Source: Alphaproteobacteria bacterium (GTDB lineage Bacteria; Pseudomonadota; Alphaproteobacteria; CALKHQ01). Taken from it: 64,000 nucleotides of DNA. The number at the start of each line of letters is the position of its first letter. Position 1 is the stretch's first letter. Location: positions 3,680,001-3,744,000 of the forward strand of contig CBDDFZ010000001.1 in assembly GCA_965227515.1 (NCBI GenBank), written 5' to 3'. The translations under genes were made by a program, and so were the position numbers. The notes beneath the pieces are model-generated. The model searched no databases and was not told the DNA's origin. It saw nothing but the letters and a program-made list of their open reading frames with translations. Shown here in pieces: positions 1-64,000 of this stretch.

Positions 1-803
1 ATAAGAAAGAACATCGCGACCGGAGGCAGCGCGGCCACAATGGAGCCCGCACTCATCAAGTGGTAGGCGGCCCGAAACTGTGCGTTGAACGAGGTGATGC
101 CGGCCGTGACGGGCTGGGCGTCCGGCCCCTGGGTCAGCACGACGGCCCAGAAGAAATCGTTCCAGATGAACGTAAAGATCAGAACGCTGAGCGCAGCGAT
201 CGCCGGCTTCATCAGTGGCAGCACGACGTACCAGAAGATACGCCACTCCGCGACGCCTTCGACACGCGCCGCTTCGATCAGCGGGTAAGGTAGAGCGCGG
301 ATGAAATTGCGCATGAACAGCGTGCAGAAGCCCGATTGAAAGGCGACGTGAAACAAGATCAGGCCAAGTTTGGTGTCATATAGCCCGAGATCGAGGGTGA
401 AGTCGCGTACAGGCACCATCAGGATCTGGAACGGCACGAAATTGCCAGCTACGAACATGAAGAAGATCAGCAAGTTGGATCGAAACTTGTAGATACCAAG
501 GGCGAAACCGGCCATGCACGACAGCGCAACGGCACCTATTACCGTTGGCACTGTGATGATGACCGAATTCAAGAGGTATTTGGGCATGTCGGAGTTGAAA
601 AATACTTGCCCGTAATTGTGACCGCCTTCGAACGAACTCGGCAAGCCCCAATAATTGCCCTCCGTGAAGTCGATGTCCGGCTTTATGGAGAAAATCGCGA
701 CAGCGATCAGCGGCGCCAGCCACAGGATCAGGGCCAATGGCAACAGGGATTGATAGCTGACCTGCCAGCCCCGAGAGGCCTGCTGAATGGGGCGTGGAAA
801 CAT
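1..803 (-). CDS. Carbohydrate ABC transporter permease (MalG-like), 3' end runs off the window
   Basis: Not in the ORF track (no stop inside window). ATG at 803, just after the upstream permease stop. Translates MFPRPIQQASRGWQVSYQSLLPLALILWLAP...FMRNFIRALPLPLIEAARVEG (EAA loop)...WNDFFWAVVLT. Confidence 0.9.
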   Translation of the reverse strand, partial: MFPRPIQQASRGWQVSYQSLLPLALILWLAPLIAVAIFSIKPDIDFTEGNYWGLPSSFEGGHNYGQVFFNSDMPKYLLNSVIITVPTVIGAVALSCMAGFALGIYKFRSNLLIFFMFVAGNFVPFQILMVPVRDFTLDLGLYDTKLGLILFHVAFQSGFCTLFMRNFIRALPYPLIEAARVEGVAEWRIFWYVVLPLMKPAIAALSVLIFTFIWNDFFWAVVLTQGPDAQPVTAGITSFNAQFRAAYHLMSAGSIVAALPPVAMFFL

Positions 804-804
804 C

Positions 805-1752
805 TCAGCGGACCTTCTCTTCTTTCCACATGGAGTAGAGGAAATAGGCGATGAAGAACAACATGATGACGAACAACACCACCGCGATGGCCGCGCCATA
901 TCCCATACGGAACCCGTATTCCGACAGCGCTTTTTCGAACATGTAGAACGACAGTACGCGGGTCTGACCGAACGGCCCGCCATTCGTCATAATGGCGATA
1001 AGGTCGAAGGACCTCAGCGCGCCAATGATCGTGACCACAAAGGCGATGAAGGTCGCGGGCTTCAGTTGGGGCACGATGATGTACCACAGCATGCGCCATC
1101 CCTTGGCCCCGTCCAGTCGCCCGGCTTCAATCTGCTCCGGGTCAACGGCGTTCAGGCCGGTCAGGTACAGAATCATGCAGTAGGCGGTCTGTGGCCACAG
1201 GCCAGCGGCAATGATGCCATAGGTGGCGAGTTCAGGGTCGCCAAGCACATTCAGCGTGCCCAGCCCCAGGCCTTCCAGAATGCTGTTCAGTAAGCCAAAC
1301 GTCGGATCATAAAACCAAGTGAACACCAGGCCGACCACAACTTGGCTGATCACAAATGGGAAGAAAAAGAGCGACTTGTATAGGCGAATCCCGACGACGG
1401 TTTGATTAAGGAACAAAGCAATGAACAGGCCGGCCGGGATGGCCAGCAAATACAGGATCAGCCACTTGAAGTTATTCCACAGTGAGACCTCGAAGGCCCC
1501 GTCTTCCATCAACTCGCTGTAGTTATCGAGGCCGACATACTCCGCCTCGCCCAGACCATCCCAATCGTATAGCGAGATCGAGAAGCTGTCGTAGATCGGA
1601 ATGATGACATAGAAGGCAAAAAACAGGATTGCCGGCGCCAGGAACAACCAAGGCGTGATCGCGATTTCGTTGCGTTTGTACCACCCGCGCTGCTGCGGGC
1701 CTGGCGCCCCGCCAGCGTCGGCTTGCGTATCGGGCATTGTTGCAACAGACAT
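805..1752 (-). CDS. Carbohydrate ABC transporter permease (MalF-like)
   Basis: 315 aa, multiple TM segments, EAA motif EQIEAGRLDGA, TNGGP motif. Confidence 0.93.
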   Translation of the reverse strand: MSVATMPDTQADAGGAPGPQQRGWYKRNEIAITPWLFLAPAILFFAFYVIIPIYDSFSISLYDWDGLGEAEYVGLDNYSELMEDGAFEVSLWNNFKWLILYLLAIPAGLFIALFLNQTVVGIRLYKSLFFFPFVISQVVVGLVFTWFYDPTFGLLNSILEGLGLGTLNVLGDPELATYGIIAAGLWPQTAYCMILYLTGLNAVDPEQIEAGRLDGAKGWRMLWYIIVPQLKPATFIAFVVTIIGALRSFDLIAIMTNGGPFGQTRVLSFYMFEKALSEYGFRMGYGAAIAVVLFVIMLFFIAYFLYSMWKEEKVR

Positions 1753-1840
1753 CAGCGTGCTCCCGGATTATTCGGCGCAAGCGCAGGGCTTGGTGGGCGG
1801 CAACGGCTACAGAGTGGTTTGGACGGCGGTTCCCTCGTCC

Positions 1841-1879
1841 AAAAAGGGGGGATCGGGCCTCAGGACGACGCCCGATCCC
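1841..1879 (-). terminator. Stem-loop/terminator after SBP gene
   Basis: GGGATCGGGC...GCCCGATCCC stem followed by CCCTTTTT on the - strand, just downstream of the SBP stop. Confidence 0.6.
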
Positions 1880-1891
1880 AGGTCGAGAGGT

Positions 1892-3151
1892 TTACTCGTA
1901 AACGCGCTCGGCAACGCTCTCCAGGCGGTTCAGGATGTCATCCAGATTGTCCGGAAACACCATGAACTCCTGCAGGCCCTGCATGGCCTCGGCCGCCATC
2001 TCCGCTGGGAAGTCGCGGTCGAAGAACTGCGCAACACCGCCCGGGCTATTGGATGACAACATCTCGAATCCTTCGTTCAAGAACTTGTCGTCGTCCACGG
2101 AAGACAGCGCGTTGACCGGCAGCTGGCCAAGGTTCTCGCCATTGTTGATCATGGTCTGCACGTCGGCCGATACCACGAATCGCAGAAACTCGCGCGCAGC
2201 TTCCTTGTTGGAAGCGTTGGAGGGGATGTGGAAAGTATCAGTCGGCGCGTCTTCCGCCATTTCGACGTCCGGATTGATCGCCGGGAACTGGAAGAAGTCC
2301 AGCTTGCTGTCGTCCAGACCGGCTTCGCGCAGCGGCGCTACAGCAAAGTTTCCGATCAGGATGCCAGCCGAGTCACCGGAAACGATGAAGGGCAGCGACT
2401 CCTGCCAGCTGTAGGTCTGGTGGTTCTCGACATAGGCACCCATGTCGATGAGCTGGCGCCAATTCGCGAACGTCTCGCGGACCCGGTCGTCGGTCCAGCT
2501 CACCTCGCCGGCGGCGAGCTGCATGTGGAAGTCGAACCCGTGGGTGCGCAAATTGATGTAGTCGAACCAACCGCCTGCGGTCCAAAGGAACTTGGTGCCG
2601 ATGGTAAAGCAGCTACGGCCGGAATCGATGATCGCCTGGCAATTGGCAATGAACTCATCCCACGTCGCCGGCTCGGTCAGGCCCAGTTCCTCGTATATGT
2701 CCTTCCGGTAGTACACGCCCCACTGATAGTAGGTGTAGGGCACGCCCCACTGGCTGCCGTCGATGGTCAGGGCGCCCTTGGTCGAGGCCAGATTCTCGGC
2801 GATCTCCGGCTCCTGCCACAGGTCTGACACATCCTCAAACAGGCCGGCGTTCACATATGGCGCCATGCGATTGGCTGCGTACCAGGTCGCCACATCCGGC
2901 GCATCGGCCGTCAAGAAGTTGCGAATCTGGGTCTTATACGCCTCGCGATCGATCACCGTCGTCTCGATGTTCAGATCGGGATGCATTTCCTGGAACTGAG
3001 CGATAACAGCTTCCATCGTCGCCCGTGGTGCCGGGTTGGACGTGTCCAGGAAGATATTAAGATCGCCGGACAGAGACTGCGCATAGGCGCCACCTGTCAG
3101 AAGCGTTGACGCCGCAAGTGCCGCGGCTGACCATTTAGTTCTATTTAGCAA
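1892..3151 (-). CDS. Sugar ABC transporter substrate-binding protein (probably alpha-galactoside/raffinose type)
   Basis: SBP family 1 features; TTG start at 3151 preceded by GAGGAGG; signal peptide ending AYA-Q; near GH4 alpha-galactosidase. Confidence 0.88.
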   Translation of the reverse strand: MLNRTKWSAAALAASTLLTGGAYAQSLSGDLNIFLDTSNPAPRATMEAVIAQFQEMHPDLNIETTVIDREAYKTQIRNFLTADAPDVATWYAANRMAPYVNAGLFEDVSDLWQEPEIAENLASTKGALTIDGSQWGVPYTYYQWGVYYRKDIYEELGLTEPATWDEFIANCQAIIDSGRSCFTIGTKFLWTAGGWFDYINLRTHGFDFHMQLAAGEVSWTDDRVRETFANWRQLIDMGAYVENHQTYSWQESLPFIVSGDSAGILIGNFAVAPLREAGLDDSKLDFFQFPAINPDVEMAEDAPTDTFHIPSNASNKEAAREFLRFVVSADVQTMINNGENLGQLPVNALSSVDDDKFLNEGFEMLSSNSPGGVAQFFDRDFPAEMAAEAMQGLQEFMVFPDNLDDILNRLESVAERVYE

Positions 3152-3346
3152 GACTTCCTCCTCGTCGTTCCGCCGAAAATTGTCCGGCAGTTTGATTGCA
3201 GAAAACCTGGACAGCCTTCGCACTGAACGTTCCTCCCGGTCCAGCTGCACTCAAATCAATCCAACACGGATTTTTACTGAAGGCCGAGGTATTACAATAC
3301 CCCAATCTACATTGTCCGCTTGAGTTCTTTTGTTCCCCGCCTTGTA

Positions 3347-4401
<1,055 letters not shown>

Positions 4402-4405
<4 letters not shown>

Positions 4406-4584
4406 CGTCGGTTCGTCCCGGGGCGTTGCATTGTTTGCTTGGGTGTCGGCGTGGAATGTCGTCGTGCCGCAACGGCGCGGCCGACAAGCGACAGGCAGTC
4501 GGGAGCCACACTCCCCTGCGGCGCCTGGGCGGCGTCGACCAATCTGGCGCAATCGTCCAATCTAAGGTTGACCGGTACGGCCAA
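4402..4584 (-). pseudogene. 60-codon ORF with strong RBS, coupled to the ATPase; possible gene remnant
   Basis: GGGAGG 5 nt before TTG at 4584; its TGA overlaps the ATPase ATG (ATGA at 4402-4405); no recognisable full domain. Confidence 0.3.
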
Positions 4585-4858
4585 GATGTCCTCCCACGAC
4601 CGCGATTTCTATTGACGCCGTTCTTGTGGCGAACGGTCTTTTGATCGTCGGTCTTCGTTTATTGCAGGACCACTTATATCGCAGGCCCTTTAGCCGCACC
4701 AGAACCGGCGGCGACATGCTGTCACAGTCGGGGTTGTCGGCGCGCCGGTCTTCTCATCGGCTGTAATTTGATTCCTGAATTGTAAGATGTCGGCGCATCG
4801 CCGCTTGCACGCACGTCATTTGGGCGTTTACCGTCTAGGCACATAGGGTGCGGTTGAA

Positions 4859-5779
4859 GTGTCCCAACCGCCAGTCGATCTCAGGGAAGGGGACATGCTC
4901 TACGACGGCATTGGCATTGGCCGGGACGGCGAGCCGCCGTTGGTCATCGAGCGGCACCGGGCAGCACCGATGCCGGAGACCCATTGGCACAGCCATGTCG
5001 AGGTCAACTACCTGGCCGCGGCCGCCATGACCTATGCCATCGGCGGGCGCGAGGTTGAGGTGCCGTCGCGCCGCATCGCCCTGTTCTGGGCCGCGGTCCC
5101 GCACCAGGTCGTGGCGGTCGGCGACGATAGCGAGATCGCCATCGCCTACCTGCCCCTGCAGGAATTCATGCGCTGGCCGCTGCCGCTGGGCTTTCGCCAT
5201 GCCGTGCTGCACGGCGACTTCGTCGTCGCCGACAGGGGTGAGGCCGCGGATGCCGCTGACTTCGCGCGCTGGCAGCGCGACTGCCAGTCCGGCGACGGCC
5301 GCATGGTGCAGCAGGCGCTGGCAGAGATACACTTGCGCCTGAAACGGATGGCCCTGTCGGGCTGGGGTGTCGCCGGCGCGGCCGATGTCGCCTGGCAAGC
5401 CCCTGACGGACCGTCGTCGCGCGGGCTGACCCATGTAGAGGCGATGGCGACATTCATCGCCGCCAACTACGAGGATCCGATCCGCATCGAGGATATCGCC
5501 AACCATGTCGGCCTGCACCCGAACTATGCAATGAACCTGTTCAAGCGCCTGGTCGGCATGCCGGTGTCGCATTATCTCACCCGGCACCGGCTGAGCCACG
5601 CCCAGGCATTGCTGGCCGACACTGACCGCAAAATCCTGGACGTGGCGATGGAGTGCGGCTTCGGCTCGCTCAGCCGGTTCTACGAGGCCTTTCGCTGCCG
5701 CTTCGGCGTGACCCCGAAGCAATACCGCAGCGCGTGGCGGCGCTCCGACCGGGAGCCCGGCTACGCGGGCTCGCAATGA
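4859..5779 (+). CDS. melR: AraC-family regulator, MelR-like
   Basis: N-terminal HWHSHVEVNY (MelR-type), C-terminal AraC HTH (LHPNYAMNLFK...ECGFGSLSRFYEAF); convergent with melA. Confidence 0.8.
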   Translation: MSQPPVDLREGDMLYDGIGIGRDGEPPLVIERHRAAPMPETHWHSHVEVNYLAAAAMTYAIGGREVEVPSRRIALFWAAVPHQVVAVGDDSEIAIAYLPLQEFMRWPLPLGFRHAVLHGDFVVADRGEAADAADFARWQRDCQSGDGRMVQQALAEIHLRLKRMALSGWGVAGAADVAWQAPDGPSSRGLTHVEAMATFIAANYEDPIRIEDIANHVGLHPNYAMNLFKRLVGMPVSHYLTRHRLSHAQALLADTDRKILDVAMECGFGSLSRFYEAFRCRFGVTPKQYRSAWRRSDREPGYAGSQ

Positions 5780-5783
5780 CGCG

Positions 5784-5910
5784 CTAGATCGGGATCAGCT
5801 TACGCTGAATCTGCCCAGCCCTCACCCCCACCCGGCCACCCACGAATGTATCCTGTCTGGGTGGCCGGGTGGGGGTGAGGGCTGGTACCGACTGAAATGA
5901 TCATGCGCTA
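5784..5910 (-). repeat. ~127-bp palindromic MITE/RIME-like element, copy 1
   Basis: Long hairpin CCCTCACCCCCACCCGGCCACCC...GGGTGGCCGGGTGGGGGTGAGGG; reverse complement closely matches 40985-41110; terminal TAG is the melA stop. Confidence 0.85.
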
Positions 5911-7221
5911 CCTTAGCGCCGGCATCCAGTTGCCGTGGGCGGCGATCAGGTCGTCGACCAGCGCCCAGATCTGATCCAGGTCCAGTTCCGCCGCCGTGTG
6001 CGGGTCCAGCATGGCGGCGTGGTAGACGTGCTTGCGCTTACCCGTCGCCAGCGCCTCCACCACCAGCGACTGCACGTTGATCTGGGTTTGCATCATCGCC
6101 GTCAGGTGGGGCGGCAGCGCGCCGACCCGATGCGGGTGGACGCCGGTGCGGTCGACGGTGCACGGCACCTCCACACAGGCGTCAGCCGGCAGATTGTCGA
6201 TCAGGCCGGCATTGGGCACGTTGCCGTTGAAGACATACGGCACACCGGTGGTCGCCGCCTCCATGATCGCGGCGGCGAACTCACAACTCCGCTCCAGGGC
6301 CAGCGGCTTGCCCGCGAGCACCTCGTCGGCGCTCGCCTGCCACTCCGCGACCTGCGCCTCGCAGCGGCGCGGGTACTCGTCGAGCGGGATGTTGAAGCGC
6401 TCGATCAGGTCCGGCCGGTCGCGCTTGATGAACCAGGGCACGTATTCCGCGAAGTGCTCGCTGGACTCGGTGACGAAATAGCCGGTGCGCTTCAACAGCT
6501 CGTAGCGCACGCGGTTGTCGTCGGGCACACCGCCATTGGCCGCCACCGCCTGCAATCGGGGATACAGGTCTTCGACGTGGCCGTCGGCGTGATGCTTCTC
6601 GAACCGGGTGTAGAACGCCATGTGGTTGATGCCGGCGCACTCGTAAGCAATGTCGTCGACCGCCTCGCCGAGGTCCTCGGCCAGATCCATCGCGGTGAGC
6701 TGCACGCTGTGGCAGAGCCCGACCACCTTGATGTCGGGGGCAAGCCGCGCCAGCGCCCAGCAGTTGATCGCCATCGGATTGACGTACTGCAGCATCAGCG
6801 CATCGGGGCACAGCCGGCGCATGTCCGCGGCGATGTCCAGCAGAACCGGGGCGGTGCGCAGGCCGCGCATGATGCCGCCCACCCCCAGTGTGTCGCCGAT
6901 GGTCTGGCGCAGGCCGTATTTCTTCGGCACCTCGAAGTCGGTCACCGTGCACGGCTCGTAGCCGCCGACCTGGATCATCAGGATCACGAAGTCGGCGCCG
7001 TCCAGGCAGCGCACGCGGTCCGTGCTGGCGAATATCGTGGGCGTGGCATCGGCAGCCTCGGCCATGCGCCGCGCCACCTGTTCCGACACGTCAAGGCGGC
7101 CGGCGTCTATGTCGTGCAGGGCAATCGTCGCCGACTTCAGCGCAGGGGTCTGCAACACGTCGGCCACGATGCGCCGCATGAACACGGTGCTGCCGGCCCC
7201 GATGATAGCAATGTGCGGCAC
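5908..7221 (-). CDS. melA: GH4 NAD+/Mn-dependent alpha-galactosidase
   Basis: IIGAGS NAD motif, QTIGDTLGVGGIMRGLRT, YVNPMA, GLCHS, AGINHMA, TESSEHFAEYVPWF. Confidence 0.9.
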   Translation of the reverse strand: MPHIAIIGAGSTVFMRRIVADVLQTPALKSATIALHDIDAGRLDVSEQVARRMAEAADATPTIFASTDRVRCLDGADFVILMIQVGGYEPCTVTDFEVPKKYGLRQTIGDTLGVGGIMRGLRTAPVLLDIAADMRRLCPDALMLQYVNPMAINCWALARLAPDIKVVGLCHSVQLTAMDLAEDLGEAVDDIAYECAGINHMAFYTRFEKHHADGHVEDLYPRLQAVAANGGVPDDNRVRYELLKRTGYFVTESSEHFAEYVPWFIKRDRPDLIERFNIPLDEYPRRCEAQVAEWQASADEVLAGKPLALERSCEFAAAIMEAATTGVPYVFNGNVPNAGLIDNLPADACVEVPCTVDRTGVHPHRVGALPPHLTAMMQTQINVQSLVVEALATGKRKHVYHAAMLDPHTAAELDLDQIWALVDDLIAAHGNWMPALR

Positions 7222-7326
7222 GAATGCCCCCGGCTTGTGGATATCTGGTCGTGAATGTGCGGCGGTTAGCTAAGCGCCTCACCCGCCCGGCGGTCTTATC
7301 GCCGCCGCCGCAACACTTCCTGAAAT

Positions 7327-8271
7327 CTAAGCCGCACCATCCGGCATCTCATCGTGCTTCAGGTTCAGCCAGTCGAGGTGTTGCTGTGCCAACTCGACCT
7401 TGAAGGCGGCCATGCTGTCGTTCAGTTCGTCGATCGAGCGCGGGCCGATCAGCGCGTAGGACGGGAACGGCTGGCACAGCACATAGGCGGCGGCGACGTG
7501 CGCGGCCTCGACGCCGAAGCGCGATGCCAAGGCCGCGGCACGCCTGCGGCGCTCCCGGTTGTCGGCGCTGTCGAAACAGTCGTCCGGCCGGGTGCCCTCC
7601 GGCAGCGCGGCCATCGCGCCGGCATCCTGGTAGAAGTAGCCGCGGGCCTGCGAGGACCACGAAAAGTGGGTCATCTGGGTCTCGGTCAGGAACGCCAGCG
7701 TCGCGTCATCGGACGAGGAAATGCAGCCATCCCACACCGGGCGCTGCATGTGCGCCAGCGACAGGTTGTTGTTGAGGATGGCGAAGCCCTGCTTACCGCT
7801 GCGCGCGGCATAGTCGTTGGCGGCCTGCATCCGGCCGACGGTCCAGTTGGAGCCGCCGAACACCGTGACCAGCCCGGCGTCGACCTGAGCGTTCAGCACG
7901 TCGACAAACTCGTCGACCGGCACATCCGCATTGTCGCGATGCATGATGAAGATCGGCGCGCGCGGCAGTTGCAGCCGGTCGAGCGACTCATGCAGCTGCG
8001 CGACCAGTGCCTCCGGGTTGCAGTTCGGCGTGTGCGCGCCCTTGACGACGACCACGGTCCGGTCGGCAACGCCTGCATGCTTCAGCCAGGCCCCCAGCGC
8101 GCGCTCGCACGCCCCGTTCTGATAGATGTGCGCGGTGTCGAACGTGGTGCCGCCGCATGCCAGGAACGCATCCCAGATCGGCGCCCCCTCCTCCATCGTC
8201 AGCTTGTTGTCGCAGCCGAGGATCAGCTTCGACACATCGACATCCAGGCCAGCCGGCCTTCCGTATTGCAT
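7327..8271 (-). CDS. Aldo/keto reductase
   Basis: FDTAHIY, VVKGAH, MHRD, GGSNW, WSSQARG motifs; ATG at 8271 with GGAGA RBS. Confidence 0.85.
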   Translation of the reverse strand: MQYGRPAGLDVDVSKLILGCDNKLTMEEGAPIWDAFLACGGTTFDTAHIYQNGACERALGAWLKHAGVADRTVVVVKGAHTPNCNPEALVAQLHESLDRLQLPRAPIFIMHRDNADVPVDEFVDVLNAQVDAGLVTVFGGSNWTVGRMQAANDYAARSGKQGFAILNNNLSLAHMQRPVWDGCISSSDDATLAFLTETQMTHFSWSSQARGYFYQDAGAMAALPEGTRPDDCFDSADNRERRRRAAALASRFGVEAAHVAAAYVLCQPFPSYALIGPRSIDELNDSMAAFKVELAQQHLDWLNLKHDEMPDGAA

Positions 8272-8305
8272 GGCGTCTCCAATGAGGAACAAGCGCGGGC
8301 GATGA

Positions 8306-8338
8306 CCCGCCAGCGACCGCTACGACTGCGCTGGCGGG
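8306..8338. terminator. GC-rich hairpin downstream of the CIMS-like gene
   Basis: CCCGCCAGCG...CGCTGGCGGG inverted repeat; no clear U-tract. Confidence 0.4.
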
Positions 8339-8389
8339 GCGGGCAATGTCAATGGCAATGGGTCAACCAAGGCTCAGACAAAAACGCGA

Positions 8390-9523
8390 TCAGAGTGCCG
8401 CTCCGGCGCGGCGCGCGCCCTCGCCCAACGTGGCCAGCTTGGCATAGGCGATCTCGGGGTCGATGGCGCCGAAGCCGGCAAAGGTGCCGAAACCGCAATC
8501 GGTGCCGGCAATCACGCGCTCGGGCCCGACGATGTCGACGAACCGCGAGATACGCTCGGCGACCAGGCTCGGGTGCTCGACGAAATTGGTCGTGGTGTCG
8601 ATGACACCGGGCACCAGCACCGTGTCCGCCGGAATGTCGGCGGCCCGGTCCGCGATCACCCGCCATTCGTGCCCGTGGCGCGGGTTGGCGGTCTCGAACA
8701 GCAGATACTGCGCGCGCACGCTCATCAGTACGTCGAGCACGCGCTCCAGGCCGATATCGCAAACGTGGGGACCTTCGTAATTGCCCCAGCAGATATGCAC
8801 CCGCACCCGGTCGCGCGGCACGTTGCGCAACGCTTGGTTCAATGCCGCCACGTTGGTGCGCGCCTCTGCCACGAAGGCGTCGTCGGACAGGTCCTGGAAC
8901 ATCATGTGCCGGGAGAGCGCCAGGTCCGGGCAGTCGAGCTGCAGGTCGAGCCCGGCGGCGGCGATGGCTTCGTACTCGGCGGCCATGGCCTCGGCCAGCG
9001 CTTCCAGATACGCCTGCCGGCTGGGGTAGTGCTGGTTGGGCAGGAACAGCGAAATGACGCCGGGGGACGCGGCGTTCATGAAGCCCCGTTCCACGCCATT
9101 CGCCGCCATGGCGGCTTTCAGGCGCGCGATGTCGGCCTCCAGCTCCCCGGTGTCCTTCGAGGTGACCGGGCCGGTGCACTGTGGGCGCGCGTATTTCGGC
9201 GTGGCGCCGCTGGCGGCCAGGCGCTTCAGGAACGAGGGGAACTGCTGCAGGTCGGCCGGCGGGCTGCGCGGCGTGTCGCCGGAAAAGCCCGTGTAGCGGT
9301 CCTTCACATAGGTGGCGTAGGAGATTTTCGACATCTCGCCGTCGGACACGATGTCGATGCCGGCATCGCGCTGCCGTCCCACCGCTTCAGTGACCGCTTC
9401 GTCCAGTGCGGCATCGAAGGCGGCCTGGTCGACGGCCTCGCCATTCTCGCGCGCGAAAATCTGGTCGACGACCGCTTGGGGGCGCGGCAGCGAGCCGACA
9501 TGCGTGGTCAGGATTTTCGGCAT
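8390..9523 (-). CDS. Cobalamin-independent methionine synthase II family (stand-alone C-terminal Zn domain; epoxyalkane:CoM-transferase-like family)
   Basis: TTHVGSLPRP, SDGE, Zn ligands HICWGN, E in FETAN, GTDCGFG; 377 aa, no N-terminal MetE barrel. Confidence 0.85.
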   Translation of the reverse strand: MPKILTTHVGSLPRPQAVVDQIFARENGEAVDQAAFDAALDEAVTEAVGRQRDAGIDIVSDGEMSKISYATYVKDRYTGFSGDTPRSPPADLQQFPSFLKRLAASGATPKYARPQCTGPVTSKDTGELEADIARLKAAMAANGVERGFMNAASPGVISLFLPNQHYPSRQAYLEALAEAMAAEYEAIAAAGLDLQLDCPDLALSRHMMFQDLSDDAFVAEARTNVAALNQALRNVPRDRVRVHICWGNYEGPHVCDIGLERVLDVLMSVRAQYLLFETANPRHGHEWRVIADRAADIPADTVLVPGVIDTTTNFVEHPSLVAERISRFVDIVGPERVIAGTDCGFGTFAGFGAIDPEIAYAKLATLGEGARRAGAAL

Positions 9524-9563
9524 GGTTCCATCATTCTTTGCTCTGATCTCTCATACCCAACCT

Positions 9564-9742
9564 CGTCACCCTCGCGCTTGTCGCGAGGGTCCATTGGCGT
9601 GGCAGGCGCCATGTTGCGCATCGCATGCTCGAACTCTGACCCGCATCGAACATGCCAGCCTTCCCCTGTCGCTATTTCCTCATTGGAGGCGAAAGGGCCT
9701 CGGCGCTGAAATGGGTCCTCGCCACGAGGGCGAGGACGACAA
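9564..9742. repeat. REP-type inverted repeat pair (family B)
   Basis: GTCACCCTCGCGCTTGTCGCGAGGGTCCAT ... ATGGGTCCTCGCCACGAGGGCGAGGACGAC; same family as 26069-26240. Confidence 0.75.
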
Positions 9743-9765
9743 TCGTAGGAACTGTTTCATCGCGA

Positions 9766-10746
9766 TCACTCCCGTGTCGGGCCGGCGTCGTCGCCGGTCT
9801 TGCGCACGCGGAACAAGGCGGTCTCCCCGTTCATGGTCGGCGCAAGGCTTCGCTCGACACCGGCGGGCAGTGAGCACACGTCGCCCGGCGCCAGCGTGGC
9901 GGCGGCGCCGTTGGTGGCGACACGCCAGTGCCCGCGATGCACCATCAAGACCTCGTGCCGGTCGGGCGTGTAGGGCGCGCCCTCGCCGTCTTGCCCGCTT
10001 TGCAGGAACGCGACCTCGAAGCCGGTGCGGTCACGGATCATCGTGGAGTTGCCGGTGCCGATGACGGTCGCTGGCACGTCCGCCGACAATGCCTTCATGT
10101 CCCAGTAGCGGCGCACGAAACGGGGCACGACATCGGCGGCGGGCGTTTCCGGGAATTCGGCCAACTCCGCGTCGGTCAACAGCGGCATCGGGGCCACGCC
10201 GTCCGGCAGCCGTTCGCCCTTGGCGGTGTCATAGAGCCGTCCGGTCTCCGCCAGCACCAGGCCATGCTCCCGCGCCGCCTCGATGACGTGGGGCGCCCAC
10301 ACAACCCCGCCACCGGCGTCGTCGCCGCCCAGGATCGACATGATCATCCCGTAGTCGGTGCCGATGTTCTCGAACCCGCGGAAGATGCCCGTGGGAATAT
10401 CGAAGATGTCGCCTTCTTCCAGCACCACCTCGCCAGCGGCGCCGTGCAGGCCCCAGAAGAAGCGCCAGCGCCCATGCAGAACGAAGAACACCTCGGCGGT
10501 GCGGTGGGAGTGCATGGAATTCTTGCAGCCCGGCGGTTGGCCGGCGGCGCCGATGTTGAAGCCCGGCGTGTCGTGCAGGTGCACGTGCTGGTCGGTGCTC
10601 TCCGAAACGCCGGCGCCGATGATGGTGAAGTTCTCCTTGCGGTCGGAACCAGGCGTGTGCGCGTCGATGAAGGCGGTGCGGCACGGCTTCAGGTCGCCAT
10701 AGCGCACGATGCGGGATTCAAGCTCGGACGGCGTCATGGCGGTCAT
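9766..10746 (-). CDS. Cupin-domain protein (probable bicupin)
   Basis: Cupin motif 1 SMHSHRTAEVFFVLHGRW, motif 2 GDIFDIPTGIFRGFEN; second degenerate cupin HEVLMVHRGHW...LAPGDVCSLPAG. Confidence 0.8.
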   Translation of the reverse strand: MTAMTPSELESRIVRYGDLKPCRTAFIDAHTPGSDRKENFTIIGAGVSESTDQHVHLHDTPGFNIGAAGQPPGCKNSMHSHRTAEVFFVLHGRWRFFWGLHGAAGEVVLEEGDIFDIPTGIFRGFENIGTDYGMIMSILGGDDAGGGVVWAPHVIEAAREHGLVLAETGRLYDTAKGERLPDGVAPMPLLTDAELAEFPETPAADVVPRFVRRYWDMKALSADVPATVIGTGNSTMIRDRTGFEVAFLQSGQDGEGAPYTPDRHEVLMVHRGHWRVATNGAAATLAPGDVCSLPAGVERSLAPTMNGETALFRVRKTGDDAGPTRE

Positions 10747-11711
10747 GCACCCCGGTGCAACAGGATCTGCTTCCAGATCGCCGTTTCGTCATAGAGCACC
10801 CATTCGCGCCGCAAGCCCCATGGGCCGAATTCGGCATGGCTGAAGCCCATGAGATGGACCGGCGCGCCAGAGGGCGGACCGAACGGGCCCCAGCCATCGT
10901 GCCGCCCGTCCAGCGACCAGCGCAGGGCCGCGCGCGGCGGCATCTTCGGGTCGTCGCGTCCGATCCGGTGGTGGACAGCGAAGGTCGCGGCGGGAAAGGC
11001 GGATCGCAGGCCCAGCCAGAAGGCGTCCGCCGCCGCCCAGCCATGGCCCGATACGCCACCCGGGTGCTCAAGATGGCAGGCGCGGTCGTAGGTCGAGGGA
11101 ATGGCAGCGAAGTCGGCGTTCATGACGCGCCGCAGCAGGTCGGCATACTCCTCCCCGGCGGCATGATCGTTGCCCTTGCCGGTGTAAATGAGCGGCGCGT
11201 CCCGGTCCGGCGTGAAGGGCCGGCTTGCATGCTCCGGGCCGCCCTCGGCGGCGATGCGGTCGGCAGCGTACTGCTGGGGCGCGATGCCCAACTGCCGCAC
11301 GATCGCGCCCTGATCGCGCACCAGCCACTCGTCATAGACCTGGTTGTTGCGGCAGGCGCAGTCGGCGATGGCGCGGTAGCGCAGCGTCTTGCCCGTCGCC
11401 GGGCCGTATGTGCCGCTGGCCAGGTGCGTGGCGGTGCACATCAGCCGGTGGGAAGACAGAAAGTCATCCTCGGTGCCCGACCAGATGACGTCCTCGCCGA
11501 ACAACTGACGATCCGGCAGTTCAGCCAATGTTGCGGTGGTGGCCGCGATGACCGCCTGGTTGCCGGTGACCACGCCGGCCGGCGACCGCACCGCGATGTC
11601 GTCGGTGTAGTAGTGATTGAGGGTATCGACGCCCCTGTCTTCCCAGATCTCCTTGGTGATGCCGAGAATGTAGTCGGGCGGATCGGCGAACTTCGGGTCG
11701 AAGCCCTTCAC
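10743..11711 (-). CDS. Tandem SnoaL/NTF2-like ('ester cyclase') protein
   Basis: Two NTF2-like repeats (ATHLASGTYGPATGK...DEWLVRDQ; GRHDGWGPFGPPSG...REWVLYDE). Confidence 0.78.
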   Translation of the reverse strand: MKGFDPKFADPPDYILGITKEIWEDRGVDTLNHYYTDDIAVRSPAGVVTGNQAVIAATTATLAELPDRQLFGEDVIWSGTEDDFLSSHRLMCTATHLASGTYGPATGKTLRYRAIADCACRNNQVYDEWLVRDQGAIVRQLGIAPQQYAADRIAAEGGPEHASRPFTPDRDAPLIYTGKGNDHAAGEEYADLLRRVMNADFAAIPSTYDRACHLEHPGGVSGHGWAAADAFWLGLRSAFPAATFAVHHRIGRDDPKMPPRAALRWSLDGRHDGWGPFGPPSGAPVHLMGFSHAEFGPWGLRREWVLYDETAIWKQILLHRGA

Positions 11712-12724
11712 GTGGCAGCCTCCGTGGGGATGCGCGCAGACGTGCGCACGATGAGCGGCGCGTCGATGATCGTGCGCTGGGGCTCACTGTCCCCGCGCTC
11801 GATCCGCGCCAGCAAGGTATCGACCACCGCGTCCACCATGTCGTCGGCGGATTGCCGGATCGTGGTCAGGCCATAGGTCGGCCAGGCGGCCTGGGGCACG
11901 TCGTCGTAGCCGACGATGGACACGTCTTCCGGCACCCTGAGCCCGAACTCGCCGCGCAGCACGTCCATGACGGCAATCGCCATGTGGTCGTTGGCGACGA
12001 ACACGGCGTCGGGACGGTCCGCGCGTTCGAACATGCGGCGTGCGGCGGCCTCCGCATCCGGAAAGCTGTAGTTGCCGACGTCGCGCGCGAAGAGGCTCAG
12101 GCCGTGCGCCTCCAGGCCGGCGAGGAACCCGGCTTCGCGGTCGCGCTGGGTCGCAGCACCTTCCCAACCGGCGATGTAGGCAATGCGCTTGTGCCCACCC
12201 GCGGCAAGGAATTCGGCCAGCCTTCGGCCACCCGCCAGATTGTCGCCGGTGACGGCGGAAAACCTGGGATCGTCCTGGGCGCGGTTGAACAGCACGACCG
12301 GCACCCCGGCATCGTCGCACCGCGCGGCCAGGTCGGACGACATGGACGCCGACGCCAGCACGATGCCATCGGCCTGGTAGTTCAGGATCTTGTCGAGCAG
12401 GTCGTCGACATTGGCCGCCGTCTGCGGCGCCATGAACATCAAGATGTGGTAGCCGCGCTGTTGCAGCGCGCGTGACAGCAGTTCCAGCGCGGTCGGGTAG
12501 AACAGATTGTCCAGGTAGGCGACGACCAGACCGATGATGCGGCTGCGCCCGGTGATCAGCGAGCGGGCAAGCGCATTCGGCCTGTAGCCAAGCTCCTGCG
12601 CCGCCTTCAGCACCTTGGCGCGCGTCTTGATGCTGACGCTGCCGCCGGGGGTGAAGGTGCGGCTGACCGCCGATTGGCTGACCCCGGCATGTCGCGCCAC
12701 GTCGGTGGAGGACGGCCTGCTCAT
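11708..12724 (-). CDS. LacI-family transcriptional regulator
   Basis: HTH DVARHAGVSQSAVSR, LGYRPNALARSL, C-terminal VGYDD...LTTIRQ. Confidence 0.92.
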   Translation of the reverse strand: MSRPSSTDVARHAGVSQSAVSRTFTPGGSVSIKTRAKVLKAAQELGYRPNALARSLITGRSRIIGLVVAYLDNLFYPTALELLSRALQQRGYHILMFMAPQTAANVDDLLDKILNYQADGIVLASASMSSDLAARCDDAGVPVVLFNRAQDDPRFSAVTGDNLAGGRRLAEFLAAGGHKRIAYIAGWEGAATQRDREAGFLAGLEAHGLSLFARDVGNYSFPDAEAAARRMFERADRPDAVFVANDHMAIAVMDVLRGEFGLRVPEDVSIVGYDDVPQAAWPTYGLTTIRQSADDMVDAVVDTLLARIERGDSEPQRTIIDAPLIVRTSARIPTEAAT

Positions 12725-13272
12725 GCCCCCTCACCATCGCGCCGCGGCGTTGCAGCGTCTGCCTCGTCGTGCCCCTGGTCGAACTTCTCCCACCCCTCGC
12801 CGTTGAAGGGGTCGACGCCGAGCTGGCGCATCACGTGGGGGAAATCGACCATCACCCAATTGTCGACGATCTTGCCGTCCTTCACTTTCCAGAAGTCCAT
12901 GTAGCGGATCTCGACCCGCTTGCCGGTGGGCGCGATGCCCATGAACTCGCCCGAGTGCACCGCCTCCTGCCGGCCGAAGGCGGCCATCCACTCGCCCTCC
13001 GCGATCCGCGCCTCATCGATGCACACCTTGTCCGAGAACGCGGCCTGGAACGGGCGTTGCCAGTTGTCCTGGAACTCGCGCAAGCCCGCCTTGGTGCCAC
13101 AACCGGCATTGCCGTACCAATGGAAACCGTTGGCAAAAAACGCACCGATATCGTCGATGCGGTGGTCGTTCAGCCCGTCGACCATGGTCTCGACAACACG
13201 TCTGGTCTCCGCCGTCTTCGACAGATCGTTCTCGCGGGTCAGGGCCGCTTGCGGAGGGCGGGCGCCAGCCAT
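12721..13272 (-). CDS. Single-domain SnoaL-like ester cyclase
   Basis: WYGNAGCG...HSGEFMGIAPTGKRVEIRYMDFWKVKDGKIVDNWVMVD; start MAGARPP at 13272 after the permease stop. Confidence 0.85.
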   Translation of the reverse strand: MAGARPPQAALTRENDLSKTAETRRVVETMVDGLNDHRIDDIGAFFANGFHWYGNAGCGTKAGLREFQDNWQRPFQAAFSDKVCIDEARIAEGEWMAAFGRQEAVHSGEFMGIAPTGKRVEIRYMDFWKVKDGKIVDNWVMVDFPHVMRQLGVDPFNGEGWEKFDQGHDEADAATPRRDGEGA

Positions 13273-13286
13273 TAGCTCTATCCCCT

Positions 13287-14411
13287 CTAGCCCTTCACCG
13301 CACCGGCGGTCAGGCCGGAGACGATCTGGCGCTGGAACACCATCACCAGCACGAACAGGGGCGCTGTGATGGAGACGGCCGCGGCAACGGCCTCCACCTG
13401 ATCGGTCATCGTGGTTTCGCGGTTGAAGTATTGGGTGATGGAAGGAACCATGGTCATCGATTGCGCGTCCAGCAACAGTGCGGTGACCAGATAGTCGTTG
13501 TAGGCCAGCAGGAACGAGAACAGGCCGGTGGTGATCACCCCCGGCCACATCACCGGCATGATGACGCGGCGGAACGCCTCGAAATGGGTGCAGCCGTCGA
13601 CCCGCGCCGCCTCGTCGAGCTCGGCCGGAATATTCATGAAGAACGAGCGCAGCATCCAGATCGTGAAGGGCTGGTTGATCGACACCAGCACCACGATCAC
13701 CGCCCACGGCTGGCCATAGAACCCGAGATCGATGAACGGCGGCAGGTAGCCGGTGACCAGCACCGAATGCGGCAGCGCGCGGAAGATCAGCGCCAGGATC
13801 AGCAGCCAGAACGCAAGAGACGAGGGCGTGCGCGCCAGGGCGTAGCCGGCCAGCGTGCCCACGGTCAGCGAGACGGTGACCACGCCGGCGGTGACCAGCA
13901 TCGAGTTCAGGAAGTTGTTGTAGAAGCCGTTGTCGACCCAGACCGCCTCATAGTGCTGGGTCGTCATCCCGATCAGCGGATCGACCAGAAAGCCGCCGCC
14001 GGTGGCGCTGCGCAGTGTCTCGGAGATCAGCGGCAGCAGCCAGACCAGTACGAGGCCCACGGCGATGAGGAAGAGCACGCCGGCGACGATCCAGCCGACC
14101 CAGACCTGGCCCGAGACGGCCAGGGTGCGCGCGGCCATCGCGCCATGGCGGCGGGCGAGCCGGGCCGCGAACCAGATCGCGGCAATACCGAGCACGATGT
14201 CGACCGGCGAGAGCCCCGCTCCCGCCGTGCGGGTTGCCGGCCCGAAGATGACGTCCAGTGGGTTGGACGCGAACGCGTCCACCGGCAGCTTGAACGACAT
14301 CACCATGATCCAGAACAACGGGAAGGCCGCGATCAGCATCCAGAATGCGAGGAAGCCGGCCGAGGTCAGTTTCAGCCCCCAGGGCTGGCGCATTGCGCGT
14401 GTTTCCGCCAT
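13287..14411 (-). CDS. Carbohydrate ABC transporter permease with extra N-terminal TM insert
   Basis: EAA motif ELDEAARVDG, C-terminal GLTAGAVKG; 374 aa. Confidence 0.9.
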   Translation of the reverse strand: MAETRAMRQPWGLKLTSAGFLAFWMLIAAFPLFWIMVMSFKLPVDAFASNPLDVIFGPATRTAGAGLSPVDIVLGIAAIWFAARLARRHGAMAARTLAVSGQVWVGWIVAGVLFLIAVGLVLVWLLPLISETLRSATGGGFLVDPLIGMTTQHYEAVWVDNGFYNNFLNSMLVTAGVVTVSLTVGTLAGYALARTPSSLAFWLLILALIFRALPHSVLVTGYLPPFIDLGFYGQPWAVIVVLVSINQPFTIWMLRSFFMNIPAELDEAARVDGCTHFEAFRRVIMPVMWPGVITTGLFSFLLAYNDYLVTALLLDAQSMTMVPSITQYFNRETTMTDQVEAVAAAVSITAPLFVLVMVFQRQIVSGLTAGAVKG

Positions 14412-14420
14412 CGCCGCCCC

Positions 14421-15449
14421 CTATCGCTTCCTGTGGTGGTCGCGCCAGGTGCGCATCAACAGCGGGATCAACAGGATCACGATCCCGACCATGGTCAGCA
14501 TCGAGGTGGCCGACGCGCGCGAGACCGAGCGGTTGCCGCTGTCGTCAGGCGTCAGGAAGTTGAAAGTCAGCCATTGCAGCGATATGCGATGCGCCTGGGA
14601 GCGGAAGCCGATCACCTCCTCGAACACCCGGTAGGCGTCCATCAGGTGGATCAGCGCGATGAACACGATCAGCGGCATCAGGTGCGGGATGACGACGAAG
14701 CGCAACCGCTCCCAGCGCGACGCGCCATCGACGACCGCGCTCTCCAGCGTGTCCATGTTCACCGTTTGCAGGCCGGCGTAGAACACGACGAACGCGAATG
14801 GCGCCACGTGCCAGACGCGGTAGAAAAGCATCAGCACCTCGATCGCCCAGCCATTGGCGAACACCGAGACGTCGTGGCCCAGCATCGCCTCCAGGGCATT
14901 TGTCATCAGCCCGTCGCCGACGAACAGCCAGCGGATCGACAGCGCGCCGATGACCGGCGTGATGATGAACGGCAGCAGCGAGACGAAGATGATCGGGCCG
15001 CGCAGGCGCTTGATGGCGTTGTTGACCGCGACCGCGATCGCCAGGCCGACGCCAATGACCAGCGGCAGGGTGATCAGGGTGAAGGTCAGGGTGAACCTGA
15101 GCGCCTTGTAGAAGTCGATGTTGAGGAGGTCGGCGAGCCCGCCGCCCGCGGCCGAGAAGGCGTCGGCCACCGCCTCCGGCTGCAGCAGGCTGACATAGAC
15201 GTCGAACCCGACAAATGTGGTTTCGGTGACCGGCTGGCCATTCTCATCTAGCACTTGTTGGCGCCGCACCTCCTCGGTGCACACCGGGTTGGGGAAGCCC
15301 GGCGTGCAACTCTCGACCGTCACCTCCTCGAATACCGACTGGGTGAGCAAGAACGACTGCACCAGCACGCTCGCCAGCGGTGCGGCGATAAAGATCACCA
15401 TCAGCGCGACCGACGGCGCCACGAACGCGATGAACGTGCGGCGTTTCAC
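14421..15449 (-). CDS. Carbohydrate ABC transporter permease
   Basis: LESAVVDGAS EAA motif; periplasmic loop CTPGFPNPVC. Confidence 0.9.
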   Translation of the reverse strand: MKRRTFIAFVAPSVALMVIFIAAPLASVLVQSFLLTQSVFEEVTVESCTPGFPNPVCTEEVRRQQVLDENGQPVTETTFVGFDVYVSLLQPEAVADAFSAAGGGLADLLNIDFYKALRFTLTFTLITLPLVIGVGLAIAVAVNNAIKRLRGPIIFVSLLPFIITPVIGALSIRWLFVGDGLMTNALEAMLGHDVSVFANGWAIEVLMLFYRVWHVAPFAFVVFYAGLQTVNMDTLESAVVDGASRWERLRFVVIPHLMPLIVFIALIHLMDAYRVFEEVIGFRSQAHRISLQWLTFNFLTPDDSGNRSVSRASATSMLTMVGIVILLIPLLMRTWRDHHRKR

Positions 15450-15517
15450 GTGCGGGGTCCCAGCGGAGTCCAGGCAAGGGCGGCGCGCAGCCCATCCGGC
15501 AGCGCGCCAGCCTCAAC

Positions 15518-16735
15518 CTATTGGATCAGCCCGCTCTCCTTGGCCAGGCTCAGATAGGCGGCCTCCACATCGGCCAGAGTCTGCTCGGCGCTCTCGTCAC
15601 CGAGCAGGAAGTCGGCGATGTTGTCGCCCAGCGCGGTGTGCATCAGGCCCATCTCCGTCGACGCCGGATAGGACGGTGCGCCAGCGATGGCGGAGTCGAT
15701 GGCGCCCTGCGCCACCGGGCTCGGCTCGAAGCCATCGATCAGCCACACGGCGACATCGTTGTTGGCCTGCACCATCTCGGTGTCCAGGCCCTCCATTGCG
15801 ACGCGGAACGCGGCCTCGGCCTCCTCGTCGGGGATGTTCTTGGCGATGACGATACCGTCCCACCACAGGGTGGTCGCCGGTGCACCGCCTTCGACGGCGG
15901 CCGGAGCGGCGGCCATCGTCACCAGGCCGACCACGCTGGACTCCGCCTCGTCGTCCATGGCGCCGGCGCGGCTCGCCCACAGATTGGCCATGGCGATGTC
16001 GCCCTGCTGGAACTGCTGCTGCACATAGGTTGAGTCGGAGACCAGGAACTCGGGGTCCATATAGGCGGTCAGCGCCTTCAGCATCTCCAGCGCCTGCACG
16101 CCCTGCTCGTTGTTGACCGACGGCGTCAGGTCGTCGTTGAAGAACGCGCCGCCGAAGCCGAGGTACATATTGATGAATTCCTCGCCCAGGTTCCAACCGG
16201 TCATGAACGTGCCGCCGATCGGGTAGTCCACCACCCCGGCCTCCTGGATCACCTCGGCCGCGGCCAGCATCTCGTCATAGGTTGTAGGCGGCGCCAGGCC
16301 CAGGTCGTCGAAAATATCGGATCGGTACATCAGGTGCTGGGCGTTCACCATCATCGCGATCGCCATGATGTCGCCGTCGATGGAGATGAGCTGGTTCGGG
16401 GTCAACTGGCCGCCATACGCCTCCACCAGGTCGTTCAGCGGGCGGATGGTGCCGTCGTTCAGCAGCGGCACCAGGGTGCCGTTGGCGACCCCGCCGACAT
16501 GATAGAGCGACGGATCGGCGGCGAAGCCTGTCGGTTGCTTGGTGCGAAACTCCTGGTCGAGCTCGGCATTGACGTTGCCGCACTCGGCCATCGCGCCGGT
16601 GACCGCTTGCCAGGCTTCGAACGCCGCCGACAGCATGCTGATCTCGACATCGTTCTCGAACGCGCATTCGGCGAACGCGCCGCCAGCCGGCGCAATCGCG
16701 CAGGCCGACGCCAAGGCGATGGTGCGAAGCTTCAT
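15518..16735 (-). CDS. Sugar ABC transporter substrate-binding protein
   Basis: Signal peptide MKLRTIALASACAIAPAGGAFA; SBP family 1 features (LMYRSDIF, AMANLWASRA); GGGAGA RBS. Confidence 0.88.
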   Translation of the reverse strand: MKLRTIALASACAIAPAGGAFAECAFENDVEISMLSAAFEAWQAVTGAMAECGNVNAELDQEFRTKQPTGFAADPSLYHVGGVANGTLVPLLNDGTIRPLNDLVEAYGGQLTPNQLISIDGDIMAIAMMVNAQHLMYRSDIFDDLGLAPPTTYDEMLAAAEVIQEAGVVDYPIGGTFMTGWNLGEEFINMYLGFGGAFFNDDLTPSVNNEQGVQALEMLKALTAYMDPEFLVSDSTYVQQQFQQGDIAMANLWASRAGAMDDEAESSVVGLVTMAAAPAAVEGGAPATTLWWDGIVIAKNIPDEEAEAAFRVAMEGLDTEMVQANNDVAVWLIDGFEPSPVAQGAIDSAIAGAPSYPASTEMGLMHTALGDNIADFLLGDESAEQTLADVEAAYLSLAKESGLIQ

Positions 16736-16774
16736 GTCAATCTCCCTGAGTTTCAATTAGGGGCTGCCTGAGGT

Positions 16775-17851
16775 TCAATTGGTTGGCGGGGCGGCGGCGG
16801 GCTCGATCCGCTGCCCGTTCTCGCGGTCGAACAAATGGCAATGGGCGACCGGGACGTGGAAGCCGACCGTGTCGCCGATTTCGGCGCGGTAGTCCTTGTC
16901 GGCCTTGACCGCGACCAGGGCGCCGCCCGCGCGCACCGTGACCATGGTCGAATCGCCAAGCAGTTCGATGGAGAAGATCGGCGCCGCCACCTCAGCGCCC
17001 TCGGGCGGGCCGACACGGGCGTCCTCCGCCCGGAAGCCGAGCGTCACCGGGCCGCGCTCGCCGGTGACCAAGCCACCGATCTCGACGTTGTCGCCGCGGA
17101 AGATGCCGTCGGTCACCTCGCCCTCCATCAGGTTCATCGCCGGCGAGCCGATGAACCCGGCCACGAACGTATTGGCGGGGTTGTTGTAGATCTCGGTCGG
17201 TGAGCCGACTTGCTGCACGACGCCGTGGTTCATCACCACCACGCGATCGGCCAGCGTCATCGCCTCGATCTGATCGTGGGTGACATAGATCGTCGTGACT
17301 TCCAGCTCGTGCTGCAGGTTCTTCAACTGCGCCCGGGTCGAGACGCGCAACTTGGCGTCCAGATTGGACAGCGGCTCGTCCATCAGGAACACCTGCGGCT
17401 GGCGCACGATGGCCCGCGCCAAGGCCACGCGCTGGCGCTGTCCGCCGGAGAGCGCGGCCGGCTTGCGGTCCAGCAACTCGGACAGCTCCACCATTTCCGC
17501 GGCCCTGCGCACCCGCTCGTCATGGGCGGCGGTCGGCACCTTGCGCACCTTCAGCGGGAAGCGAATGTTCTCGTAGACGGTCATGTTCGGATAAAGGCCG
17601 TAGCTCTGGAACACCATCGCCACGTCGCGGTCCTTGGGCTCCAGGTCGTTCACGACCCGGCCGCCGATCAGGATCTCGCCCTCGGTCGCGTCCTCCAGGC
17701 CGGCGACCATGCGCATGGTCGTGGTCTTGCCGCAGCCCGACGGGCCAAGCAGCACCAGGAACTCGTGGTCCTCCACCGTCAGGTCGAACTTGTCGACCCC
17801 GACGAAGCTGCCCCAGCGCTTGGAGACGTTTCGCAGTTGGATTTCCGCCAC
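16775..17851 (-). CDS. Sugar ABC transporter ATP-binding protein
   Basis: GPSGCGKTT, LSGGQRQR, FLMDEP, HDQ; GTG start at 17851 with GAGAGG RBS. Confidence 0.93.
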   Translation of the reverse strand: MAEIQLRNVSKRWGSFVGVDKFDLTVEDHEFLVLLGPSGCGKTTTMRMVAGLEDATEGEILIGGRVVNDLEPKDRDVAMVFQSYGLYPNMTVYENIRFPLKVRKVPTAAHDERVRRAAEMVELSELLDRKPAALSGGQRQRVALARAIVRQPQVFLMDEPLSNLDAKLRVSTRAQLKNLQHELEVTTIYVTHDQIEAMTLADRVVVMNHGVVQQVGSPTEIYNNPANTFVAGFIGSPAMNLMEGEVTDGIFRGDNVEIGGLVTGERGPVTLGFRAEDARVGPPEGAEVAAPIFSIELLGDSTMVTVRAGGALVAVKADKDYRAEIGDTVGFHVPVAHCHLFDRENGQRIEPAAAPPTN

Positions 17852-17864
17852 CGGCAGACCTCTC

Positions 17865-17880
17865 TTGCATACGAATGCAA
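17865..17880. promoter_or_regulatory. LacI-type operator palindrome TTGCATACGAATGCAA
   Basis: 16-bp near-perfect palindrome with central CG in the divergent intergenic region; exact reverse complement at 27698-27713. Confidence 0.8.
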
Positions 17881-17934
17881 AGAGTGTAGTCATGGGTTCG
17901 AAGAACGACAACCAATTTGTGGTGGCGCCCTGTA

Positions 17935-18915
17935 ATGAACGATCGCGAAGCCGCACGAGATTTCCTGACCCAACTCATGGCCGCGGACGACGCGGGCTGC
18001 GCGCGGCTGCTGACCGATGGGCTGGCAACCGACAGCCGCTGGCAGGTGGCGCACCCGGTCAATGACCTGGCCGGCCCCGAGGCGGTCTTCGAGGGGTTGC
18101 TGCACCCGCTGCGAACCGCCCTGCCCGGCGCAATGCGGCGCGACGAGATTTTCCTGGGCGGCCGGTCGCGCGTGTCGCAGGGCACATGGGTCTCGGCACT
18201 CGGCCACTACGTCGGCAACCTCGTCGAACCGCTGTTCGGCATTCCGGCCAACGGCAAGCTCGTGTTCCTACGCTATGGCGAGTTCTACAGGCTTGAGGGC
18301 GGGCGGATCGCGGAGGCGATCATCCTGTTCGACCTGGTCGACCTGATGCGCCAGGCCGGGTGCATGCCCCTGCCCGCCCTGCTCGGCACCGAAATGCTGT
18401 TCCCGGCCCCGGCCACCCACGACGGTGTCTGCCCCGACGCGCCGGATCGCTCCGATGCGTCTGCCGAACTGGTGGAAGCCATGCTCGGCGACCTCCATGC
18501 CTACGACCCCACAACCTTCGCCAGCGCCAACCAGACCGGCGCGGGCGGCTACTGGCATCGCGACATGCTGTGGTACGGTCCGGGCGGCATCGGCTCCAAT
18601 TTCACCTATGCGGGTTTCGACCGCGACCACCGGGTCGCCTTCCTGACCGCGTTTCCGGACCGCAAGGGCGGCAACCACTTCGCGCGCTTCGGCGATGGCG
18701 ACTATGTGTGCTCAGGCGGATGGCCTTCCATGACCGCGACCCATCGCGGCCCCTATCTCGGTGTCGAGGCGACGAACCGCGCGATCACCATGCGGGTGAT
18801 GGACTTCTGGCGGGTGGCCGGTTCGAAGATCATGGAGAACTGGGTGCTGATCGACATGGTGCACCTGTTCGACCAGTTGGGCGTGGACCTGATCGCACAG
18901 TGCAGCGCGCGCTGA
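17935..18915 (+). CDS. Tandem SnoaL/NTF2-like ester cyclase
   Basis: Two repeats; C-terminal WYGPGGIG...GWPSMTATHRGPYLG...MRVMDFWRVAGSKIMENWVLID. Confidence 0.82.
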   Translation: MNDREAARDFLTQLMAADDAGCARLLTDGLATDSRWQVAHPVNDLAGPEAVFEGLLHPLRTALPGAMRRDEIFLGGRSRVSQGTWVSALGHYVGNLVEPLFGIPANGKLVFLRYGEFYRLEGGRIAEAIILFDLVDLMRQAGCMPLPALLGTEMLFPAPATHDGVCPDAPDRSDASAELVEAMLGDLHAYDPTTFASANQTGAGGYWHRDMLWYGPGGIGSNFTYAGFDRDHRVAFLTAFPDRKGGNHFARFGDGDYVCSGGWPSMTATHRGPYLGVEATNRAITMRVMDFWRVAGSKIMENWVLIDMVHLFDQLGVDLIAQCSAR

Positions 18916-18928
18916 TCTGTAGACGCGC

Positions 18929-19900
18929 CTACCGGCCCATTGACGCGTCGAACTGGGCGTAGAACTGCTGCACATCCCGCCCGAAGGACTGCCGGAACGC
19001 CGACCGCCAATTCATCCCGCTGCCCAGCATGCGCCAGAACGTCGGCAGGCTGCCGATCCCGCTCTGCATCACCAGGTCCTGGACGGCGACCCGCGCCACC
19101 GGCCATTTCAGCTCCGGGGTCCAGTCGCGCTGCGCCTCCATGCTGGACAGCACCGGCGCGCCGTTGGTCGACCAGGCGCGCGCCACCAGCCGATCCTCAT
19201 CGAACCTGTGCCACGCGCCCGGGTCCATGGTCTCCACCAGCATCGAGTAGGCGATGTACTCGCTGGCACCCTCGATCAGCCAGATCGGCCCGAACAGTTC
19301 GGTCGTATTGGTGGGATCGGTCAGCAGGAACGAGTCGCGGTCTCCCGCAAAATCGTGCTGCATGATGTGCGCCATCTCGTGCGCCAGCAGATGGTTGCGT
19401 TGCAACCTGCGTTGCGCCAGTTCGGCGCTGACGCCTTCGCGCCCCGTGTTGACGACGATGAAGTTATCGCCGGCCTGCCCCGTCGAGTTGGCTATCCGGG
19501 CGACGAAATCGACCGGCAGAGTGTCATCGACGTGCGCAACGACCTGATCGCGGAGCCAGTAAGGATCGGCGGACGCGAATATCGCCAGCGGCCGGTCGCG
19601 CTGATATCCGAAATGACTATGCAGATAGGCGGCCGCCATTGCCGCCCCCTCCGCAATGTAACGGCGGTCCGCGGCCGAAACGTTGTCGTCGAAACCGAAC
19701 GACATCGTGCCCTGCTGGGCGCCCGCAACAATGCCCAGGGAAGCGGCGCCGGCGGCCGGCGAGACATCGGCAACGACATCGCTGGCCTGGGTCGAGGCGA
19801 CCTGAAAAGGCTGCCTGCTCTTCGGCTGGCAAGCACCCAGAAGTGCTACGATGACAACGGCAGAAACAATAAATACATTTGTATGCAACTTAAATATCAT
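18929..19900 (-). CDS. Lipoprotein with gluzincin metallopeptidase motif
   Basis: Lipobox LLGA-C; HEMAH plus downstream WLIEGASEY third ligand. Confidence 0.65.
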   Translation of the reverse strand: MIFKLHTNVFIVSAVVIVALLGACQPKSRQPFQVASTQASDVVADVSPAAGAASLGIVAGAQQGTMSFGFDDNVSAADRRYIAEGAAMAAAYLHSHFGYQRDRPLAIFASADPYWLRDQVVAHVDDTLPVDFVARIANSTGQAGDNFIVVNTGREGVSAELAQRRLQRNHLLAHEMAHIMQHDFAGDRDSFLLTDPTNTTELFGPIWLIEGASEYIAYSMLVETMDPGAWHRFDEDRLVARAWSTNGAPVLSSMEAQRDWTPELKWPVARVAVQDLVMQSGIGSLPTFWRMLGSGMNWRSAFRQSFGRDVQQFYAQFDASMGR

Positions 19901-19949
19901 CGTAGCCCCCCAAGATTAACAATAGGGCGCAATATCGAGGGCCGCAATA

Positions 19950-20717
19950 TTACCCTGCCGTCCAACCGCCGTCGATCAGCAGCGATGTGCCGGTCACCAT
20001 CGCGGACGCATCTGACGCCAGGTAGACGATGGCGCCCATGATGTCCTCGATGTTGCCGATGCGGCCCAATTTGATCTTGCTCTCGATCCAGCGCATCCGC
20101 TCGGGGTTGGAGAATGTCTGTTCGGCCAGGGGCGTGCGGATGAAGGTCGGGCCGATGGTGTTGACCCGGATCCCATGCGGTCCCCACTCGATCGCCATCG
20201 CCTTGGTGAACCCCTCGATGGCGAATTTGGAGGCGCAATAGACCGCGCGGTCCAGCCCGCCGACATGACCCATCTGGGACGAAACGGTGACGATGGAGCC
20301 CGGCTTGCCGGCGTCGATCAACCCCTTGGCAACCGCCTGGGCGAGGAAGTAGGCGCCGCGCAGGTTGACCGACATCACCGCGTCATAGTCGTCCGGCGTG
20401 GTCTCCACCGCCGGAGTATGGCGGGCAATGCCGGCCGAATTGACCAGCACGTCGAAGGGACCGTGGCGCGCAATCGCCTCCGCCGCTGCCTCGACATTGG
20501 CGATGTCGAGCGGAAGGGCCTCGGCAGACCAGCCCTCGCCGGTTATGGCAGCGGTCGCTTCCTCCAGGCGTTCGAGCCCGCGCGCGGCAAGCACGACGTG
20601 GGCACCGGCCTCGGCGAGAGCAACGGCGCAGCCGAAGCCGATGCCGGACGATCCGCCGGAAACCAGCGCGCGCCGGCCGTCCAGCCGCATGGATGGCGTG
20701 CGCGGAATGCCCGTCAT
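19950..20717 (-). CDS. Short-chain dehydrogenase/reductase
   Basis: SGGSSGIG, VNSAG, SSQMG, YCASK, IDGGWTAG; start overlaps the upstream stop (ATGA). Confidence 0.92.
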   Translation of the reverse strand: MTGIPRTPSMRLDGRRALVSGGSSGIGFGCAVALAEAGAHVVLAARGLERLEEATAAITGEGWSAEALPLDIANVEAAAEAIARHGPFDVLVNSAGIARHTPAVETTPDDYDAVMSVNLRGAYFLAQAVAKGLIDAGKPGSIVTVSSQMGHVGGLDRAVYCASKFAIEGFTKAMAIEWGPHGIRVNTIGPTFIRTPLAEQTFSNPERMRWIESKIKLGRIGNIEDIMGAIVYLASDASAMVTGTSLLIDGGWTAG

Positions 20718-21739
20718 CGCTTCATGCCCCATCGCGCCTTGTTGAATTCGCGCAGGCGCGCGAACACGTCGACGCCAAGCTGCGCATAGACGTCGAGCAG
20801 GTCGACCATCACCCAATTCTCGCGGATCAGCCCATCCTCCAGCCGCCAGAAGTCCAAACTGCGCATGGTGATGCGCTTGCCGGCCGGCGCAATGCCCATC
20901 CAGCCGTCATGGGTCAGGGTCTGGATCATGTCGGGCCAGCCGGTGACGCCGGCATACGCGCCCTCGGCAAAGAAATGATAGACGATCTCGTCGACATACT
21001 GACCGCGGTCCGGCATGGCATTGAGGAACGGGATCTGGTGCCAGTTGCGGAAGCCCTCGATACCGCGCCCGGTGCCGATGCCCGACGGGCCATACCACGT
21101 CATCCGCGGGTGCCAATAGCGTTCCATCTCCATCACTTCCGGTCCGCCCTGCGACGGGTGCCGCTTCATCGCCGTCAGCATATCGATGATGTGCTGGCGG
21201 GTGGCGATGGCCATGTCCGGATCGTGCGGGCCCAGCCCATCCTGGGACGCCGGCCCGGGCACGTGCCATTCGCGGCCCAGGCTGGGCGCCATCGGCCAGG
21301 CGCCGGCCTGCATCATCACCTCGGGAATGTCCCACAGCGCCTGCATCTCGACCACGCGGCCGTCCTCGACCCGAAAGAACTCATGAAAGCGCATGTGCGC
21401 GAGGTGGCCAGTGGGCGGAATGTCGAGCCAGGGCTCGGCGAACGTGCCGAGGTAGAAGCCGCCGCAGCCGACCCATTGGTCGCCATGCGGGGTCTCGCCG
21501 GCAATAACGATATGGTCGCGCCGCTCCAGGTCTGGCCACGCTGAATGGAGTGGTCCCAGGGCACGGCCATACAGGCCGTCCGCACCGTCCATATCCTCGA
21601 ACGGATAGGCCAGATGCACGGCGGCATCCGGCGCGAACGCATCCGCCAGCGCCGCCCGGACGCTGTCGGGCGCGAAGTCATAGAGCGCGCGGCGCAACGG
21701 CGCCAACCGCGCCGTGTTGGCGGCGTGGATATCGGTCAC
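20714..21739 (-). CDS. Tandem SnoaL/NTF2-like ester cyclase
   Basis: Paralog of 17935-18915: WYGPSGIG...HQIPFL...GWPDM...GWMGIAPAGKRITMRSLDFWRLEDGLIRENWVMVD. Confidence 0.82.
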   Translation of the reverse strand: MTDIHAANTARLAPLRRALYDFAPDSVRAALADAFAPDAAVHLAYPFEDMDGADGLYGRALGPLHSAWPDLERRDHIVIAGETPHGDQWVGCGGFYLGTFAEPWLDIPPTGHLAHMRFHEFFRVEDGRVVEMQALWDIPEVMMQAGAWPMAPSLGREWHVPGPASQDGLGPHDPDMAIATRQHIIDMLTAMKRHPSQGGPEVMEMERYWHPRMTWYGPSGIGTGRGIEGFRNWHQIPFLNAMPDRGQYVDEIVYHFFAEGAYAGVTGWPDMIQTLTHDGWMGIAPAGKRITMRSLDFWRLEDGLIRENWVMVDLLDVYAQLGVDVFARLREFNKARWGMKR

Positions 21740-21742
21740 GTG

Positions 21743-23068
21743 CTACTCGGCGGCATCCCGGTAGGGTGCCGGCTCGCCATAGGGCACGTTGATGCCGCCA
21801 TAGCGCCGCACCCTGACGTTGGCCTGCTCGGCATGGCCCACGAACCCCTCCAGCATGCACAGCCGCGAGCAGTATTCGCCCACCTGGGTGGCGGCCTCGT
21901 CGGTCAGCACCTTCTGGTAGGAGTGGGTCTTCAGGAACTTGCCGACCCACAACCCGCCGGTATAGCGCCCCGCCTTCTTGGTCGGCAGGGTGTGGTTGGT
22001 ACCGATCACCTTGTCGCCGTTGGAGACGTTGGTGCGCGGCCCCAGGAACAGCGCGCCATAGGCGGTCATGTTGTCCAGGAACCAGTCGTCGCGGTCGGTC
22101 ATCACCTGCACGTGCTCGGAGGCGATGTCGTCGGCGACCGCCAGCATCTCGTCATAGTCGTCGCAGAGGATGACCTCGCCATAGTCGCGCCAGCTCGCCG
22201 ACGCGGTCTCCGCAGTGGGCAGGATTTGCAGCAGCCGGTCGACCTCGGCCAACGTTTCCTCGGCCAGCTTGCGCGAATTGGTGACCAGGATCGCCGGCGA
22301 GTTGTAGCCGTGCTCGGCCTGGCCCAGCAGGTCGGTGGCGCAGAGCTCGGCATCCACCGTGTCGTCGGCGACGATCAAGGTCTCGGTCGGCCCGGCCAGC
22401 AGGTCGATGCCGACGCGCCCGAAGAGCTGACGCTTGGCCTCGGCGACATAGGCATTGCCGGGACCGACCAGCATGTGCACCGGCTCGATGGTCTCGGTGC
22501 CGAGGGCCAGCGCGCCGACCGCCTGGATGCCGCCGAGCACGTAGATCTCGTGCGCGCCGCCGAGTTGCATCGCCGCGATCACCGCCGGGTTGGGCTCGCC
22601 CTTGAACGGCGGTGTGGCGGCCGCGATGCGCGGCACGCCGGCCACCGAGGCGGTCAGAACCGACATATGCGCCGACGCCACCATCGGGAACTTGCCGCCG
22701 GGCACATAGCATCCCACCGACTGCACCGGAATGTTGCGGTGGCCCAGGATGACGCCGGGCAGCGTCTCGACCTCGACGTCGGTCATCGAGGCGCGCTGGG
22801 CCTCGGCGAACCGCCTGATCTGCGCCTGGGCAAAGCGGATGTCGGCCATGTCGCGGTCGGAGACACGGCCCATCAGCGCCTCGATCTCGGAGGACGACAG
22901 CCGGAAACGTTCGGGCGTGTAGCCGTCGAACTTGGCGGACAACTCCCGCACCGCCGCGTCGCCACGCGCGGCGATACCGTCCAGCGTCGCCTCGACGACC
23001 GCGCGCACCTTGGCGTCGTCGTCCGCCCGGTCTTCGGCCGGCTTGCCGCGTTTGAGGTAGGTGGTCAT
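21743..23068 (-). CDS. Histidinol dehydrogenase homolog (HisD/HpsN-like), probably catabolic
   Basis: [42 protein letters not shown]; GDK where canonical HisD has GDY; no other his genes nearby. Confidence 0.88.
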
Positions 23069-23091
23069 GCTCGGTTTCCTTCTAATTCCAA

Positions 23092-23195
23092 CGTCATCGC
23101 GAGGCTGCGTCAGCAGCCGCGGCGATCCAGGCGTTCGTCGCGGCTGTGCCGATATCGCTCTGGATTGCCGCGTCGCTCCGCTCCTCGCAATGACG
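23092..23195. repeat. REP-type palindrome (family C, CGTCATTGCGAG...CTCGCAATGACG type)
   Basis: CGTCATCGCGAGG...GCGATCCAG / CTGGATTGC...CTCCTCGCAATGACG inverted ends; typical alphaproteobacterial intergenic repeat. Confidence 0.75.
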
Positions 23196-23218
23196 ATGAG
23201 TGGAAAACACACTCACCG

Positions 23219-24274
23219 TCACCCCCTGATCCGCTGCTCGGTGGCGGCATCGAAAAGGTAGACATGGGCCCCTGCCAGCGACAGTGACACCGTGTCGCCG
23301 ATGGCGCGGCGCATGCGGCGTTCGCCCTTGGCAACGATGCGCTGACTGCCGATCTCGATCGTGACCAGCACGCTCTCGCCGGTCGGCTCGAAGGCGTAGA
23401 CCGACGCGTCGAAGTCGCCGGCGCCGGCCTCGCCGACGCTGATGTCCTCCGGCCTGACTCCGAGCACGACCCCTTCGCGGTCGCCCGGCACGTTGCAAGG
23501 CACGCTCAACGGGCCGGCGGCAAACCGACCGCCCTCAAGCCGTCCCTCGATCAGGTTCATCGCCGGCGAGCCGATGAAACCGGCGACGAACAGATTGGCC
23601 GGATCGTCGTAGATCTCATCCGGCGGCCCAAGCTGCTGGATGACGCCGTGGTTCATCACCGCCACCCGGTCGGCCAGGGTCATCGCCTCGATCTGGTCGT
23701 GGGTGACGTAGACGGTGGTGATCGCCAGCTCGTGCTGCAGGTGCTTGATCTCGGCGCGCATGGAAACCCTGAGCTTGGCATCCAGGTTCGACAGCGGCTC
23801 GTCCATCAGGAACACCTGCGGCGTGCGCACGATGGCGCGGGCCAGGGCCACGCGCTGGCGCTGGCCGCCGGACAGCTCGCGCGGCTTGCGGTGCAGCAGG
23901 TCGGCGAGCTGTACCTTCTCGGCCGCTTGCTGGACGCGCGGCCCGATCTCCGGCTTCGGCGTGCCGCGCACATCGAGCGGGTACCCGATGTTGCGCGCCA
24001 CCGTCATGTGCGGATAGAGGCCGTAGTTCTGGAACACCATGGCGATGTCACGGTCTTTCGGCAGCTCGTCGTTGACCATGCGGTCGCCGATCCAGACCTC
24101 GCCCTCGCTGGGGTCCTCCAGACCGGCGATCATCCGCATGGTGGTGGTCTTGCCGCAGCCCGACGGGCCCAGCAGCACCAGGAACTCCTGGTCGGCGATG
24201 TCGAGCGACTGGTTGTCGACGGCGACGAAGTCGCCCCAGCGCTTGCTCACATTTTCCAGCCTGACGCCAGCCAT
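23219..24274 (-). CDS. Sugar ABC transporter ATP-binding protein
   Basis: GPSGCGKTT, LSGGQRQR, FLMDEP; start MAGVRL at 24274 overlapping the permease stop. Confidence 0.93.
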   Translation of the reverse strand: MAGVRLENVSKRWGDFVAVDNQSLDIADQEFLVLLGPSGCGKTTTMRMIAGLEDPSEGEVWIGDRMVNDELPKDRDIAMVFQNYGLYPHMTVARNIGYPLDVRGTPKPEIGPRVQQAAEKVQLADLLHRKPRELSGGQRQRVALARAIVRTPQVFLMDEPLSNLDAKLRVSMRAEIKHLQHELAITTVYVTHDQIEAMTLADRVAVMNHGVIQQLGPPDEIYDDPANLFVAGFIGSPAMNLIEGRLEGGRFAAGPLSVPCNVPGDREGVVLGVRPEDISVGEAGAGDFDASVYAFEPTGESVLVTIEIGSQRIVAKGERRMRRAIGDTVSLSLAGAHVYLFDAATEQRIRG

Positions 24275-25101
24275 CAGCGTACCGCCCCCATGGTCATGCC
24301 CTGCACGAAATGACGTTGGATGATCAGCGCCAGCACGAACATCGGCACCATGATGATGATGCCGGCGGCCGCCAGCAGGTTCCACTGGTCGCCTTCCTCC
24401 GCCTTGAACAGGGCGAGGCCCACCGGCAGGGTCACCGCGTCCTTGGTGGTCAGGATCAGCGCGAACAGGAAGTCGTTCCAGGCGATGATGAAGCAGAAGA
24501 TGGCACCGGTGATGATGCCGGGGGCGGCCATCGGCATTACGATGCGCACGATCACCTGCATGCGTGTCGAGCCGTCGACGAGGGCCGCTTCCTCGGTGTC
24601 CTTCGGTATCCCGTCGATGAACCCTTTGATCATCCATATCGCGAAGGGCATCACGATCGACAGGTTCACCAGCACCAGGCCGTACCAGGTGTCGGTGATC
24701 TTCAGGTCGCGAAACATCAGGAAGAACGGCAGCACGATGACCACGGCGGGCACGAACTGGGTGGCCAGGATCATCACGAACATCACCCGCTCGCCACGCA
24801 TGCGAAAGCGCGAGAACGAATAGGCGGCACAGGTCGCGATCGGAATCGCGATGGCCACGGTGACCGTGGCGACGAGCGTGGAGTTCCACAGCTTGTCGCC
24901 CAGATCGTAGGGCGCATCGAACACGGTGGCGTAGTTGTCGAGCGTCGGCTCGAAGAAGAGCTTGAGCTGGTAGACGTCGACGTGGGTCTTGAACGAGGCG
25001 AGCGCGATCCAGGCGATCGGCACCATCATGAACAAGACGACCAGCACGATCAGCGCGACCTTGCCCGCCTCGACCAGCCGGCGTTTCTGGCGGTTGGTCA
25101 C
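24274..25101 (-). CDS. Carbohydrate ABC transporter permease
   Basis: TEEAALVDG EAA motif, WNDFLFA, GMTMGAVR; GTG start overlapping the upstream stop. Confidence 0.92.
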   Translation of the reverse strand: MTNRQKRRLVEAGKVALIVLVVLFMMVPIAWIALASFKTHVDVYQLKLFFEPTLDNYATVFDAPYDLGDKLWNSTLVATVTVAIAIPIATCAAYSFSRFRMRGERVMFVMILATQFVPAVVIVLPFFLMFRDLKITDTWYGLVLVNLSIVMPFAIWMIKGFIDGIPKDTEEAALVDGSTRMQVIVRIVMPMAAPGIITGAIFCFIIAWNDFLFALILTTKDAVTLPVGLALFKAEEGDQWNLLAAAGIIIMVPMFVLALIIQRHFVQGMTMGAVR

Positions 25102-26033
25102 CGCGCGCCCCGGAACACGAAACGGGTGTACAGGAATGTGAGACCGATCATCGGGATCACCATGATCCAGGCGACGGCGGCCGCGTAACCCATGTCGTAG
25201 TACTTGAAGCCCTGGAAATACGCGTAGTGGGCCAGGGTCTGGGTCGCGGTGCCGGGGCCGCCATTGGTCAGCATGTAGACCTGATCGAACGTCTTCAGCG
25301 AGAAGATGGTTTTCAGGATGACGACGACCGCCAGCACCGGGGCGAGTTGCGGCAGGGTGACGTCCCGAAACACCCGCCAGGTGGAGGCACCGTCGACCTG
25401 GGCCGCCTCGACTGTTTCGCGCGGCACCGCGGCGAGCCCGCCGATCAGCACCAGTGTCAGGAACGGGATCCAGCCCCACACATCGGCCAGCACCACAACG
25501 ACGAACGCCAATGTCGGATCCGACAGCCAGGAAATCTCGGCCAGCGGCGGGATCAGCACGCCGAAGAAGGCGTCGAACAGGCCGAACTCAGGATTGAACA
25601 TGAACCGGAACGACACGCCCACCAGCGCCGGGCTCATGGCGAACGGCAGGATCAACAGCGTGCGCACGGTGAAGCGCAGCCGGCCGCCCGGCGCCAGCAG
25701 CATCGCGATGCCCAGCGCAAGCACAGTGGTGATGGCAACGGTCAGCACGGTGTAGACCGCGGTGACGAGCACGGAGTTCCAGAACGCCGGCTCGCAGAAC
25801 AACGCCCATTCGTAGTTGTCGAACCAGACGAACGGGCCCGGCTCGTTGGACCGCCCCAGGTCCCACCGGCGGAACGACAGCACCAGGCTATCGATCAGTG
25901 GATAGATGGCGGTGGCGAACACCACCACCACCGCCGGCAGCACCAGCAGATACTTCAGGTGGCGGTCGCGCAGCCCCCCGCGCCGCCAGGGGACATCGCG
26001 GGTGGAATTGGCGGCCTGGGCGGAGGTGGTCAT
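25098..26033 (-). CDS. Carbohydrate ABC transporter permease
   Basis: VEAAQVDGAS, LTNGGPG, MGYAAA. Confidence 0.92.
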   Translation of the reverse strand: MTTSAQAANSTRDVPWRRGGLRDRHLKYLLVLPAVVVVFATAIYPLIDSLVLSFRRWDLGRSNEPGPFVWFDNYEWALFCEPAFWNSVLVTAVYTVLTVAITTVLALGIAMLLAPGGRLRFTVRTLLILPFAMSPALVGVSFRFMFNPEFGLFDAFFGVLIPPLAEISWLSDPTLAFVVVVLADVWGWIPFLTLVLIGGLAAVPRETVEAAQVDGASTWRVFRDVTLPQLAPVLAVVVILKTIFSLKTFDQVYMLTNGGPGTATQTLAHYAYFQGFKYYDMGYAAAVAWIMVIPMIGLTFLYTRFVFRGAR

Positions 26034-26068
26034 GGCCTAACCAACGCAGAGCCTGTCAATACATGCTC

Positions 26069-26240
26069 GTCGCCCTCGCCCTTGTGGCGAGGGCCCATTC
26101 CTGTCGAGGCTCCGCCATCTCGTGCGAAGCCTCGACTTCGGGGCGCATGCGGTCTCATCGCTGGACCAACCACAATGCCCTGTTCGGCAAGAAGAGCAAC
26201 CGCCACATAGATGGGCCCTCGCCACAAGGGCGAGGGCGAC
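26069..26240. repeat. REP-type inverted repeat pair (family B)
   Basis: Perfect 30-bp inverted repeats GTCGCCCTCGCCCTTGTGGCGAGGGCCCAT (26069-26098) and 26211-26240. Confidence 0.85.
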
Positions 26241-26262
26241 AATGCTTCTTCTTTCTTCGACC

Positions 26263-27603
26263 CTACTCGTCGTAGTACCCGGCACGGCCCAGCACGCGCT
26301 CGACCTGCTCGGCCGCCTCCAGCATCAGCTCGCGGGTGTCGCCACCGGCCGCTGCCTCGGCAATCGCGGCCGACAGGATGTCGCCGACCTCCGTCCATTC
26401 CGGGATTTGCGGCATGATGTCGGAGTTCTGCAGCGACGCCCAGGCGGCCTCCTGGATATTGCTGTTGGCCGCATTGACCTCCGCGTCGGTTAGGTTCGCG
26501 ATGTGGGTGACCACGTTGTTGATAATGGTCTCACCGGCAACCTCGCGCTCGGTCGCGTTCGCCTTCTCCAGGTCGGGGTTCGACAGCCACTTCAGGAACT
26601 CCCAAGCCGCATCCTGATTCTCGGAGTACTGCGAGATCGAGAACGGCATCGAAATGGCGTATGTGGCGGTGGTGCCCTGGTACGACGGCATGCCGACAAA
26701 GCCGACCTGATCGGCGGTCAGCACAGATTGTTCCGGATTGGTCATTGGCGAATAGGCCCACCACCAGACCGGGATCATGGCGGAGTTGCCCTGCTGGAAC
26801 GACTGGCGCGCGTCCTGCTCCACGAAAGACAGCGACGCCGGGTTGGTGACGCCTTCGGTGTGAAGCTTGATGTACGCTTCCGTCGCGGCCAATGCCTCCT
26901 CCGAGGTCCAGGCCGGCTTCATGTCCTCATCGAACACATCGCCGCCGACAGCCCACAGGAAGTTCAGCCAGATGAACAGGTTCTGCCGGTTGCCGTCGTT
27001 GTTGTAGTAGAGCGCGAGCGGCTCGATATCGAGGCCGGCCTCGCGGATCAGCCGCGCCGCCTCGATCACGTTGTCCCACGTGGTTGGCGGCTCGGCGCCC
27101 ACCTGCTCGAAGATGTCGGTGCGGTAGAACATGAGCTGGGCATGGGCGCGCAACGGGAAGCCCAGGGTCTCGCCCTCGAACTGCGCAGAGCGCGCGAACG
27201 CCGGCGGATAGCGGTCCATCGAGATGCCGTCGCGGGCCATCCAGTCGTCGATGCGGACCAGCCAGTGCGCGTTCGGCGGCCCCCAGCTATCGAGATAGTT
27301 GACCAGATCGAACGAGCCGTCGGCCGCCACGCCCACCGCCGACACTTTTTCCTGCAACGCGGTGAAGGGAATGAAGGTCCATTCGGTCTCGATGCCGGTC
27401 AGTTCGGTGAATTCGCCGTCTCGCAGCATCAGGCCGTCGAATTGCGGCGTGACCACCGACAGGATCTGGAGGGTCGTGCCCTCGAAGGGCTTGCCGGGCA
27501 GCAGGCCATACGGCAGTTCGTCCTGCGCCATCGCAGGGAAAGCCAAGGCACCTGCCAACAGGAATGCACCGAGCCCGGCGATCGGGCGCGCGTTCGAGTT
27601 CAT
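26263..27603 (-). CDS. Sugar ABC transporter substrate-binding protein
   Basis: Signal peptide MNSNARPIAGLGAFLLAGALAFPAMA-Q; GGAGGGAG RBS; LMFYRTDIF, AAWEFLKWL. Confidence 0.9.
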   Translation of the reverse strand: MNSNARPIAGLGAFLLAGALAFPAMAQDELPYGLLPGKPFEGTTLQILSVVTPQFDGLMLRDGEFTELTGIETEWTFIPFTALQEKVSAVGVAADGSFDLVNYLDSWGPPNAHWLVRIDDWMARDGISMDRYPPAFARSAQFEGETLGFPLRAHAQLMFYRTDIFEQVGAEPPTTWDNVIEAARLIREAGLDIEPLALYYNNDGNRQNLFIWLNFLWAVGGDVFDEDMKPAWTSEEALAATEAYIKLHTEGVTNPASLSFVEQDARQSFQQGNSAMIPVWWWAYSPMTNPEQSVLTADQVGFVGMPSYQGTTATYAISMPFSISQYSENQDAAWEFLKWLSNPDLEKANATEREVAGETIINNVVTHIANLTDAEVNAANSNIQEAAWASLQNSDIMPQIPEWTEVGDILSAAIAEAAAGGDTRELMLEAAEQVERVLGRAGYYDE

Positions 27604-27697
27604 CGTTTGCTCCCTCCAACTTGAGCTTTTTCCTCGGCCCGGATCGTGCGTCCGCCGGCACCGATGGCTCAATTCTGACAGCCTAGTATGCGTGATT

Positions 27698-27713
27698 TTG
27701 CATTCGTATGCAA
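27698..27713. promoter_or_regulatory. LacI-type operator palindrome TTGCATTCGTATGCAA
   Basis: Exact reverse complement of 17865-17880; ~95 bp upstream of the SBP start. Confidence 0.8.
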
Positions 27714-27920
27714 TATACAACAATTGCGATGCCGATACGGCACCGGATTTGATCGTTCGGCTCGATGCCACCGCGCGCACCTCCGCCTCATTCCTCCAGC
27801 TCAACCCGTCCTGCAGCGAGGACGCCATCGGCGTCCGCAGTGCGTGTCGGCGCGTTCACAGACGCCGCCGTCGCTGGATCATGCGATGCCAGATGGTTGA
27901 CAACGGACGCCAGTTACTGA

Positions 27921-27951
27921 ATGAATTTACATCGGATGTAAGAAATTTCAT
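27921..27951. promoter_or_regulatory. Putative SorC/EryD-type operator
   Basis: AT-rich palindrome with core TTACATC-G-GATGTAA (27927-27941) and ATGAA...TTCAT flanks, just upstream of the SorC-family regulator. Confidence 0.55.
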
Positions 27952-27966
27952 CTGCGGCGGAGTGGA

Positions 27967-28932
27967 ATGGCGCAAAGCTCGGCAGGCATTGACAAGGACT
28001 CCAGCTTGGCGATCCGTGCAGCGTGGCTCTACTACGCGGCCGGCCTGAACCAGGCGACGGTTGCCCAACGGCTGGGTGTCTCCAGCGTGAAGGCGCACCG
28101 GCTCGTTGCGCGCGCGACACAGGCCGGCGCGGTCAAGGTCACCATCGACGGACAGGTTGCGGAATGCGCCGCCGTGGAGAGCGCGCTGGCCGCCACTTAC
28201 GGCCTCGACTACTGCGAGGTCGTGCCGGACCTGGGCGAAGAGGGCCTGCCCGTGCGCGCCCTGGGGATCGCCGGGGCATCGTACCTGCGCCGCGCGATCG
28301 AGAACGGCCAGCACGGCGTCATCGGCGTCGGACATGGGCGCACGCTCGCGGCAGTCGTGGACCAGTTACCCAGCATCGCCTCAAGGTCGGTGCAGTTCGT
28401 GTCGCTGCTCGGCGGCCTGACGCGCAACTTCTCGGCCAATCCGCATGACGTGATGCATCGCATCGCCCACAAGACCGGCGCGCCGGCATTCGTCATGCCG
28501 GTGCCGTTCTTTGCCAACAGCGCCAAGGACCGGGAGATCCTGCTCGCTCAGCGCGGCGTGAGCGAGGTGTTCAACGTCGCGGCCCAATCCGATCTCAAGA
28601 TCGTCGGCATCGGCACCGCCGAGCCCGAAGCCTCGCTCGTGTCATCCGGCATGATCGAGCCGTCGGAAATCCAGGACGTCAGGACAAAGGGCGGCGTGGG
28701 CGAGTTGCTCGGCCATTTCTTCGACGCCGACGGAAGCCGGATCGAAACCGCGCTGACGGCGCGGACGCTCTCGATCGGCCTGGAAGATGTGAAGGATACA
28801 AGAGTTGTCGCCGTCGCCGGCGGCAAGGACAAGACCTGCGCCATCAGGTCTGTCCTGATGAGTGGCTGCCTAAGCGGGCTCATCACCGACGAGCGCACAG
28901 CCGTGGCGCTCGCCCATCTGGCTTCATCCTAA
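27967..28932 (+). CDS. SorC/DeoR sugar-binding transcriptional regulator (EryD-like)
   Basis: AAWLYY..GLNQATVAQRLGVS HTH; GVGHGRTL, GGVGELLGHFFD, LITDE. Confidence 0.88.
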   Translation: MAQSSAGIDKDSSLAIRAAWLYYAAGLNQATVAQRLGVSSVKAHRLVARATQAGAVKVTIDGQVAECAAVESALAATYGLDYCEVVPDLGEEGLPVRALGIAGASYLRRAIENGQHGVIGVGHGRTLAAVVDQLPSIASRSVQFVSLLGGLTRNFSANPHDVMHRIAHKTGAPAFVMPVPFFANSAKDREILLAQRGVSEVFNVAAQSDLKIVGIGTAEPEASLVSSGMIEPSEIQDVRTKGGVGELLGHFFDADGSRIETALTARTLSIGLEDVKDTRVVAVAGGKDKTCAIRSVLMSGCLSGLITDERTAVALAHLASS

Positions 28933-28963
28933 GCGCGGAAATCAAAAAGGGAGGAACCGTCGC

Positions 28964-30409
28964 ATGTACGAGAGAGAAAAAGATCTCATCGACGCCTATG
29001 TCCGTGGTTCGGTCAGCCGCCGCAGCATGCTGCGCGGCCTATCATCCATGGGCGTTACGGCAGCGACCGCTGCCGTGCTCGTCAACGCCGGTGCTACGCG
29101 AGCGCTGGCGCAGAACGGGTTCGATTGGCAGAAGTACGCTGGCACGACGGTCAAGCTGCTTCTGAACAAGCACCCGTACACCGACGCCATGATTGCCAAT
29201 CTCGACAACTTCAAGTCGCTCAGCGGCATGGACGTCGTCTATGACGTGTTCCCGGAAGACGTCTACTTCGACAAGGTGACCGCGGCGCTCAGCTCCGGCT
29301 CGTCCGAGTACGATGCTTTCATGACCGGCGCCTACATGACCTGGACGTACGGTCCGGCCGGCTGGATCGAGGATCTGAACGAGTGGATCACCGACGACGC
29401 CAAGACGAACCCGGACTACAACTGGGAGGACATGCTGGAAGGCGTGCGCAAGTCCTGCGCCTGGAACGGCATTCCCGGCGGTGCGCTCGGGTCCGACGAC
29501 GCCAAGCAGTGGTGCATTCCGTGGGGCTACGAGCAGAACAACCTGGCCTACAACGCGGCCATGCTGTCCAACGCGGGCGCCAGCGTGCCCACCAACCTGG
29601 ACGAGCTGCTCGAAGCGGCGGCGGCGGCCCAGGCGGGCAATGACGGCATCTACGGCATCGGCGTGCGTGGCTCGCGCAGCTGGGCGACGATTCACCCCGG
29701 CTTCCTCTCCGGCTACGCCAATTTCGGGCAGACCGACCTCACGGTCTCCGACGATGGCATGCTGTCGGCCGCGATGAACACCGACGTCTCGAAGGAGTTC
29801 CACGCCAAGTGGGTCCAGATGATCCAGGATTCCGGCGCGCCGGACTGGTCGACCCACACCTGGTACCAGGTCGGCACCGATCTGGGCGCGGGCAAGTCGG
29901 CAATGATCTACGACGCCGACATCCTGGGCTACTTCATGAACGGCGGCGACAACGCCATGGCTGGCGAACTGGCCTATGCGCCGTTCGCGGCCAATCCGGA
30001 AGCGTCGGCACCGACGCCGAACATCTGGATCTGGTCACTCGCCATGTCGTCCTTCTCCAACCAGAAGGACGCGGCCTGGCAGTTCCTGCAGTGGGCCTCC
30101 GGTCCGGAGCATGGCCTGTTCGGCGCCACGCAGATGGACTTCGTCAACCCCGTCCGCCAGTCGGTCTGGGACGACGCAGGCTTCCGCGACCGCCTGTCGA
30201 GCAGCTATCCCGGCTATGTCGAGATGCACGACGTCTCAGCACCGGGTGCGTCGATCAAGTTCACGGCGCAGCCGCTGTTCTTCGATCTGACCACCGAGTG
30301 GGCGGCGACGCTGCAGAAGATGGTGGCCAACGAGGTGCCCGTCGACGAGGGTCTCGACCAGCTGGCCGAGAGCGTCAACTCGCAGCTCGAGGAAGCAGGC
30401 CTCCACTGA
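28964..30409 (+). CDS. Polyol ABC transporter substrate-binding protein, Tat-exported (MptA-like)
   Basis: Twin-arginine signal SRRSML; GGGAGG RBS; first gene of the ery-like operon. Confidence 0.85.
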   Translation: MYEREKDLIDAYVRGSVSRRSMLRGLSSMGVTAATAAVLVNAGATRALAQNGFDWQKYAGTTVKLLLNKHPYTDAMIANLDNFKSLSGMDVVYDVFPEDVYFDKVTAALSSGSSEYDAFMTGAYMTWTYGPAGWIEDLNEWITDDAKTNPDYNWEDMLEGVRKSCAWNGIPGGALGSDDAKQWCIPWGYEQNNLAYNAAMLSNAGASVPTNLDELLEAAAAAQAGNDGIYGIGVRGSRSWATIHPGFLSGYANFGQTDLTVSDDGMLSAAMNTDVSKEFHAKWVQMIQDSGAPDWSTHTWYQVGTDLGAGKSAMIYDADILGYFMNGGDNAMAGELAYAPFAANPEASAPTPNIWIWSLAMSSFSNQKDAAWQFLQWASGPEHGLFGATQMDFVNPVRQSVWDDAGFRDRLSSSYPGYVEMHDVSAPGASIKFTAQPLFFDLTTEWAATLQKMVANEVPVDEGLDQLAESVNSQLEEAGLH

Positions 30410-30418
30410 TCAGAACCA

Positions 30419-30447
30419 AGGGGCGCCCGAACACCACGGGCGCCCCT
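30419..30447 (+). terminator. Hairpin after SBP gene (mRNA stabiliser or partial terminator)
   Basis: AGGGGCGCCCG-aacacca-CGGGCGCCCCT. Confidence 0.5.
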
Positions 30448-30523
30448 GCCTACTCTGAACGAATATCCCGTATGAGGTATTCTTCGGCGCCGATCGCCAG
30501 GAGCGATACGGGGAGAGCGCTGC

Positions 30524-31444
30524 ATGTCCGCCACGTCGATTGAGAGCCCGCGACGCCGCATCCGCGTCGGCCGCCGAGCGCTGCCCTATGTGCTCAGCCT
30601 GCCGGCCCTGATCGTCTGCATCGGCATCCTGATCCCGTTCTTCACGTCCGTCATTCACTCGCTACAGCGGTACCGGGCGACGCAGCCGTGGGCGCGGCAG
30701 TTCAATTGGGGCGAGAACTACCTCAACTTCCTGTCCGATTCCTCGTTCTGGAACACGCTCAAGGTCTCGATGACCTATGCGGTCCTGACCGTCGGGCTGG
30801 AGCTGCTGCTCGGGCTGGGCATCGCGCTGTTGCTGCAGAAGCGCACGCGCTTCAACAACTTCGTCTCCATCATGCTGCTGATGCCGCTGATGACCGCACC
30901 GGCGCTGGCATCGCTGATGTGGAAGCTGATGACGAACCCGGGCTTCGGCATCCTCAGCTATTTCGCGTCTCTCGTCGGGCTTGAGGATTTCCGCTGGGCG
31001 TCCGATCCGGCTACCGCGATGCTGACCGTCGTTCTTGTCGACATCTGGGTCTACACGCCGTTCATCATGATCCTGCTACTGGCCGGCCTCAGATCGCTGC
31101 CGACCCAGCCGTTCGAGGCGGCGGCGCTGGATGGCGTGCCGCGGTTCTTCGTGTTCTGGCGCATCACCCTGCCGATGCTGACGCCGTTCCTGCTGACCGC
31201 CACGCTGTTCCGCGTCATCGAATCGATCCAGCAGTTCGACATCATCTACGCCATGACCCAGGGCGGCCCCGGCGATACGCTGACCGTGTTCCAGGTCGAG
31301 GCCTACCTGAACTTCTTCCAATCCACCAATGTCGGCCGCTCCGCCGCGCTGCTGATGATCCTGTGGGCGATCACCTATGTCCTGTCGATGATCTTCATCA
31401 AGCAGTGGCTGAAGCTGCGCGATCGACAGCGCGGCGAGCTCTAG
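30524..31444 (+). CDS. Polyol ABC transporter permease
   Basis: FEAAALDG, TQGGPG. Confidence 0.92.
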   Translation: MSATSIESPRRRIRVGRRALPYVLSLPALIVCIGILIPFFTSVIHSLQRYRATQPWARQFNWGENYLNFLSDSSFWNTLKVSMTYAVLTVGLELLLGLGIALLLQKRTRFNNFVSIMLLMPLMTAPALASLMWKLMTNPGFGILSYFASLVGLEDFRWASDPATAMLTVVLVDIWVYTPFIMILLLAGLRSLPTQPFEAAALDGVPRFFVFWRITLPMLTPFLLTATLFRVIESIQQFDIIYAMTQGGPGDTLTVFQVEAYLNFFQSTNVGRSAALLMILWAITYVLSMIFIKQWLKLRDRQRGEL

Positions 31445-31454
31445 AGGTTCGGAT

Positions 31455-32312
31455 ATGGAGCACACTGGCACCTTCGAGCGGATTATCCGGATCGTCGCCA
31501 TCTGGGCGGTGATCCTGTTCTTCATGTTCCCGATGTTCTGGATCTTTCTGATGAGCTTCCAGACCAACGAGACGATCCTGCGCGTACCGCCCTCGATCGA
31601 CTTCATACCGACGTTCGAGAACTACGTCGCGCTGATCTCCGGCAAGTTGGAGACCAATGCCGGGACGCTTGAAATCAACTTCATGTCCAACCTGGCGAAC
31701 TCCCTTCTGCTGGCGGCGGCATCGGTGGCCGTCGGCCTCTGCCTCGGCGTTCCGGCGGCCTACGCCTTCGGGCGGCTGAAGTTCCGCGGGTCGGAGGACA
31801 TCGCCTTTACGCTGCTCAGCTTTCGGTTTGCGCCGCCCCTGCTGGTGATCCTGCCGCTGACGGTCTACTTCAACGATATCGGGCTTGCCGATACCTATAT
31901 GGGGCTGATCTGGGTCTACCAGTTGATCGTGCTGCCGCTGATCCTGTGGATCGTACGCGGCTATTTCGAGGATATCCCGGCCGATATCGAATACGCCTAC
32001 CGCATCGCCGGCCATTCGTGGTTCGCCACATTCCGCAAGGTCGCGCTGCCGCTGGCGATGCCCGGCATTGCGGCGGCCGGCCTGCTGGCCTTCATCTTCG
32101 CCTGGAACAATTTCGTCTTCGCCCTGGTCCTGGCGTCGGCCGACAAGCAGCCGGTGACCGTCGGCGCCCTGGCCTTCGTTACCGCCTCTGGCATCCAGTA
32201 TGGCCAGGTCGCGGCCGGCGTCGTGCTCTCGATCCTGCCGACGCTCGCGCTCGCGATATATGCCCAGAAATATCTGGTCGAGGGCTTGTCCCTCGGTGCG
32301 GTCAAGGGGTAG
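31455..32312 (+). CDS. Polyol ABC transporter permease
   Basis: IEYAYRIAG variant EAA loop, WNNFVFA, GLSLGAVKG. Confidence 0.92.
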   Translation: MEHTGTFERIIRIVAIWAVILFFMFPMFWIFLMSFQTNETILRVPPSIDFIPTFENYVALISGKLETNAGTLEINFMSNLANSLLLAAASVAVGLCLGVPAAYAFGRLKFRGSEDIAFTLLSFRFAPPLLVILPLTVYFNDIGLADTYMGLIWVYQLIVLPLILWIVRGYFEDIPADIEYAYRIAGHSWFATFRKVALPLAMPGIAAAGLLAFIFAWNNFVFALVLASADKQPVTVGALAFVTASGIQYGQVAAGVVLSILPTLALAIYAQKYLVEGLSLGAVKG

Positions 32313-32317
32313 CCACC

Positions 32318-33424
32318 ATGTCTATCCAGTTGATCGATATCGTGAAATCGTTCAAGGACGACCTTGTGCTCGACCGCGTGTCGTTCGAGGTCGCGGCCGG
32401 CGAGACGCTGGTGCTGTTCGGCCCGTCGGGTGCGGGCAAGACCGTGCTGTTGCGCCTGATCGCCGGTGTGATCGATCCGGACCAGGGCACCATCGTCATC
32501 AACGGCCGCGACATGACCGGTGTCGAGCCCGAGGACCGCGGCATCGGCATGGCGTTTCAGAACTTCGCGCTTTTTCCGCACATGGACGCGCGCACCAACA
32601 TCGCCAGCCCGCTGGAGGCGCGGCGCGCGACCCGCGCGGAGATCGATCGCCGGGTCGACGAGGTCGCGCGGCTGCTCAAGATCGACCACGTGCTGGGCCA
32701 CAAGCCGAAGGCGCTGTCCAATGGACAGAAGCAGCGCACCTCGCTCGGTCGGGCGCTGGCCGGCGAGCCGTCGATCCTGCTGCTCGACGATCCGTTGCGC
32801 AACGTGGATGCCAAGCTGCGGTTCGAGATGCGCCTGGAGCTTCCGCGGCTGCTGAAGGACCAGCAGGCGACGGTGATCTACGTGACCCAGGACTACAAGG
32901 AGGCGATGGCGCTCGGCGATCGGATCGCGGTGCTGGGGCAGCATGGCGTCACGCAGATCGGAACGCCGGAGGACATCTACCTCCGGCCCAATTCGACCGA
33001 GATCGCGCGGCTGTTCGGCGATCCCGTGATCAACCTGCTCGATGTCGTGCCGGCGGCCGGCCAACAAGGCCCGGAAGTCAGCCTGTCCGGCGCGGACATT
33101 CCCATCCACCCCAGCCTGTCCGGCGCGGTCGGTCGGGAGTGCGTGCTGGGGGTTCGTCCGGAAGCGATCCGGTTCGTCGACCCCGACGCGCCGGGCGCGT
33201 TCAAGGTCGCCATCGAAGCGGAGACACCGCTGAACGAAAAGACCGTCACGCTTGCTGCCACGGCGCGCCATCGCGAGATTCTGATCTCCCGACCCGCCGG
33301 GGAGCCCGGGCCGGACCACGGTGACGCCTGGGTCAGCGTTGGCGCCGAGGCCATGATGCTGTTCGATCGGGCGACCGGCGCGCGCATCGACAACGCCCCC
33401 TCGCTGCAGGGAGCGGCAACATGA
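32318..33424 (+). CDS. ABC ATP-binding protein, degenerate NBD
   Basis: GPSGAGKT; signature LSNGQKQR; Walker B LLDDP; H-loop VTQD. Confidence 0.9.
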   Translation: MSIQLIDIVKSFKDDLVLDRVSFEVAAGETLVLFGPSGAGKTVLLRLIAGVIDPDQGTIVINGRDMTGVEPEDRGIGMAFQNFALFPHMDARTNIASPLEARRATRAEIDRRVDEVARLLKIDHVLGHKPKALSNGQKQRTSLGRALAGEPSILLLDDPLRNVDAKLRFEMRLELPRLLKDQQATVIYVTQDYKEAMALGDRIAVLGQHGVTQIGTPEDIYLRPNSTEIARLFGDPVINLLDVVPAAGQQGPEVSLSGADIPIHPSLSGAVGRECVLGVRPEAIRFVDPDAPGAFKVAIEAETPLNEKTVTLAATARHREILISRPAGEPGPDHGDAWVSVGAEAMMLFDRATGARIDNAPSLQGAAT

Positions 33425-34545
33425 CGGACACGGTGCTCAGCCTAGTGGAGGTCGACAAATTCTACGGGCCCATCAATGGCGGCGTCCATGCGGTCAAGGC
33501 CGTCAACATGGATGTGACCAAGGGCGAAATCATCGCGCTGCTGGGCTCGTCGGGCTGCGGCAAGACGTCGACGCTGCGCATGATCGCCGGCTTCGAGGAG
33601 ACCAGCCGCGGCAGGATCCATCTCGCCGGACGCGACGTGCAGACCCTGGCGCCGATGAAGCGCAACGTGGCCATGGCCTTCGAGGGCTATTCCCTCTACC
33701 CGACGGTGAACGTCCGCGACAACATTGCGTTCGCGCTCAAGGCCAAACGCCTTCCCGCGTCGGAGGTGGATGCCAGGGTCGCCGAGGTGAGCGAGATGCT
33801 GGAGATAGCCGACATCCTCGACCGCCGCCCGAACTCGATCTCCGGTGGGCAGCAGCAGCGCGCGTCCCTGGCCCGTGCCCTGATCCGGGATGCCGACCTC
33901 TATCTCCTCGACGAGCCGATGGGGCAACTGGAACCGCAGTTGCGGACACTGCTGCGCGGCAGGATCAAGCACTTCATCAAGGAGCGCGGCATGACCGCGA
34001 TCCTGGTAACCCACGACCAAACCGAGGCCAACGCGCTCGCCGATCGGATCGCGGTGATGGAGGACGGCGAGCTACAGCAATATGCGTCGCCGAGCGAGAT
34101 CAAGTTGCGGCCGGCAAACCTCTTCACCGGCACGTTCATCGGCGAGCCGCCCATGAACGTCTTCCCGGCGGAGGTCACGACCCGGTCCGGCGAGCTCCAC
34201 TTTGACCTCCAGGGCGGGCTTGCCCTCCCCTATCCCGAGAGCGCCTTCGCGCCCGAGGTGCGTGACGCGATGCTTGCGCGCAAGCGCATCGTCATCGGCG
34301 TCCGGCCCTACGCGGTCTATCGCTCGGCGGAGGGCGCGCCGGCCAAGGTGCTGGTCAACCAGTGGCTGGGCGACCAGAGCCATATCGCGACCAGCTTCGC
34401 CGATGGGACGCTGGTTCTCGTGGAGCATGACAGGGCCGATGTCGCGGCCGGCGATGAAATCGCGATCCAGCTCAATCCCGCCGACCTGCACGTCTTCGAT
34501 CCGGACACCGGCACGGCGATCAGCCACGGCCAGGACCTCGCCTGA
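33421..34545 (+). CDS. ABC ATP-binding protein
   Basis: GSSGCGKT, ISGGQQQR, LLDEP, VTHD. Confidence 0.92.
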   Translation: MTDTVLSLVEVDKFYGPINGGVHAVKAVNMDVTKGEIIALLGSSGCGKTSTLRMIAGFEETSRGRIHLAGRDVQTLAPMKRNVAMAFEGYSLYPTVNVRDNIAFALKAKRLPASEVDARVAEVSEMLEIADILDRRPNSISGGQQQRASLARALIRDADLYLLDEPMGQLEPQLRTLLRGRIKHFIKERGMTAILVTHDQTEANALADRIAVMEDGELQQYASPSEIKLRPANLFTGTFIGEPPMNVFPAEVTTRSGELHFDLQGGLALPYPESAFAPEVRDAMLARKRIVIGVRPYAVYRSAEGAPAKVLVNQWLGDQSHIATSFADGTLVLVEHDRADVAAGDEIAIQLNPADLHVFDPDTGTAISHGQDLA

Positions 34546-34688
34546 TGGCCGCGCCCGGCGCAAGCATCATCATCGGCATCGACGCCGGCACGTCGTCGGA
34601 CTGTGCAAGGGCCCGGCGCGACCTGCGCGTGGCTCTGCTGCCGGTCCGGGCCAAGCGCGCCGAAATTGGGGAGGCCGCACGTGCCTAG
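34545..34688 (+). pseudogene. eryA: Collapsed FGGY kinase remnant (erythritol kinase position)
   Basis: MAAPGASIIIGIDAGTSS|DCARARRDLRVALLPVRAKRAEIGEAARA*: FGGY phosphate-1 motif joined in frame to a C-terminal-like tail; overlaps both neighbours. Confidence 0.75.
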
Positions 34689-35721
34689 CAAAGTCGCCAT
34701 CATCGGCGATCATTTCATGCTGCCGGAGGTGTTCGAGGAGGAAATCCTGGCGGCCTGCGGCGATGCGGTGGAGACGCGCACGCGCAAGGACAACTGGCCC
34801 GACGAGCCCATGGAACACGGTTACGCCGTCGCCGGCATGGAGGGCCTGAAGGAGTATTTCGGCACCGCCGACGACGTTGTCGACTTCATCGGCGACGCCG
34901 AGGTGCTGGTCACCCAGTTGGCGCCGATGTCGCGCGCGATGCTGGAGCGCCTGCCGCAGCTCAAGTTGATAGCCGTTTCGCGCGGCGGGCCGGTGAACAT
35001 CGACATGGCGGCCGCGCGCGACCACCGCGTGCTGGTCGTCAATACGCCAGGCCGGAATGCCAGCGCGGTGGCGGAGTTCACCATCGGCGCGATCCTCGCC
35101 GAGACGCGCAAGATCCGGGAAGGTCACGAGGCGTTGCGGCGCGGCGAATGGCGCGGCGACCTCTACCGCGCCGACATCACCGGCCGCGAACTGAACGAGA
35201 TGACGGTCGGCGTGATCGGCTACGGCAATGTCGGCACCCGCGTTGTGAAGCTGCTGCGCGCCTTCGGCTGCCGGATCCTCGTCAACGACCCCTATATCCA
35301 GCTCGACCCGGACGACCTCAAGGCCGGGGTGGAGCTGGTCTCGTTCGATCGCGTGCTCGCCGAGAGCGATATCGTGACCCTGCATCCGCGCGTCACCGAC
35401 GAAACGCGCGGGATGATCGATGCGGATGCCCTCGCCCGCATGAAGCAAGGCGCGCTCCTGGTCAACACGGCCCGCGGCCCGATTTGCGATTACGATGCCT
35501 TGTATGCGGCCCTCACCGAGGGCGTGCTCAGCGGCGCGATGCTGGAGACCTTCGCCATCGAGCCGGCGCCTGCGGACTGGCCGCTACTGCAGCTCCCCAA
35601 CGTCACGCTCACCCCCCACATCGCCGGCGCTTCCGTTCGCACCATCAGGCATGCCGCCGAACAGGCTGCCGAGGAAGTGCGCCGTTATCTGGCCGGGGAG
35701 CCGCCCCGCAATCCCTGCTGA
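34681..35721 (+). CDS. D-isomer-specific 2-hydroxyacid dehydrogenase family (polyol-phosphate dehydrogenase)
   Basis: PGRNASAVAEF, GYGNVG, NTARG, TPHIAG; GTG start 34681 with GGGGAGG RBS. Confidence 0.87.
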   Translation: MPSKVAIIGDHFMLPEVFEEEILAACGDAVETRTRKDNWPDEPMEHGYAVAGMEGLKEYFGTADDVVDFIGDAEVLVTQLAPMSRAMLERLPQLKLIAVSRGGPVNIDMAAARDHRVLVVNTPGRNASAVAEFTIGAILAETRKIREGHEALRRGEWRGDLYRADITGRELNEMTVGVIGYGNVGTRVVKLLRAFGCRILVNDPYIQLDPDDLKAGVELVSFDRVLAESDIVTLHPRVTDETRGMIDADALARMKQGALLVNTARGPICDYDALYAALTEGVLSGAMLETFAIEPAPADWPLLQLPNVTLTPHIAGASVRTIRHAAEQAAEEVRRYLAGEPPRNPC

Positions 35722-35728
35722 GACCGCG

Positions 35729-37234
35729 ATGACCGAGACCGTCGATCTCTTCATCGTTGGCGGCGGCATCAACGGGGCCGGGATCGCCCGCGATGCGGCG
35801 GGACGCGGGCTTTCGGTCATCCTCTGCGAGAAGGACGATCTGGCGCAGGGCACCTCGTCGCGATCGGGCAAGCTGGTGCACGGTGGCTTGCGCTATCTGG
35901 AATACTACGAGTTCCGGCTGGTCCGCGAGGCGCTGATCGAGCGCGAGGTTCTTCTGAATGCGGCCAGTCACATCATCTGGCCGATGCGCTTCGTGCTGCC
36001 CCACTCGCCGAACGACCGGCCCGCCTGGCTGGTGCGGGTTGGCCTGTTTCTCTACGACCACCTGGGCGGACGGCGAAAGCTGCCGGGCACGCGTACGCTC
36101 GATCTGCGGCGCGATCCCGAGGGCGCGCCGATCGAGGATACCTACACCCGCGGCTTCGAGTATTCCGACTGCTGGGTGGACGATTCACGGCTTGTCGTGC
36201 TGAACGCGGTCGATGCGGCTGAACGCGGCGCCGAAGTGCTGACCCGGACCGCGTGCACATCCGTCCGCCGCGAGGACGGCCACTGGACCGTGGACATGCG
36301 TGAGGTGGAAACGGGCCAGACCCGTCGCGTGCATGCCCGCGTGGTGGTGAATGCCGGCGGCCCGTGGGTCAACGACATCATTGGCCGGGTTGCCGGCACC
36401 AACTCGCACCGCAGCGTCCGGCTGGTCAAGGGCAGCCACCTGATCACGCCGAAGTTCTGGGACGGGCCGCAGGCCTATCTGGTGCAGAACAACGACAAGC
36501 GAGTGATCTTCATCAACCCCTACGAGGGCGACAAGGCGCTGATCGGCACCACCGACATCCCTTACGAAGGCGCCCCGGAGGATGTCGAGATCGCCGAGGA
36601 TGAGATCGACTACCTGATCGGCGTGGTGAACCGCTACTTCAAGCAGAAGCTGCGGCGAACCGATGTGCTCGCCACCTTCTCCGGCGTGCGACCGCTCTAT
36701 GACGACGGCAAGGGCAACCCGTCGGCGGTGACCCGCGACTACGTGCTCGACCTGGAGCATCCGGACGACGCGCCGCTGTTGAATGTGTTTGGCGGCAAGA
36801 TCACCACCTTCCGCAAGCTCGCGGAACACGCACTGCGCAAGCTGGCGCCGGTGTTCCCCGGGATGGGGCCCGACTGGACGGCGGCCGCGCCCCTGCCCGG
36901 CGGCGACATCCCCGGTGCGGACTTCGACGCTTTTCTCGGCCGGTTGCAGGCGGATTTCCCCTGGCTGCCGCGCGACCTCGCGATGCACTACGCCCGGCAA
37001 TACGGGACGCGGACCCGTCGGATCATTGCGGACGCTGGATCGGTCGCCGACCTCGGCCGGCACTTCGGTGGCATGCTCTACGAGGCCGAAGCCCGGTACC
37101 TGCACAGCAGTGAGTGGGCGCGTTCGGCCGAGGACGTGCTGATGCGGCGCACCAAGCAGTATCTGCACATGAGTGGCCCCGAGCAGGCAGCCTTCGCCGA
37201 CTGGTTTGAAACAACGCTGGCAAATTCGACATGA
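35729..37234 (+). CDS. eryB: FAD-dependent glycerol-3-P/erythritol-phosphate dehydrogenase
   Basis: GGGINGAG, GTSSRSGKLVHGGLRYLE, GVRPL, GGKITT; ery operon context. Confidence 0.82.
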   Translation: MTETVDLFIVGGGINGAGIARDAAGRGLSVILCEKDDLAQGTSSRSGKLVHGGLRYLEYYEFRLVREALIEREVLLNAASHIIWPMRFVLPHSPNDRPAWLVRVGLFLYDHLGGRRKLPGTRTLDLRRDPEGAPIEDTYTRGFEYSDCWVDDSRLVVLNAVDAAERGAEVLTRTACTSVRREDGHWTVDMREVETGQTRRVHARVVVNAGGPWVNDIIGRVAGTNSHRSVRLVKGSHLITPKFWDGPQAYLVQNNDKRVIFINPYEGDKALIGTTDIPYEGAPEDVEIAEDEIDYLIGVVNRYFKQKLRRTDVLATFSGVRPLYDDGKGNPSAVTRDYVLDLEHPDDAPLLNVFGGKITTFRKLAEHALRKLAPVFPGMGPDWTAAAPLPGGDIPGADFDAFLGRLQADFPWLPRDLAMHYARQYGTRTRRIIADAGSVADLGRHFGGMLYEAEARYLHSSEWARSAEDVLMRRTKQYLHMSGPEQAAFADWFETTLANST

Positions 37235-38256
37235 CTGGTCCGGTCACTGACAACCCGACGCCGCCCACCGACCTGCCCGACCTCGCGCGCTATTCGGCGC
37301 GCATCGGCGCCGACCCGCTGCTGATCCAGGGTGCCGGCGGAAACACGTCGATCAAGGATGGCGACGTTATGTGGATCAAGGCGTCCGGCACCGTGCTGGC
37401 CGATGCGCTGTCCCGCGAGATCTTCGTGCCGGTCGATCTGCCGGCGATAAGGGCATCGCTCGACGATCCGGCCATCGATGCAGACGCGCCGGCCCAGTTC
37501 GCGCTCGAAACCCACGGTCTGCGCCCCTCGATCGAGACGTGCCTGCACGCGGTGTTTCCCCAGCGCGTCGTCGTGCACGCACACTGCGTCCAAACACTGG
37601 CCGTGGCGGTGCGCACCGACGCTGAGGACATCCTGGGTCGGAAACTGGCCGGCTTCGACTATTGCGCGGTGCCTTATGCGCGCCCTGGCGCGCATCTGGC
37701 GGCGATGGTGCGCGATCGGCTGGGGCCGGCAACCAATGTGGCGGTCCTGCTGAACCATGGTCTGATCGTCGCGGCCGACACCGTCGCCCAGGCGGACGCC
37801 CTGCTTGAAAAGGTCACCCAGGCGCTGACGGTCGAACCGCAAGCGTTCGCGCAGCCGGATATCGGCGGCCTGCGTGATCTGGCGGGCCCCGGATGGGTCG
37901 TGCCCGAGGCATCCGCGCCGGTACACCAGGTTGCGCTGTCCGCGGACCGGGTTCGACGGGCCACCGGCGGCAGCCTCTACCCCGACCACGTCATCTTCTG
38001 CGGGGTCGGCGCCACCGCGGTGGATGCCGGCAGCATCCCTGCCGCTGCCGCCTCGCCGCCGATGGTGATCGTTCCCGGGATGGGGGCATTGGTGCGTGCC
38101 GACGCCAGCAGCGGTGCCGTGGCGCTGGCGCAATGTCTCGGCGATGTGCTCATGCGCGTGCCGCCCGACGCCGAACTGATCTACCTGACGCCGGGGCAGA
38201 ACGCCGAGCTTCTGGGCTGGGATGCCGAGAAGTATCGGCAGTCCCTCAATGCCTGA
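37231..38256 (+). CDS. Class II aldolase/adducin family protein
   Basis: QGAGGNTSIK, IKASG, RPSIETCLH, VVHAH, LLNHG. Confidence 0.87.
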   Translation: MTGPVTDNPTPPTDLPDLARYSARIGADPLLIQGAGGNTSIKDGDVMWIKASGTVLADALSREIFVPVDLPAIRASLDDPAIDADAPAQFALETHGLRPSIETCLHAVFPQRVVVHAHCVQTLAVAVRTDAEDILGRKLAGFDYCAVPYARPGAHLAAMVRDRLGPATNVAVLLNHGLIVAADTVAQADALLEKVTQALTVEPQAFAQPDIGGLRDLAGPGWVVPEASAPVHQVALSADRVRRATGGSLYPDHVIFCGVGATAVDAGSIPAAAASPPMVIVPGMGALVRADASSGAVALAQCLGDVLMRVPPDAELIYLTPGQNAELLGWDAEKYRQSLNA

Positions 38257-39508
38257 GGCCGACCTCCACATAGGTCTCGACGTCGGCACGTCCGGCGCGC
38301 GCGCCATCGCCATCGACGCGTCCGGTGCGGTGCGGGCCGAAGCCAAGGCCGACATGGCCGCCTTCGGTGCCAACCGGCGGTCGCCCCGGACCTGGTGGGA
38401 CACGGCACGAACGGCGATCGCCGGGGTGCTGGCAGACGTGGCCCCGCATCGCGTGCGCTCCATCGCCGTGGACGGCACCTCTGGCACAATGCTGCCCATC
38501 CGCGCGGACGGAACGCCGCTGACGGACGGGCTGATGTACAACGATGCCTGCGAGGACGCCGGAATCCTCGCCCGGATCGACGATACCGCTCCTGCCGACA
38601 GTGCGGCGCGCGGCATCTCATCCGGATTGGCCCGCGCCCTCACTTTGTCCCGCTGTCGGCCTGATCTGATCATCCACCAGGCGGACTGGATCGCCGGCCG
38701 GTTGTCGGGACGCTGGGTCAGCGACGAGAACAACGCGCTGAAGACAGGCTACGATCTCGGCATTTCCGCGTGGCCGGACTGGATCGCCGAGACCGGGCTC
38801 GATATGGGCCTGTTGCCGGACGTGGTGCCACCCGGAACCCTGGTCGGGCAGATCGCAGCCGCAGCCGCGTCGGAATTCGGACTCCGCCAGGACACGTGCG
38901 TCGTCGCCGGCACCACGGACGGCTGCGCCAGCTTCATAGCCACAGGCGCCGACGGGCCGGGCGACGGGGTCACCGCACTGGGCACGACGCTGACGATCAA
39001 GATGCTGTCCGACAAGCCAATCTCGGCGCCGGCGTTCGGCATCTACAGCCATCGGATCGCCGGCAATTGGCTGGCCGGCGGTGCATCGAACTCCGGCGGC
39101 AACGTGCTGCTCAAGTTTTTCGACGCAGACCGACTTGCGGCATTGTCGGCCCTGATCGATACCGACCAGGATTACGACCTCGGATACTATCCGCTCGCGG
39201 CACCCGGCGAGCGCTTTCCCATCGCGGACCCCACGCTTGCGCCACGGACCGAGCCACGGCCCACGGACGACGTCGCCTTTCTCGGCGGCCTGCTGGATGG
39301 CATCGCCGGCATCGAGGCCCTGGGCTACCGGCGCCTCCAGGAACAGGGCGCGCCGCGCCTCGTTTCGATCCGCACGGTCGGCGGCGGCGCGAAGAACGCG
39401 GCCTGGACCGGGCTGCGTCAACGTCGGCTGGATGTACCGATGCGGCCGCCGACGAGTATCGAGGCAGCCTATGGAACGGCACTGCTGGCAAGACAGGGCG
39501 TCGCATGA
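38249..39508 (+). CDS. FGGY-family carbohydrate kinase
   Basis: IGLDVGTSG, VDGTSGT, GTTDG, GGASNSGG, VGGGAKN. Confidence 0.9.
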   Translation: MPEADLHIGLDVGTSGARAIAIDASGAVRAEAKADMAAFGANRRSPRTWWDTARTAIAGVLADVAPHRVRSIAVDGTSGTMLPIRADGTPLTDGLMYNDACEDAGILARIDDTAPADSAARGISSGLARALTLSRCRPDLIIHQADWIAGRLSGRWVSDENNALKTGYDLGISAWPDWIAETGLDMGLLPDVVPPGTLVGQIAAAAASEFGLRQDTCVVAGTTDGCASFIATGADGPGDGVTALGTTLTIKMLSDKPISAPAFGIYSHRIAGNWLAGGASNSGGNVLLKFFDADRLAALSALIDTDQDYDLGYYPLAAPGERFPIADPTLAPRTEPRPTDDVAFLGGLLDGIAGIEALGYRRLQEQGAPRLVSIRTVGGGAKNAAWTGLRQRRLDVPMRPPTSIEAAYGTALLARQGVA

Positions 39509-39518
39509 TGGCGACAAC

Positions 39519-39550
39519 CCTGAATACGAACTAGCCTGAATACGATCTAG
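39519..39550 (+). repeat. 16-nt tandem direct repeat
   Basis: CCTGAATACGAACTAG / CCTGAATACGATCTAG, one mismatch. Confidence 0.8.
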
Positions 39551-39560
39551 GAGACGCTGC

Positions 39561-40493
39561 GTGGCCTTTACCCTGTCGCTCAACGCCAATCCGCTGGTGA
39601 ACCGCTTCGCCGACCCGGACGACCTGATCGAGACGGTGGCGCGCGACCTGCGGATACGCGACCTGCAACTGACGCACGAGTTCATCAACCCAAGCTGGCC
39701 AGCGCCGGTGACCCGGCGATTGACCCGCCAGATGTCCGCCGCGTTAGGGCGCACCGGCGTGCGGATCACCTCCGGCATGACCGGGCCGTATGGGCGGCTC
39801 AACCACTTCGGGCATCCCGACGAGGGCGTGCGGCGCTACTATGTGGACTGGTTCAATGGCCTGGCCGACATCATCGCCGATCTCGGCGGCGAGGCGATCG
39901 GCACCCAGTTCGCCATCTTCACCTACCGCGACTATGACGATCTCGCTCGGCGGGACGAGTTGATCGACATCGCCATAGAGTGCTGGGCGACGGTCGCCGA
40001 GCATGCGAAAGCTGCCGGCCTCCGCTATGTCTTCTGGGAGCCCATGAGCATCGGGCGCGAGTTCGGCGAGACCATCGAGGCCTGCCTGGCGCTGCAGGCG
40101 CGCATCGGGGCGGCGAACATGGCGGTGCCGATGTGGATGATGGCCGATATCGACCACGGCGACGTCACCAGCGCCAATCCCGACGACTACGACCCCTACG
40201 CGTGGGCCCGTGCCGTGCCGAAGCTCTCCCCGATCATCCACATCAAGCAGTCGCTGATGGACAAGAGTGGCCACCGCCCGTTCACGGCGGCATTCAACGC
40301 CAAGGGCAGTATTCAGCCCGAGCCCCTGATCGCCGCATTCCGCGAGGGCGGCGGGGCCGACAACGAGATCTGCCTGGAACTCGGGTTCAAGGAGCGCGAG
40401 CCGAACGACCGCGAGGTCATCCCGCAGATCGCGGAGTCCGTGGCCTTCTGGGCGCCCTATATCGAGACCGGCGTGAACGACCTCAACATCTGA
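39561..40493 (+). CDS. eryC: TIM-barrel sugar-phosphate epimerase (D-erythrulose-1-P 3-epimerase-like)
   Basis: LSLNANPLVNRFA, GPYGRLNHFGHPD, WEPMS, DIDHGD, HIKQS, FKERE match remembered EryC features. Confidence 0.8.
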   Translation: MAFTLSLNANPLVNRFADPDDLIETVARDLRIRDLQLTHEFINPSWPAPVTRRLTRQMSAALGRTGVRITSGMTGPYGRLNHFGHPDEGVRRYYVDWFNGLADIIADLGGEAIGTQFAIFTYRDYDDLARRDELIDIAIECWATVAEHAKAAGLRYVFWEPMSIGREFGETIEACLALQARIGAANMAVPMWMMADIDHGDVTSANPDDYDPYAWARAVPKLSPIIHIKQSLMDKSGHRPFTAAFNAKGSIQPEPLIAAFREGGGADNEICLELGFKEREPNDREVIPQIAESVAFWAPYIETGVNDLNI

Positions 40494-40531
40494 TCCGGCG
40501 CCGTGCCGCCGTCATTCAAGGGAGCTGAACG

Positions 40532-40987
40532 ATGAAGATTGCTGTAGCGGGCGACAGTGCGGGCGAAGGGTTGGCGCATACGCTGGCCGAGTACTTGAAG
40601 GAACGCTACGACGTGGCCGAGGTGTCGCATGGTGCGAACGGCCCCGATCCGTTCTATGCCTACCTGTCCGACCGCGTGGCGTCCGGCGTGATGGACGGGA
40701 CCTACGACCGGGCGATTCTGATCTGCGGCACCGGAATCGGTGTTTGCATCTCCGCCAACAAAGTGCCCGGAATTCGTGCCGCGCTGACGCACGATACCTA
40801 CTCGGCGGAGCGCGCCGCACTCTCCAACAATGCGCAGATCATCACCATGGGCGCGCGCGTCGTCGGCCCGGAGGTCGCGAAGTCGATCGCGGATGCCTTC
40901 CTGCGGGAGACCTTCGACGAGAACGGCCGCTCCGCGGGCAATGTCCGGGCGATCAACGAAGTCGACGCCAAGTACAACGCACGCTAG
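40532..40987 (+). CDS. rpiB: RpiB/LacA-LacB isomerase (D-erythrulose-4-P isomerase DerI/EryI-like)
   Basis: [40 protein letters not shown]. Confidence 0.88.
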
Positions 40988-41110
40988 CGCATGATCATTT
41001 CAGTCGGCACCGGCCCTCACCCCCACCCGGCCACCCCGCAGGATACTTTCGTGGGTGGCCAAGTGGGGGTGAGAGCCGGTGCCGATTCAGCGAAAGCGAA
41101 GAACGATCTG
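40985..41110 (+). repeat. ~127-bp palindromic MITE/RIME-like element, copy 2
   Basis: TAGCGCATGATCATTTCAGTCGGCACCGGCCCTCACCCCCACCCGGCCACCC...; matches the reverse complement of 5784-5910; first TAG is the rpiB stop. Confidence 0.85.
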
Positions 41111-41120
41111 GAACGCCGCG

Positions 41121-41912
41121 TCAGAACGCGCAGGTTTCGGTTGGCAGTTCAGACTCGATGACCGGGCCGGCGTCCGCATCGTCCCGGCTGTAGACATCTG
41201 GATAGCGTCGCAAGTGGCCATCATCGTCCGGAAATACCGTGAAGTAGTCGAGCGTGACCGGGGTTGGAGGCGTCTCGTGATCAAAGGTCCGACTGCCGTC
41301 GGCCCAGTCATGTACCGTTGCCAGGTCCACGTCGATTAGCCAGGCGATCAGCTCATCCCATCGCTGTACCCGAACGCACCCGTGCGACAGCGCGCGCGCG
41401 TCCTCGTCGAACAGCTCGCGCCGGTTCGTGTCATGCAGGTAGACCAACAATCCTGGCTCAAGCCGTATGGCAGCGAGACCGAGCGGGTTGTTGCGTCCCG
41501 GCCCGACGACCCGGTCCTGGTACTCACCGCTGGCGACCATAGAGGGCGTAGGCCGCCAGGTCGGGCGGAAACGAACGGCAGTGGTGTAAGTCTCGAGAAT
41601 TGGAGTTTGGGTCCACGGCGTGCCGACGATCACCCGGCTGCGCAGCACCGGTTCGCCATCAAAAAAAGCGACGAGCTCAAACGCCGGAATGTTGACCAGG
41701 ATGGCCTTGCCGGCGGTCGGCACCTTGAAATCGATACCGGCTTGGTCAAGCCAGTGCTGAAACGGCGGCTCGGGCTCAGCGGCGTCGGCGGCAGAAACCG
41801 CGGCCAGGTCGATTCTTGGCGGCAGGGCCTGGGTCGCGCAGGCAGTCGCCAACAACATGCCCAGGCAGAACAGTAACCGTGGTCTGAACCCGGACTTCCG
41901 AAAAAATCTCAT
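41121..41912 (-). CDS. L,D-transpeptidase (YkuD) family lipoprotein
   Basis: VNIPAFEL, VIVG, NPLG, YLHDT...ALSHGCVRV catalytic H/C; lipobox LATA-C; start uncertain (41912 or 41918). Confidence 0.85.
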   Translation of the reverse strand: MRFFRKSGFRPRLLFCLGMLLATACATQALPPRIDLAAVSAADAAEPEPPFQHWLDQAGIDFKVPTAGKAILVNIPAFELVAFFDGEPVLRSRVIVGTPWTQTPILETYTTAVRFRPTWRPTPSMVASGEYQDRVVGPGRNNPLGLAAIRLEPGLLVYLHDTNRRELFDEDARALSHGCVRVQRWDELIAWLIDVDLATVHDWADGSRTFDHETPPTPVTLDYFTVFPDDDGHLRRYPDVYSRDDADAGPVIESELPTETCAF

Positions 41913-42266
41913 GATCATGCATCGATGGCCAGCATGAGTGCGGTCGATAACGCGAGGTCCCACCCTACCGGCGCCCGCAAATCTAGTCGAGTGGGCTAGG
42001 GGAAATGCTGTGCACCCGGGCGCACCGTCTCGGGGCAAGGGTTCTCGCAATTTGGCTTGACGCAATGACCGGTCGCATGGCCCACAGGCATTCACGCCCG
42101 CTCTCACGCGACGGAGGTAAGTCAGGTAGATGGGTTGCAGTGCCCTATCTGGGCCAAAGCGAATTCAACTGCGGGCAGATCGCACTGTCGGTCAGGCCAC
42201 ATTCTGGCGACCAATGGTGCTAATCTGTCGGAGTGTTTTTCATCCGAATTGAGTGAGTGGAAGAGT

Positions 42267-43709
42267 TTGACTCTCATCGCCGTTCAAGATGCTCCAAGCG
42301 CCAGGCAGCAGGTTGCCGCGCGTGTCGTCGAGGCTCTGCCGCGTCTGTCGGCGCTGTTGAGCGGCCAGGATGCGGTCACGACCGCCAACGCGGTGCGCGA
42401 GCACCACAGCCGGGGCGAAGGCATACCGGACCAGGCGTTGCCCGACGCGGTCGTGTTTCCGGAGAGCAATGACGAGGTCGCGACGGTCGCCCGGCTCTGC
42501 AACGACCACCGCATACCGATCATCCCGTTCGGTGTCGGCACGTCGCTGGAGGGCCACATCGCAGCGATCCATGGCGGCGTGACGCTCGACCTGTCGCGCA
42601 TGAACAAGGTGCTCGAGGTGTCCCAGGCCGGTCTCGACTGCCGGGTGCAGGCCGGCGTCACCCGCGAGCAATTGAATGCCGACCTCAGGGACTCGGGCCT
42701 GTATTTCCCGGTCGATCCCGGCGCGGACGCGACGCTGGGCGGCATGGCGGCGACCCGTGCATCGGGCACCGCGGCGGTGCGCTATGGCACGATGCGCGAG
42801 AACGTGCTGGGGCTGACCGTCGTCACGCCGGACGGGCGCTGCATCCGCACCGGCAGCCGCGCCCGCAAGAGCGCGACGGGCTATGACCTGACCAGGCTGT
42901 TCGTGGGCAGCGAGGGCACGCTCGGCATCATCACCGAGGTACAATTGAAGCTCTACGGCCGGCCGGAGGTGGAGCGCGCCGCGGTCTGCCAGTTCCCGAC
43001 GGTGCGCGATGCCCTTGCCGTCACCGTCGCCATCCTGCAGATGGGCATTCCCATCGCGCGGATCGAACTCCTGAACGCCATGCAGGCGCGCATGGCGATC
43101 CAGTACAACAAGAGCACCGATTTCCATCCGGTCCCGACCCTGTTCCTCGAGTTCCAGGGGCCGCCCGCCGCGGTCGCCGAGCAGGTCGAGCTGGTCGACA
43201 TGCTCTGCGAGGAGAGTGGCGGCGGCGGATTTCGCTGGGCCGAAAGCCAGGAGGACCGCAACCGGCTGTGGAAGCTGCGCCACACCGGCTACTACGCCAA
43301 CCTCCACTACCTGCCGAACAAGGCGGTGATGAGCACGGATGCGTGCGTGCCGATTTCCGAGCTGGCCGACTGCATCCTGGAGACGGAAGCGGACATCGAG
43401 GAAACCGGCATGATAGCCGCGCTGACCGGCCATGTCGGCGACGGCAATTTCCACCTCGGCATACTGTTCGACCCGGACTCCGCTGAGGAACGGGCTGCCG
43501 CCGACGGCCTCGCCTACCGCACCGGCGAGCGCGCGCTACGCTTCGGCGGCACCGTGTCGGGCGAGCACGGCATCGGCATGCACAAGCTCGACCTCGCGGC
43601 CCAGGAGCACGGCGAGGCCCTCGACCTGATGTGGACGATCAAGAACGCGCTCGATCCCAACGGGATCATGAACCCCGGCAAGCTGCTGAAAGGCCCGGTA
43701 GGGCCCTGA
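42267..43709 (+). CDS. FAD-linked oxidase, D-lactate dehydrogenase (cytochrome)/GlcD-like
   Basis: PFGVGTSLEGH, PVDPGADATLGGM, GSEGTLG, GHVGDGNFH, GEHGIG, DPNGIMNPGK; start approximate. Confidence 0.87.
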   Translation: MTLIAVQDAPSARQQVAARVVEALPRLSALLSGQDAVTTANAVREHHSRGEGIPDQALPDAVVFPESNDEVATVARLCNDHRIPIIPFGVGTSLEGHIAAIHGGVTLDLSRMNKVLEVSQAGLDCRVQAGVTREQLNADLRDSGLYFPVDPGADATLGGMAATRASGTAAVRYGTMRENVLGLTVVTPDGRCIRTGSRARKSATGYDLTRLFVGSEGTLGIITEVQLKLYGRPEVERAAVCQFPTVRDALAVTVAILQMGIPIARIELLNAMQARMAIQYNKSTDFHPVPTLFLEFQGPPAAVAEQVELVDMLCEESGGGGFRWAESQEDRNRLWKLRHTGYYANLHYLPNKAVMSTDACVPISELADCILETEADIEETGMIAALTGHVGDGNFHLGILFDPDSAEERAAADGLAYRTGERALRFGGTVSGEHGIGMHKLDLAAQEHGEALDLMWTIKNALDPNGIMNPGKLLKGPVGP

Positions 43710-43713
43710 TCGC

Positions 43714-44643
43714 TCAAGCAGCCGCGGAGAAGTCGTAGGCGTCGGCCCGGCGCAGCGCCTCGCCGATCCGCGCGAGCTGTTCCTCCGGCACCCGGTTGAA
43801 CGGCGCGCGGCACGGCCCGACCTGGCGGCCCTGCATGTTGATGCACGCCTTCACCCCGGCCGGCCAGTTGTAGCGGCTGATCTGGCTGCACACGTCGGTG
43901 ATGACGAAATGCAGGTCCTGGGCGCGCTTGAAGTCGCTGCCGTGGATGGCGTCCCACAACGCGATGCAGTGGCGGGGCAGCAGGGCGGCCGCACCGGAGA
44001 TCGACCCGGTCGCGCCCAGCGCCAGGCCCGGATAGAGCAGCCAGTCGTGCGCCCAGGTGACCGAGATCTTGTCGCCCACCGTGTCCAGCAACTCGGTCAG
44101 CGTCTCCAGGCTGCCGCCGATGCTTTCCTTGATGCCGATCAGCCCGGTCTCGTGCCGGTTTTCCGCCATCCGCCGGATCAGGTGCGGCTGCACCGGCGCG
44201 TTGGTCAGCACATTGTAGATCACGATCGGCAACCCGGTTTCGCGATGGATCGCGGCATAGAAGTCGTACATGCCGTCGTCGGAGCAGATCTGATAGACCG
44301 GCGGCGTCACCATCACCGCCTGCGCACCGGCATCCTTCGCCGCCTGCGCGCGGCGCAACGCCTTGCGCGTCGAGGTGGTGATGATGCCCGCGATCACCGG
44401 GATCTTGCCGTTCACGACCGACTGGGCCGTGGACACGAGCTGGCCGAGCTCGTCGGCTTCCAGCGCGTGTCCCTCGCCGGTGCTGCCACCGACGCACACA
44501 CCGGTGACGCCCAGCGAAAGGTTCAGGTCGACCTCCCGGCGCAGCGCGTCCAGGTCCAGGTCCTCGTTGTCGGTGAACGGCGTCGCCAGCGGCGGAAACA
44601 CGCCGACGACATCTTCCTTGGTCAGCAGTCTTGGCATCGTCAT
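43714..44643 (-). CDS. DHDPS/NAL-family class I aldolase or dehydratase
   Basis: TPF, GSTGE, IYNV (Tyr), GIKES (Schiff-base Lys). Confidence 0.88.
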   Translation of the reverse strand: MTMPRLLTKEDVVGVFPPLATPFTDNEDLDLDALRREVDLNLSLGVTGVCVGGSTGEGHALEADELGQLVSTAQSVVNGKIPVIAGIITTSTRKALRRAQAAKDAGAQAVMVTPPVYQICSDDGMYDFYAAIHRETGLPIVIYNVLTNAPVQPHLIRRMAENRHETGLIGIKESIGGSLETLTELLDTVGDKISVTWAHDWLLYPGLALGATGSISGAAALLPRHCIALWDAIHGSDFKRAQDLHFVITDVCSQISRYNWPAGVKACINMQGRQVGPCRAPFNRVPEEQLARIGEALRRADAYDFSAAA

Positions 44644-44651
44644 TTCCCTTC

Positions 44652-45566
44652 CTAAGACGACATAACCGGTGTCGGTGAGACGGTCTCGAACGCGCCGCCG
44701 TTGCGCGCGCTGCGCTCGGCCGCGTCCAGCACCGCCATGATGTGCAGCACCAGCGAAAGTTGGCCAGGGTCCGGCTGGCGGACACGCGCCAGCAGCAGGT
44801 CGACGGCGCCGGCGAAGGCGACCGGTCTTTCGTAGCGCACCGGGTCGATCGTCAGTGGCGTCGCGCCACCGTTGAACGCATACGACTCGTGAAGCTCGGT
44901 GGCCGGGTCGACCAGATCGACCAGATGGGACGATTGCGCGCCCGACGCGTGCTCGTACGCCAGCTTGACGATACCCCGCTTCGGCGACGTTGCGCGCACG
45001 CGCACAATCAGGCCGAGCCCGTCGTGCAGCACGGTGATGCCGTGCGGCGCGGCATCCCACAACGCACCAAGCTCGTCATGGCGCCAGGTCGAGTTCTCGT
45101 AGGGGCTGCCGGGCAACAATGCGCCCGACCGCAGCACCGCCTGGCCATCGGTCGCCCCGGTGATGCGCGCCTCGGCCGCCAAATACGTCAGTGCGGCAAT
45201 GAACTGCCGGGTCAGGAAGCAGGATGCGGCAACGCCCGCGTCCGCGACGTTATTCGCAAGCCGAACCGCATCCGGAAAATTCGCGGCCAACGGCTTTTCC
45301 AGCAGCAGATGCTTGTCGGCGCGCGCCGCCCGCGCGGCCAGGTCCGCCTGCACCGCCGGCGGCACGACAAAGCTCACCGCATCGACATCATCCAGCATCG
45401 CGTCGACCTCGGCATAGGCCGCGATACCAAATTTCTGCGCCAGCGCTTCCCGGCGCTCCGGTGTACGGCCGTAAACGCCGGCAAGCTCGACGCCGACATG
45501 GGCGGCCAGTCCGGGCAAGTGCACGATCTCCGACCAGTGGGCGGTACCGCAGACCGCGATCCTCAT
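44652..45566 (-). CDS. Gfo/Idh/MocA oxidoreductase
   Basis: Rossmann start MRIAVCGT, LLEKP, GALWDAAPH. Confidence 0.82.
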   Translation of the reverse strand: MRIAVCGTAHWSEIVHLPGLAAHVGVELAGVYGRTPERREALAQKFGIAAYAEVDAMLDDVDAVSFVVPPAVQADLAARAARADKHLLLEKPLAANFPDAVRLANNVADAGVAASCFLTRQFIAALTYLAAEARITGATDGQAVLRSGALLPGSPYENSTWRHDELGALWDAAPHGITVLHDGLGLIVRVRATSPKRGIVKLAYEHASGAQSSHLVDLVDPATELHESYAFNGGATPLTIDPVRYERPVAFAGAVDLLLARVRQPDPGQLSLVLHIMAVLDAAERSARNGGAFETVSPTPVMSS

Positions 45567-45597
45567 GCTCTGGTCCCGCCGATGTCCGCCGGAAGCA

Positions 45598-46335
45598 TCA
45601 CGCCGCCGGACAGCCGAGCTGGTCGGCCAGGTCGTCGAACCCGTCGCACACGATATTGGCTGCCGGATCGGCCTCGGCATCGGGCGAGACCTCGTCGCCC
45701 CACTCGTCCGGACGGTTCACGAACGCGGTCGGCAGGCCATAGCTGTGGGCGGCGCGCAGGTCGTTGTTGTGACAGGTGACGAGCAGCACCTGCTGGTTGC
45801 GGCAGTCCATCCAATGCGCCGCGGTCTCGTAGGCACGGCGGTCGGTCTTGTAGATGCCGATCATCTCGCACGAGATGACCAGGTCCCAAGAGACCCCGAC
45901 ATGGCGGGAGGCCTCGACCACCAATGGCGTGCGCAGGATGGTGAACGGCGCGACCAGGAAACGGGTGCGCAGACGGGCGACACCGCCGACCACATCCGGC
46001 CACGCGTCAAGCCGCCGCCACGAGCGCACCAGCGTTTCGCGATCCTCAGCCGGCAGGTCCGACAGCCCGTGGTCTGCCAGCACGGGCTCCAGGGTCTGGC
46101 GCAGAACGTCGTCGAAGTCGATGCTGACGCGCCCGTCCTTCTGCGGCAGGCCGTCGTTGACCATGCCCGTCGAGAGCCGCCGCCAGTGCTTGGTCAGCTC
46201 GGTCCATGGCGCGTCCCGCCCCCGGCGTTGCCCCACCTCCTGGAACGCGCGCGTCACGCCCGGCAGCCAGTCCAGCACCGTGCCGCCGGTGTCGACCGCC
46301 AGCGCCTTGATCCCGCGCAGTGCCCCCTCGGTCAT
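45598..46335 (-). CDS. HAD hydrolase, haloacid dehalogenase type II-like
   Basis: DTGGTVLDW, WRRLDAWPDV, YKT, CHNNDL.AA. Confidence 0.8.
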   Translation of the reverse strand: MTEGALRGIKALAVDTGGTVLDWLPGVTRAFQEVGQRRGRDAPWTELTKHWRRLSTGMVNDGLPQKDGRVSIDFDDVLRQTLEPVLADHGLSDLPAEDRETLVRSWRRLDAWPDVVGGVARLRTRFLVAPFTILRTPLVVEASRHVGVSWDLVISCEMIGIYKTDRRAYETAAHWMDCRNQQVLLVTCHNNDLRAAHSYGLPTAFVNRPDEWGDEVSPDAEADPAANIVCDGFDDLADQLGCPAA

Positions 46336-46341
46336 GGCTGA

Positions 46342-47634
46342 CTACTCCTTGGAGAACACCAGGTCCGGCAGGAACACGACGATATCCGGGACCAGGGCGA
46401 TGATGACGTTGACAATGATCAGCGCGATGACGAACGGCAGGATTCCCCGGGCGGCGGCGCCGATGGATATCTTGGCGATGCCGGCGGCGATGAACATCAG
46501 GGTGCCGACCGGCGGGGTGACGCCGCCGATCAGGCAGGCAATGACGATGGCCACGCCGGAATGCACCGGGTCGTAGCCGATCGCCTCGCACACCTTGGCC
46601 AGCGGGGCCGCGAACATGATCAGGACGGCGGTGGCGTCGATGAACAGGCCGAGGAAAATCAGCGCCACCAGGATCAGCAGCATCTGAATCTCGGGCACGC
46701 CGGAGACCGTGGTCAGGATGTCGAGCAGCGTCGACTGGAACCGTGCCCGCGTCAGCAGGTTGGCGAACACCTGGGACGCGCCCAGGATCATGAACACCAT
46801 CGCCGTGGTGTAGCCCGCGCTCAGCACGGCCTTGCGCAGCTCGCCCTTGGTAAATCCGGAATAGACGAACTGGCCGAGCAGCAGCACCACCACAACCGCC
46901 ACCACGCCAGCCTCGGTCGGGGTGAAAAATCCGCCGATGATGCCGCCCAGGATGATGACCGGGATCAACATGGCGGGTCCGGACGTGCGGCCGACCTTGA
47001 GGAAGCCCTGCAGCGTGCGCTTCTCCGCCGCGCCGTCGGGTTCGATGCCCAGCCGCACGGCCTGGATGTGCGCGGTGATCATCAGCGCCAGGCCGACCAT
47101 CACACCCGGGATGGCGCCGCCCAGAAAGAGCTGGCCGGTGGAAACGCCGGTCAGGTAGCCGTAGATGATCATCAGTGTGGATGGCGGGATGATCGACCCG
47201 ATGACGGCGGCGGTCGCGGTGACCGCGGCAGCGTACGGCCGTGGATAGTTCTTCGACGCCATGCCGGGGATCAGGATCGAGCCCAACGCCGCGCTCTCTG
47301 CCACCGCCGACCCGGTGATGCCGCCGAACAGCATCGCCGCCACGATGTTGCAGTGCGCCAGGCCTGCGCGCATGCGCCCGACCAGGTAGCTGGCGAGGTC
47401 GACGATCTTCTCGGTCAGGTGGCAGGCCCCGGCCAGCGTGCCGGACAGCACGAAGAACGGGATCGCCATCAGCGGGAAGGAATCGATCCCGCCGAACATG
47501 CGGCTGACCACCAGCGTCAGCGGGATGTTGCCCTGCAGGATGGTGGGGATCAGCGATCCAAGGCCGATGGAGAACGCAATCGGCACCCCGAAGACGAGCA
47601 GGATCAGGAACGCGCCGAACAGAACGCCTACCAT
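46342..47634 (-). CDS. dctM: TRAP transporter large permease
   Basis: LMAIPFF, GGITGSAVAE, IIPPS, FTPTEA, TPPVG. Confidence 0.93.
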   Translation of the reverse strand: MVGVLFGAFLILLVFGVPIAFSIGLGSLIPTILQGNIPLTLVVSRMFGGIDSFPLMAIPFFVLSGTLAGACHLTEKIVDLASYLVGRMRAGLAHCNIVAAMLFGGITGSAVAESAALGSILIPGMASKNYPRPYAAAVTATAAVIGSIIPPSTLMIIYGYLTGVSTGQLFLGGAIPGVMVGLALMITAHIQAVRLGIEPDGAAEKRTLQGFLKVGRTSGPAMLIPVIILGGIIGGFFTPTEAGVVAVVVVLLLGQFVYSGFTKGELRKAVLSAGYTTAMVFMILGASQVFANLLTRARFQSTLLDILTTVSGVPEIQMLLILVALIFLGLFIDATAVLIMFAAPLAKVCEAIGYDPVHSGVAIVIACLIGGVTPPVGTLMFIAAGIAKISIGAAARGILPFVIALIIVNVIIALVPDIVVFLPDLVFSKE

Positions 47635-47694
47635 GCCGTCCGCCTCCCTGGTCCGGCTGCCGGGCCACTCCAGGCCCGACCGTTCAAGGCCAAT

Positions 47695-48204
47695 CTAGTC
47701 AAGGAACGTGCTCCTCTTGGCCTTGCCCTGGATCTCCAGGACGATCTGCCTGATCGTTTCGAAAAGCATGATCGCCGCACCCACCGGCACCGCGGCATTG
47801 GCGTAGGTCATCGGCATCTGCAGGGAGGCAGACTGCTGGGCGTAGTTGGAGATCGCCAGCTCCGCGCCGTAGTAGAGCAGCACCAGCTCAAACACGATCA
47901 TCAGCAGGTAGATGATGATGTGCGCCACGCGCCTGAGCGGCGGAATCAAGCGTTCGATGAAGATTTCCAGGCTCAGGTGGATGCCGAAGCGGATGCCGAG
48001 CCCGGCGCCCAGGAAAACGACCCAAATACTGACGTAGCGGGTCACTTCCTCGGCCCAGAAGATGCCGCCATAACCCGCGAACCGGTACACGGTGGACGCG
48101 AACGTCAGCGCCACCATGACGGTCAGGCCGAAGATAATCAGCGCCTCGACGATCGCGATGTAGACACGGGTCAGCAACGGGCACGGGTTCCGATCAGATG
48201 GCAA
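47695..48204 (-). CDS. dctQ: TRAP transporter small permease
   Basis: WAEEVTRY, VFLGA, GIHLS; four TMs; start uncertain. Confidence 0.88.
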   Translation of the reverse strand: MPSDRNPCPLLTRVYIAIVEALIIFGLTVMVALTFASTVYRFAGYGGIFWAEEVTRYVSIWVVFLGAGLGIRFGIHLSLEIFIERLIPPLRRVAHIIIYLLMIVFELVLLYYGAELAISNYAQQSASLQMPMTYANAAVPVGAAIMLFETIRQIVLEIQGKAKRSTFLD

Positions 48205-48382
48205 CGCCGCGAGCCGGCGCCCAATGTTCGTGCGAGTGGCGAAGGAATGGGTGCCGCGGCGCCGGATGCCACACTAGCGCGCGATGCCCCCGGAAGGACA
48301 CCGCCGGCACGACGGCAGACCAAAGCCGGCATCGGTCGGAGGCAGCCGCCTGGAGAGGATGGCGGCCGCCTCCATGCGGGGC

Positions 48383-49381
48383 TCAGTCGTCGTCCGAGCC
48401 GGCCACTTCCAGCATCTTCTGGTAGACGGCGTAGACCTCCGGACCCTTCTCCTGGATGTAGCCGTCCATTGCGCCGAGCACGCTGTCGCGGAACTGCTCG
48501 AAGTCCTCGGGCTCGATGACCTCGACGCCGATCTCGACCATCGCCGCGCGAGCGGCCTCGTCGGCGGCCTGGTGCAGCGAGAGCTGGTACTGGCCTGCCG
48601 CCGTCGCGGCCTCATTGATGATCTGCTGGTGCTCGGGCGACAGCGTATTCCACCAGTCCAGGTTCACCACCATCGGCTGCGGATAGAAGTTGTGCCGTGT
48701 CAGGGTGAGATACTTGGCCTGCTCGGCGAAGCCCATCGTGACGATGGATTCCGACGTCCCTTCCACCGCATCGACCACGCCGTTCTCAAGCGCGGTATAG
48801 GCCTCGCTAAAGGCGATCGCGGTCGGCGTGGCGCCCCAGGACTGCGCCAGGGCGACGAACAGCGGGGTCTGCGGAATGCGCAGGCGCAGGCCCTCCATAT
48901 CGGCGAATGTGTTCACCGGGCGGGAGGCCAGCAGATTGCGCGGACCCTGGTACATGGCGCCGACGAGGTGGAACCCCTGGGGCTCCATGAAGGCGTTCAG
49001 GTCGGGCGCGATCTCGGCGACCACACGGGCCAGATCCTCGACATCGTCGTAGGTGTAGAAGGCTTCCATCACCTCGATCTCGGGCACGAAGGCGCCGGTG
49101 CCGGGCAGTCCGCTCAGCACCATCTCCAGGCCACCGGCCCGGGTCATCTCGGCCATCTCGCGCTCCGTTCCGAGTTCCTCGGCATAGAACACCTCGACGT
49201 CGATTTCGCCGCCGGACGCTTCCTCGACCAGCCGCTCGAACTCCGCGCTGCCCTTCGAGATCGTGTGATCGACCTGATAGACCGTACCGACACGCAGGGT
49301 GACTTCCTGCGCGACCGCGCCCGCGGCCGATGCGGCGATGATCGCTGTCGAAGCGACCAGAATCCTGGTCAGTGCAGTCAT
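48383..49381 (-). CDS. dctP: TRAP substrate-binding protein
   Basis: Signal peptide; GLRLRIP (conserved Arg), FSEAYTALENGVVDAVE; AAGGAGG RBS. Confidence 0.92.
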   Translation of the reverse strand: MTALTRILVASTAIIAASAAGAVAQEVTLRVGTVYQVDHTISKGSAEFERLVEEASGGEIDVEVFYAEELGTEREMAEMTRAGGLEMVLSGLPGTGAFVPEIEVMEAFYTYDDVEDLARVVAEIAPDLNAFMEPQGFHLVGAMYQGPRNLLASRPVNTFADMEGLRLRIPQTPLFVALAQSWGATPTAIAFSEAYTALENGVVDAVEGTSESIVTMGFAEQAKYLTLTRHNFYPQPMVVNLDWWNTLSPEHQQIINEAATAAGQYQLSLHQAADEAARAAMVEIGVEVIEPEDFEQFRDSVLGAMDGYIQEKGPEVYAVYQKMLEVAGSDDD

Positions 49382-49545
49382 AGTGCTTTCCTCCTTCGGG
49401 CCGGATTGCACCGGCTTTTTGGCAACGGCTGACGCGCGGCTTCGACCGTCGTCACAGTTGGGCTCGAATGCGGTTGTTCCCCCCGGGCCACACCTTGCCA
49501 TCTCGGTTGTCTAGCCAAGGCCCGGCCGGATGACGGCCGCACTCT

Positions 49546-49673
49546 TGAAACCGCTTACTTTTTAGAAAGCCGAAGACCGGCTGTCAACGCCTACGCGCCA
49601 GTTTTCCGCCAGTCTGGCCCGCAATGCCATGCACTTCGCCGCTGATTGCTTCAACATCGTGGAAGCGATTACA
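49546..49673. promoter_or_regulatory. Two LacI-type (cre-like) sites upstream of dctP
   Basis: TGAAACCGCTTACT (49546) and TGGAAGCGATTACA (49660) fit TGNAANCGNTTNCA. Confidence 0.5.
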
Positions 49674-49701
49674 GAACCGCAAACCAAGACCAGCGCGCCG
49701 G

Positions 49702-51810
49702 TCACAGGGAGCCGGCAACATGCGCTGCGTTCCGGAACGCGAGCGCCATGATGGTAAGCACCGGGTTGAACCCGCCATTGGTCGGGTGCAGAGAGGCATC
49801 GCAAACAAACAGGTTGTCGTGGCCCCAAACCCGGCCGTAGCGGTCGGTTACCCCATGCGCCGGATCGGTTCCCATGCGGCAGGTACCGGCCTGGTGCTGG
49901 TAGGCGGACAGACGCCGTGACGGCGTCATCGTCCACGCCCGCCGAGCGCCCGACGCCTCCACCCAGGCCCGCGCCTTGCCGGCGATGAAGTCCACGCTCC
50001 TCATGGTTTCGTCGTGCACCACCCCCGACAGATGCGCCACCGGCAGGCCGTGTCGGTCGCGCACATCGCGGGCGAGCGCCACGCGGCACGTCGGGTCCGG
50101 GATCTCGTGCACCGGCCCCCTGACCTGGAGCACGTGGCGATAGGCCTCGCGCATGAACGTCTTCGCTGGCGCACCCCAGCGCGGCAGATCCGGCGGCAGC
50201 GCGTTGGTCCAGAAACCGATGGGCGTCATGACGAAGTCGTTGGCCAGCATCGCACCGCCGATGACGCCCGGATTGCCGTGATTGTAGGCGCAGGTCGCCA
50301 CGGATGGCCCTGGGCCGACGCAGTCCTCGACCTCCTCGTCGAACAGCCCGAACGCGGTCGGGTAGAGGTGGCCTTGCAGATTGCGCCCGACCAGATCGCG
50401 GTTGTTGCCGAGCCCTTCGGGATCGGTGGCAGTGGCCGAGTTCAGCAGCAGCCGGGCGCTCTCTATGGCGCCGCAGGAAACGACGACGGCGCGGGCCGTT
50501 GCGTAGCGCGCCACTGTCTGGCCCGTCTCGTCGGTTGTGAAGTAGTCCAGGCCGGTGGCCCTGCCCCGCGGGTCTGTCACAATCCGCGCCGCCATCGCGC
50601 CGGTCACCAGGGTACAGCGTCCCGTTGCCAGCGCGCGTGGGATCGCCGTGTTCTGCGTGCCGTTCTTGGCGTCGACCGGGCACGGGAAGCCGACGCAGCT
50701 TGCGCAGCCGACACATGCGGGCCGGCCGGCACGTGGCACGGTGTTGATCGCCAGCGGTGGCGCGAACGCGTCGATGCCGAGTTGCGATGCCCCACGCCGC
50801 AGCACTTCGGTCGCGTTACCGCCTTGCACCGGTGGCATCGGATAGGCGCGATCGCGACGGCCCGGCATTCCACGCGCCGCACCGTCGCCGGCGACCCCGA
50901 TCTCCCATTCCGCGCGCTCGTACCAGCGCGCCAGGTCGTCATAGCCGATCGGCCAGTCGGTCAGCGACGACCCCTCGGGCACCCCGTAGCGTGAGGCCAT
51001 GCGGAAGTCGCCCGGGTGGAACCGCCACGCCAGTGCGCCATAGACCAGTGTGCCGCCGCCGACGCACGAGGCGTTGTTGTGGTAGTCGAACGCGTGCGGT
51101 TGCACGATGCGCTCGCAGCCGTCCGGGGCACGGAACGCGCGCGGATGGCCTTCCAGCGGCGGCCCGGTGTTGTGGCCATATCGGGTCAGGCGGTGGTTGC
51201 GCAGATGGTCGCGGTGGCCGTCAGCACCATGGCCGCGTTCCAGCAGCAGCACCGTCTTTCCGGCCTCCGCTAGCACGCAGGCGACGATGCCACCGGCGGC
51301 CCCTGCCCCGACCACAACGACGTCGTAATCATCGCCGTGTGGGGCGCCAGTTGCACCGAGCGACACGTCGTCAGGCGCGCGAGCGTTTGCGGCGTCGATT
51401 GGCAGCCTTTGGTCATAGCCGATCATCCGCCATGCCAGTGCGCCCGCATTGCCGCCATTGCCCGGATCGGCAAAGGCGCCCTCCGCCACCAGCGCGGTCA
51501 CCGCCTCGAACCACCCGTCGCCCGCGACAGCGCCGAGCAACCGATCCTGCTCGTCCGGACCGAGATCTGTGAACGGCGCACCGTGGGCCCGCCGCGCGGC
51601 AGCGTCGAGCGCGCTCAGGCCGGCCGCAATCAGCGGCACCTGGAACGCCGACTCTCGCCAGAGTTGTCGCGTGACATAGTCATCGGCCCCGACATCGAGC
51701 GCGCCTGGCCCATCGTCCCCGGGCAGAATCCGGCCCGTGACGGCCCTGAGACATGGCCAGTCGGACGCGATACCGGGCGGCGGCGTTGGCTTGGCCGCCG
51801 TGCCGGTCAT
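49702..51810 (-). CDS. GMC oxidoreductase fused to an N-terminal gluconate-2-dehydrogenase subunit-3-like domain
   Basis: N-terminal ILPGDDGPGA...EGAFADPGNGGN...WRMIGY; then GAGAAG, GGGTLVY, CVGCASCVGFPCP, HQAGTCRMG, NPVLTIMALA. Confidence 0.82.
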   Translation of the reverse strand: MTGTAAKPTPPPGIASDWPCLRAVTGRILPGDDGPGALDVGADDYVTRQLWRESAFQVPLIAAGLSALDAAARRAHGAPFTDLGPDEQDRLLGAVAGDGWFEAVTALVAEGAFADPGNGGNAGALAWRMIGYDQRLPIDAANARAPDDVSLGATGAPHGDDYDVVVVGAGAAGGIVACVLAEAGKTVLLLERGHGADGHRDHLRNHRLTRYGHNTGPPLEGHPRAFRAPDGCERIVQPHAFDYHNNASCVGGGTLVYGALAWRFHPGDFRMASRYGVPEGSSLTDWPIGYDDLARWYERAEWEIGVAGDGAARGMPGRRDRAYPMPPVQGGNATEVLRRGASQLGIDAFAPPLAINTVPRAGRPACVGCASCVGFPCPVDAKNGTQNTAIPRALATGRCTLVTGAMAARIVTDPRGRATGLDYFTTDETGQTVARYATARAVVVSCGAIESARLLLNSATATDPEGLGNNRDLVGRNLQGHLYPTAFGLFDEEVEDCVGPGPSVATCAYNHGNPGVIGGAMLANDFVMTPIGFWTNALPPDLPRWGAPAKTFMREAYRHVLQVRGPVHEIPDPTCRVALARDVRDRHGLPVAHLSGVVHDETMRSVDFIAGKARAWVEASGARRAWTMTPSRRLSAYQHQAGTCRMGTDPAHGVTDRYGRVWGHDNLFVCDASLHPTNGGFNPVLTIMALAFRNAAHVAGSL

Positions 51811-51814
51811 CGTC

Positions 51815-53395
51815 TTATGTACGCACCGCGCGGACCGGTTCGGCACCCGTTGCGGTGTCGGGCGAGGCCGCGCCGGCCAGCAATGTCGCGGGATAGGTCG
51901 CGCACTGCGGCGCGACGGAGACCGGGAACGCGATCCGGTCCAGCACATCGGCCTGCAGGTCGATGCCGGGTGCGATGTCGGTCAGCACCAATCCCTCCGC
52001 CGTCAGCGCAAACGTCGCCCGGTCGGTGACCATGGTGACGCGCTTGCCGGCGGCGAGCGCATCGGGACCGCTGAACGTGATCTGCCCCACCCGGTCGACG
52101 AAGCGCTGGATGCGCCCTTCCTGCTCGATGACGATGCCCTGTGCGCCGACGGTCTCGGCGAGCCCGCCGGTGGTCAGCGTGCCGCAGAAGATCAGGTCGT
52201 CGATGCCGTGGGTGATGTTGATGAACCCGCCGCAGCCGGGCAGCATGTCGCCCAGGCGGCTGACGTTGACACATCCCACCCGGTCGACCTCGCCGAACGA
52301 GAGAACCGCCACGTCCGGCCCACCACCCTCGTAGAACTGGAACACTTCGTTCTGGTCCAGGATCAGCTCCGGATGGCGCGCGACGCCGCCGACCTGGGGC
52401 CAACCGCCCATCGGCCCCTGCTCGACGGTGAAGTAGATGTCGTCGCGGCCCATCGCCCGCGCCATTTCCGGCACGTCATACATCGGCAACCCGGCGCCAA
52501 GGTTGACCATCGCGCCGTCGGGCAGGCGCGAGACGACCAGACGGGCGATCAGGTCGCGCGGCAGGTTGCGGTCGGCTGGCGGCGCCAGTGGCGGCCGGCC
52601 GGCACCGGTCAGCACGGCCGCCTGCTCATCCTCCCAAACGTCCGCATTGACGACAACCGTGTCGACGATGGCGCCCGGAATGCGGCCCATACGCGGGTGG
52701 ATGGCGCCGACCGGCACGAACCGGTTGACCTCGGCAATGACCCGGCCGCCGCAGTTGTGCGCCGCCATCGCCAGTTCGATGGTCCCGTGGTCGAACGCCT
52801 CGCGGTCGAAGTAGAGGTTGCCGCGCTCGTCGGCCGCGCTGGCCTTGACCAACGCCACGTCCACCGGCAGGCGCGGATAGTAAATCTGCTCCTCGCCCTC
52901 GATGTCGATGATGCGGCAGATTTCGGTGTCGGCGCGCGGGTTCACCCGCCCGCCCTCGATGCGCGGGTCGACGAAGGTGCCGATGCCGACCGGCGTGGCG
53001 AAACCCCGCCGGCCCGCAGCCGTCGCCCGCAGCCACTGGATCAGCGTGCCCATCGGCACGTTGTAGGCGGCGACCGTGTTGTCGGCGATGGCACGGTTGA
53101 GCTCGTTGGCGGCGGAACGCGAGAAGCTGGAGGTGATGACCCGCGCCATCATCCCCTCGATGGCCAGCCGGTTGAGGCCGGACGCCAGGCCGCCCTTGCC
53201 GGCCCGCGCGCGCTCGATCATCGCCACCGCGACAATCGTCAGGTCGCGCGGACTCCCGTGCTCCAGATATGATGTGGCCAGCGCGTCGATCAGCGCGTTC
53301 GGGACCACGCGGTAGCCGCCACCGGAGACCGCGACGCAGGCGCCGTTGCTGATCTGGCCGACGGCGTCGGCGGGCTCGGAGACGGTGATGCCCAT
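51815..53395 (-). CDS. Family I CoA-transferase (fused alpha/beta, YdiF/propionate-CoA-transferase-like)
   Basis: VGIGTFVDPRIEGG, ADERGNL, NLGAGLP, catalytic VEQG, GCGGFINI. Confidence 0.88.
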   Translation of the reverse strand: MGITVSEPADAVGQISNGACVAVSGGGYRVVPNALIDALATSYLEHGSPRDLTIVAVAMIERARAGKGGLASGLNRLAIEGMMARVITSSFSRSAANELNRAIADNTVAAYNVPMGTLIQWLRATAAGRRGFATPVGIGTFVDPRIEGGRVNPRADTEICRIIDIEGEEQIYYPRLPVDVALVKASAADERGNLYFDREAFDHGTIELAMAAHNCGGRVIAEVNRFVPVGAIHPRMGRIPGAIVDTVVVNADVWEDEQAAVLTGAGRPPLAPPADRNLPRDLIARLVVSRLPDGAMVNLGAGLPMYDVPEMARAMGRDDIYFTVEQGPMGGWPQVGGVARHPELILDQNEVFQFYEGGGPDVAVLSFGEVDRVGCVNVSRLGDMLPGCGGFINITHGIDDLIFCGTLTTGGLAETVGAQGIVIEQEGRIQRFVDRVGQITFSGPDALAAGKRVTMVTDRATFALTAEGLVLTDIAPGIDLQADVLDRIAFPVSVAPQCATYPATLLAGAASPDTATGAEPVRAVRT

Positions 53396-53443
53396 GCGTT
53401 AGGTTGCCCTGGACTGCTCTTGAGGTTGGCCGGGATTGTATAT

Positions 53444-53635
53444 ATGAAAGCGCTTCCATTCACAACCGCGCGACCCGTCGCCAGGCTGAATTCCGACCAT
53501 TCGATGAACCACGTGCTGAAACCGACCGGCTTCGCTCTCGCATCGGCGGATCAGTATGTGTACCGCTTACATCACGATGCGCCGGGCCTGCCTGCAGACC
53601 CTCACCGCCCGACCTGACCACTGAGGCCGCTTTCA
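53444..53635. promoter_or_regulatory. LacI-type sites in the divergent promoter region
   Basis: ATGAAAGCGCTTCCAT (53444-53459), GTGTACCGCTTACA (53558-53571), TGAGGCCGCTTTCA (53622-53635). Confidence 0.55.
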
Positions 53636-54574
53636 ATGCCGCATCCCTTTCAGACCGGTGTCATTCCCGCAATCGTGACGCCATTCGACACCGACGCGTC
53701 CGTCGATTGGAACACCTATGACCGCTACGTCGCCGATGTCGCGGCCGCCGGTCCGACCGCGATCGCGGTCAACATGGCGGCCGGCGAGGCAACGGCGCTG
53801 GAACGCGACGAGCAGATAGAAGCGGTGCGGCGGGCGAAGGCGGCAGTCGCCGGCGCCTGCCCGATCATCACCGGCGTGATCGCGACCCACACTGCCGGAG
53901 CCGTAGCCCACGGCAAGCGGCTGCGCGACGCCGGTGCGCAAGGAGTAGTGCCGTTTCCAATCCTGCCCCAGTTCATGAACAAGCCGCTGCCGGCCGCCAT
54001 GGTGGCCGACTATCACGCCGCCATCGCCGAGGCGACGGCGCTGCCGATGATCGCGTTCCAGACTGCTGTCGCCGCCTACCCCGCCGGTACCGTCGCGCGA
54101 CTGGCCGAGATCGACGGGCTGGTCGCGATCAAGGACGCCGCGTTCGACTTCGACCGCGCATGGGAGCTGCTGGAGGAGGTGCGCCAGACCGGCGGCCGGA
54201 TGACGGTGCTGACCGGCAACGACACTTTCATCCTGGAGGCGCTGCTGATGGGGGCCAGCGGTGCGCTGATCGGCTATGCCGCGACCTTCACCAAGGCGTT
54301 GATGGAGATGCAGGCGCTGGCCGCCGCCGGCCAGGCGACCGAGGCCTACGCCATATGGAACGACCTCGCACCGCTGGCTCGGGTGTGCTGGAGCAGCCCG
54401 CTGCGCGACTACCGCGCGCGAATGAAGTACATCCTGGCCAGGCAGGGCGTGTTTCCGAACTTCATCACCCGGGCGCCGCAGACCCCGGCCAGCGACGAGG
54501 ACCGCGCGGCCATCGACCGGTTGTTCGAGGTCCATGGCCTCGCCGACGCCCGGTTCCTGCCGGCCGGGCACTGA
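53636..54574 (+). CDS. Atypical DHDPS-family protein
   Basis: VTPF, AIKDA Lys, TGND; NMAAGE replaces GTTGE and AFQ replaces the catalytic Tyr motif. Confidence 0.82.
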   Translation: MPHPFQTGVIPAIVTPFDTDASVDWNTYDRYVADVAAAGPTAIAVNMAAGEATALERDEQIEAVRRAKAAVAGACPIITGVIATHTAGAVAHGKRLRDAGAQGVVPFPILPQFMNKPLPAAMVADYHAAIAEATALPMIAFQTAVAAYPAGTVARLAEIDGLVAIKDAAFDFDRAWELLEEVRQTGGRMTVLTGNDTFILEALLMGASGALIGYAATFTKALMEMQALAAAGQATEAYAIWNDLAPLARVCWSSPLRDYRARMKYILARQGVFPNFITRAPQTPASDEDRAAIDRLFEVHGLADARFLPAGH

Positions 54575-54579
54575 CGACG

Positions 54580-55410
54580 ATGGGAACGACGATGCCGGAT
54601 ACCCCCACGAACCAGGATGTGACAACGATCGACCTTGCCGATCGTGTAGTGCTGGAGCGGCCCAGCCGGCACGTGGCGCTGGTGCGGTTCGCCCGCACCG
54701 AGAAGAAGAACGCGCTGCACAGCTCGATGGTGATCGAGCTTGGCCGCATCGTCGCCGCGCTGGAAGATGACGACGATGTCCGCTGCCTCGTCATCACCGG
54801 CGGGGACGAGATGTTTGCGGCCGGCGCCGACATCAAGGAAATGGTCGCGCGCGGGCCGGCCGGCACATCGAACAATCCGAACCGGGTGGAAGCGTGGCGC
54901 CGCATCGAGCGCTTCGCCAAGCCGATGATCGCGGCCGTCAACGGCATCGCCTTCGGCGCCGGCAACGAACTGGCCATGGTGTGCGATTTCATCGTTGCCG
55001 GCAGCAACGCCCAGTTCGGCCAACCCGAGGTCAAGATCGGCGGCATGGCCGGCGACGGCGGCACCCAACGCCTGCCGCGCAAGGTCGGCCCGCAGATGGC
55101 CGCCTACATGCTGTTCACCGGCGACCCCATCGACGCCGACACCGCGCTCCGCCTCGGCATGGTGGTGGAGGTCTGCGCGCCCGACCGCACCATTGCCCGC
55201 GCGGTCGAGATCGCCGAGACCATCGCGACCAGGGCGCCCGTCGCGGTGCGCAACACCAAGGCGTGCATTCGTACCGCCGTGGGAGCCACCCTGGAGAACG
55301 GCATCGCCTTCGAGCGCGATGCGATCTGGCGCAACTCGATGGCTGAGGACCGGCGCGAGGGCATGACCGCGTTCGTCGAGAAGCGCCCGCCGAACTTCAA
55401 GGGGCGGTAG
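54580..55410 (+). CDS. Enoyl-CoA hydratase/isomerase
   Basis: KKNAL, FAAGADIKEM, AVNGIAFGAGNEL, GQPEVKIG, AFVEKRPPNFKGR. Confidence 0.9.
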   Translation: MGTTMPDTPTNQDVTTIDLADRVVLERPSRHVALVRFARTEKKNALHSSMVIELGRIVAALEDDDDVRCLVITGGDEMFAAGADIKEMVARGPAGTSNNPNRVEAWRRIERFAKPMIAAVNGIAFGAGNELAMVCDFIVAGSNAQFGQPEVKIGGMAGDGGTQRLPRKVGPQMAAYMLFTGDPIDADTALRLGMVVEVCAPDRTIARAVEIAETIATRAPVAVRNTKACIRTAVGATLENGIAFERDAIWRNSMAEDRREGMTAFVEKRPPNFKGR

Positions 55411-55552
55411 CCCTCACCCTCCCATCCGGCTGCGCCGGACGGGTCCCTCCCTCTCCCACTCTGCGGGAGAGGGGTTTCAAGCCGCGCGCCATCCCCTCTC
55501 CCCTCGTGGGAGAGGGAGGGGCCCGGCGCCGAAGGCGTCGGGAGGGTGAGGG
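55411..55552. repeat. REP-type palindromic element (CCCTCACC...CCCTCTCCC/GGGAGAGGG family)
   Basis: CCCTCACCCTCCC...CCCTCTCCC..GGGAGAGGGG and mirror arm ending GGGAGGGTGAGGG, between convergent genes. Confidence 0.8.
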
Positions 55553-55569
55553 GCAATAACCGGCGCAAC

Positions 55570-57060
55570 TTATCCTGCCGGATTGAGCTGCATGAACAGC
55601 GACTTGAGCTGGGTGAACTCGTCCACCGAGACCCGGCCGCGTTCGTGGCCCAGCCCGCTGTCGCCGCGCCCGGCAATCGGCATCTCCGGCGTCGCCGCCA
55701 GGAACGCGTTTATCTCCACGGTGCCGACGTTCAGGCGCCGGCCCATCTGCAGCGCACGGTCCAGATCGCGGGTCCACAGCCCGGCCAGCAGGCCATAGCT
55801 GGAATCGTTGGCGATCCGGACGGCTTCGTCGGCGGTCTCGAAGGCAGACACCGTCAGCACCGGCCCGAACACCTCCTCGCGGAAGATGCTCATATCGGAG
55901 CCGACATTGGTGAACACCGTTGGGTTCACGAAGTGGCCGGCGGGCAGATCCGGCCGCAGGCCCATCCGCCAGCGCGTTTCCGCACCGGCCGCCGCACCGT
56001 CGGCGATGTAGCCTTCGACCCGTGCCTTCTGGGCATCGCTGACGACCGGGCCCATGGTGGTCCGCGGGTCGAGCGGGTCGCCGATGTTGAGCTTCGCGAT
56101 CTCGGCGGTGACCGCCTCGACAAACCTGTCGGCAACGGACCTCTCGACCACGAGGCGCGAACCGCTGACGCACGCCTGGCCGGCATTGCGGGTGATGCCG
56201 AGCGCGACCTTCTCGGCGGCGAGCGCTAAGTCGGCATCGGCGAATACGATGTGCGCGCCCTTGCCGCCCAGTTCCAGCGACACCTTCTTCAGCTTCTCGC
56301 CTGATTTGCGCGCGATCAACCGCCCGACCCGCGTCGAGCCGGTAAACGACACCATGTCGACCTCGGGCGACGTGGTCAGGCCCTCGCCGAGATCGGCGCC
56401 GGTGCCGGCAACGATGTTGACCACCCCCGGCGGTAGCCCGGCTTCCGTGATCAACTCGCCCAGCCTGAGCGTCGAGCCGGAGGTGAGTTCGCTCGGCTTG
56501 ACCACGGCGGTGCAGCCGACGGCGAGCGCGAACGGCAGTTTCTGCGAGATGATCAGCAGCGGATAGTTCCATGGCGTGATCATCGAGACGACACCCACCG
56601 GTTCGCGCAGAATCAGGCCCAGCGCGCCGTTGCCGACATTGTCGTAGGTATCGCCGGCCACCTGCCTGGCGAGCGCCGCGGCATACTCCCAGTGCGCGAT
56701 CGCACCGTTGATCTCGCGCTCGACCAGGCCGATCGGCTTGCCGACCTCCAGGCACTCGATGGCACAGAACTCGGCACGGTTGGCGTCGATCAGGCCGGCG
56801 ACCCGTAATAGGGCCTTGGCGCGGTCCGCCGCCGACAACCCGGCCCAGACGCGGTTGTCGGCCGCGCGGCGCGCAGCGGCAATCCCAGCCGACAGGTCTT
56901 CGGCGGTCGCGGTGGGGTAGACGCTGACCGGTTTCAGATGGGCCGGGTTCTCGCGCACGATGGGCGCGCGGTCGCCGGCCGGAATGAACGCGCCATCGAT
57001 CAGCGCCGCGAACGCACGCGGTTCGGTTGGCAGGGCCAGCGGTTGGGCTTCGATTGTCAT
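55570..57060 (-). CDS. NAD(P)-dependent aldehyde dehydrogenase (L-sorbosone-DH-like)
   Basis: ITPWNYP, FTGST, LELGGK, NAGQACV (Cys), EEVFGPV. Confidence 0.9.
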   Translation of the reverse strand: MTIEAQPLALPTEPRAFAALIDGAFIPAGDRAPIVRENPAHLKPVSVYPTATAEDLSAGIAAARRAADNRVWAGLSAADRAKALLRVAGLIDANRAEFCAIECLEVGKPIGLVEREINGAIAHWEYAAALARQVAGDTYDNVGNGALGLILREPVGVVSMITPWNYPLLIISQKLPFALAVGCTAVVKPSELTSGSTLRLGELITEAGLPPGVVNIVAGTGADLGEGLTTSPEVDMVSFTGSTRVGRLIARKSGEKLKKVSLELGGKGAHIVFADADLALAAEKVALGITRNAGQACVSGSRLVVERSVADRFVEAVTAEIAKLNIGDPLDPRTTMGPVVSDAQKARVEGYIADGAAAGAETRWRMGLRPDLPAGHFVNPTVFTNVGSDMSIFREEVFGPVLTVSAFETADEAVRIANDSSYGLLAGLWTRDLDRALQMGRRLNVGTVEINAFLAATPEMPIAGRGDSGLGHERGRVSVDEFTQLKSLFMQLNPAG

Positions 57061-58856
57061 GCTGTCTCCTTGCAAATGCCTGCCTTGACCTTCGCCGCCA
57101 CCGGTGCCGCGTCGGCCTGCTTGAGATCGTGCGCGATCAGGTCCGACATGCGCTCGGCCAGCATGATCGTGGGCAGGTTGATGTTGGCACACGGGATCGA
57201 CGGAAAGGCGGACGCATCGGCGACCCGCAGGCCGGCAACGCCCCTCACCCGGCCCCGCGCATCGAGCACGGCGTCGGGATCGTCGTCGGCGCCCATGCGG
57301 CACGAACACGAGGCGTGCCAAACCCCGACCGCGGCATGCCGAATGAAGTCTTCCAGCGCGGCGTCGTCGGCCAGCAGCCTGTCCATCGGCGCGCCCTCGA
57401 CGATCAGCCGGTCGATCAGCCGGCGGCGCAGCGGTGCTGGCCCATCCAGCAGGCGGGCGAGCACCGATGTCAGCAGCTTGTTGCGCGGCGTGATGGCAGC
57501 GACCTGGCGCACCTTGTCGGAGTAGCTGGCGGGAAACACGTCGGTGACGACGCCCTCCATTGGCGCGGAACGCACGACGCCAGCCAGCATGCGGAACGCC
57601 GACTTCAGGCGTTCCATGTCGCGGCTGTCGCTCAGCAAGTTGAAGTCGACCTTCGGCATGTCGCCCGCGCGCGGCGAGGCGAGCGCCACCGTGCCGTCCT
57701 CGGAGTAGGTCTTGTTGACCCAGATGTTGACGGTCGCAAGTTGGTCGCCGACCGCATGCCACGCCGACTTTGTGGCGATGGAAGCGGCCATGTCGCCCGG
57801 CGGCGCACCGTCGAGCCCCGACGAGAACCTGAGCCCGAGCATCAGGTGCCGGCGGGTGCGCCCGTTGATGCGCGCGTGCGGCAGCACGAAGCCGGCAACG
57901 GCGACGGACGGGTGGTCGGTCAGTCGCCGTCCCACGCCGGGCAGGTCGGCAACGACCGGGATACCCATCGCGCCGGTCTGGTCGGCGGGGCCGATGCCGG
58001 CGCGCAGCAGCATGGCGGGGGTGAAGATCGCGCCGGCGCTCAACACCGTTGTCCGCGCGCGCACGACGCGCTCCGCCCCATCCAGGCGCAGGCGCACGCC
58101 GGTGCAAGTGGTGCCCTCAATGACCAGCCCATCGACCGCGGTCTCGGTCAGCAGGGTCAGGTTTGGGCGGGCACGAACGGTCGAGCCCAGATAGCCGATG
58201 GCGGCGGTGACCCGGCGGTCGAACACATTGGTGATCGCGACCGGGTAGTAGCCGTCGAGAAAGTCGCCATTCTGGTCGGCGATATAGTCGTAGCCGGCCG
58301 CGTCCAGGGCGCGCGCCATGGCATGGGCGTGCTCGGGCCACAGGGGCTGGAACAGGCGCGACACCGCAATCGGCCCCTCCTTGCCGTGCAGCGGGCCGCC
58401 GAAGTCCATGTCGCGTTCCAGCTTGCGAAAATAGGGCAGCACCGCATCCCAATTCCAGCCGTCCGCGCCGCGCGCTTGCCATTCGTCGTAGTCGCCCGGC
58501 GACCCTCGGCCGGCGAGCTGGCCATTGATCGACGAGCCGCCGCCCAGCACACGCGCCTGCTCATATTTGCGTTTCGGTGCGGTCCGGCCTTGCGACACTG
58601 GCTCGGTGGTGGCGCGCAGGTCGTTCCAGATGTAGCCCGGGTTGAGGTAGGCGAAGCCCGCGAAGCTGTCGAGAATGGCTTCGGGCACCTGGCCGGGCGG
58701 CGTGTCCTGGCCGGCCTCGCACAGCAGCACGCGGCAATCAGGGTCCTCGCTCAGGCGGCTCGCCAGCACGCAGCCGGCGGAGCCGCCGCCGACGACAATG
58801 ACATCGAAGGGATCGGCGAGATCCCCCGGTGCGGCTGTATGGCGTTGGTCACCCAT
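57057..58856 (-). CDS. GMC oxidoreductase (choline-DH/HMF-oxidase HmfH-like clade)
   Basis: GGGSAGCVLASRLSE, EAGQDTPPGQVPEAILDS, YEQARVLGGGSSING, WHASCSCRMG, ANINLPTIMLAE. Confidence 0.87.
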   Translation of the reverse strand: MGDQRHTAAPGDLADPFDVIVVGGGSAGCVLASRLSEDPDCRVLLCEAGQDTPPGQVPEAILDSFAGFAYLNPGYIWNDLRATTEPVSQGRTAPKRKYEQARVLGGGSSINGQLAGRGSPGDYDEWQARGADGWNWDAVLPYFRKLERDMDFGGPLHGKEGPIAVSRLFQPLWPEHAHAMARALDAAGYDYIADQNGDFLDGYYPVAITNVFDRRVTAAIGYLGSTVRARPNLTLLTETAVDGLVIEGTTCTGVRLRLDGAERVVRARTTVLSAGAIFTPAMLLRAGIGPADQTGAMGIPVVADLPGVGRRLTDHPSVAVAGFVLPHARINGRTRRHLMLGLRFSSGLDGAPPGDMAASIATKSAWHAVGDQLATVNIWVNKTYSEDGTVALASPRAGDMPKVDFNLLSDSRDMERLKSAFRMLAGVVRSAPMEGVVTDVFPASYSDKVRQVAAITPRNKLLTSVLARLLDGPAPLRRRLIDRLIVEGAPMDRLLADDAALEDFIRHAAVGVWHASCSCRMGADDDPDAVLDARGRVRGVAGLRVADASAFPSIPCANINLPTIMLAERMSDLIAHDLKQADAAPVAAKVKAGICKETA

Positions 58857-59934
58857 TACCCGGCACCCAGCCAGAGTAGAGCGGATGTGCCGCACCGATC
58901 GGCAACGTCGCCGGCTCGCCGGTGCTGGCGGAATGGAAGATGGCCGTCACCAGTTCCAGCGACCGCCGCGCGTCCTCCAGCGTCACCGCGAATGGCTCGC
59001 CGTCGGCGAGGCGCGCGTGAACATCGGCGAACTGGCCGGCGAACCCCACGGGCGCGCGCGCAACGCCGGCCATGATCGCATTGGCTTCCGCCTCGATCTC
59101 CGGCGTGGCCGTCGTCACCTGCCACGGCTCAGCACCGGGCCTTGGCGCCAGCTCGTCGAAGCATTGCCGCTCGACGGTCAGGTTCTCGAAGCACAGCCGG
59201 ATGCGCGTTGCGGGCCGCACCGACCCGAGCGTCGCGGTCAGCGAGGCCAACGACCCGTCGGCCATGGTGAGTGCCGCGACCGCGCAATCCTCAACCTCCA
59301 CCGGGTTCACCCGCGTGGTCTTGAACGCTTTCACCTCGGCGGCGGGGCCCATCAGGTCGAACAGCAGGTCATGGATGTGGATCGATTGGGTCAGCAGCAC
59401 GCCGCCAAGTTCTGTCGCGAACTTGCCCCGCCATGGCGTCGCGTAGTAGTCGGCGCCGCGCCGCCACGCGGTCTCGATGGAGGACACATAGGCACGCCCC
59501 GGCAGGCCCGAACGAATCAGCGCGCGCACCTTGGCGATGCCGTCGCCAAACCGGTACTGGAACACCGGCGCGACCCGCTTCGGCGAACCGGCCTCCAGCG
59601 CGATGATCTCGTCCGCCTGCGCCAGCGAGGCCACGAACGGCTTCTCGCAGATGACGTGGCGGCCGGCCTTCAGCACCGCCCTCACCTGCTCGAAGTGCGC
59701 GACGGGCGGGGTGCAGATGCTGACCACGTCGACATCGTCGGCGGCGATGGTCTCGTCGACGCAGCCGGACGCAACCGGGATCGCGTGCCGTGCCGCAAAC
59801 GACACCGCCTTGTCGGCGTCGAGGTCGCAGCACCGCGTCACCTGATAGGCGTCGGGCAACATCGCAAAGCCGGTGCGCATCTGGGTGTCGGCGGTCCAGC
59901 CGCACCCGACGATGGCGACACGAAGACGTCTCAT
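58849..59934 (-). CDS. Gfo/Idh/MocA oxidoreductase
   Basis: AIVGCG, ICTPP, ICEKP, PVFQYRFG, GGVLLTQSIHIHDL. Confidence 0.9.
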   Translation of the reverse strand: MRRLRVAIVGCGWTADTQMRTGFAMLPDAYQVTRCCDLDADKAVSFAARHAIPVASGCVDETIAADDVDVVSICTPPVAHFEQVRAVLKAGRHVICEKPFVASLAQADEIIALEAGSPKRVAPVFQYRFGDGIAKVRALIRSGLPGRAYVSSIETAWRRGADYYATPWRGKFATELGGVLLTQSIHIHDLLFDLMGPAAEVKAFKTTRVNPVEVEDCAVAALTMADGSLASLTATLGSVRPATRIRLCFENLTVERQCFDELAPRPGAEPWQVTTATPEIEAEANAIMAGVARAPVGFAGQFADVHARLADGEPFAVTLEDARRSLELVTAIFHSASTGEPATLPIGAAHPLYSGWVPGNG

Positions 59935-59941
59935 GGGCGCA

Positions 59942-61276
59942 TCACGACGCCGCGCGCAGCGTCTCGTCGGCCGCGTAGGCGCGCGACAGCAGCCGCCCAT
60001 TGTCGGCGAAATCCAACGCGAACGGTTCGGAGCAATCGCCGAAGACCGCGCTGTCGCGCAGTTCCGCGACCAGCGGCTCGGACACCAGCACCTCGTCCAG
60101 GTTGAGCGTGGAGCGGATGACGCACATCCGCGTTTGCGGATTGCCGGGCGACCAGCACGTCGACACCGCGGCGCGCATGGCATCGCGGTCGTTGGCCAGC
60201 ACGATCGGGAACCGCGATTTCTCGACCAGGGTCGATGTCAGCGAGTTCATGTAGATCTGCTGCAGGTCGATCTTGCGGGTGACGTCGACGGTGGTGAAGT
60301 CGGCCAGCCCGACGCCGAGCCCGTTGCCGCCGGTCGCGGCGCTGAGCCCCAGCACCACGATGCGCGACACGAACGGGGCCGGGTTGGGGATCGAGCGCAG
60401 GTCGGCCCGCCCGGTGACGGCATGATCCATGCCGGCGCCGGAGATGTCCTTGCCGATCTGCTCGACCACCAGCACGTCCAACGGGTCGAACGGCAGCCGG
60501 GCGATGAAGGCCTTGGCCCGCTTGAGCAGCCGCTCGTCGGCCGCATGGAAATCCGCCGGCGCCACGCCTTCGACCGCGATCAGCGACTTGTCCGGGTTCT
60601 CGACCAGCGCGATGCCGAGCGCGATGGGCGCCTTTTCCAGCAACACGCGGGCGACGGCGGGCACGACGTCGGTCAGGGCCGGCGGCCCGGTGCGATGGGC
60701 GGCGCGCGCGCCCTCCGCCTTGCCCAGGCCGACGGTCACCATCTTCACCAGCCCGCTCTCGATTGCCCGGTCGAAGGTGGTGTGCGACTTCACCCGGTTG
60801 ATCACCACCACGGCGTCGGCACCGGCCGCGTTGCGGTCGAACTTGCAGCGCGTGCCGGCATCGGTGGTGCCGTAGTCGACTGTTTCCATCGTCGCGCGGA
60901 TCGGGGCGCCCAACGTCGTTTCGGTGAGTCCGAGGCGGTCGAGCACGGCGATCTGGCCCTCCGCCGTCCCGCCACCGTGGCTGCCCATCGCCGGCACCAC
61001 GAACGGCGCCAGGCCCATGTCGCGCAGGGCGGCGATGGCGGTGCCGGCCACTTCCGCGATACGCGCGATGCCCCGGCTGCCGAGGGCAACCGCGACGCTG
61101 GCACCCGGGGGCAGTCGACGTAGGCGTTCGCTGCCTTCCACGGCGGCACGCACCGCCGCCGGCACGTCAGCAACCGCGTCGCCGACGGGGTGGTTCAGGC
61201 GCGCGCGGACCACGCGCGGCAGTTCCACATCGGCCAGATGCGGGAATTCAAGCGTGGGAAACGAGACTGCCGGCAT
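59942..61276 (-). CDS. Lactate-racemase-domain (LarA homolog/DUF362-like) protein
   Basis: GSRGI, PAMGSHGG.TAEGQ, NRVKSHT, ESGLVKM..GLGK, GKDISGAGMD. Confidence 0.72.
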   Translation of the reverse strand: MPAVSFPTLEFPHLADVELPRVVRARLNHPVGDAVADVPAAVRAAVEGSERLRRLPPGASVAVALGSRGIARIAEVAGTAIAALRDMGLAPFVVPAMGSHGGGTAEGQIAVLDRLGLTETTLGAPIRATMETVDYGTTDAGTRCKFDRNAAGADAVVVINRVKSHTTFDRAIESGLVKMVTVGLGKAEGARAAHRTGPPALTDVVPAVARVLLEKAPIALGIALVENPDKSLIAVEGVAPADFHAADERLLKRAKAFIARLPFDPLDVLVVEQIGKDISGAGMDHAVTGRADLRSIPNPAPFVSRIVVLGLSAATGGNGLGVGLADFTTVDVTRKIDLQQIYMNSLTSTLVEKSRFPIVLANDRDAMRAAVSTCWSPGNPQTRMCVIRSTLNLDEVLVSEPLVAELRDSAVFGDCSEPFALDFADNGRLLSRAYAADETLRAAS

Positions 61277-61289
61277 GGTGCGCTCCCGT

Positions 61290-61463
61290 TCAGATGCCCG
61301 CCGCGTTGCGCGGGCGCTTGCGGAGGATATCGAAATTGCGATGTTCCATCGGACTCACCGCACTCATCGCCTTGATGAGCGCCTTGCGAGAATACGGCGC
61401 GAAGGCCTGGCATCCATCGCTCGCCAAGCTGTTGCGCAAGCCTTCCGGTCGCGATGCGGACAT
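61290..61463 (-). pseudogene. Collapsed IlvD/Edd-family dehydratase remnant
   Basis: MSASRPEGLRNSLASDGCQAFAPYSRKALIKAM resembles the N-terminus (GLRKGLTSYGDAGFSLFLRKAFIKAM, from memory) of one IlvD/Edd subfamily; tail NFDILRK resembles the C-terminal DFDFL. Confidence 0.6.
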
Positions 61464-61728
61464 TGATTGCCAGTGCAATCGGCGACTAGGCATGTGGCCG
61501 CCAAGCGCGCTTCAGGCCGGTCAGCTTATATGTTGGGCTGTTCGGCAAGTCCATTGAGCCCCGGTTGGCCACGCCCGTCGATTGGTCGGCAGCGGTCTGC
61601 GCGCATTGAAATTTGCGTCCATCGGTCGGCTGATATATCCCACGGTCTCCATGCCGAAGGAGACCTCCATAGCGCCCGACGACGTTGGGCTTGTCGCCAA
61701 GCCGAAGCGCAGCCGCGAGCGGCGCGGC

Positions 61729-62748
61729 ATGGCAGGCTCGGTGAAGCTGGCGGATGTCGCCCGGCTGGCAAACGTCTCCACGGCGACCGCCTCGCGCGTC
61801 ATCAACACCCCCGGCGCCGTCAAGGAACAGACCCGCGTCCGGGTGGAAAAGGCGATCCTGGAACTGGGCTGGATTCCGCACGGCCCCGCGCAAGCGCTGG
61901 CGAGCCTGCGCTCGCGGACGGTCGGGGCGCTGATCCCGACCCTCGGCCATCAGGCCATTGCGACGATGCTGGAAAGTTTGCAGCGCACGCTGGGCGAGGC
62001 CGGCTACACGCTGGTGCTGGGGCGGCCGGACGAGTCCGACGAGCGCACGGTACAGCAGGCGCAAAAGATGATTCAGAACGGGGTCGAGTGCCTGATCCTG
62101 ATGGGCGAGGACCAGCCGCCTGAGCTCTACAGCGTGTTGAAGCGGCGAAAGATCTTCAACGTCATCATCTACACGACAGGCGCCTTCGGCCACGCCAACT
62201 GCATCGGCTTCGACAACTACGGCGAGATGGTCCGGATCACCGAGCACCTGCTCGACATGGGCCACACCCGCTTCGGCGTTATCTCGCGCCACTTCGACCG
62301 CAACGACCGCATCCGCTTGCGGGTCAACGCGGTGCGCGACACGCTCGCACTGCATGGGCTGGCGGTGCGCCCCAAGCATCTGCAGACGGTCGACACGTGG
62401 CAGATCACGTCGGGCCGGGAGGGGATGCGCGCCATCCTTGCCGACGGGGCACCGCCAACCGCCGTCATCTGCACCAACGACTATCTGGCGACGGGCGCGC
62501 TGATCGAGGCGCGCGCCTCCGGCCTGCGCGTCCCTGACGACATCAGCATCACCGGTTTCGACGATGTCGAGCTTGCCGCGCACATGGACCCGCCATTGAC
62601 CACCATGCGCGTGCCGTCCAGGGCGATGGGCGAGACCGTGGCGCATTATGTCGTGGACTCTATCGAACATGGCGGCGCGGACCTGCCCGCCCCCCTTCCT
62701 GCGGAATTGATGGTACGGGGCTCGACCGCTCCCCCCAAGGCCGGTTGA
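61729..62748 (+). CDS. LacI-family transcriptional regulator
   Basis: KLADVARLANVSTATASRVIN, CTNDYLA, ITGFDD, PPLTTMR. Confidence 0.92.
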   Translation: MAGSVKLADVARLANVSTATASRVINTPGAVKEQTRVRVEKAILELGWIPHGPAQALASLRSRTVGALIPTLGHQAIATMLESLQRTLGEAGYTLVLGRPDESDERTVQQAQKMIQNGVECLILMGEDQPPELYSVLKRRKIFNVIIYTTGAFGHANCIGFDNYGEMVRITEHLLDMGHTRFGVISRHFDRNDRIRLRVNAVRDTLALHGLAVRPKHLQTVDTWQITSGREGMRAILADGAPPTAVICTNDYLATGALIEARASGLRVPDDISITGFDDVELAAHMDPPLTTMRVPSRAMGETVAHYVVDSIEHGGADLPAPLPAELMVRGSTAPPKAG

Positions 62749-62759
62749 AAGAGCACGTC

Positions 62760-63875
62760 TCAGCCGCCGACGCGCGTGCCGCTGTCGCGCACGAAATCCA
62801 TGTCCAGCTCCAGGCCGAGCCCGGGTAGTTCGGGCACCTCCATGAAGCCGTCCTCCGGCGCGGTCGCGTTCTTGAACAGGTGCATCGTGACCGGCTCGAA
62901 TATCCGCAGCCGCTCCAGCGAGATGACGTTCTCCACCGCCGCCGCGAAGCTGCGGTGGACGTACTCCATCGCGTGCGGCGCCAGCGTCTTGTTCCAGGCC
63001 TGCGCCAGCGCGGCGCATTTCAACATCTCGGTGTAGCCGCCGGCGCGCGCACCGTCGAGCTGGACGATGTCGACCGCCTCGTGCAGCAGCAGGTCGCGCA
63101 GACCATAGCGCGTGTACTCGTGCTCGCCCGTTCCCAGCGGGATGTCCGTCCCGCGCTTGAAGCGCGCCAGCCCCGGAATGTCGTCGGCGAAAACCGGCTC
63201 CTCGAACAGAAAGATGTCGAACTCCCGCACCCGGTTGGCCACCTGCACCGCAGTCGCCGCGTCCCAGCAATTGTTGGCATCGAGCAGCAGCTTGATGTCG
63301 GGGCCGATCGCCTCGCGGACCTTGCGGACGCGGATGACGTCGCGCGACGGATTGGTGCCGGCATCGACCCCGACCTTGCATTTCACCGCCGTGTAGCCCT
63401 GGCCGACCATGTCCAGCATCTCGGCCACCAGTTCGTCGTCGTCGTAGGAGGTCCACCCGCCGCTGGCATAGACCGGCACCCGGCTGCGGTTGCCGCCGAG
63501 CAACCGGTGAACCGGCAAGTCCAGAATCTTGCCCTTCAGGTCCCACAAGGCGAAATCGACCGCGCTGAGGGCGCAGAACGAAAGCCCCTTGCGGCCGACG
63601 CCCCGCAGATAGTGGAACATCTCGTGCCAGATGACCTCGGTCTCCAGCGGATCGCGGCCGATCAGCTTCGGACCGATCGCGCGGTCGACCAGGTTCCCGG
63701 TCGCCTCGCCGCCGACCTCGTTATAGGTGACGCCGATGCCCTCCCGGCCCTCGCAATCCGCGATCCGCACGACGACGAAACCGACATCCTCCACCGAGCG
63801 CGTCGCGTCGGTCAGATTGCCGGCAACCGGCATGGACACCAGGTGCGTCTGCACCCACGCAATCTGTCGCTTCAT
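62760..63875 (-). CDS. Mandelate racemase/MLE (enolase superfamily) enzyme, probable acid-sugar dehydratase
   Basis: ALWDLKGK, YASGG, KCK, metal ligands DAN/EEP/GE, LAPH, PGLG. Confidence 0.9.
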   Translation of the reverse strand: MKRQIAWVQTHLVSMPVAGNLTDATRSVEDVGFVVVRIADCEGREGIGVTYNEVGGEATGNLVDRAIGPKLIGRDPLETEVIWHEMFHYLRGVGRKGLSFCALSAVDFALWDLKGKILDLPVHRLLGGNRSRVPVYASGGWTSYDDDELVAEMLDMVGQGYTAVKCKVGVDAGTNPSRDVIRVRKVREAIGPDIKLLLDANNCWDAATAVQVANRVREFDIFLFEEPVFADDIPGLARFKRGTDIPLGTGEHEYTRYGLRDLLLHEAVDIVQLDGARAGGYTEMLKCAALAQAWNKTLAPHAMEYVHRSFAAAVENVISLERLRIFEPVTMHLFKNATAPEDGFMEVPELPGLGLELDMDFVRDSGTRVGG

Positions 63876-64000
63876 CGCTGCAACGTCCCCACATCGGAAG
63901 TGTCGATCATGACAATGGCGGCCTCAAGTTGTTCACTGCAACCGGCGCATCTGCGCCAAGCAGATGGCCGACGATCACCGGCAACTGGGCAGCCACCATT

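Follow-up and report, generated by a model that had tools for sequence, protein, structure and literature searches.

The window, meaning the whole stretch of 64,000 nucleotides that was analysed, carries two operons on the minus strand with a divergent SnoaL gene between them. Operon A (17851–8390) encodes an ATPase, a solute-binding protein (SBP), two permeases, a single-domain SnoaL, a LacI regulator, a tandem SnoaL, a bicupin and, after a gap of 242 nt, a MetE-core-like enzyme. Operon B (27603–19950) encodes an SBP, two permeases, an ATPase, a HisD-family protein, a tandem SnoaL and an SDR. Most operon junctions overlap or span less than 70 nt. Coordinates and profile matches place every gene where, and in the family in which, the original prediction had it:

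8390–9523, minus strand, MetE-core-like (CIMS) Zn enzyme, PF01717
9766–10746, minus strand, bicupin, PF07883
10743–11711, minus strand, tandem SnoaL/NTF2, group 1 (SnA), proposed oxo-mycosporine (enaminone) hydrolase
11708–12724, minus strand, LacI-family repressor, presumed operator binder (LacI in 49/53 related core loci)
12721–13272, minus strand, single-domain SnoaL/NTF2, group 2 (SnS)
13287–14411, minus strand, ABC permease A2, PF00528
14421–15449, minus strand, ABC permease A1, PF00528
15518–16735, minus strand, CUT1 solute-binding protein A, PF01547, proposed importer of amine-substituted mycosporines
16775–17851, minus strand, ABC ATPase A
17865–17880, no strand, operator 1, LacI-type palindrome with central CG, in the intergenic gap separating operon A from the divergent SnoaL
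17935–18915, plus strand, tandem SnoaL/NTF2, group 2 (SnD), divergent
19950–20717, minus strand, SDR oxidoreductase (in 45/53 core loci)
20714–21739, minus strand, tandem SnoaL/NTF2, group 2 (SnB), proposed imino-mycosporine hydrolase
21743–23068, minus strand, HisD/HpsN-family dehydrogenase (HisD1 clade), proposed to oxidise CH2OH to COOH beside a tertiary alcohol
23219–24274, minus strand, ABC ATPase B
24274–25101, minus strand, ABC permease B2
25098–26033, minus strand, ABC permease B1
26263–27603, minus strand, CUT1 solute-binding protein B (start codon ATG at 27603), candidate for uptake of the amine-free core (gadusol/4-deoxygadusol)
27698–27713, no strand, operator 2, upstream of operon B

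A non-conserved peptidase-like gene (18929–19900) sits within the cluster span. A GH4 alpha-galactosidase gene lies 1.2 kb past the cluster end and is present in 0/80 related loci.

Operator 1 is a 16-nt imperfect palindrome, TTGCATACGAATGCAA, at 17865, 13 nt upstream of ATPase A and 54 nt upstream of the divergent SnoaL; the same palindrome is found, reversed, at 27698, 94 nt upstream of SBP-B. An identical operator ahead of each operon had been predicted, and these are indeed the only two sites within 2 mismatches of the palindrome in the 5.52 Mb genome. With a matrix built from related loci they scored 28.9 and 31.1, the next best genome site reaching 16.8, so that a score of at least 17 occurs genome-wide at the two cluster sites only. 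The palindrome recurs from roseobacters to Deinococcus and Priestia, and an operator-like site lies upstream of SBP-B in 61/82 loci. With a LacI gene and a conserved palindromic operator, with central CG, ahead of the operons (binding being predicted), the gene set is a real regulon, under what would be a single repressor; the shared operator and the related loci bear out the claim of one regulon with conserved co-occurrence.

Comparison of the related loci, which are partly near-duplicates so that all counts overstate independence, divides the cluster into an upper module, with importer A and SnoaL/NTF2 enzymes, and a lower module, with importer B or a TRAP system, cupin, esterase, pyruvate aldolase and HisD paralog. 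In 37/48 loci importer A is followed by a SnoaL as the first co-oriented enzyme gene; behind importer B the first enzyme gene belongs to the lower module in 34/60 and is a SnoaL in 2/60, no labelled gene following in 24/60. One nine-gene operon (L118) has as enzymes only HisD, cupin, hydrolase and RraA, and genomes with SnoaL-free B operons have SnoaLs elsewhere. Against a clean split, operon B of the window itself includes a SnoaL. The minimal lower operons (L118, L150, L282) lack the SDR, a protein that the scheme proposed below leaves unexplained. Among 301 roseobacter-family genomes the cupin was found in 134 and SBP-B in 23, all of them among the cupin-positive ones. The gene set is common among marine bacteria, Pelagibacteraceae/MarineAlpha5-labelled genomes included, and was found complete in bacteria from leaves and soil. 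We propose, beyond the original prediction, that the two importers may mark two entry points of one pathway.

The SnoaL proteins gave generic fold matches at 10–21% identity, and we know of no NTF2-fold enaminone hydrolase. Assignment as SnoaL polyketide (methyl ester) cyclase was rejected (best copy 43.6 bits versus the NF033407 cut-off of 200), and no polyketide genes were found among the neighbours of related loci. On plasmids of Deinococcus, Priestia, Pantoea, Novosphingobium and Roseibium the loci have group-1 SnoaLs only (9/9 proteins), mostly accompanied by an amidase and by HisD proteins of a second clade, a pairing seen in 14/15 loci of that clade (HisD2). Such a pattern would be predicted if fungal oxo-mycosporines, mycosporine-glutaminol for example (PMC3083659), were the substrates. 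Group-2 SnoaLs occur in 24 plasmids, 21 of which are marine or saline by source or genus, as expected for marine imino-mycosporine-like amino acids (imino-MAAs). A distinct group-1 paralog ends an xsc/soe-type taurine operon in 3 genomes, mycosporine-taurine being an oxo-MAA (PMC3083659). In Vibrio europaeus L-serine ammonia-lyase stands opposite an isolated group-2 SnoaL accompanied by an MFS importer; this deaminase is not conserved beside the same SnoaL in Vibrio THAF64. SnoaL paralogs adjoining taurine, serine and amidase/amino-alcohol genes match the known mycosporine side chains. According to a review, shinorine and porphyra-334 lose their hydroxy-amino acids to Vibrio harveyi, and 4-deoxygadusol is formed by bacteria; the group-1 SnoaL ortholog is present in a strain named V. 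harveyi 1DA3. A Halobellus plasmid carries five SnoaLs and a MetE-core gene and no cupin.

The HisD paralog has HpsN as its closest solved relatives (E 2e-112; PDB 8v35/8wwe), and the HpsN Zn ligands and the Glu318-His319 and Asp352-Lys353 positions are kept, Q250, H253, E318, H319, D352, K353 and H412 being invariant in 13/13 copies (numbering via the 8v35 alignment). The HpsN motif G-R-Y-A/S-H, which includes the sulfonate-binding His126 (PMC11382572), was found in 0/138 copies, which read mainly G-K-F-P-M at this place, as does the window copy. Because the sulfonate histidine is absent from all 138 copies, identity with HpsN was rejected, despite the label 'sulfopropanediol 3-dehydrogenase' given to orthologs by JGI and NCBI. 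A housekeeping histidinol dehydrogenase was also rejected, since its G-S-A-P-L type motif differs; the paralog passes TIGR00069, a model that does not separate paralogs. A separate HisD-family gene, 32% identical, lies on contig C2 of the genome, and in Rhizobium johnstonii 3841 HisD1 stands with no SnoaL or cupin within 15 kb.

The cupin fits a bicupin fold (AF2 pLDDT 87.5), with the N-domain metal motif HxHxxxE (H79, H81, E85) invariant. Best folds were quercetinases (Z 20.7 and 20.1), followed by salicylate/gentisate dioxygenases (19.2 and 19.0), neighbours within 2 Z units including non-oxygenases. Cupin dioxygenases that cleave enol-diones, such as quercetin 2,3-dioxygenase, share the bicupin fold and the HxHxxxE motif, at 12–18% identity; Dke1 and acireductone dioxygenase are further examples of such enzymes. 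The three-His (plus Glu) metal site of quercetinase/gentisate-type dioxygenases is incomplete, the motif-2 His being replaced by an invariant Arg (R123; 19/19 copies). In the MetE-core-like enzyme S11/E63/D197 and H243/C245/E277/C343, invariant in 14/14 copies, correspond, as judged from motifs and alignments, to the homocysteine (S-E-D) and Zn (H-C-E-C) ligand positions of core methionine synthases (PMC7857596). It falls below every NCBIfam cut-off (best 94 bits versus 406) and matches weakly the MesD structure 3rpd (E 3e-4). Like MesA-D it is built on one catalytic barrel that keeps every Zn and homocysteine residue; unlike them it sits in a catabolic operon, its proposed methyl donor being the catabolic substrate, and no corrinoid protein or MesX was recognised among its neighbours. 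The alpha/beta hydrolase (esterase) of relatives has GxSxG in 92/93 copies; mutual replacement of methyltransferase and esterase was not seen within the family (2/53 loci without both, about 1.9 expected).

Absence of glycosidase, kinase and aldolase had been predicted. For the aldolase this holds within the window and fails among relatives, since a pyruvate aldolase is found in 28/53 related loci and some carry a 3-oxo-tetronate kinase. RraA occurs in 26/53 and an HpaI-type enzyme in 3/53, unrelated folds replacing each other at the pathway end; the source genome has an unlinked RraA ortholog on contig C2. RraA of relatives and C2 matches PF03737 and, weakly, the 4-carboxy-4-hydroxy-2-oxoadipate aldolase 3noj (E 2.8e-4). 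An RraA-family aldolase, and in our proposal the same end intermediate and products, are shared with protocatechuate/gallate 4,5-cleavage (HMG/CHA aldolase, PDB 3noj); unlike that route, the cluster has no aromatic dioxygenase or hydratase, the aldolase similarity is at family level, and in several lineages RraA is replaced by the HpaI type. In 7 loci the lower module has otnK-otnC (3-oxo-tetronate kinase and decarboxylase) as neighbours, running in the same direction in 5; 3-oxo-tetronate would be the product expected from ring-opened gadusol. The otn genes, above-cut-off members of the OtnK/OtnC/OtnI families of tetronate catabolism (NF043035, NF043034, NF043033), are absent from the window, and relatives mostly lack the entry dehydrogenase LtnD (threonate dehydrogenase, absent in 5/7 and present in 2/7 of these loci). 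The seventh such locus came to light once the tetronate prediction had been drawn: in Vibrio pelagius, otnK-otnC-otnI-cupin-aldolase-hydrolase faces a TRAP system.

The comparative data show one predicted operator, two modules and a putative pyruvate-aldolase ending. Most likely, the substrates of this LacI regulon would be MAAs, fungal mycosporines and the amine-free cores 4-deoxygadusol and gadusol, and we estimate at about two in three the probability that the cluster breaks down mycosporines and gadusols, with amines, methionine or methanol, pyruvate and oxaloacetate as products. Counting against this reading are the generic SnoaL folds, the motif-2 Arg and the non-oxygenase fold neighbours of the cupin, the lack of mutual replacement between methyltransferase and esterase, the loci of Vibrio THAF64, R. 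johnstonii and Halobellus, and the unplaced SDR. Substituted MAAs would enter by importer A; a group-2 SnoaL would hydrolyse one imine/enamine substituent, turning imino-MAA into oxo-MAA, and a group-1 SnoaL would take off the remaining one, which would free glycine, serine, threonine, taurine or an amino alcohol and leave 4-deoxygadusol. The free core could be taken up directly by importer B (TRAP system in relatives). The cupin, with O2, may cleave the 2-methoxy-1,3-dione ring next to the methoxy carbon to a methyl ester, whose methyl group would leave as methanol via the alpha/beta esterase or, as the window's alternative, be moved to homocysteine by the MetE-core-like enzyme, yielding methionine. 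The HisD paralog would oxidise the hydroxymethyl group to give 4-carboxy-4-hydroxy-2-oxoadipate, which an RraA- or HpaI-type aldolase (in the source genome presumably the unlinked C2 enzyme) may split into pyruvate and oxaloacetate; the order of the cupin, methyl-removal and HisD steps is tentative. With HisD bypassed, gadusol would yield pyruvate and 3-oxo-tetronate, then processed by OtnK and OtnC. An oxidative route with ring opening and group transfer, as originally predicted, is supported at the sequence level. Of the predicted compound, sugar-like or cyclic and possibly S- or N-containing, the N-containing cyclic part is retained and the sulfur-containing core is dropped with the missing HpsN histidine. 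Sulfur has a single point of entry, the SnoaL paralog that some relatives carry in a taurine operon.

The same logic might instead apply to other C7 aminocyclitols, or to adducts formed by amines with reductones derived from sugars (ascorbate-like, Amadori or Schiff-base products), which would likewise yield a tetronate and pyruvate; we regard this explanation as improbable. The CUT1 sugar type of the binding proteins, ltnD in two of the otn-linked loci and an L-fuconolactonase-like amidohydrolase in some loci would suit it, and tetronate genes also serve threonate and erythronate. It needs, however, a methyl donor and an esterase, both accounted for directly by a methoxy ring; ltnD is missing from the other five loci, and the land/sea split of SnoaL groups and the taurine link suit MAAs in particular. 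Less probable still is that the two operons are only loosely related, one repressor controlling the use of separate substrates: SBP-A and SBP-B share about 30% identity across a short segment and importer B is missing from most loci (present in 1/80), but SBP-B is nested in cupin-positive genomes (23/23), the operator travels along, and the operon B block HisD-SnoaL-SDR lies within operon A of most relatives.

We likewise give little credence to an organosulfonate pathway, in which the HisD paralog would be an HpsN variant with a DHPS- or cysteinolate-like substrate. The HpsN kinship, the database labels, the retained Lys353 equivalent and the xsc, soe-type and tauD genes adjoining some loci point that way, and DHPS catabolism by hpsRNOP shares a HisD-family Zn/NAD+ alcohol-to-acid dehydrogenase adjoining an SDR, with the same Zn ligands and Glu-His and Asp-Lys catalytic positions. 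The hpsRNOP genes are under LacI-type control, as in the cluster. Against this stand the absent His126 motif and the intact cluster in leaf and soil bacteria; suyAB-, cuyA- and slcD-like families, Zn-ADH (HpsP) and lyase families do not recur among neighbours, no xsc ortholog was found in the source genome (best match 26%), and the SDR is no nearer HpsO than many SDRs (HpsO 12th of 13 matches). The cluster differs also in its ABC import, four SnoaL genes, cupin, MetE-core enzyme and pyruvate aldolase. Demethylation and cleavage of a methoxylated aromatic or O-heterocycle (syringate-, gallate- or flavonol-like) to 4-carboxy-4-hydroxy-2-oxoadipate seems just as remote: the RraA family is common to the protocatechuate 4,5-cleavage route and the cupin is nearest quercetinases and gentisate dioxygenases, but importers are sugar-type, the regulator is LacI, LigAB/LigJ/LigU-like or Rieske families do not recur among neighbours, and an aromatic ring yields neither a hydroxymethyl branch for HisD nor 3-oxo-tetronate.

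Regarding mycosporine and gadusol breakdown, literature searches found no catabolic genes described and, in line with the original prediction, no published pathway with this gene set; for MAA bio-transformation in symbiotic organisms, the enzymes have been described as unknown (PMC3083659). The LacI plus ABC regulatory and transport frame is ordinary; the enzyme set and the proposed chemistry are new, and the comparative evidence for a mycosporine/gadusol substrate is the new element of this analysis. With less assurance, though still on the favourable side, we consider that this may be a general bacterial route for mycosporines, MAAs and gadusols, present in more than 40% of roseobacter-family species and in streamlined ocean alphaproteobacteria. 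It would comprise two new NTF2-fold hydrolase families (specific for imino- and oxo-mycosporines, with paralogs tuned to taurine or glutaminol), a gadusol-ring-cleaving 2-His-1-Glu-Arg cupin, a methionine synthase methylated straight from the catabolic substrate, two importers (for intact MAA, or for the amine-free core that other microbes leave behind or animal eggs shed) and a dehydrogenase inflating hpsN counts in ocean surveys. Whatever the substrate, the 'sulfopropanediol dehydrogenase' mislabel is a risk for metagenomic estimates of DHPS flux. The strong UV bands of mycosporine substrates allow cheap and specific assays. As UV screens, MAAs abound in algae, corals, cyanobacteria and fungi; if the proposal is true, a sizeable unmapped flux of carbon, nitrogen and methyl groups would pass through the cupin-positive roseobacter-family and the Pelagibacteraceae/MarineAlpha5-labelled genomes, with a bearing on the fate of MAAs used as sunscreens.

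The ORF list and family scans of the window contained every gene named in the original prediction, and the candidate cluster is composed of:

17851-8390, minus strand: operon A, with the ATPase (start at 17851), the binding protein SBP-A, two permeases, a single-domain SnoaL, a LacI regulator, a tandem SnoaL and a bicupin, in this order, and a MetE-core-like gene at its end
17935-18915, plus strand: divergent SnoaL gene
27603-19950, minus strand: operon B, with the binding protein SBP-B (ATG at 27603), two permeases, an ATPase, a HisD-family dehydrogenase, a tandem SnoaL and an SDR, in this order

Junctions from the ATPase to the bicupin of operon A range from -4 to 68 nt, and the MetE-core-like gene (a CIMS-like Zn enzyme) lies 242 nt beyond the bicupin. 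Immediately downstream, in the same orientation, a block at 4859-8292 encodes a MelR-like AraC regulator, a GH4 alpha-galactosidase (above cut-off) and an aldo-keto reductase; it is a separate galactoside (melibiose-type) module, and its genes were ruled out as cluster members, with matches in 0 of 80 related loci. A secreted or lipoprotein-like gene at 18929-19900 (minus strand), 49 nt past the SDR, has an HExxH motif and no Pfam match, and its neighbourhood in the ESM Atlas consists of M61/MA-clan peptidases (0.96). Divergent from operon B, the stretch 27967-40493 carries a SorC-type regulator, an ABC system, a GlpD-like dehydrogenase and kinase and isomerase-like genes, which we take to resemble an erythritol/polyol cluster. 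Both the peptidase-like gene and the SorC cluster were excluded as members, being unmatched in the 80 related loci. A REP-like extragenic palindromic element occurs at 9710-9740, 26069-26109 and 26200-26240 (208 blast matches of at least 24 nt genome-wide), and promoter and terminator scans remained at chance level.

The palindrome TTGCATACGAATGCAA is present at 17865 and, reversed, at 27698, with no other place at two or fewer mismatches in the 5.52 Mb genome. An operator matrix built on 24 sites from the window and related loci of other genomes (L001-L083) gave the consensus TTTGCATACGTATGCAAA and scored 17 or more, in the window genome, at the two window sites only; a third candidate at 19873 (3 mismatches) was rejected at a score below 14. 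Applied to 67 further loci, at least one of which shares its genome with a training locus, the matrix retrieved 69 sites in 38, including Deinococcus, Priestia, Pantoea and Novosphingobium, each site lying -60 to 400 nt from the start of a query-set-matched gene and one preceding a distant LacI. An operator-like site was also found upstream of the SBP-B ortholog in 61 of 82 loci with at least 300 nt upstream, against 34 of 16,400 shuffles, the pattern having been loosened after examples had been seen. The operator is still present in L002, where importer B forms a separate operon lacking HisD and SDR, and is kept at 4/7 stand-alone cupins. LacI is its presumable binder. The single regulon originally proposed is supported by the shared operator, its restriction to two high-scoring sites in the genome and its occurrence in relatives. 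In the openly accessible literature, neither this cluster nor any catabolic pathway for mycosporine-like amino acids (MAAs) was found, in agreement with the original prediction, which knew of no characterised pathway with this gene set. The gene set is a real, conserved and undescribed regulon.

At least 554 stretches related to the tandem SnoaL were retrieved; the matches listed come from roseobacters and from marine alphaproteobacteria with streamlined genomes, which bear the label Pelagibacteraceae or MarineAlpha5. The cupin occurs in 134 of 301 genomes of a roseobacter family sample; 60 cupin loci, picked from stronger matches on long contigs, were analysed, and 53 of them carry SnoaL or HisD1, the clade of the window's HisD paralog. 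The expected co-occurrence in other genomes was confirmed in these 53 loci, with LacI in 49, HisD1 in 48, MetE-core in 47, SnoaL in 46, SDR in 45, an alpha/beta hydrolase in 36, RraA in 26 and an HpaI-type aldolase in 3. Cultured strains with the complete cluster include Ruegeria sp. THAF33 and Marinovum algicola DG 898. The slot before the MetE-core gene holds a class I SAM methyltransferase in 8/53 loci and, in L012, L014, L095, L138 and L152, an inserted gene which we call dipeptidase-like from its N-terminal motif; further loci include genes for a GMC oxidase and for a lactonase-like amidohydrolase. The orphan binding protein SAR11_0271 is described as having no high-affinity ligand and binding phenylethylamine weakly (PMC11485210); a tie to the cluster was not established, no HTCC1062 name occurring among the cluster members examined.

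In distant loci a lower module (HisD1, SDR, cupin, hydrolase and aldolase) is separable from an upper one made of importer and SnoaLs. Reading on from importer A, the first enzyme gene in the same orientation is a SnoaL in 37/48 loci, and in 17 of 20 cupin-found loci, a sample not chosen for SnoaLs; after importer B it belongs to the lower module in 34 of 60 loci, is a SnoaL in 2 and is missing in 24. L118 consists of SBP-B, permeases, ATPase, HisD, LacI, cupin, hydrolase and RraA. SBP-B is present in 23/301 genomes, all within the 134 cupin carriers, and a search of 40 relatives of the window genome at E 1e-60 did not recover it. In L091 a TRAP system fills the position ahead of HisD, and L116 has one inside the cluster, which suits an anionic substrate. 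Against the split, however, genomes with SnoaL-free B operons carry SnoaLs elsewhere, and the window's own operon B includes one. An apparent case of the upper module alone, in Vibrio pelagius, proved wrong, since the same plasmid carries a lower operon at a distance of 130 kb.

The SnoaLs fall into two groups with distinct motifs, group 1 being proposed to hydrolyse oxo-mycosporines and group 2 imino-mycosporines. Vibrio pelagius, Mesorhizobium INR15 and the window each have one gene of group 1 and three of group 2; in the window, group 1 is represented by 10743-11711 and group 2 by 12721-13272, 17935-18915 and 20714-21739. Group-2 genes were found on 24 plasmids, 21 of which were judged marine or saline by source or genus; five tested plasmid loci (Deinococcus, Priestia, Pantoea, Novosphingobium and Roseibium) contain group 1 only (9/9 proteins). 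According to an MAA review, marine MAAs are imines save two exceptions, fungal and lichen mycosporines are oxo forms, and mycosporine-glutaminol and mycosporine-taurine are among the named compounds (PMC3083659). The five group-1-only loci mostly also encode a second HisD together with an amidase or C-N hydrolase; HisD2, a separate clade, has an amidase alongside in 14/15 loci, and an amino-alcohol dehydrogenase with an amidase fits the conversion of glutaminol to glutamine and then to glutamate. In three genomes an xsc/soe-type operon (soe presumably, by position) ends with a group-1 paralog, which forms a separate clade (support 0.997) together with second copies from other loci. In Vibrio europaeus, a half-conserved operator lies between a lone group-2 gene, accompanied by an MFS importer, and a facing symporter and L-serine ammonia-lyase; the lyase has no counterpart at the corresponding position in Vibrio THAF64. 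As the same review notes with reference to Dunlap and Shick, shinorine and porphyra-334 have their hydroxy-amino acids hydrolysed by Vibrio harveyi, and 4-deoxygadusol is formed by bacteria (PMC3083659). V. harveyi 1DA3 (by record name), not known to be the strain of the cited work, has a group-1 ortholog. The SnoaL model (pLDDT 94.8) is a plain tandem NTF2, and fold searches picked out no single function. On the Vibrio pelagius plasmid (L082:1-6707), a sarcosine oxidase and purU lie directly downstream of two SnoaL genes; they may act on an N-methyl side chain or have no connection with the cluster.

The nearest solved structure to the HisD paralog, labelled sulfopropanediol dehydrogenase by JGI and some NCBI records, is HpsN. 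In enzymes of the HisD family, the primary alcohol that is oxidised neighbours an OH or NH2 which binds Zn (PMC11382572). The paralog reads G-K-F-P-M at the G-R-Y-A/S-H of HpsN, with the histidine in 0/138 copies and the Asp-Lys pair kept in 136/138, which would suit a carboxylate in place of the sulfonate. In three streamlined marine loci (L069, L070 and L076, about 6500-7770) HisD1 has been replaced in its slot by another HisD-family clade, with the motif G-R-Y-N-N and 46% to the HisD paralog of the window. On Rhizobium johnstonii 3841 pRL8 (L086), HisD1 (82%) is accompanied by a LacI-like gene, divergently oriented, and by transhydrogenase genes, the other cluster genes being absent within 15 kb.

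RraA and HpaI-type aldolases have unrelated folds, and both split 4-hydroxy-2-oxo acids to pyruvate. They replace each other across loci, and therefore the last intermediate would be a 4-hydroxy-2-oxo acid. The tetronate genes otnK and otnC, representatives of which pass NCBIfam cut-offs, adjoin the module in six loci, co-oriented directly after RraA or cupin in L117, L225 and L270 and after ltnD in L223; ltnD is absent from 4/6. Roughly 0.1 otnK adjacencies, uncorrected for kinship, would be expected in 150 loci with one otnK per genome placed at random. Gadusol might have its ring opened beside the methoxy carbon, its methyl ester removed and the aldol cleaved to pyruvate and 2,4-dihydroxy-3-oxobutanoate, the OtnK substrate; 4-deoxygadusol, by the same route plus HisD, would give 4-carboxy-4-hydroxy-2-oxoadipate, then pyruvate and oxaloacetate. 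Both routes are inferred from the chemical structures of the two compounds. Vibrio pelagius has a compact operon, seen only after the gadusol-to-OtnK-substrate prediction was drawn, of otnK, otnC, otnI, cupin, aldolase and hydrolase, opposite a TRAP system and without HisD or ltnD. The window genome itself has an unlinked RraA ortholog (44%) on another contig, C2, with no operator match, and HpaI-like (44%) and OtnK-like (47%) genes outside the cluster; no close esterase ortholog was found in it (best 30%).

By fold, the cupin model (pLDDT 87.5) has quercetinases as its closest matches and salicylate/gentisate dioxygenases as the next, and its neighbours within 2 Z units include oxalate decarboxylase and seed proteins; Arg replaces the third metal His in a 19-row alignment. 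Fold searches picked out no single function, and the ESM Atlas gave unnamed cupin clusters only. All Zn and homocysteine positions, as located in PMC7857596, are conserved in the MetE-core enzyme, and homocysteine is therefore the likely methyl acceptor; the methyl donor is proposed to be the catabolic substrate. Of methyltransferase and esterase, land loci have only the latter and streamlined marine loci almost exclusively the former. Within Rhodobacteraceae, complementarity of the two was unsupported (2/53 loci without both, against about 1.9 expected). On a haloarchaeal plasmid, of Halobellus limi (L272:12800-19193), five SnoaL genes and a MetE-core gene follow one another, and two VOC proteins, an HpaI-type aldolase and a GcvT-like gene lie nearby. 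No cupin was found on this plasmid, perhaps a cupin-free variant in which the methyl may be taken before ring opening. The SDR is without a place in the proposed scheme.

Against a role in MAA/gadusol catabolism stand the lack of methyltransferase/esterase complementarity, HisD1 alone in R. johnstonii 3841, Halobellus without the cupin and the unplaced SDR. Nevertheless, because of several independent gene-neighbourhood fits, MAA/gadusol catabolism is, judging from sequence, the best explanation of the regulon, with a probability of roughly two in three.
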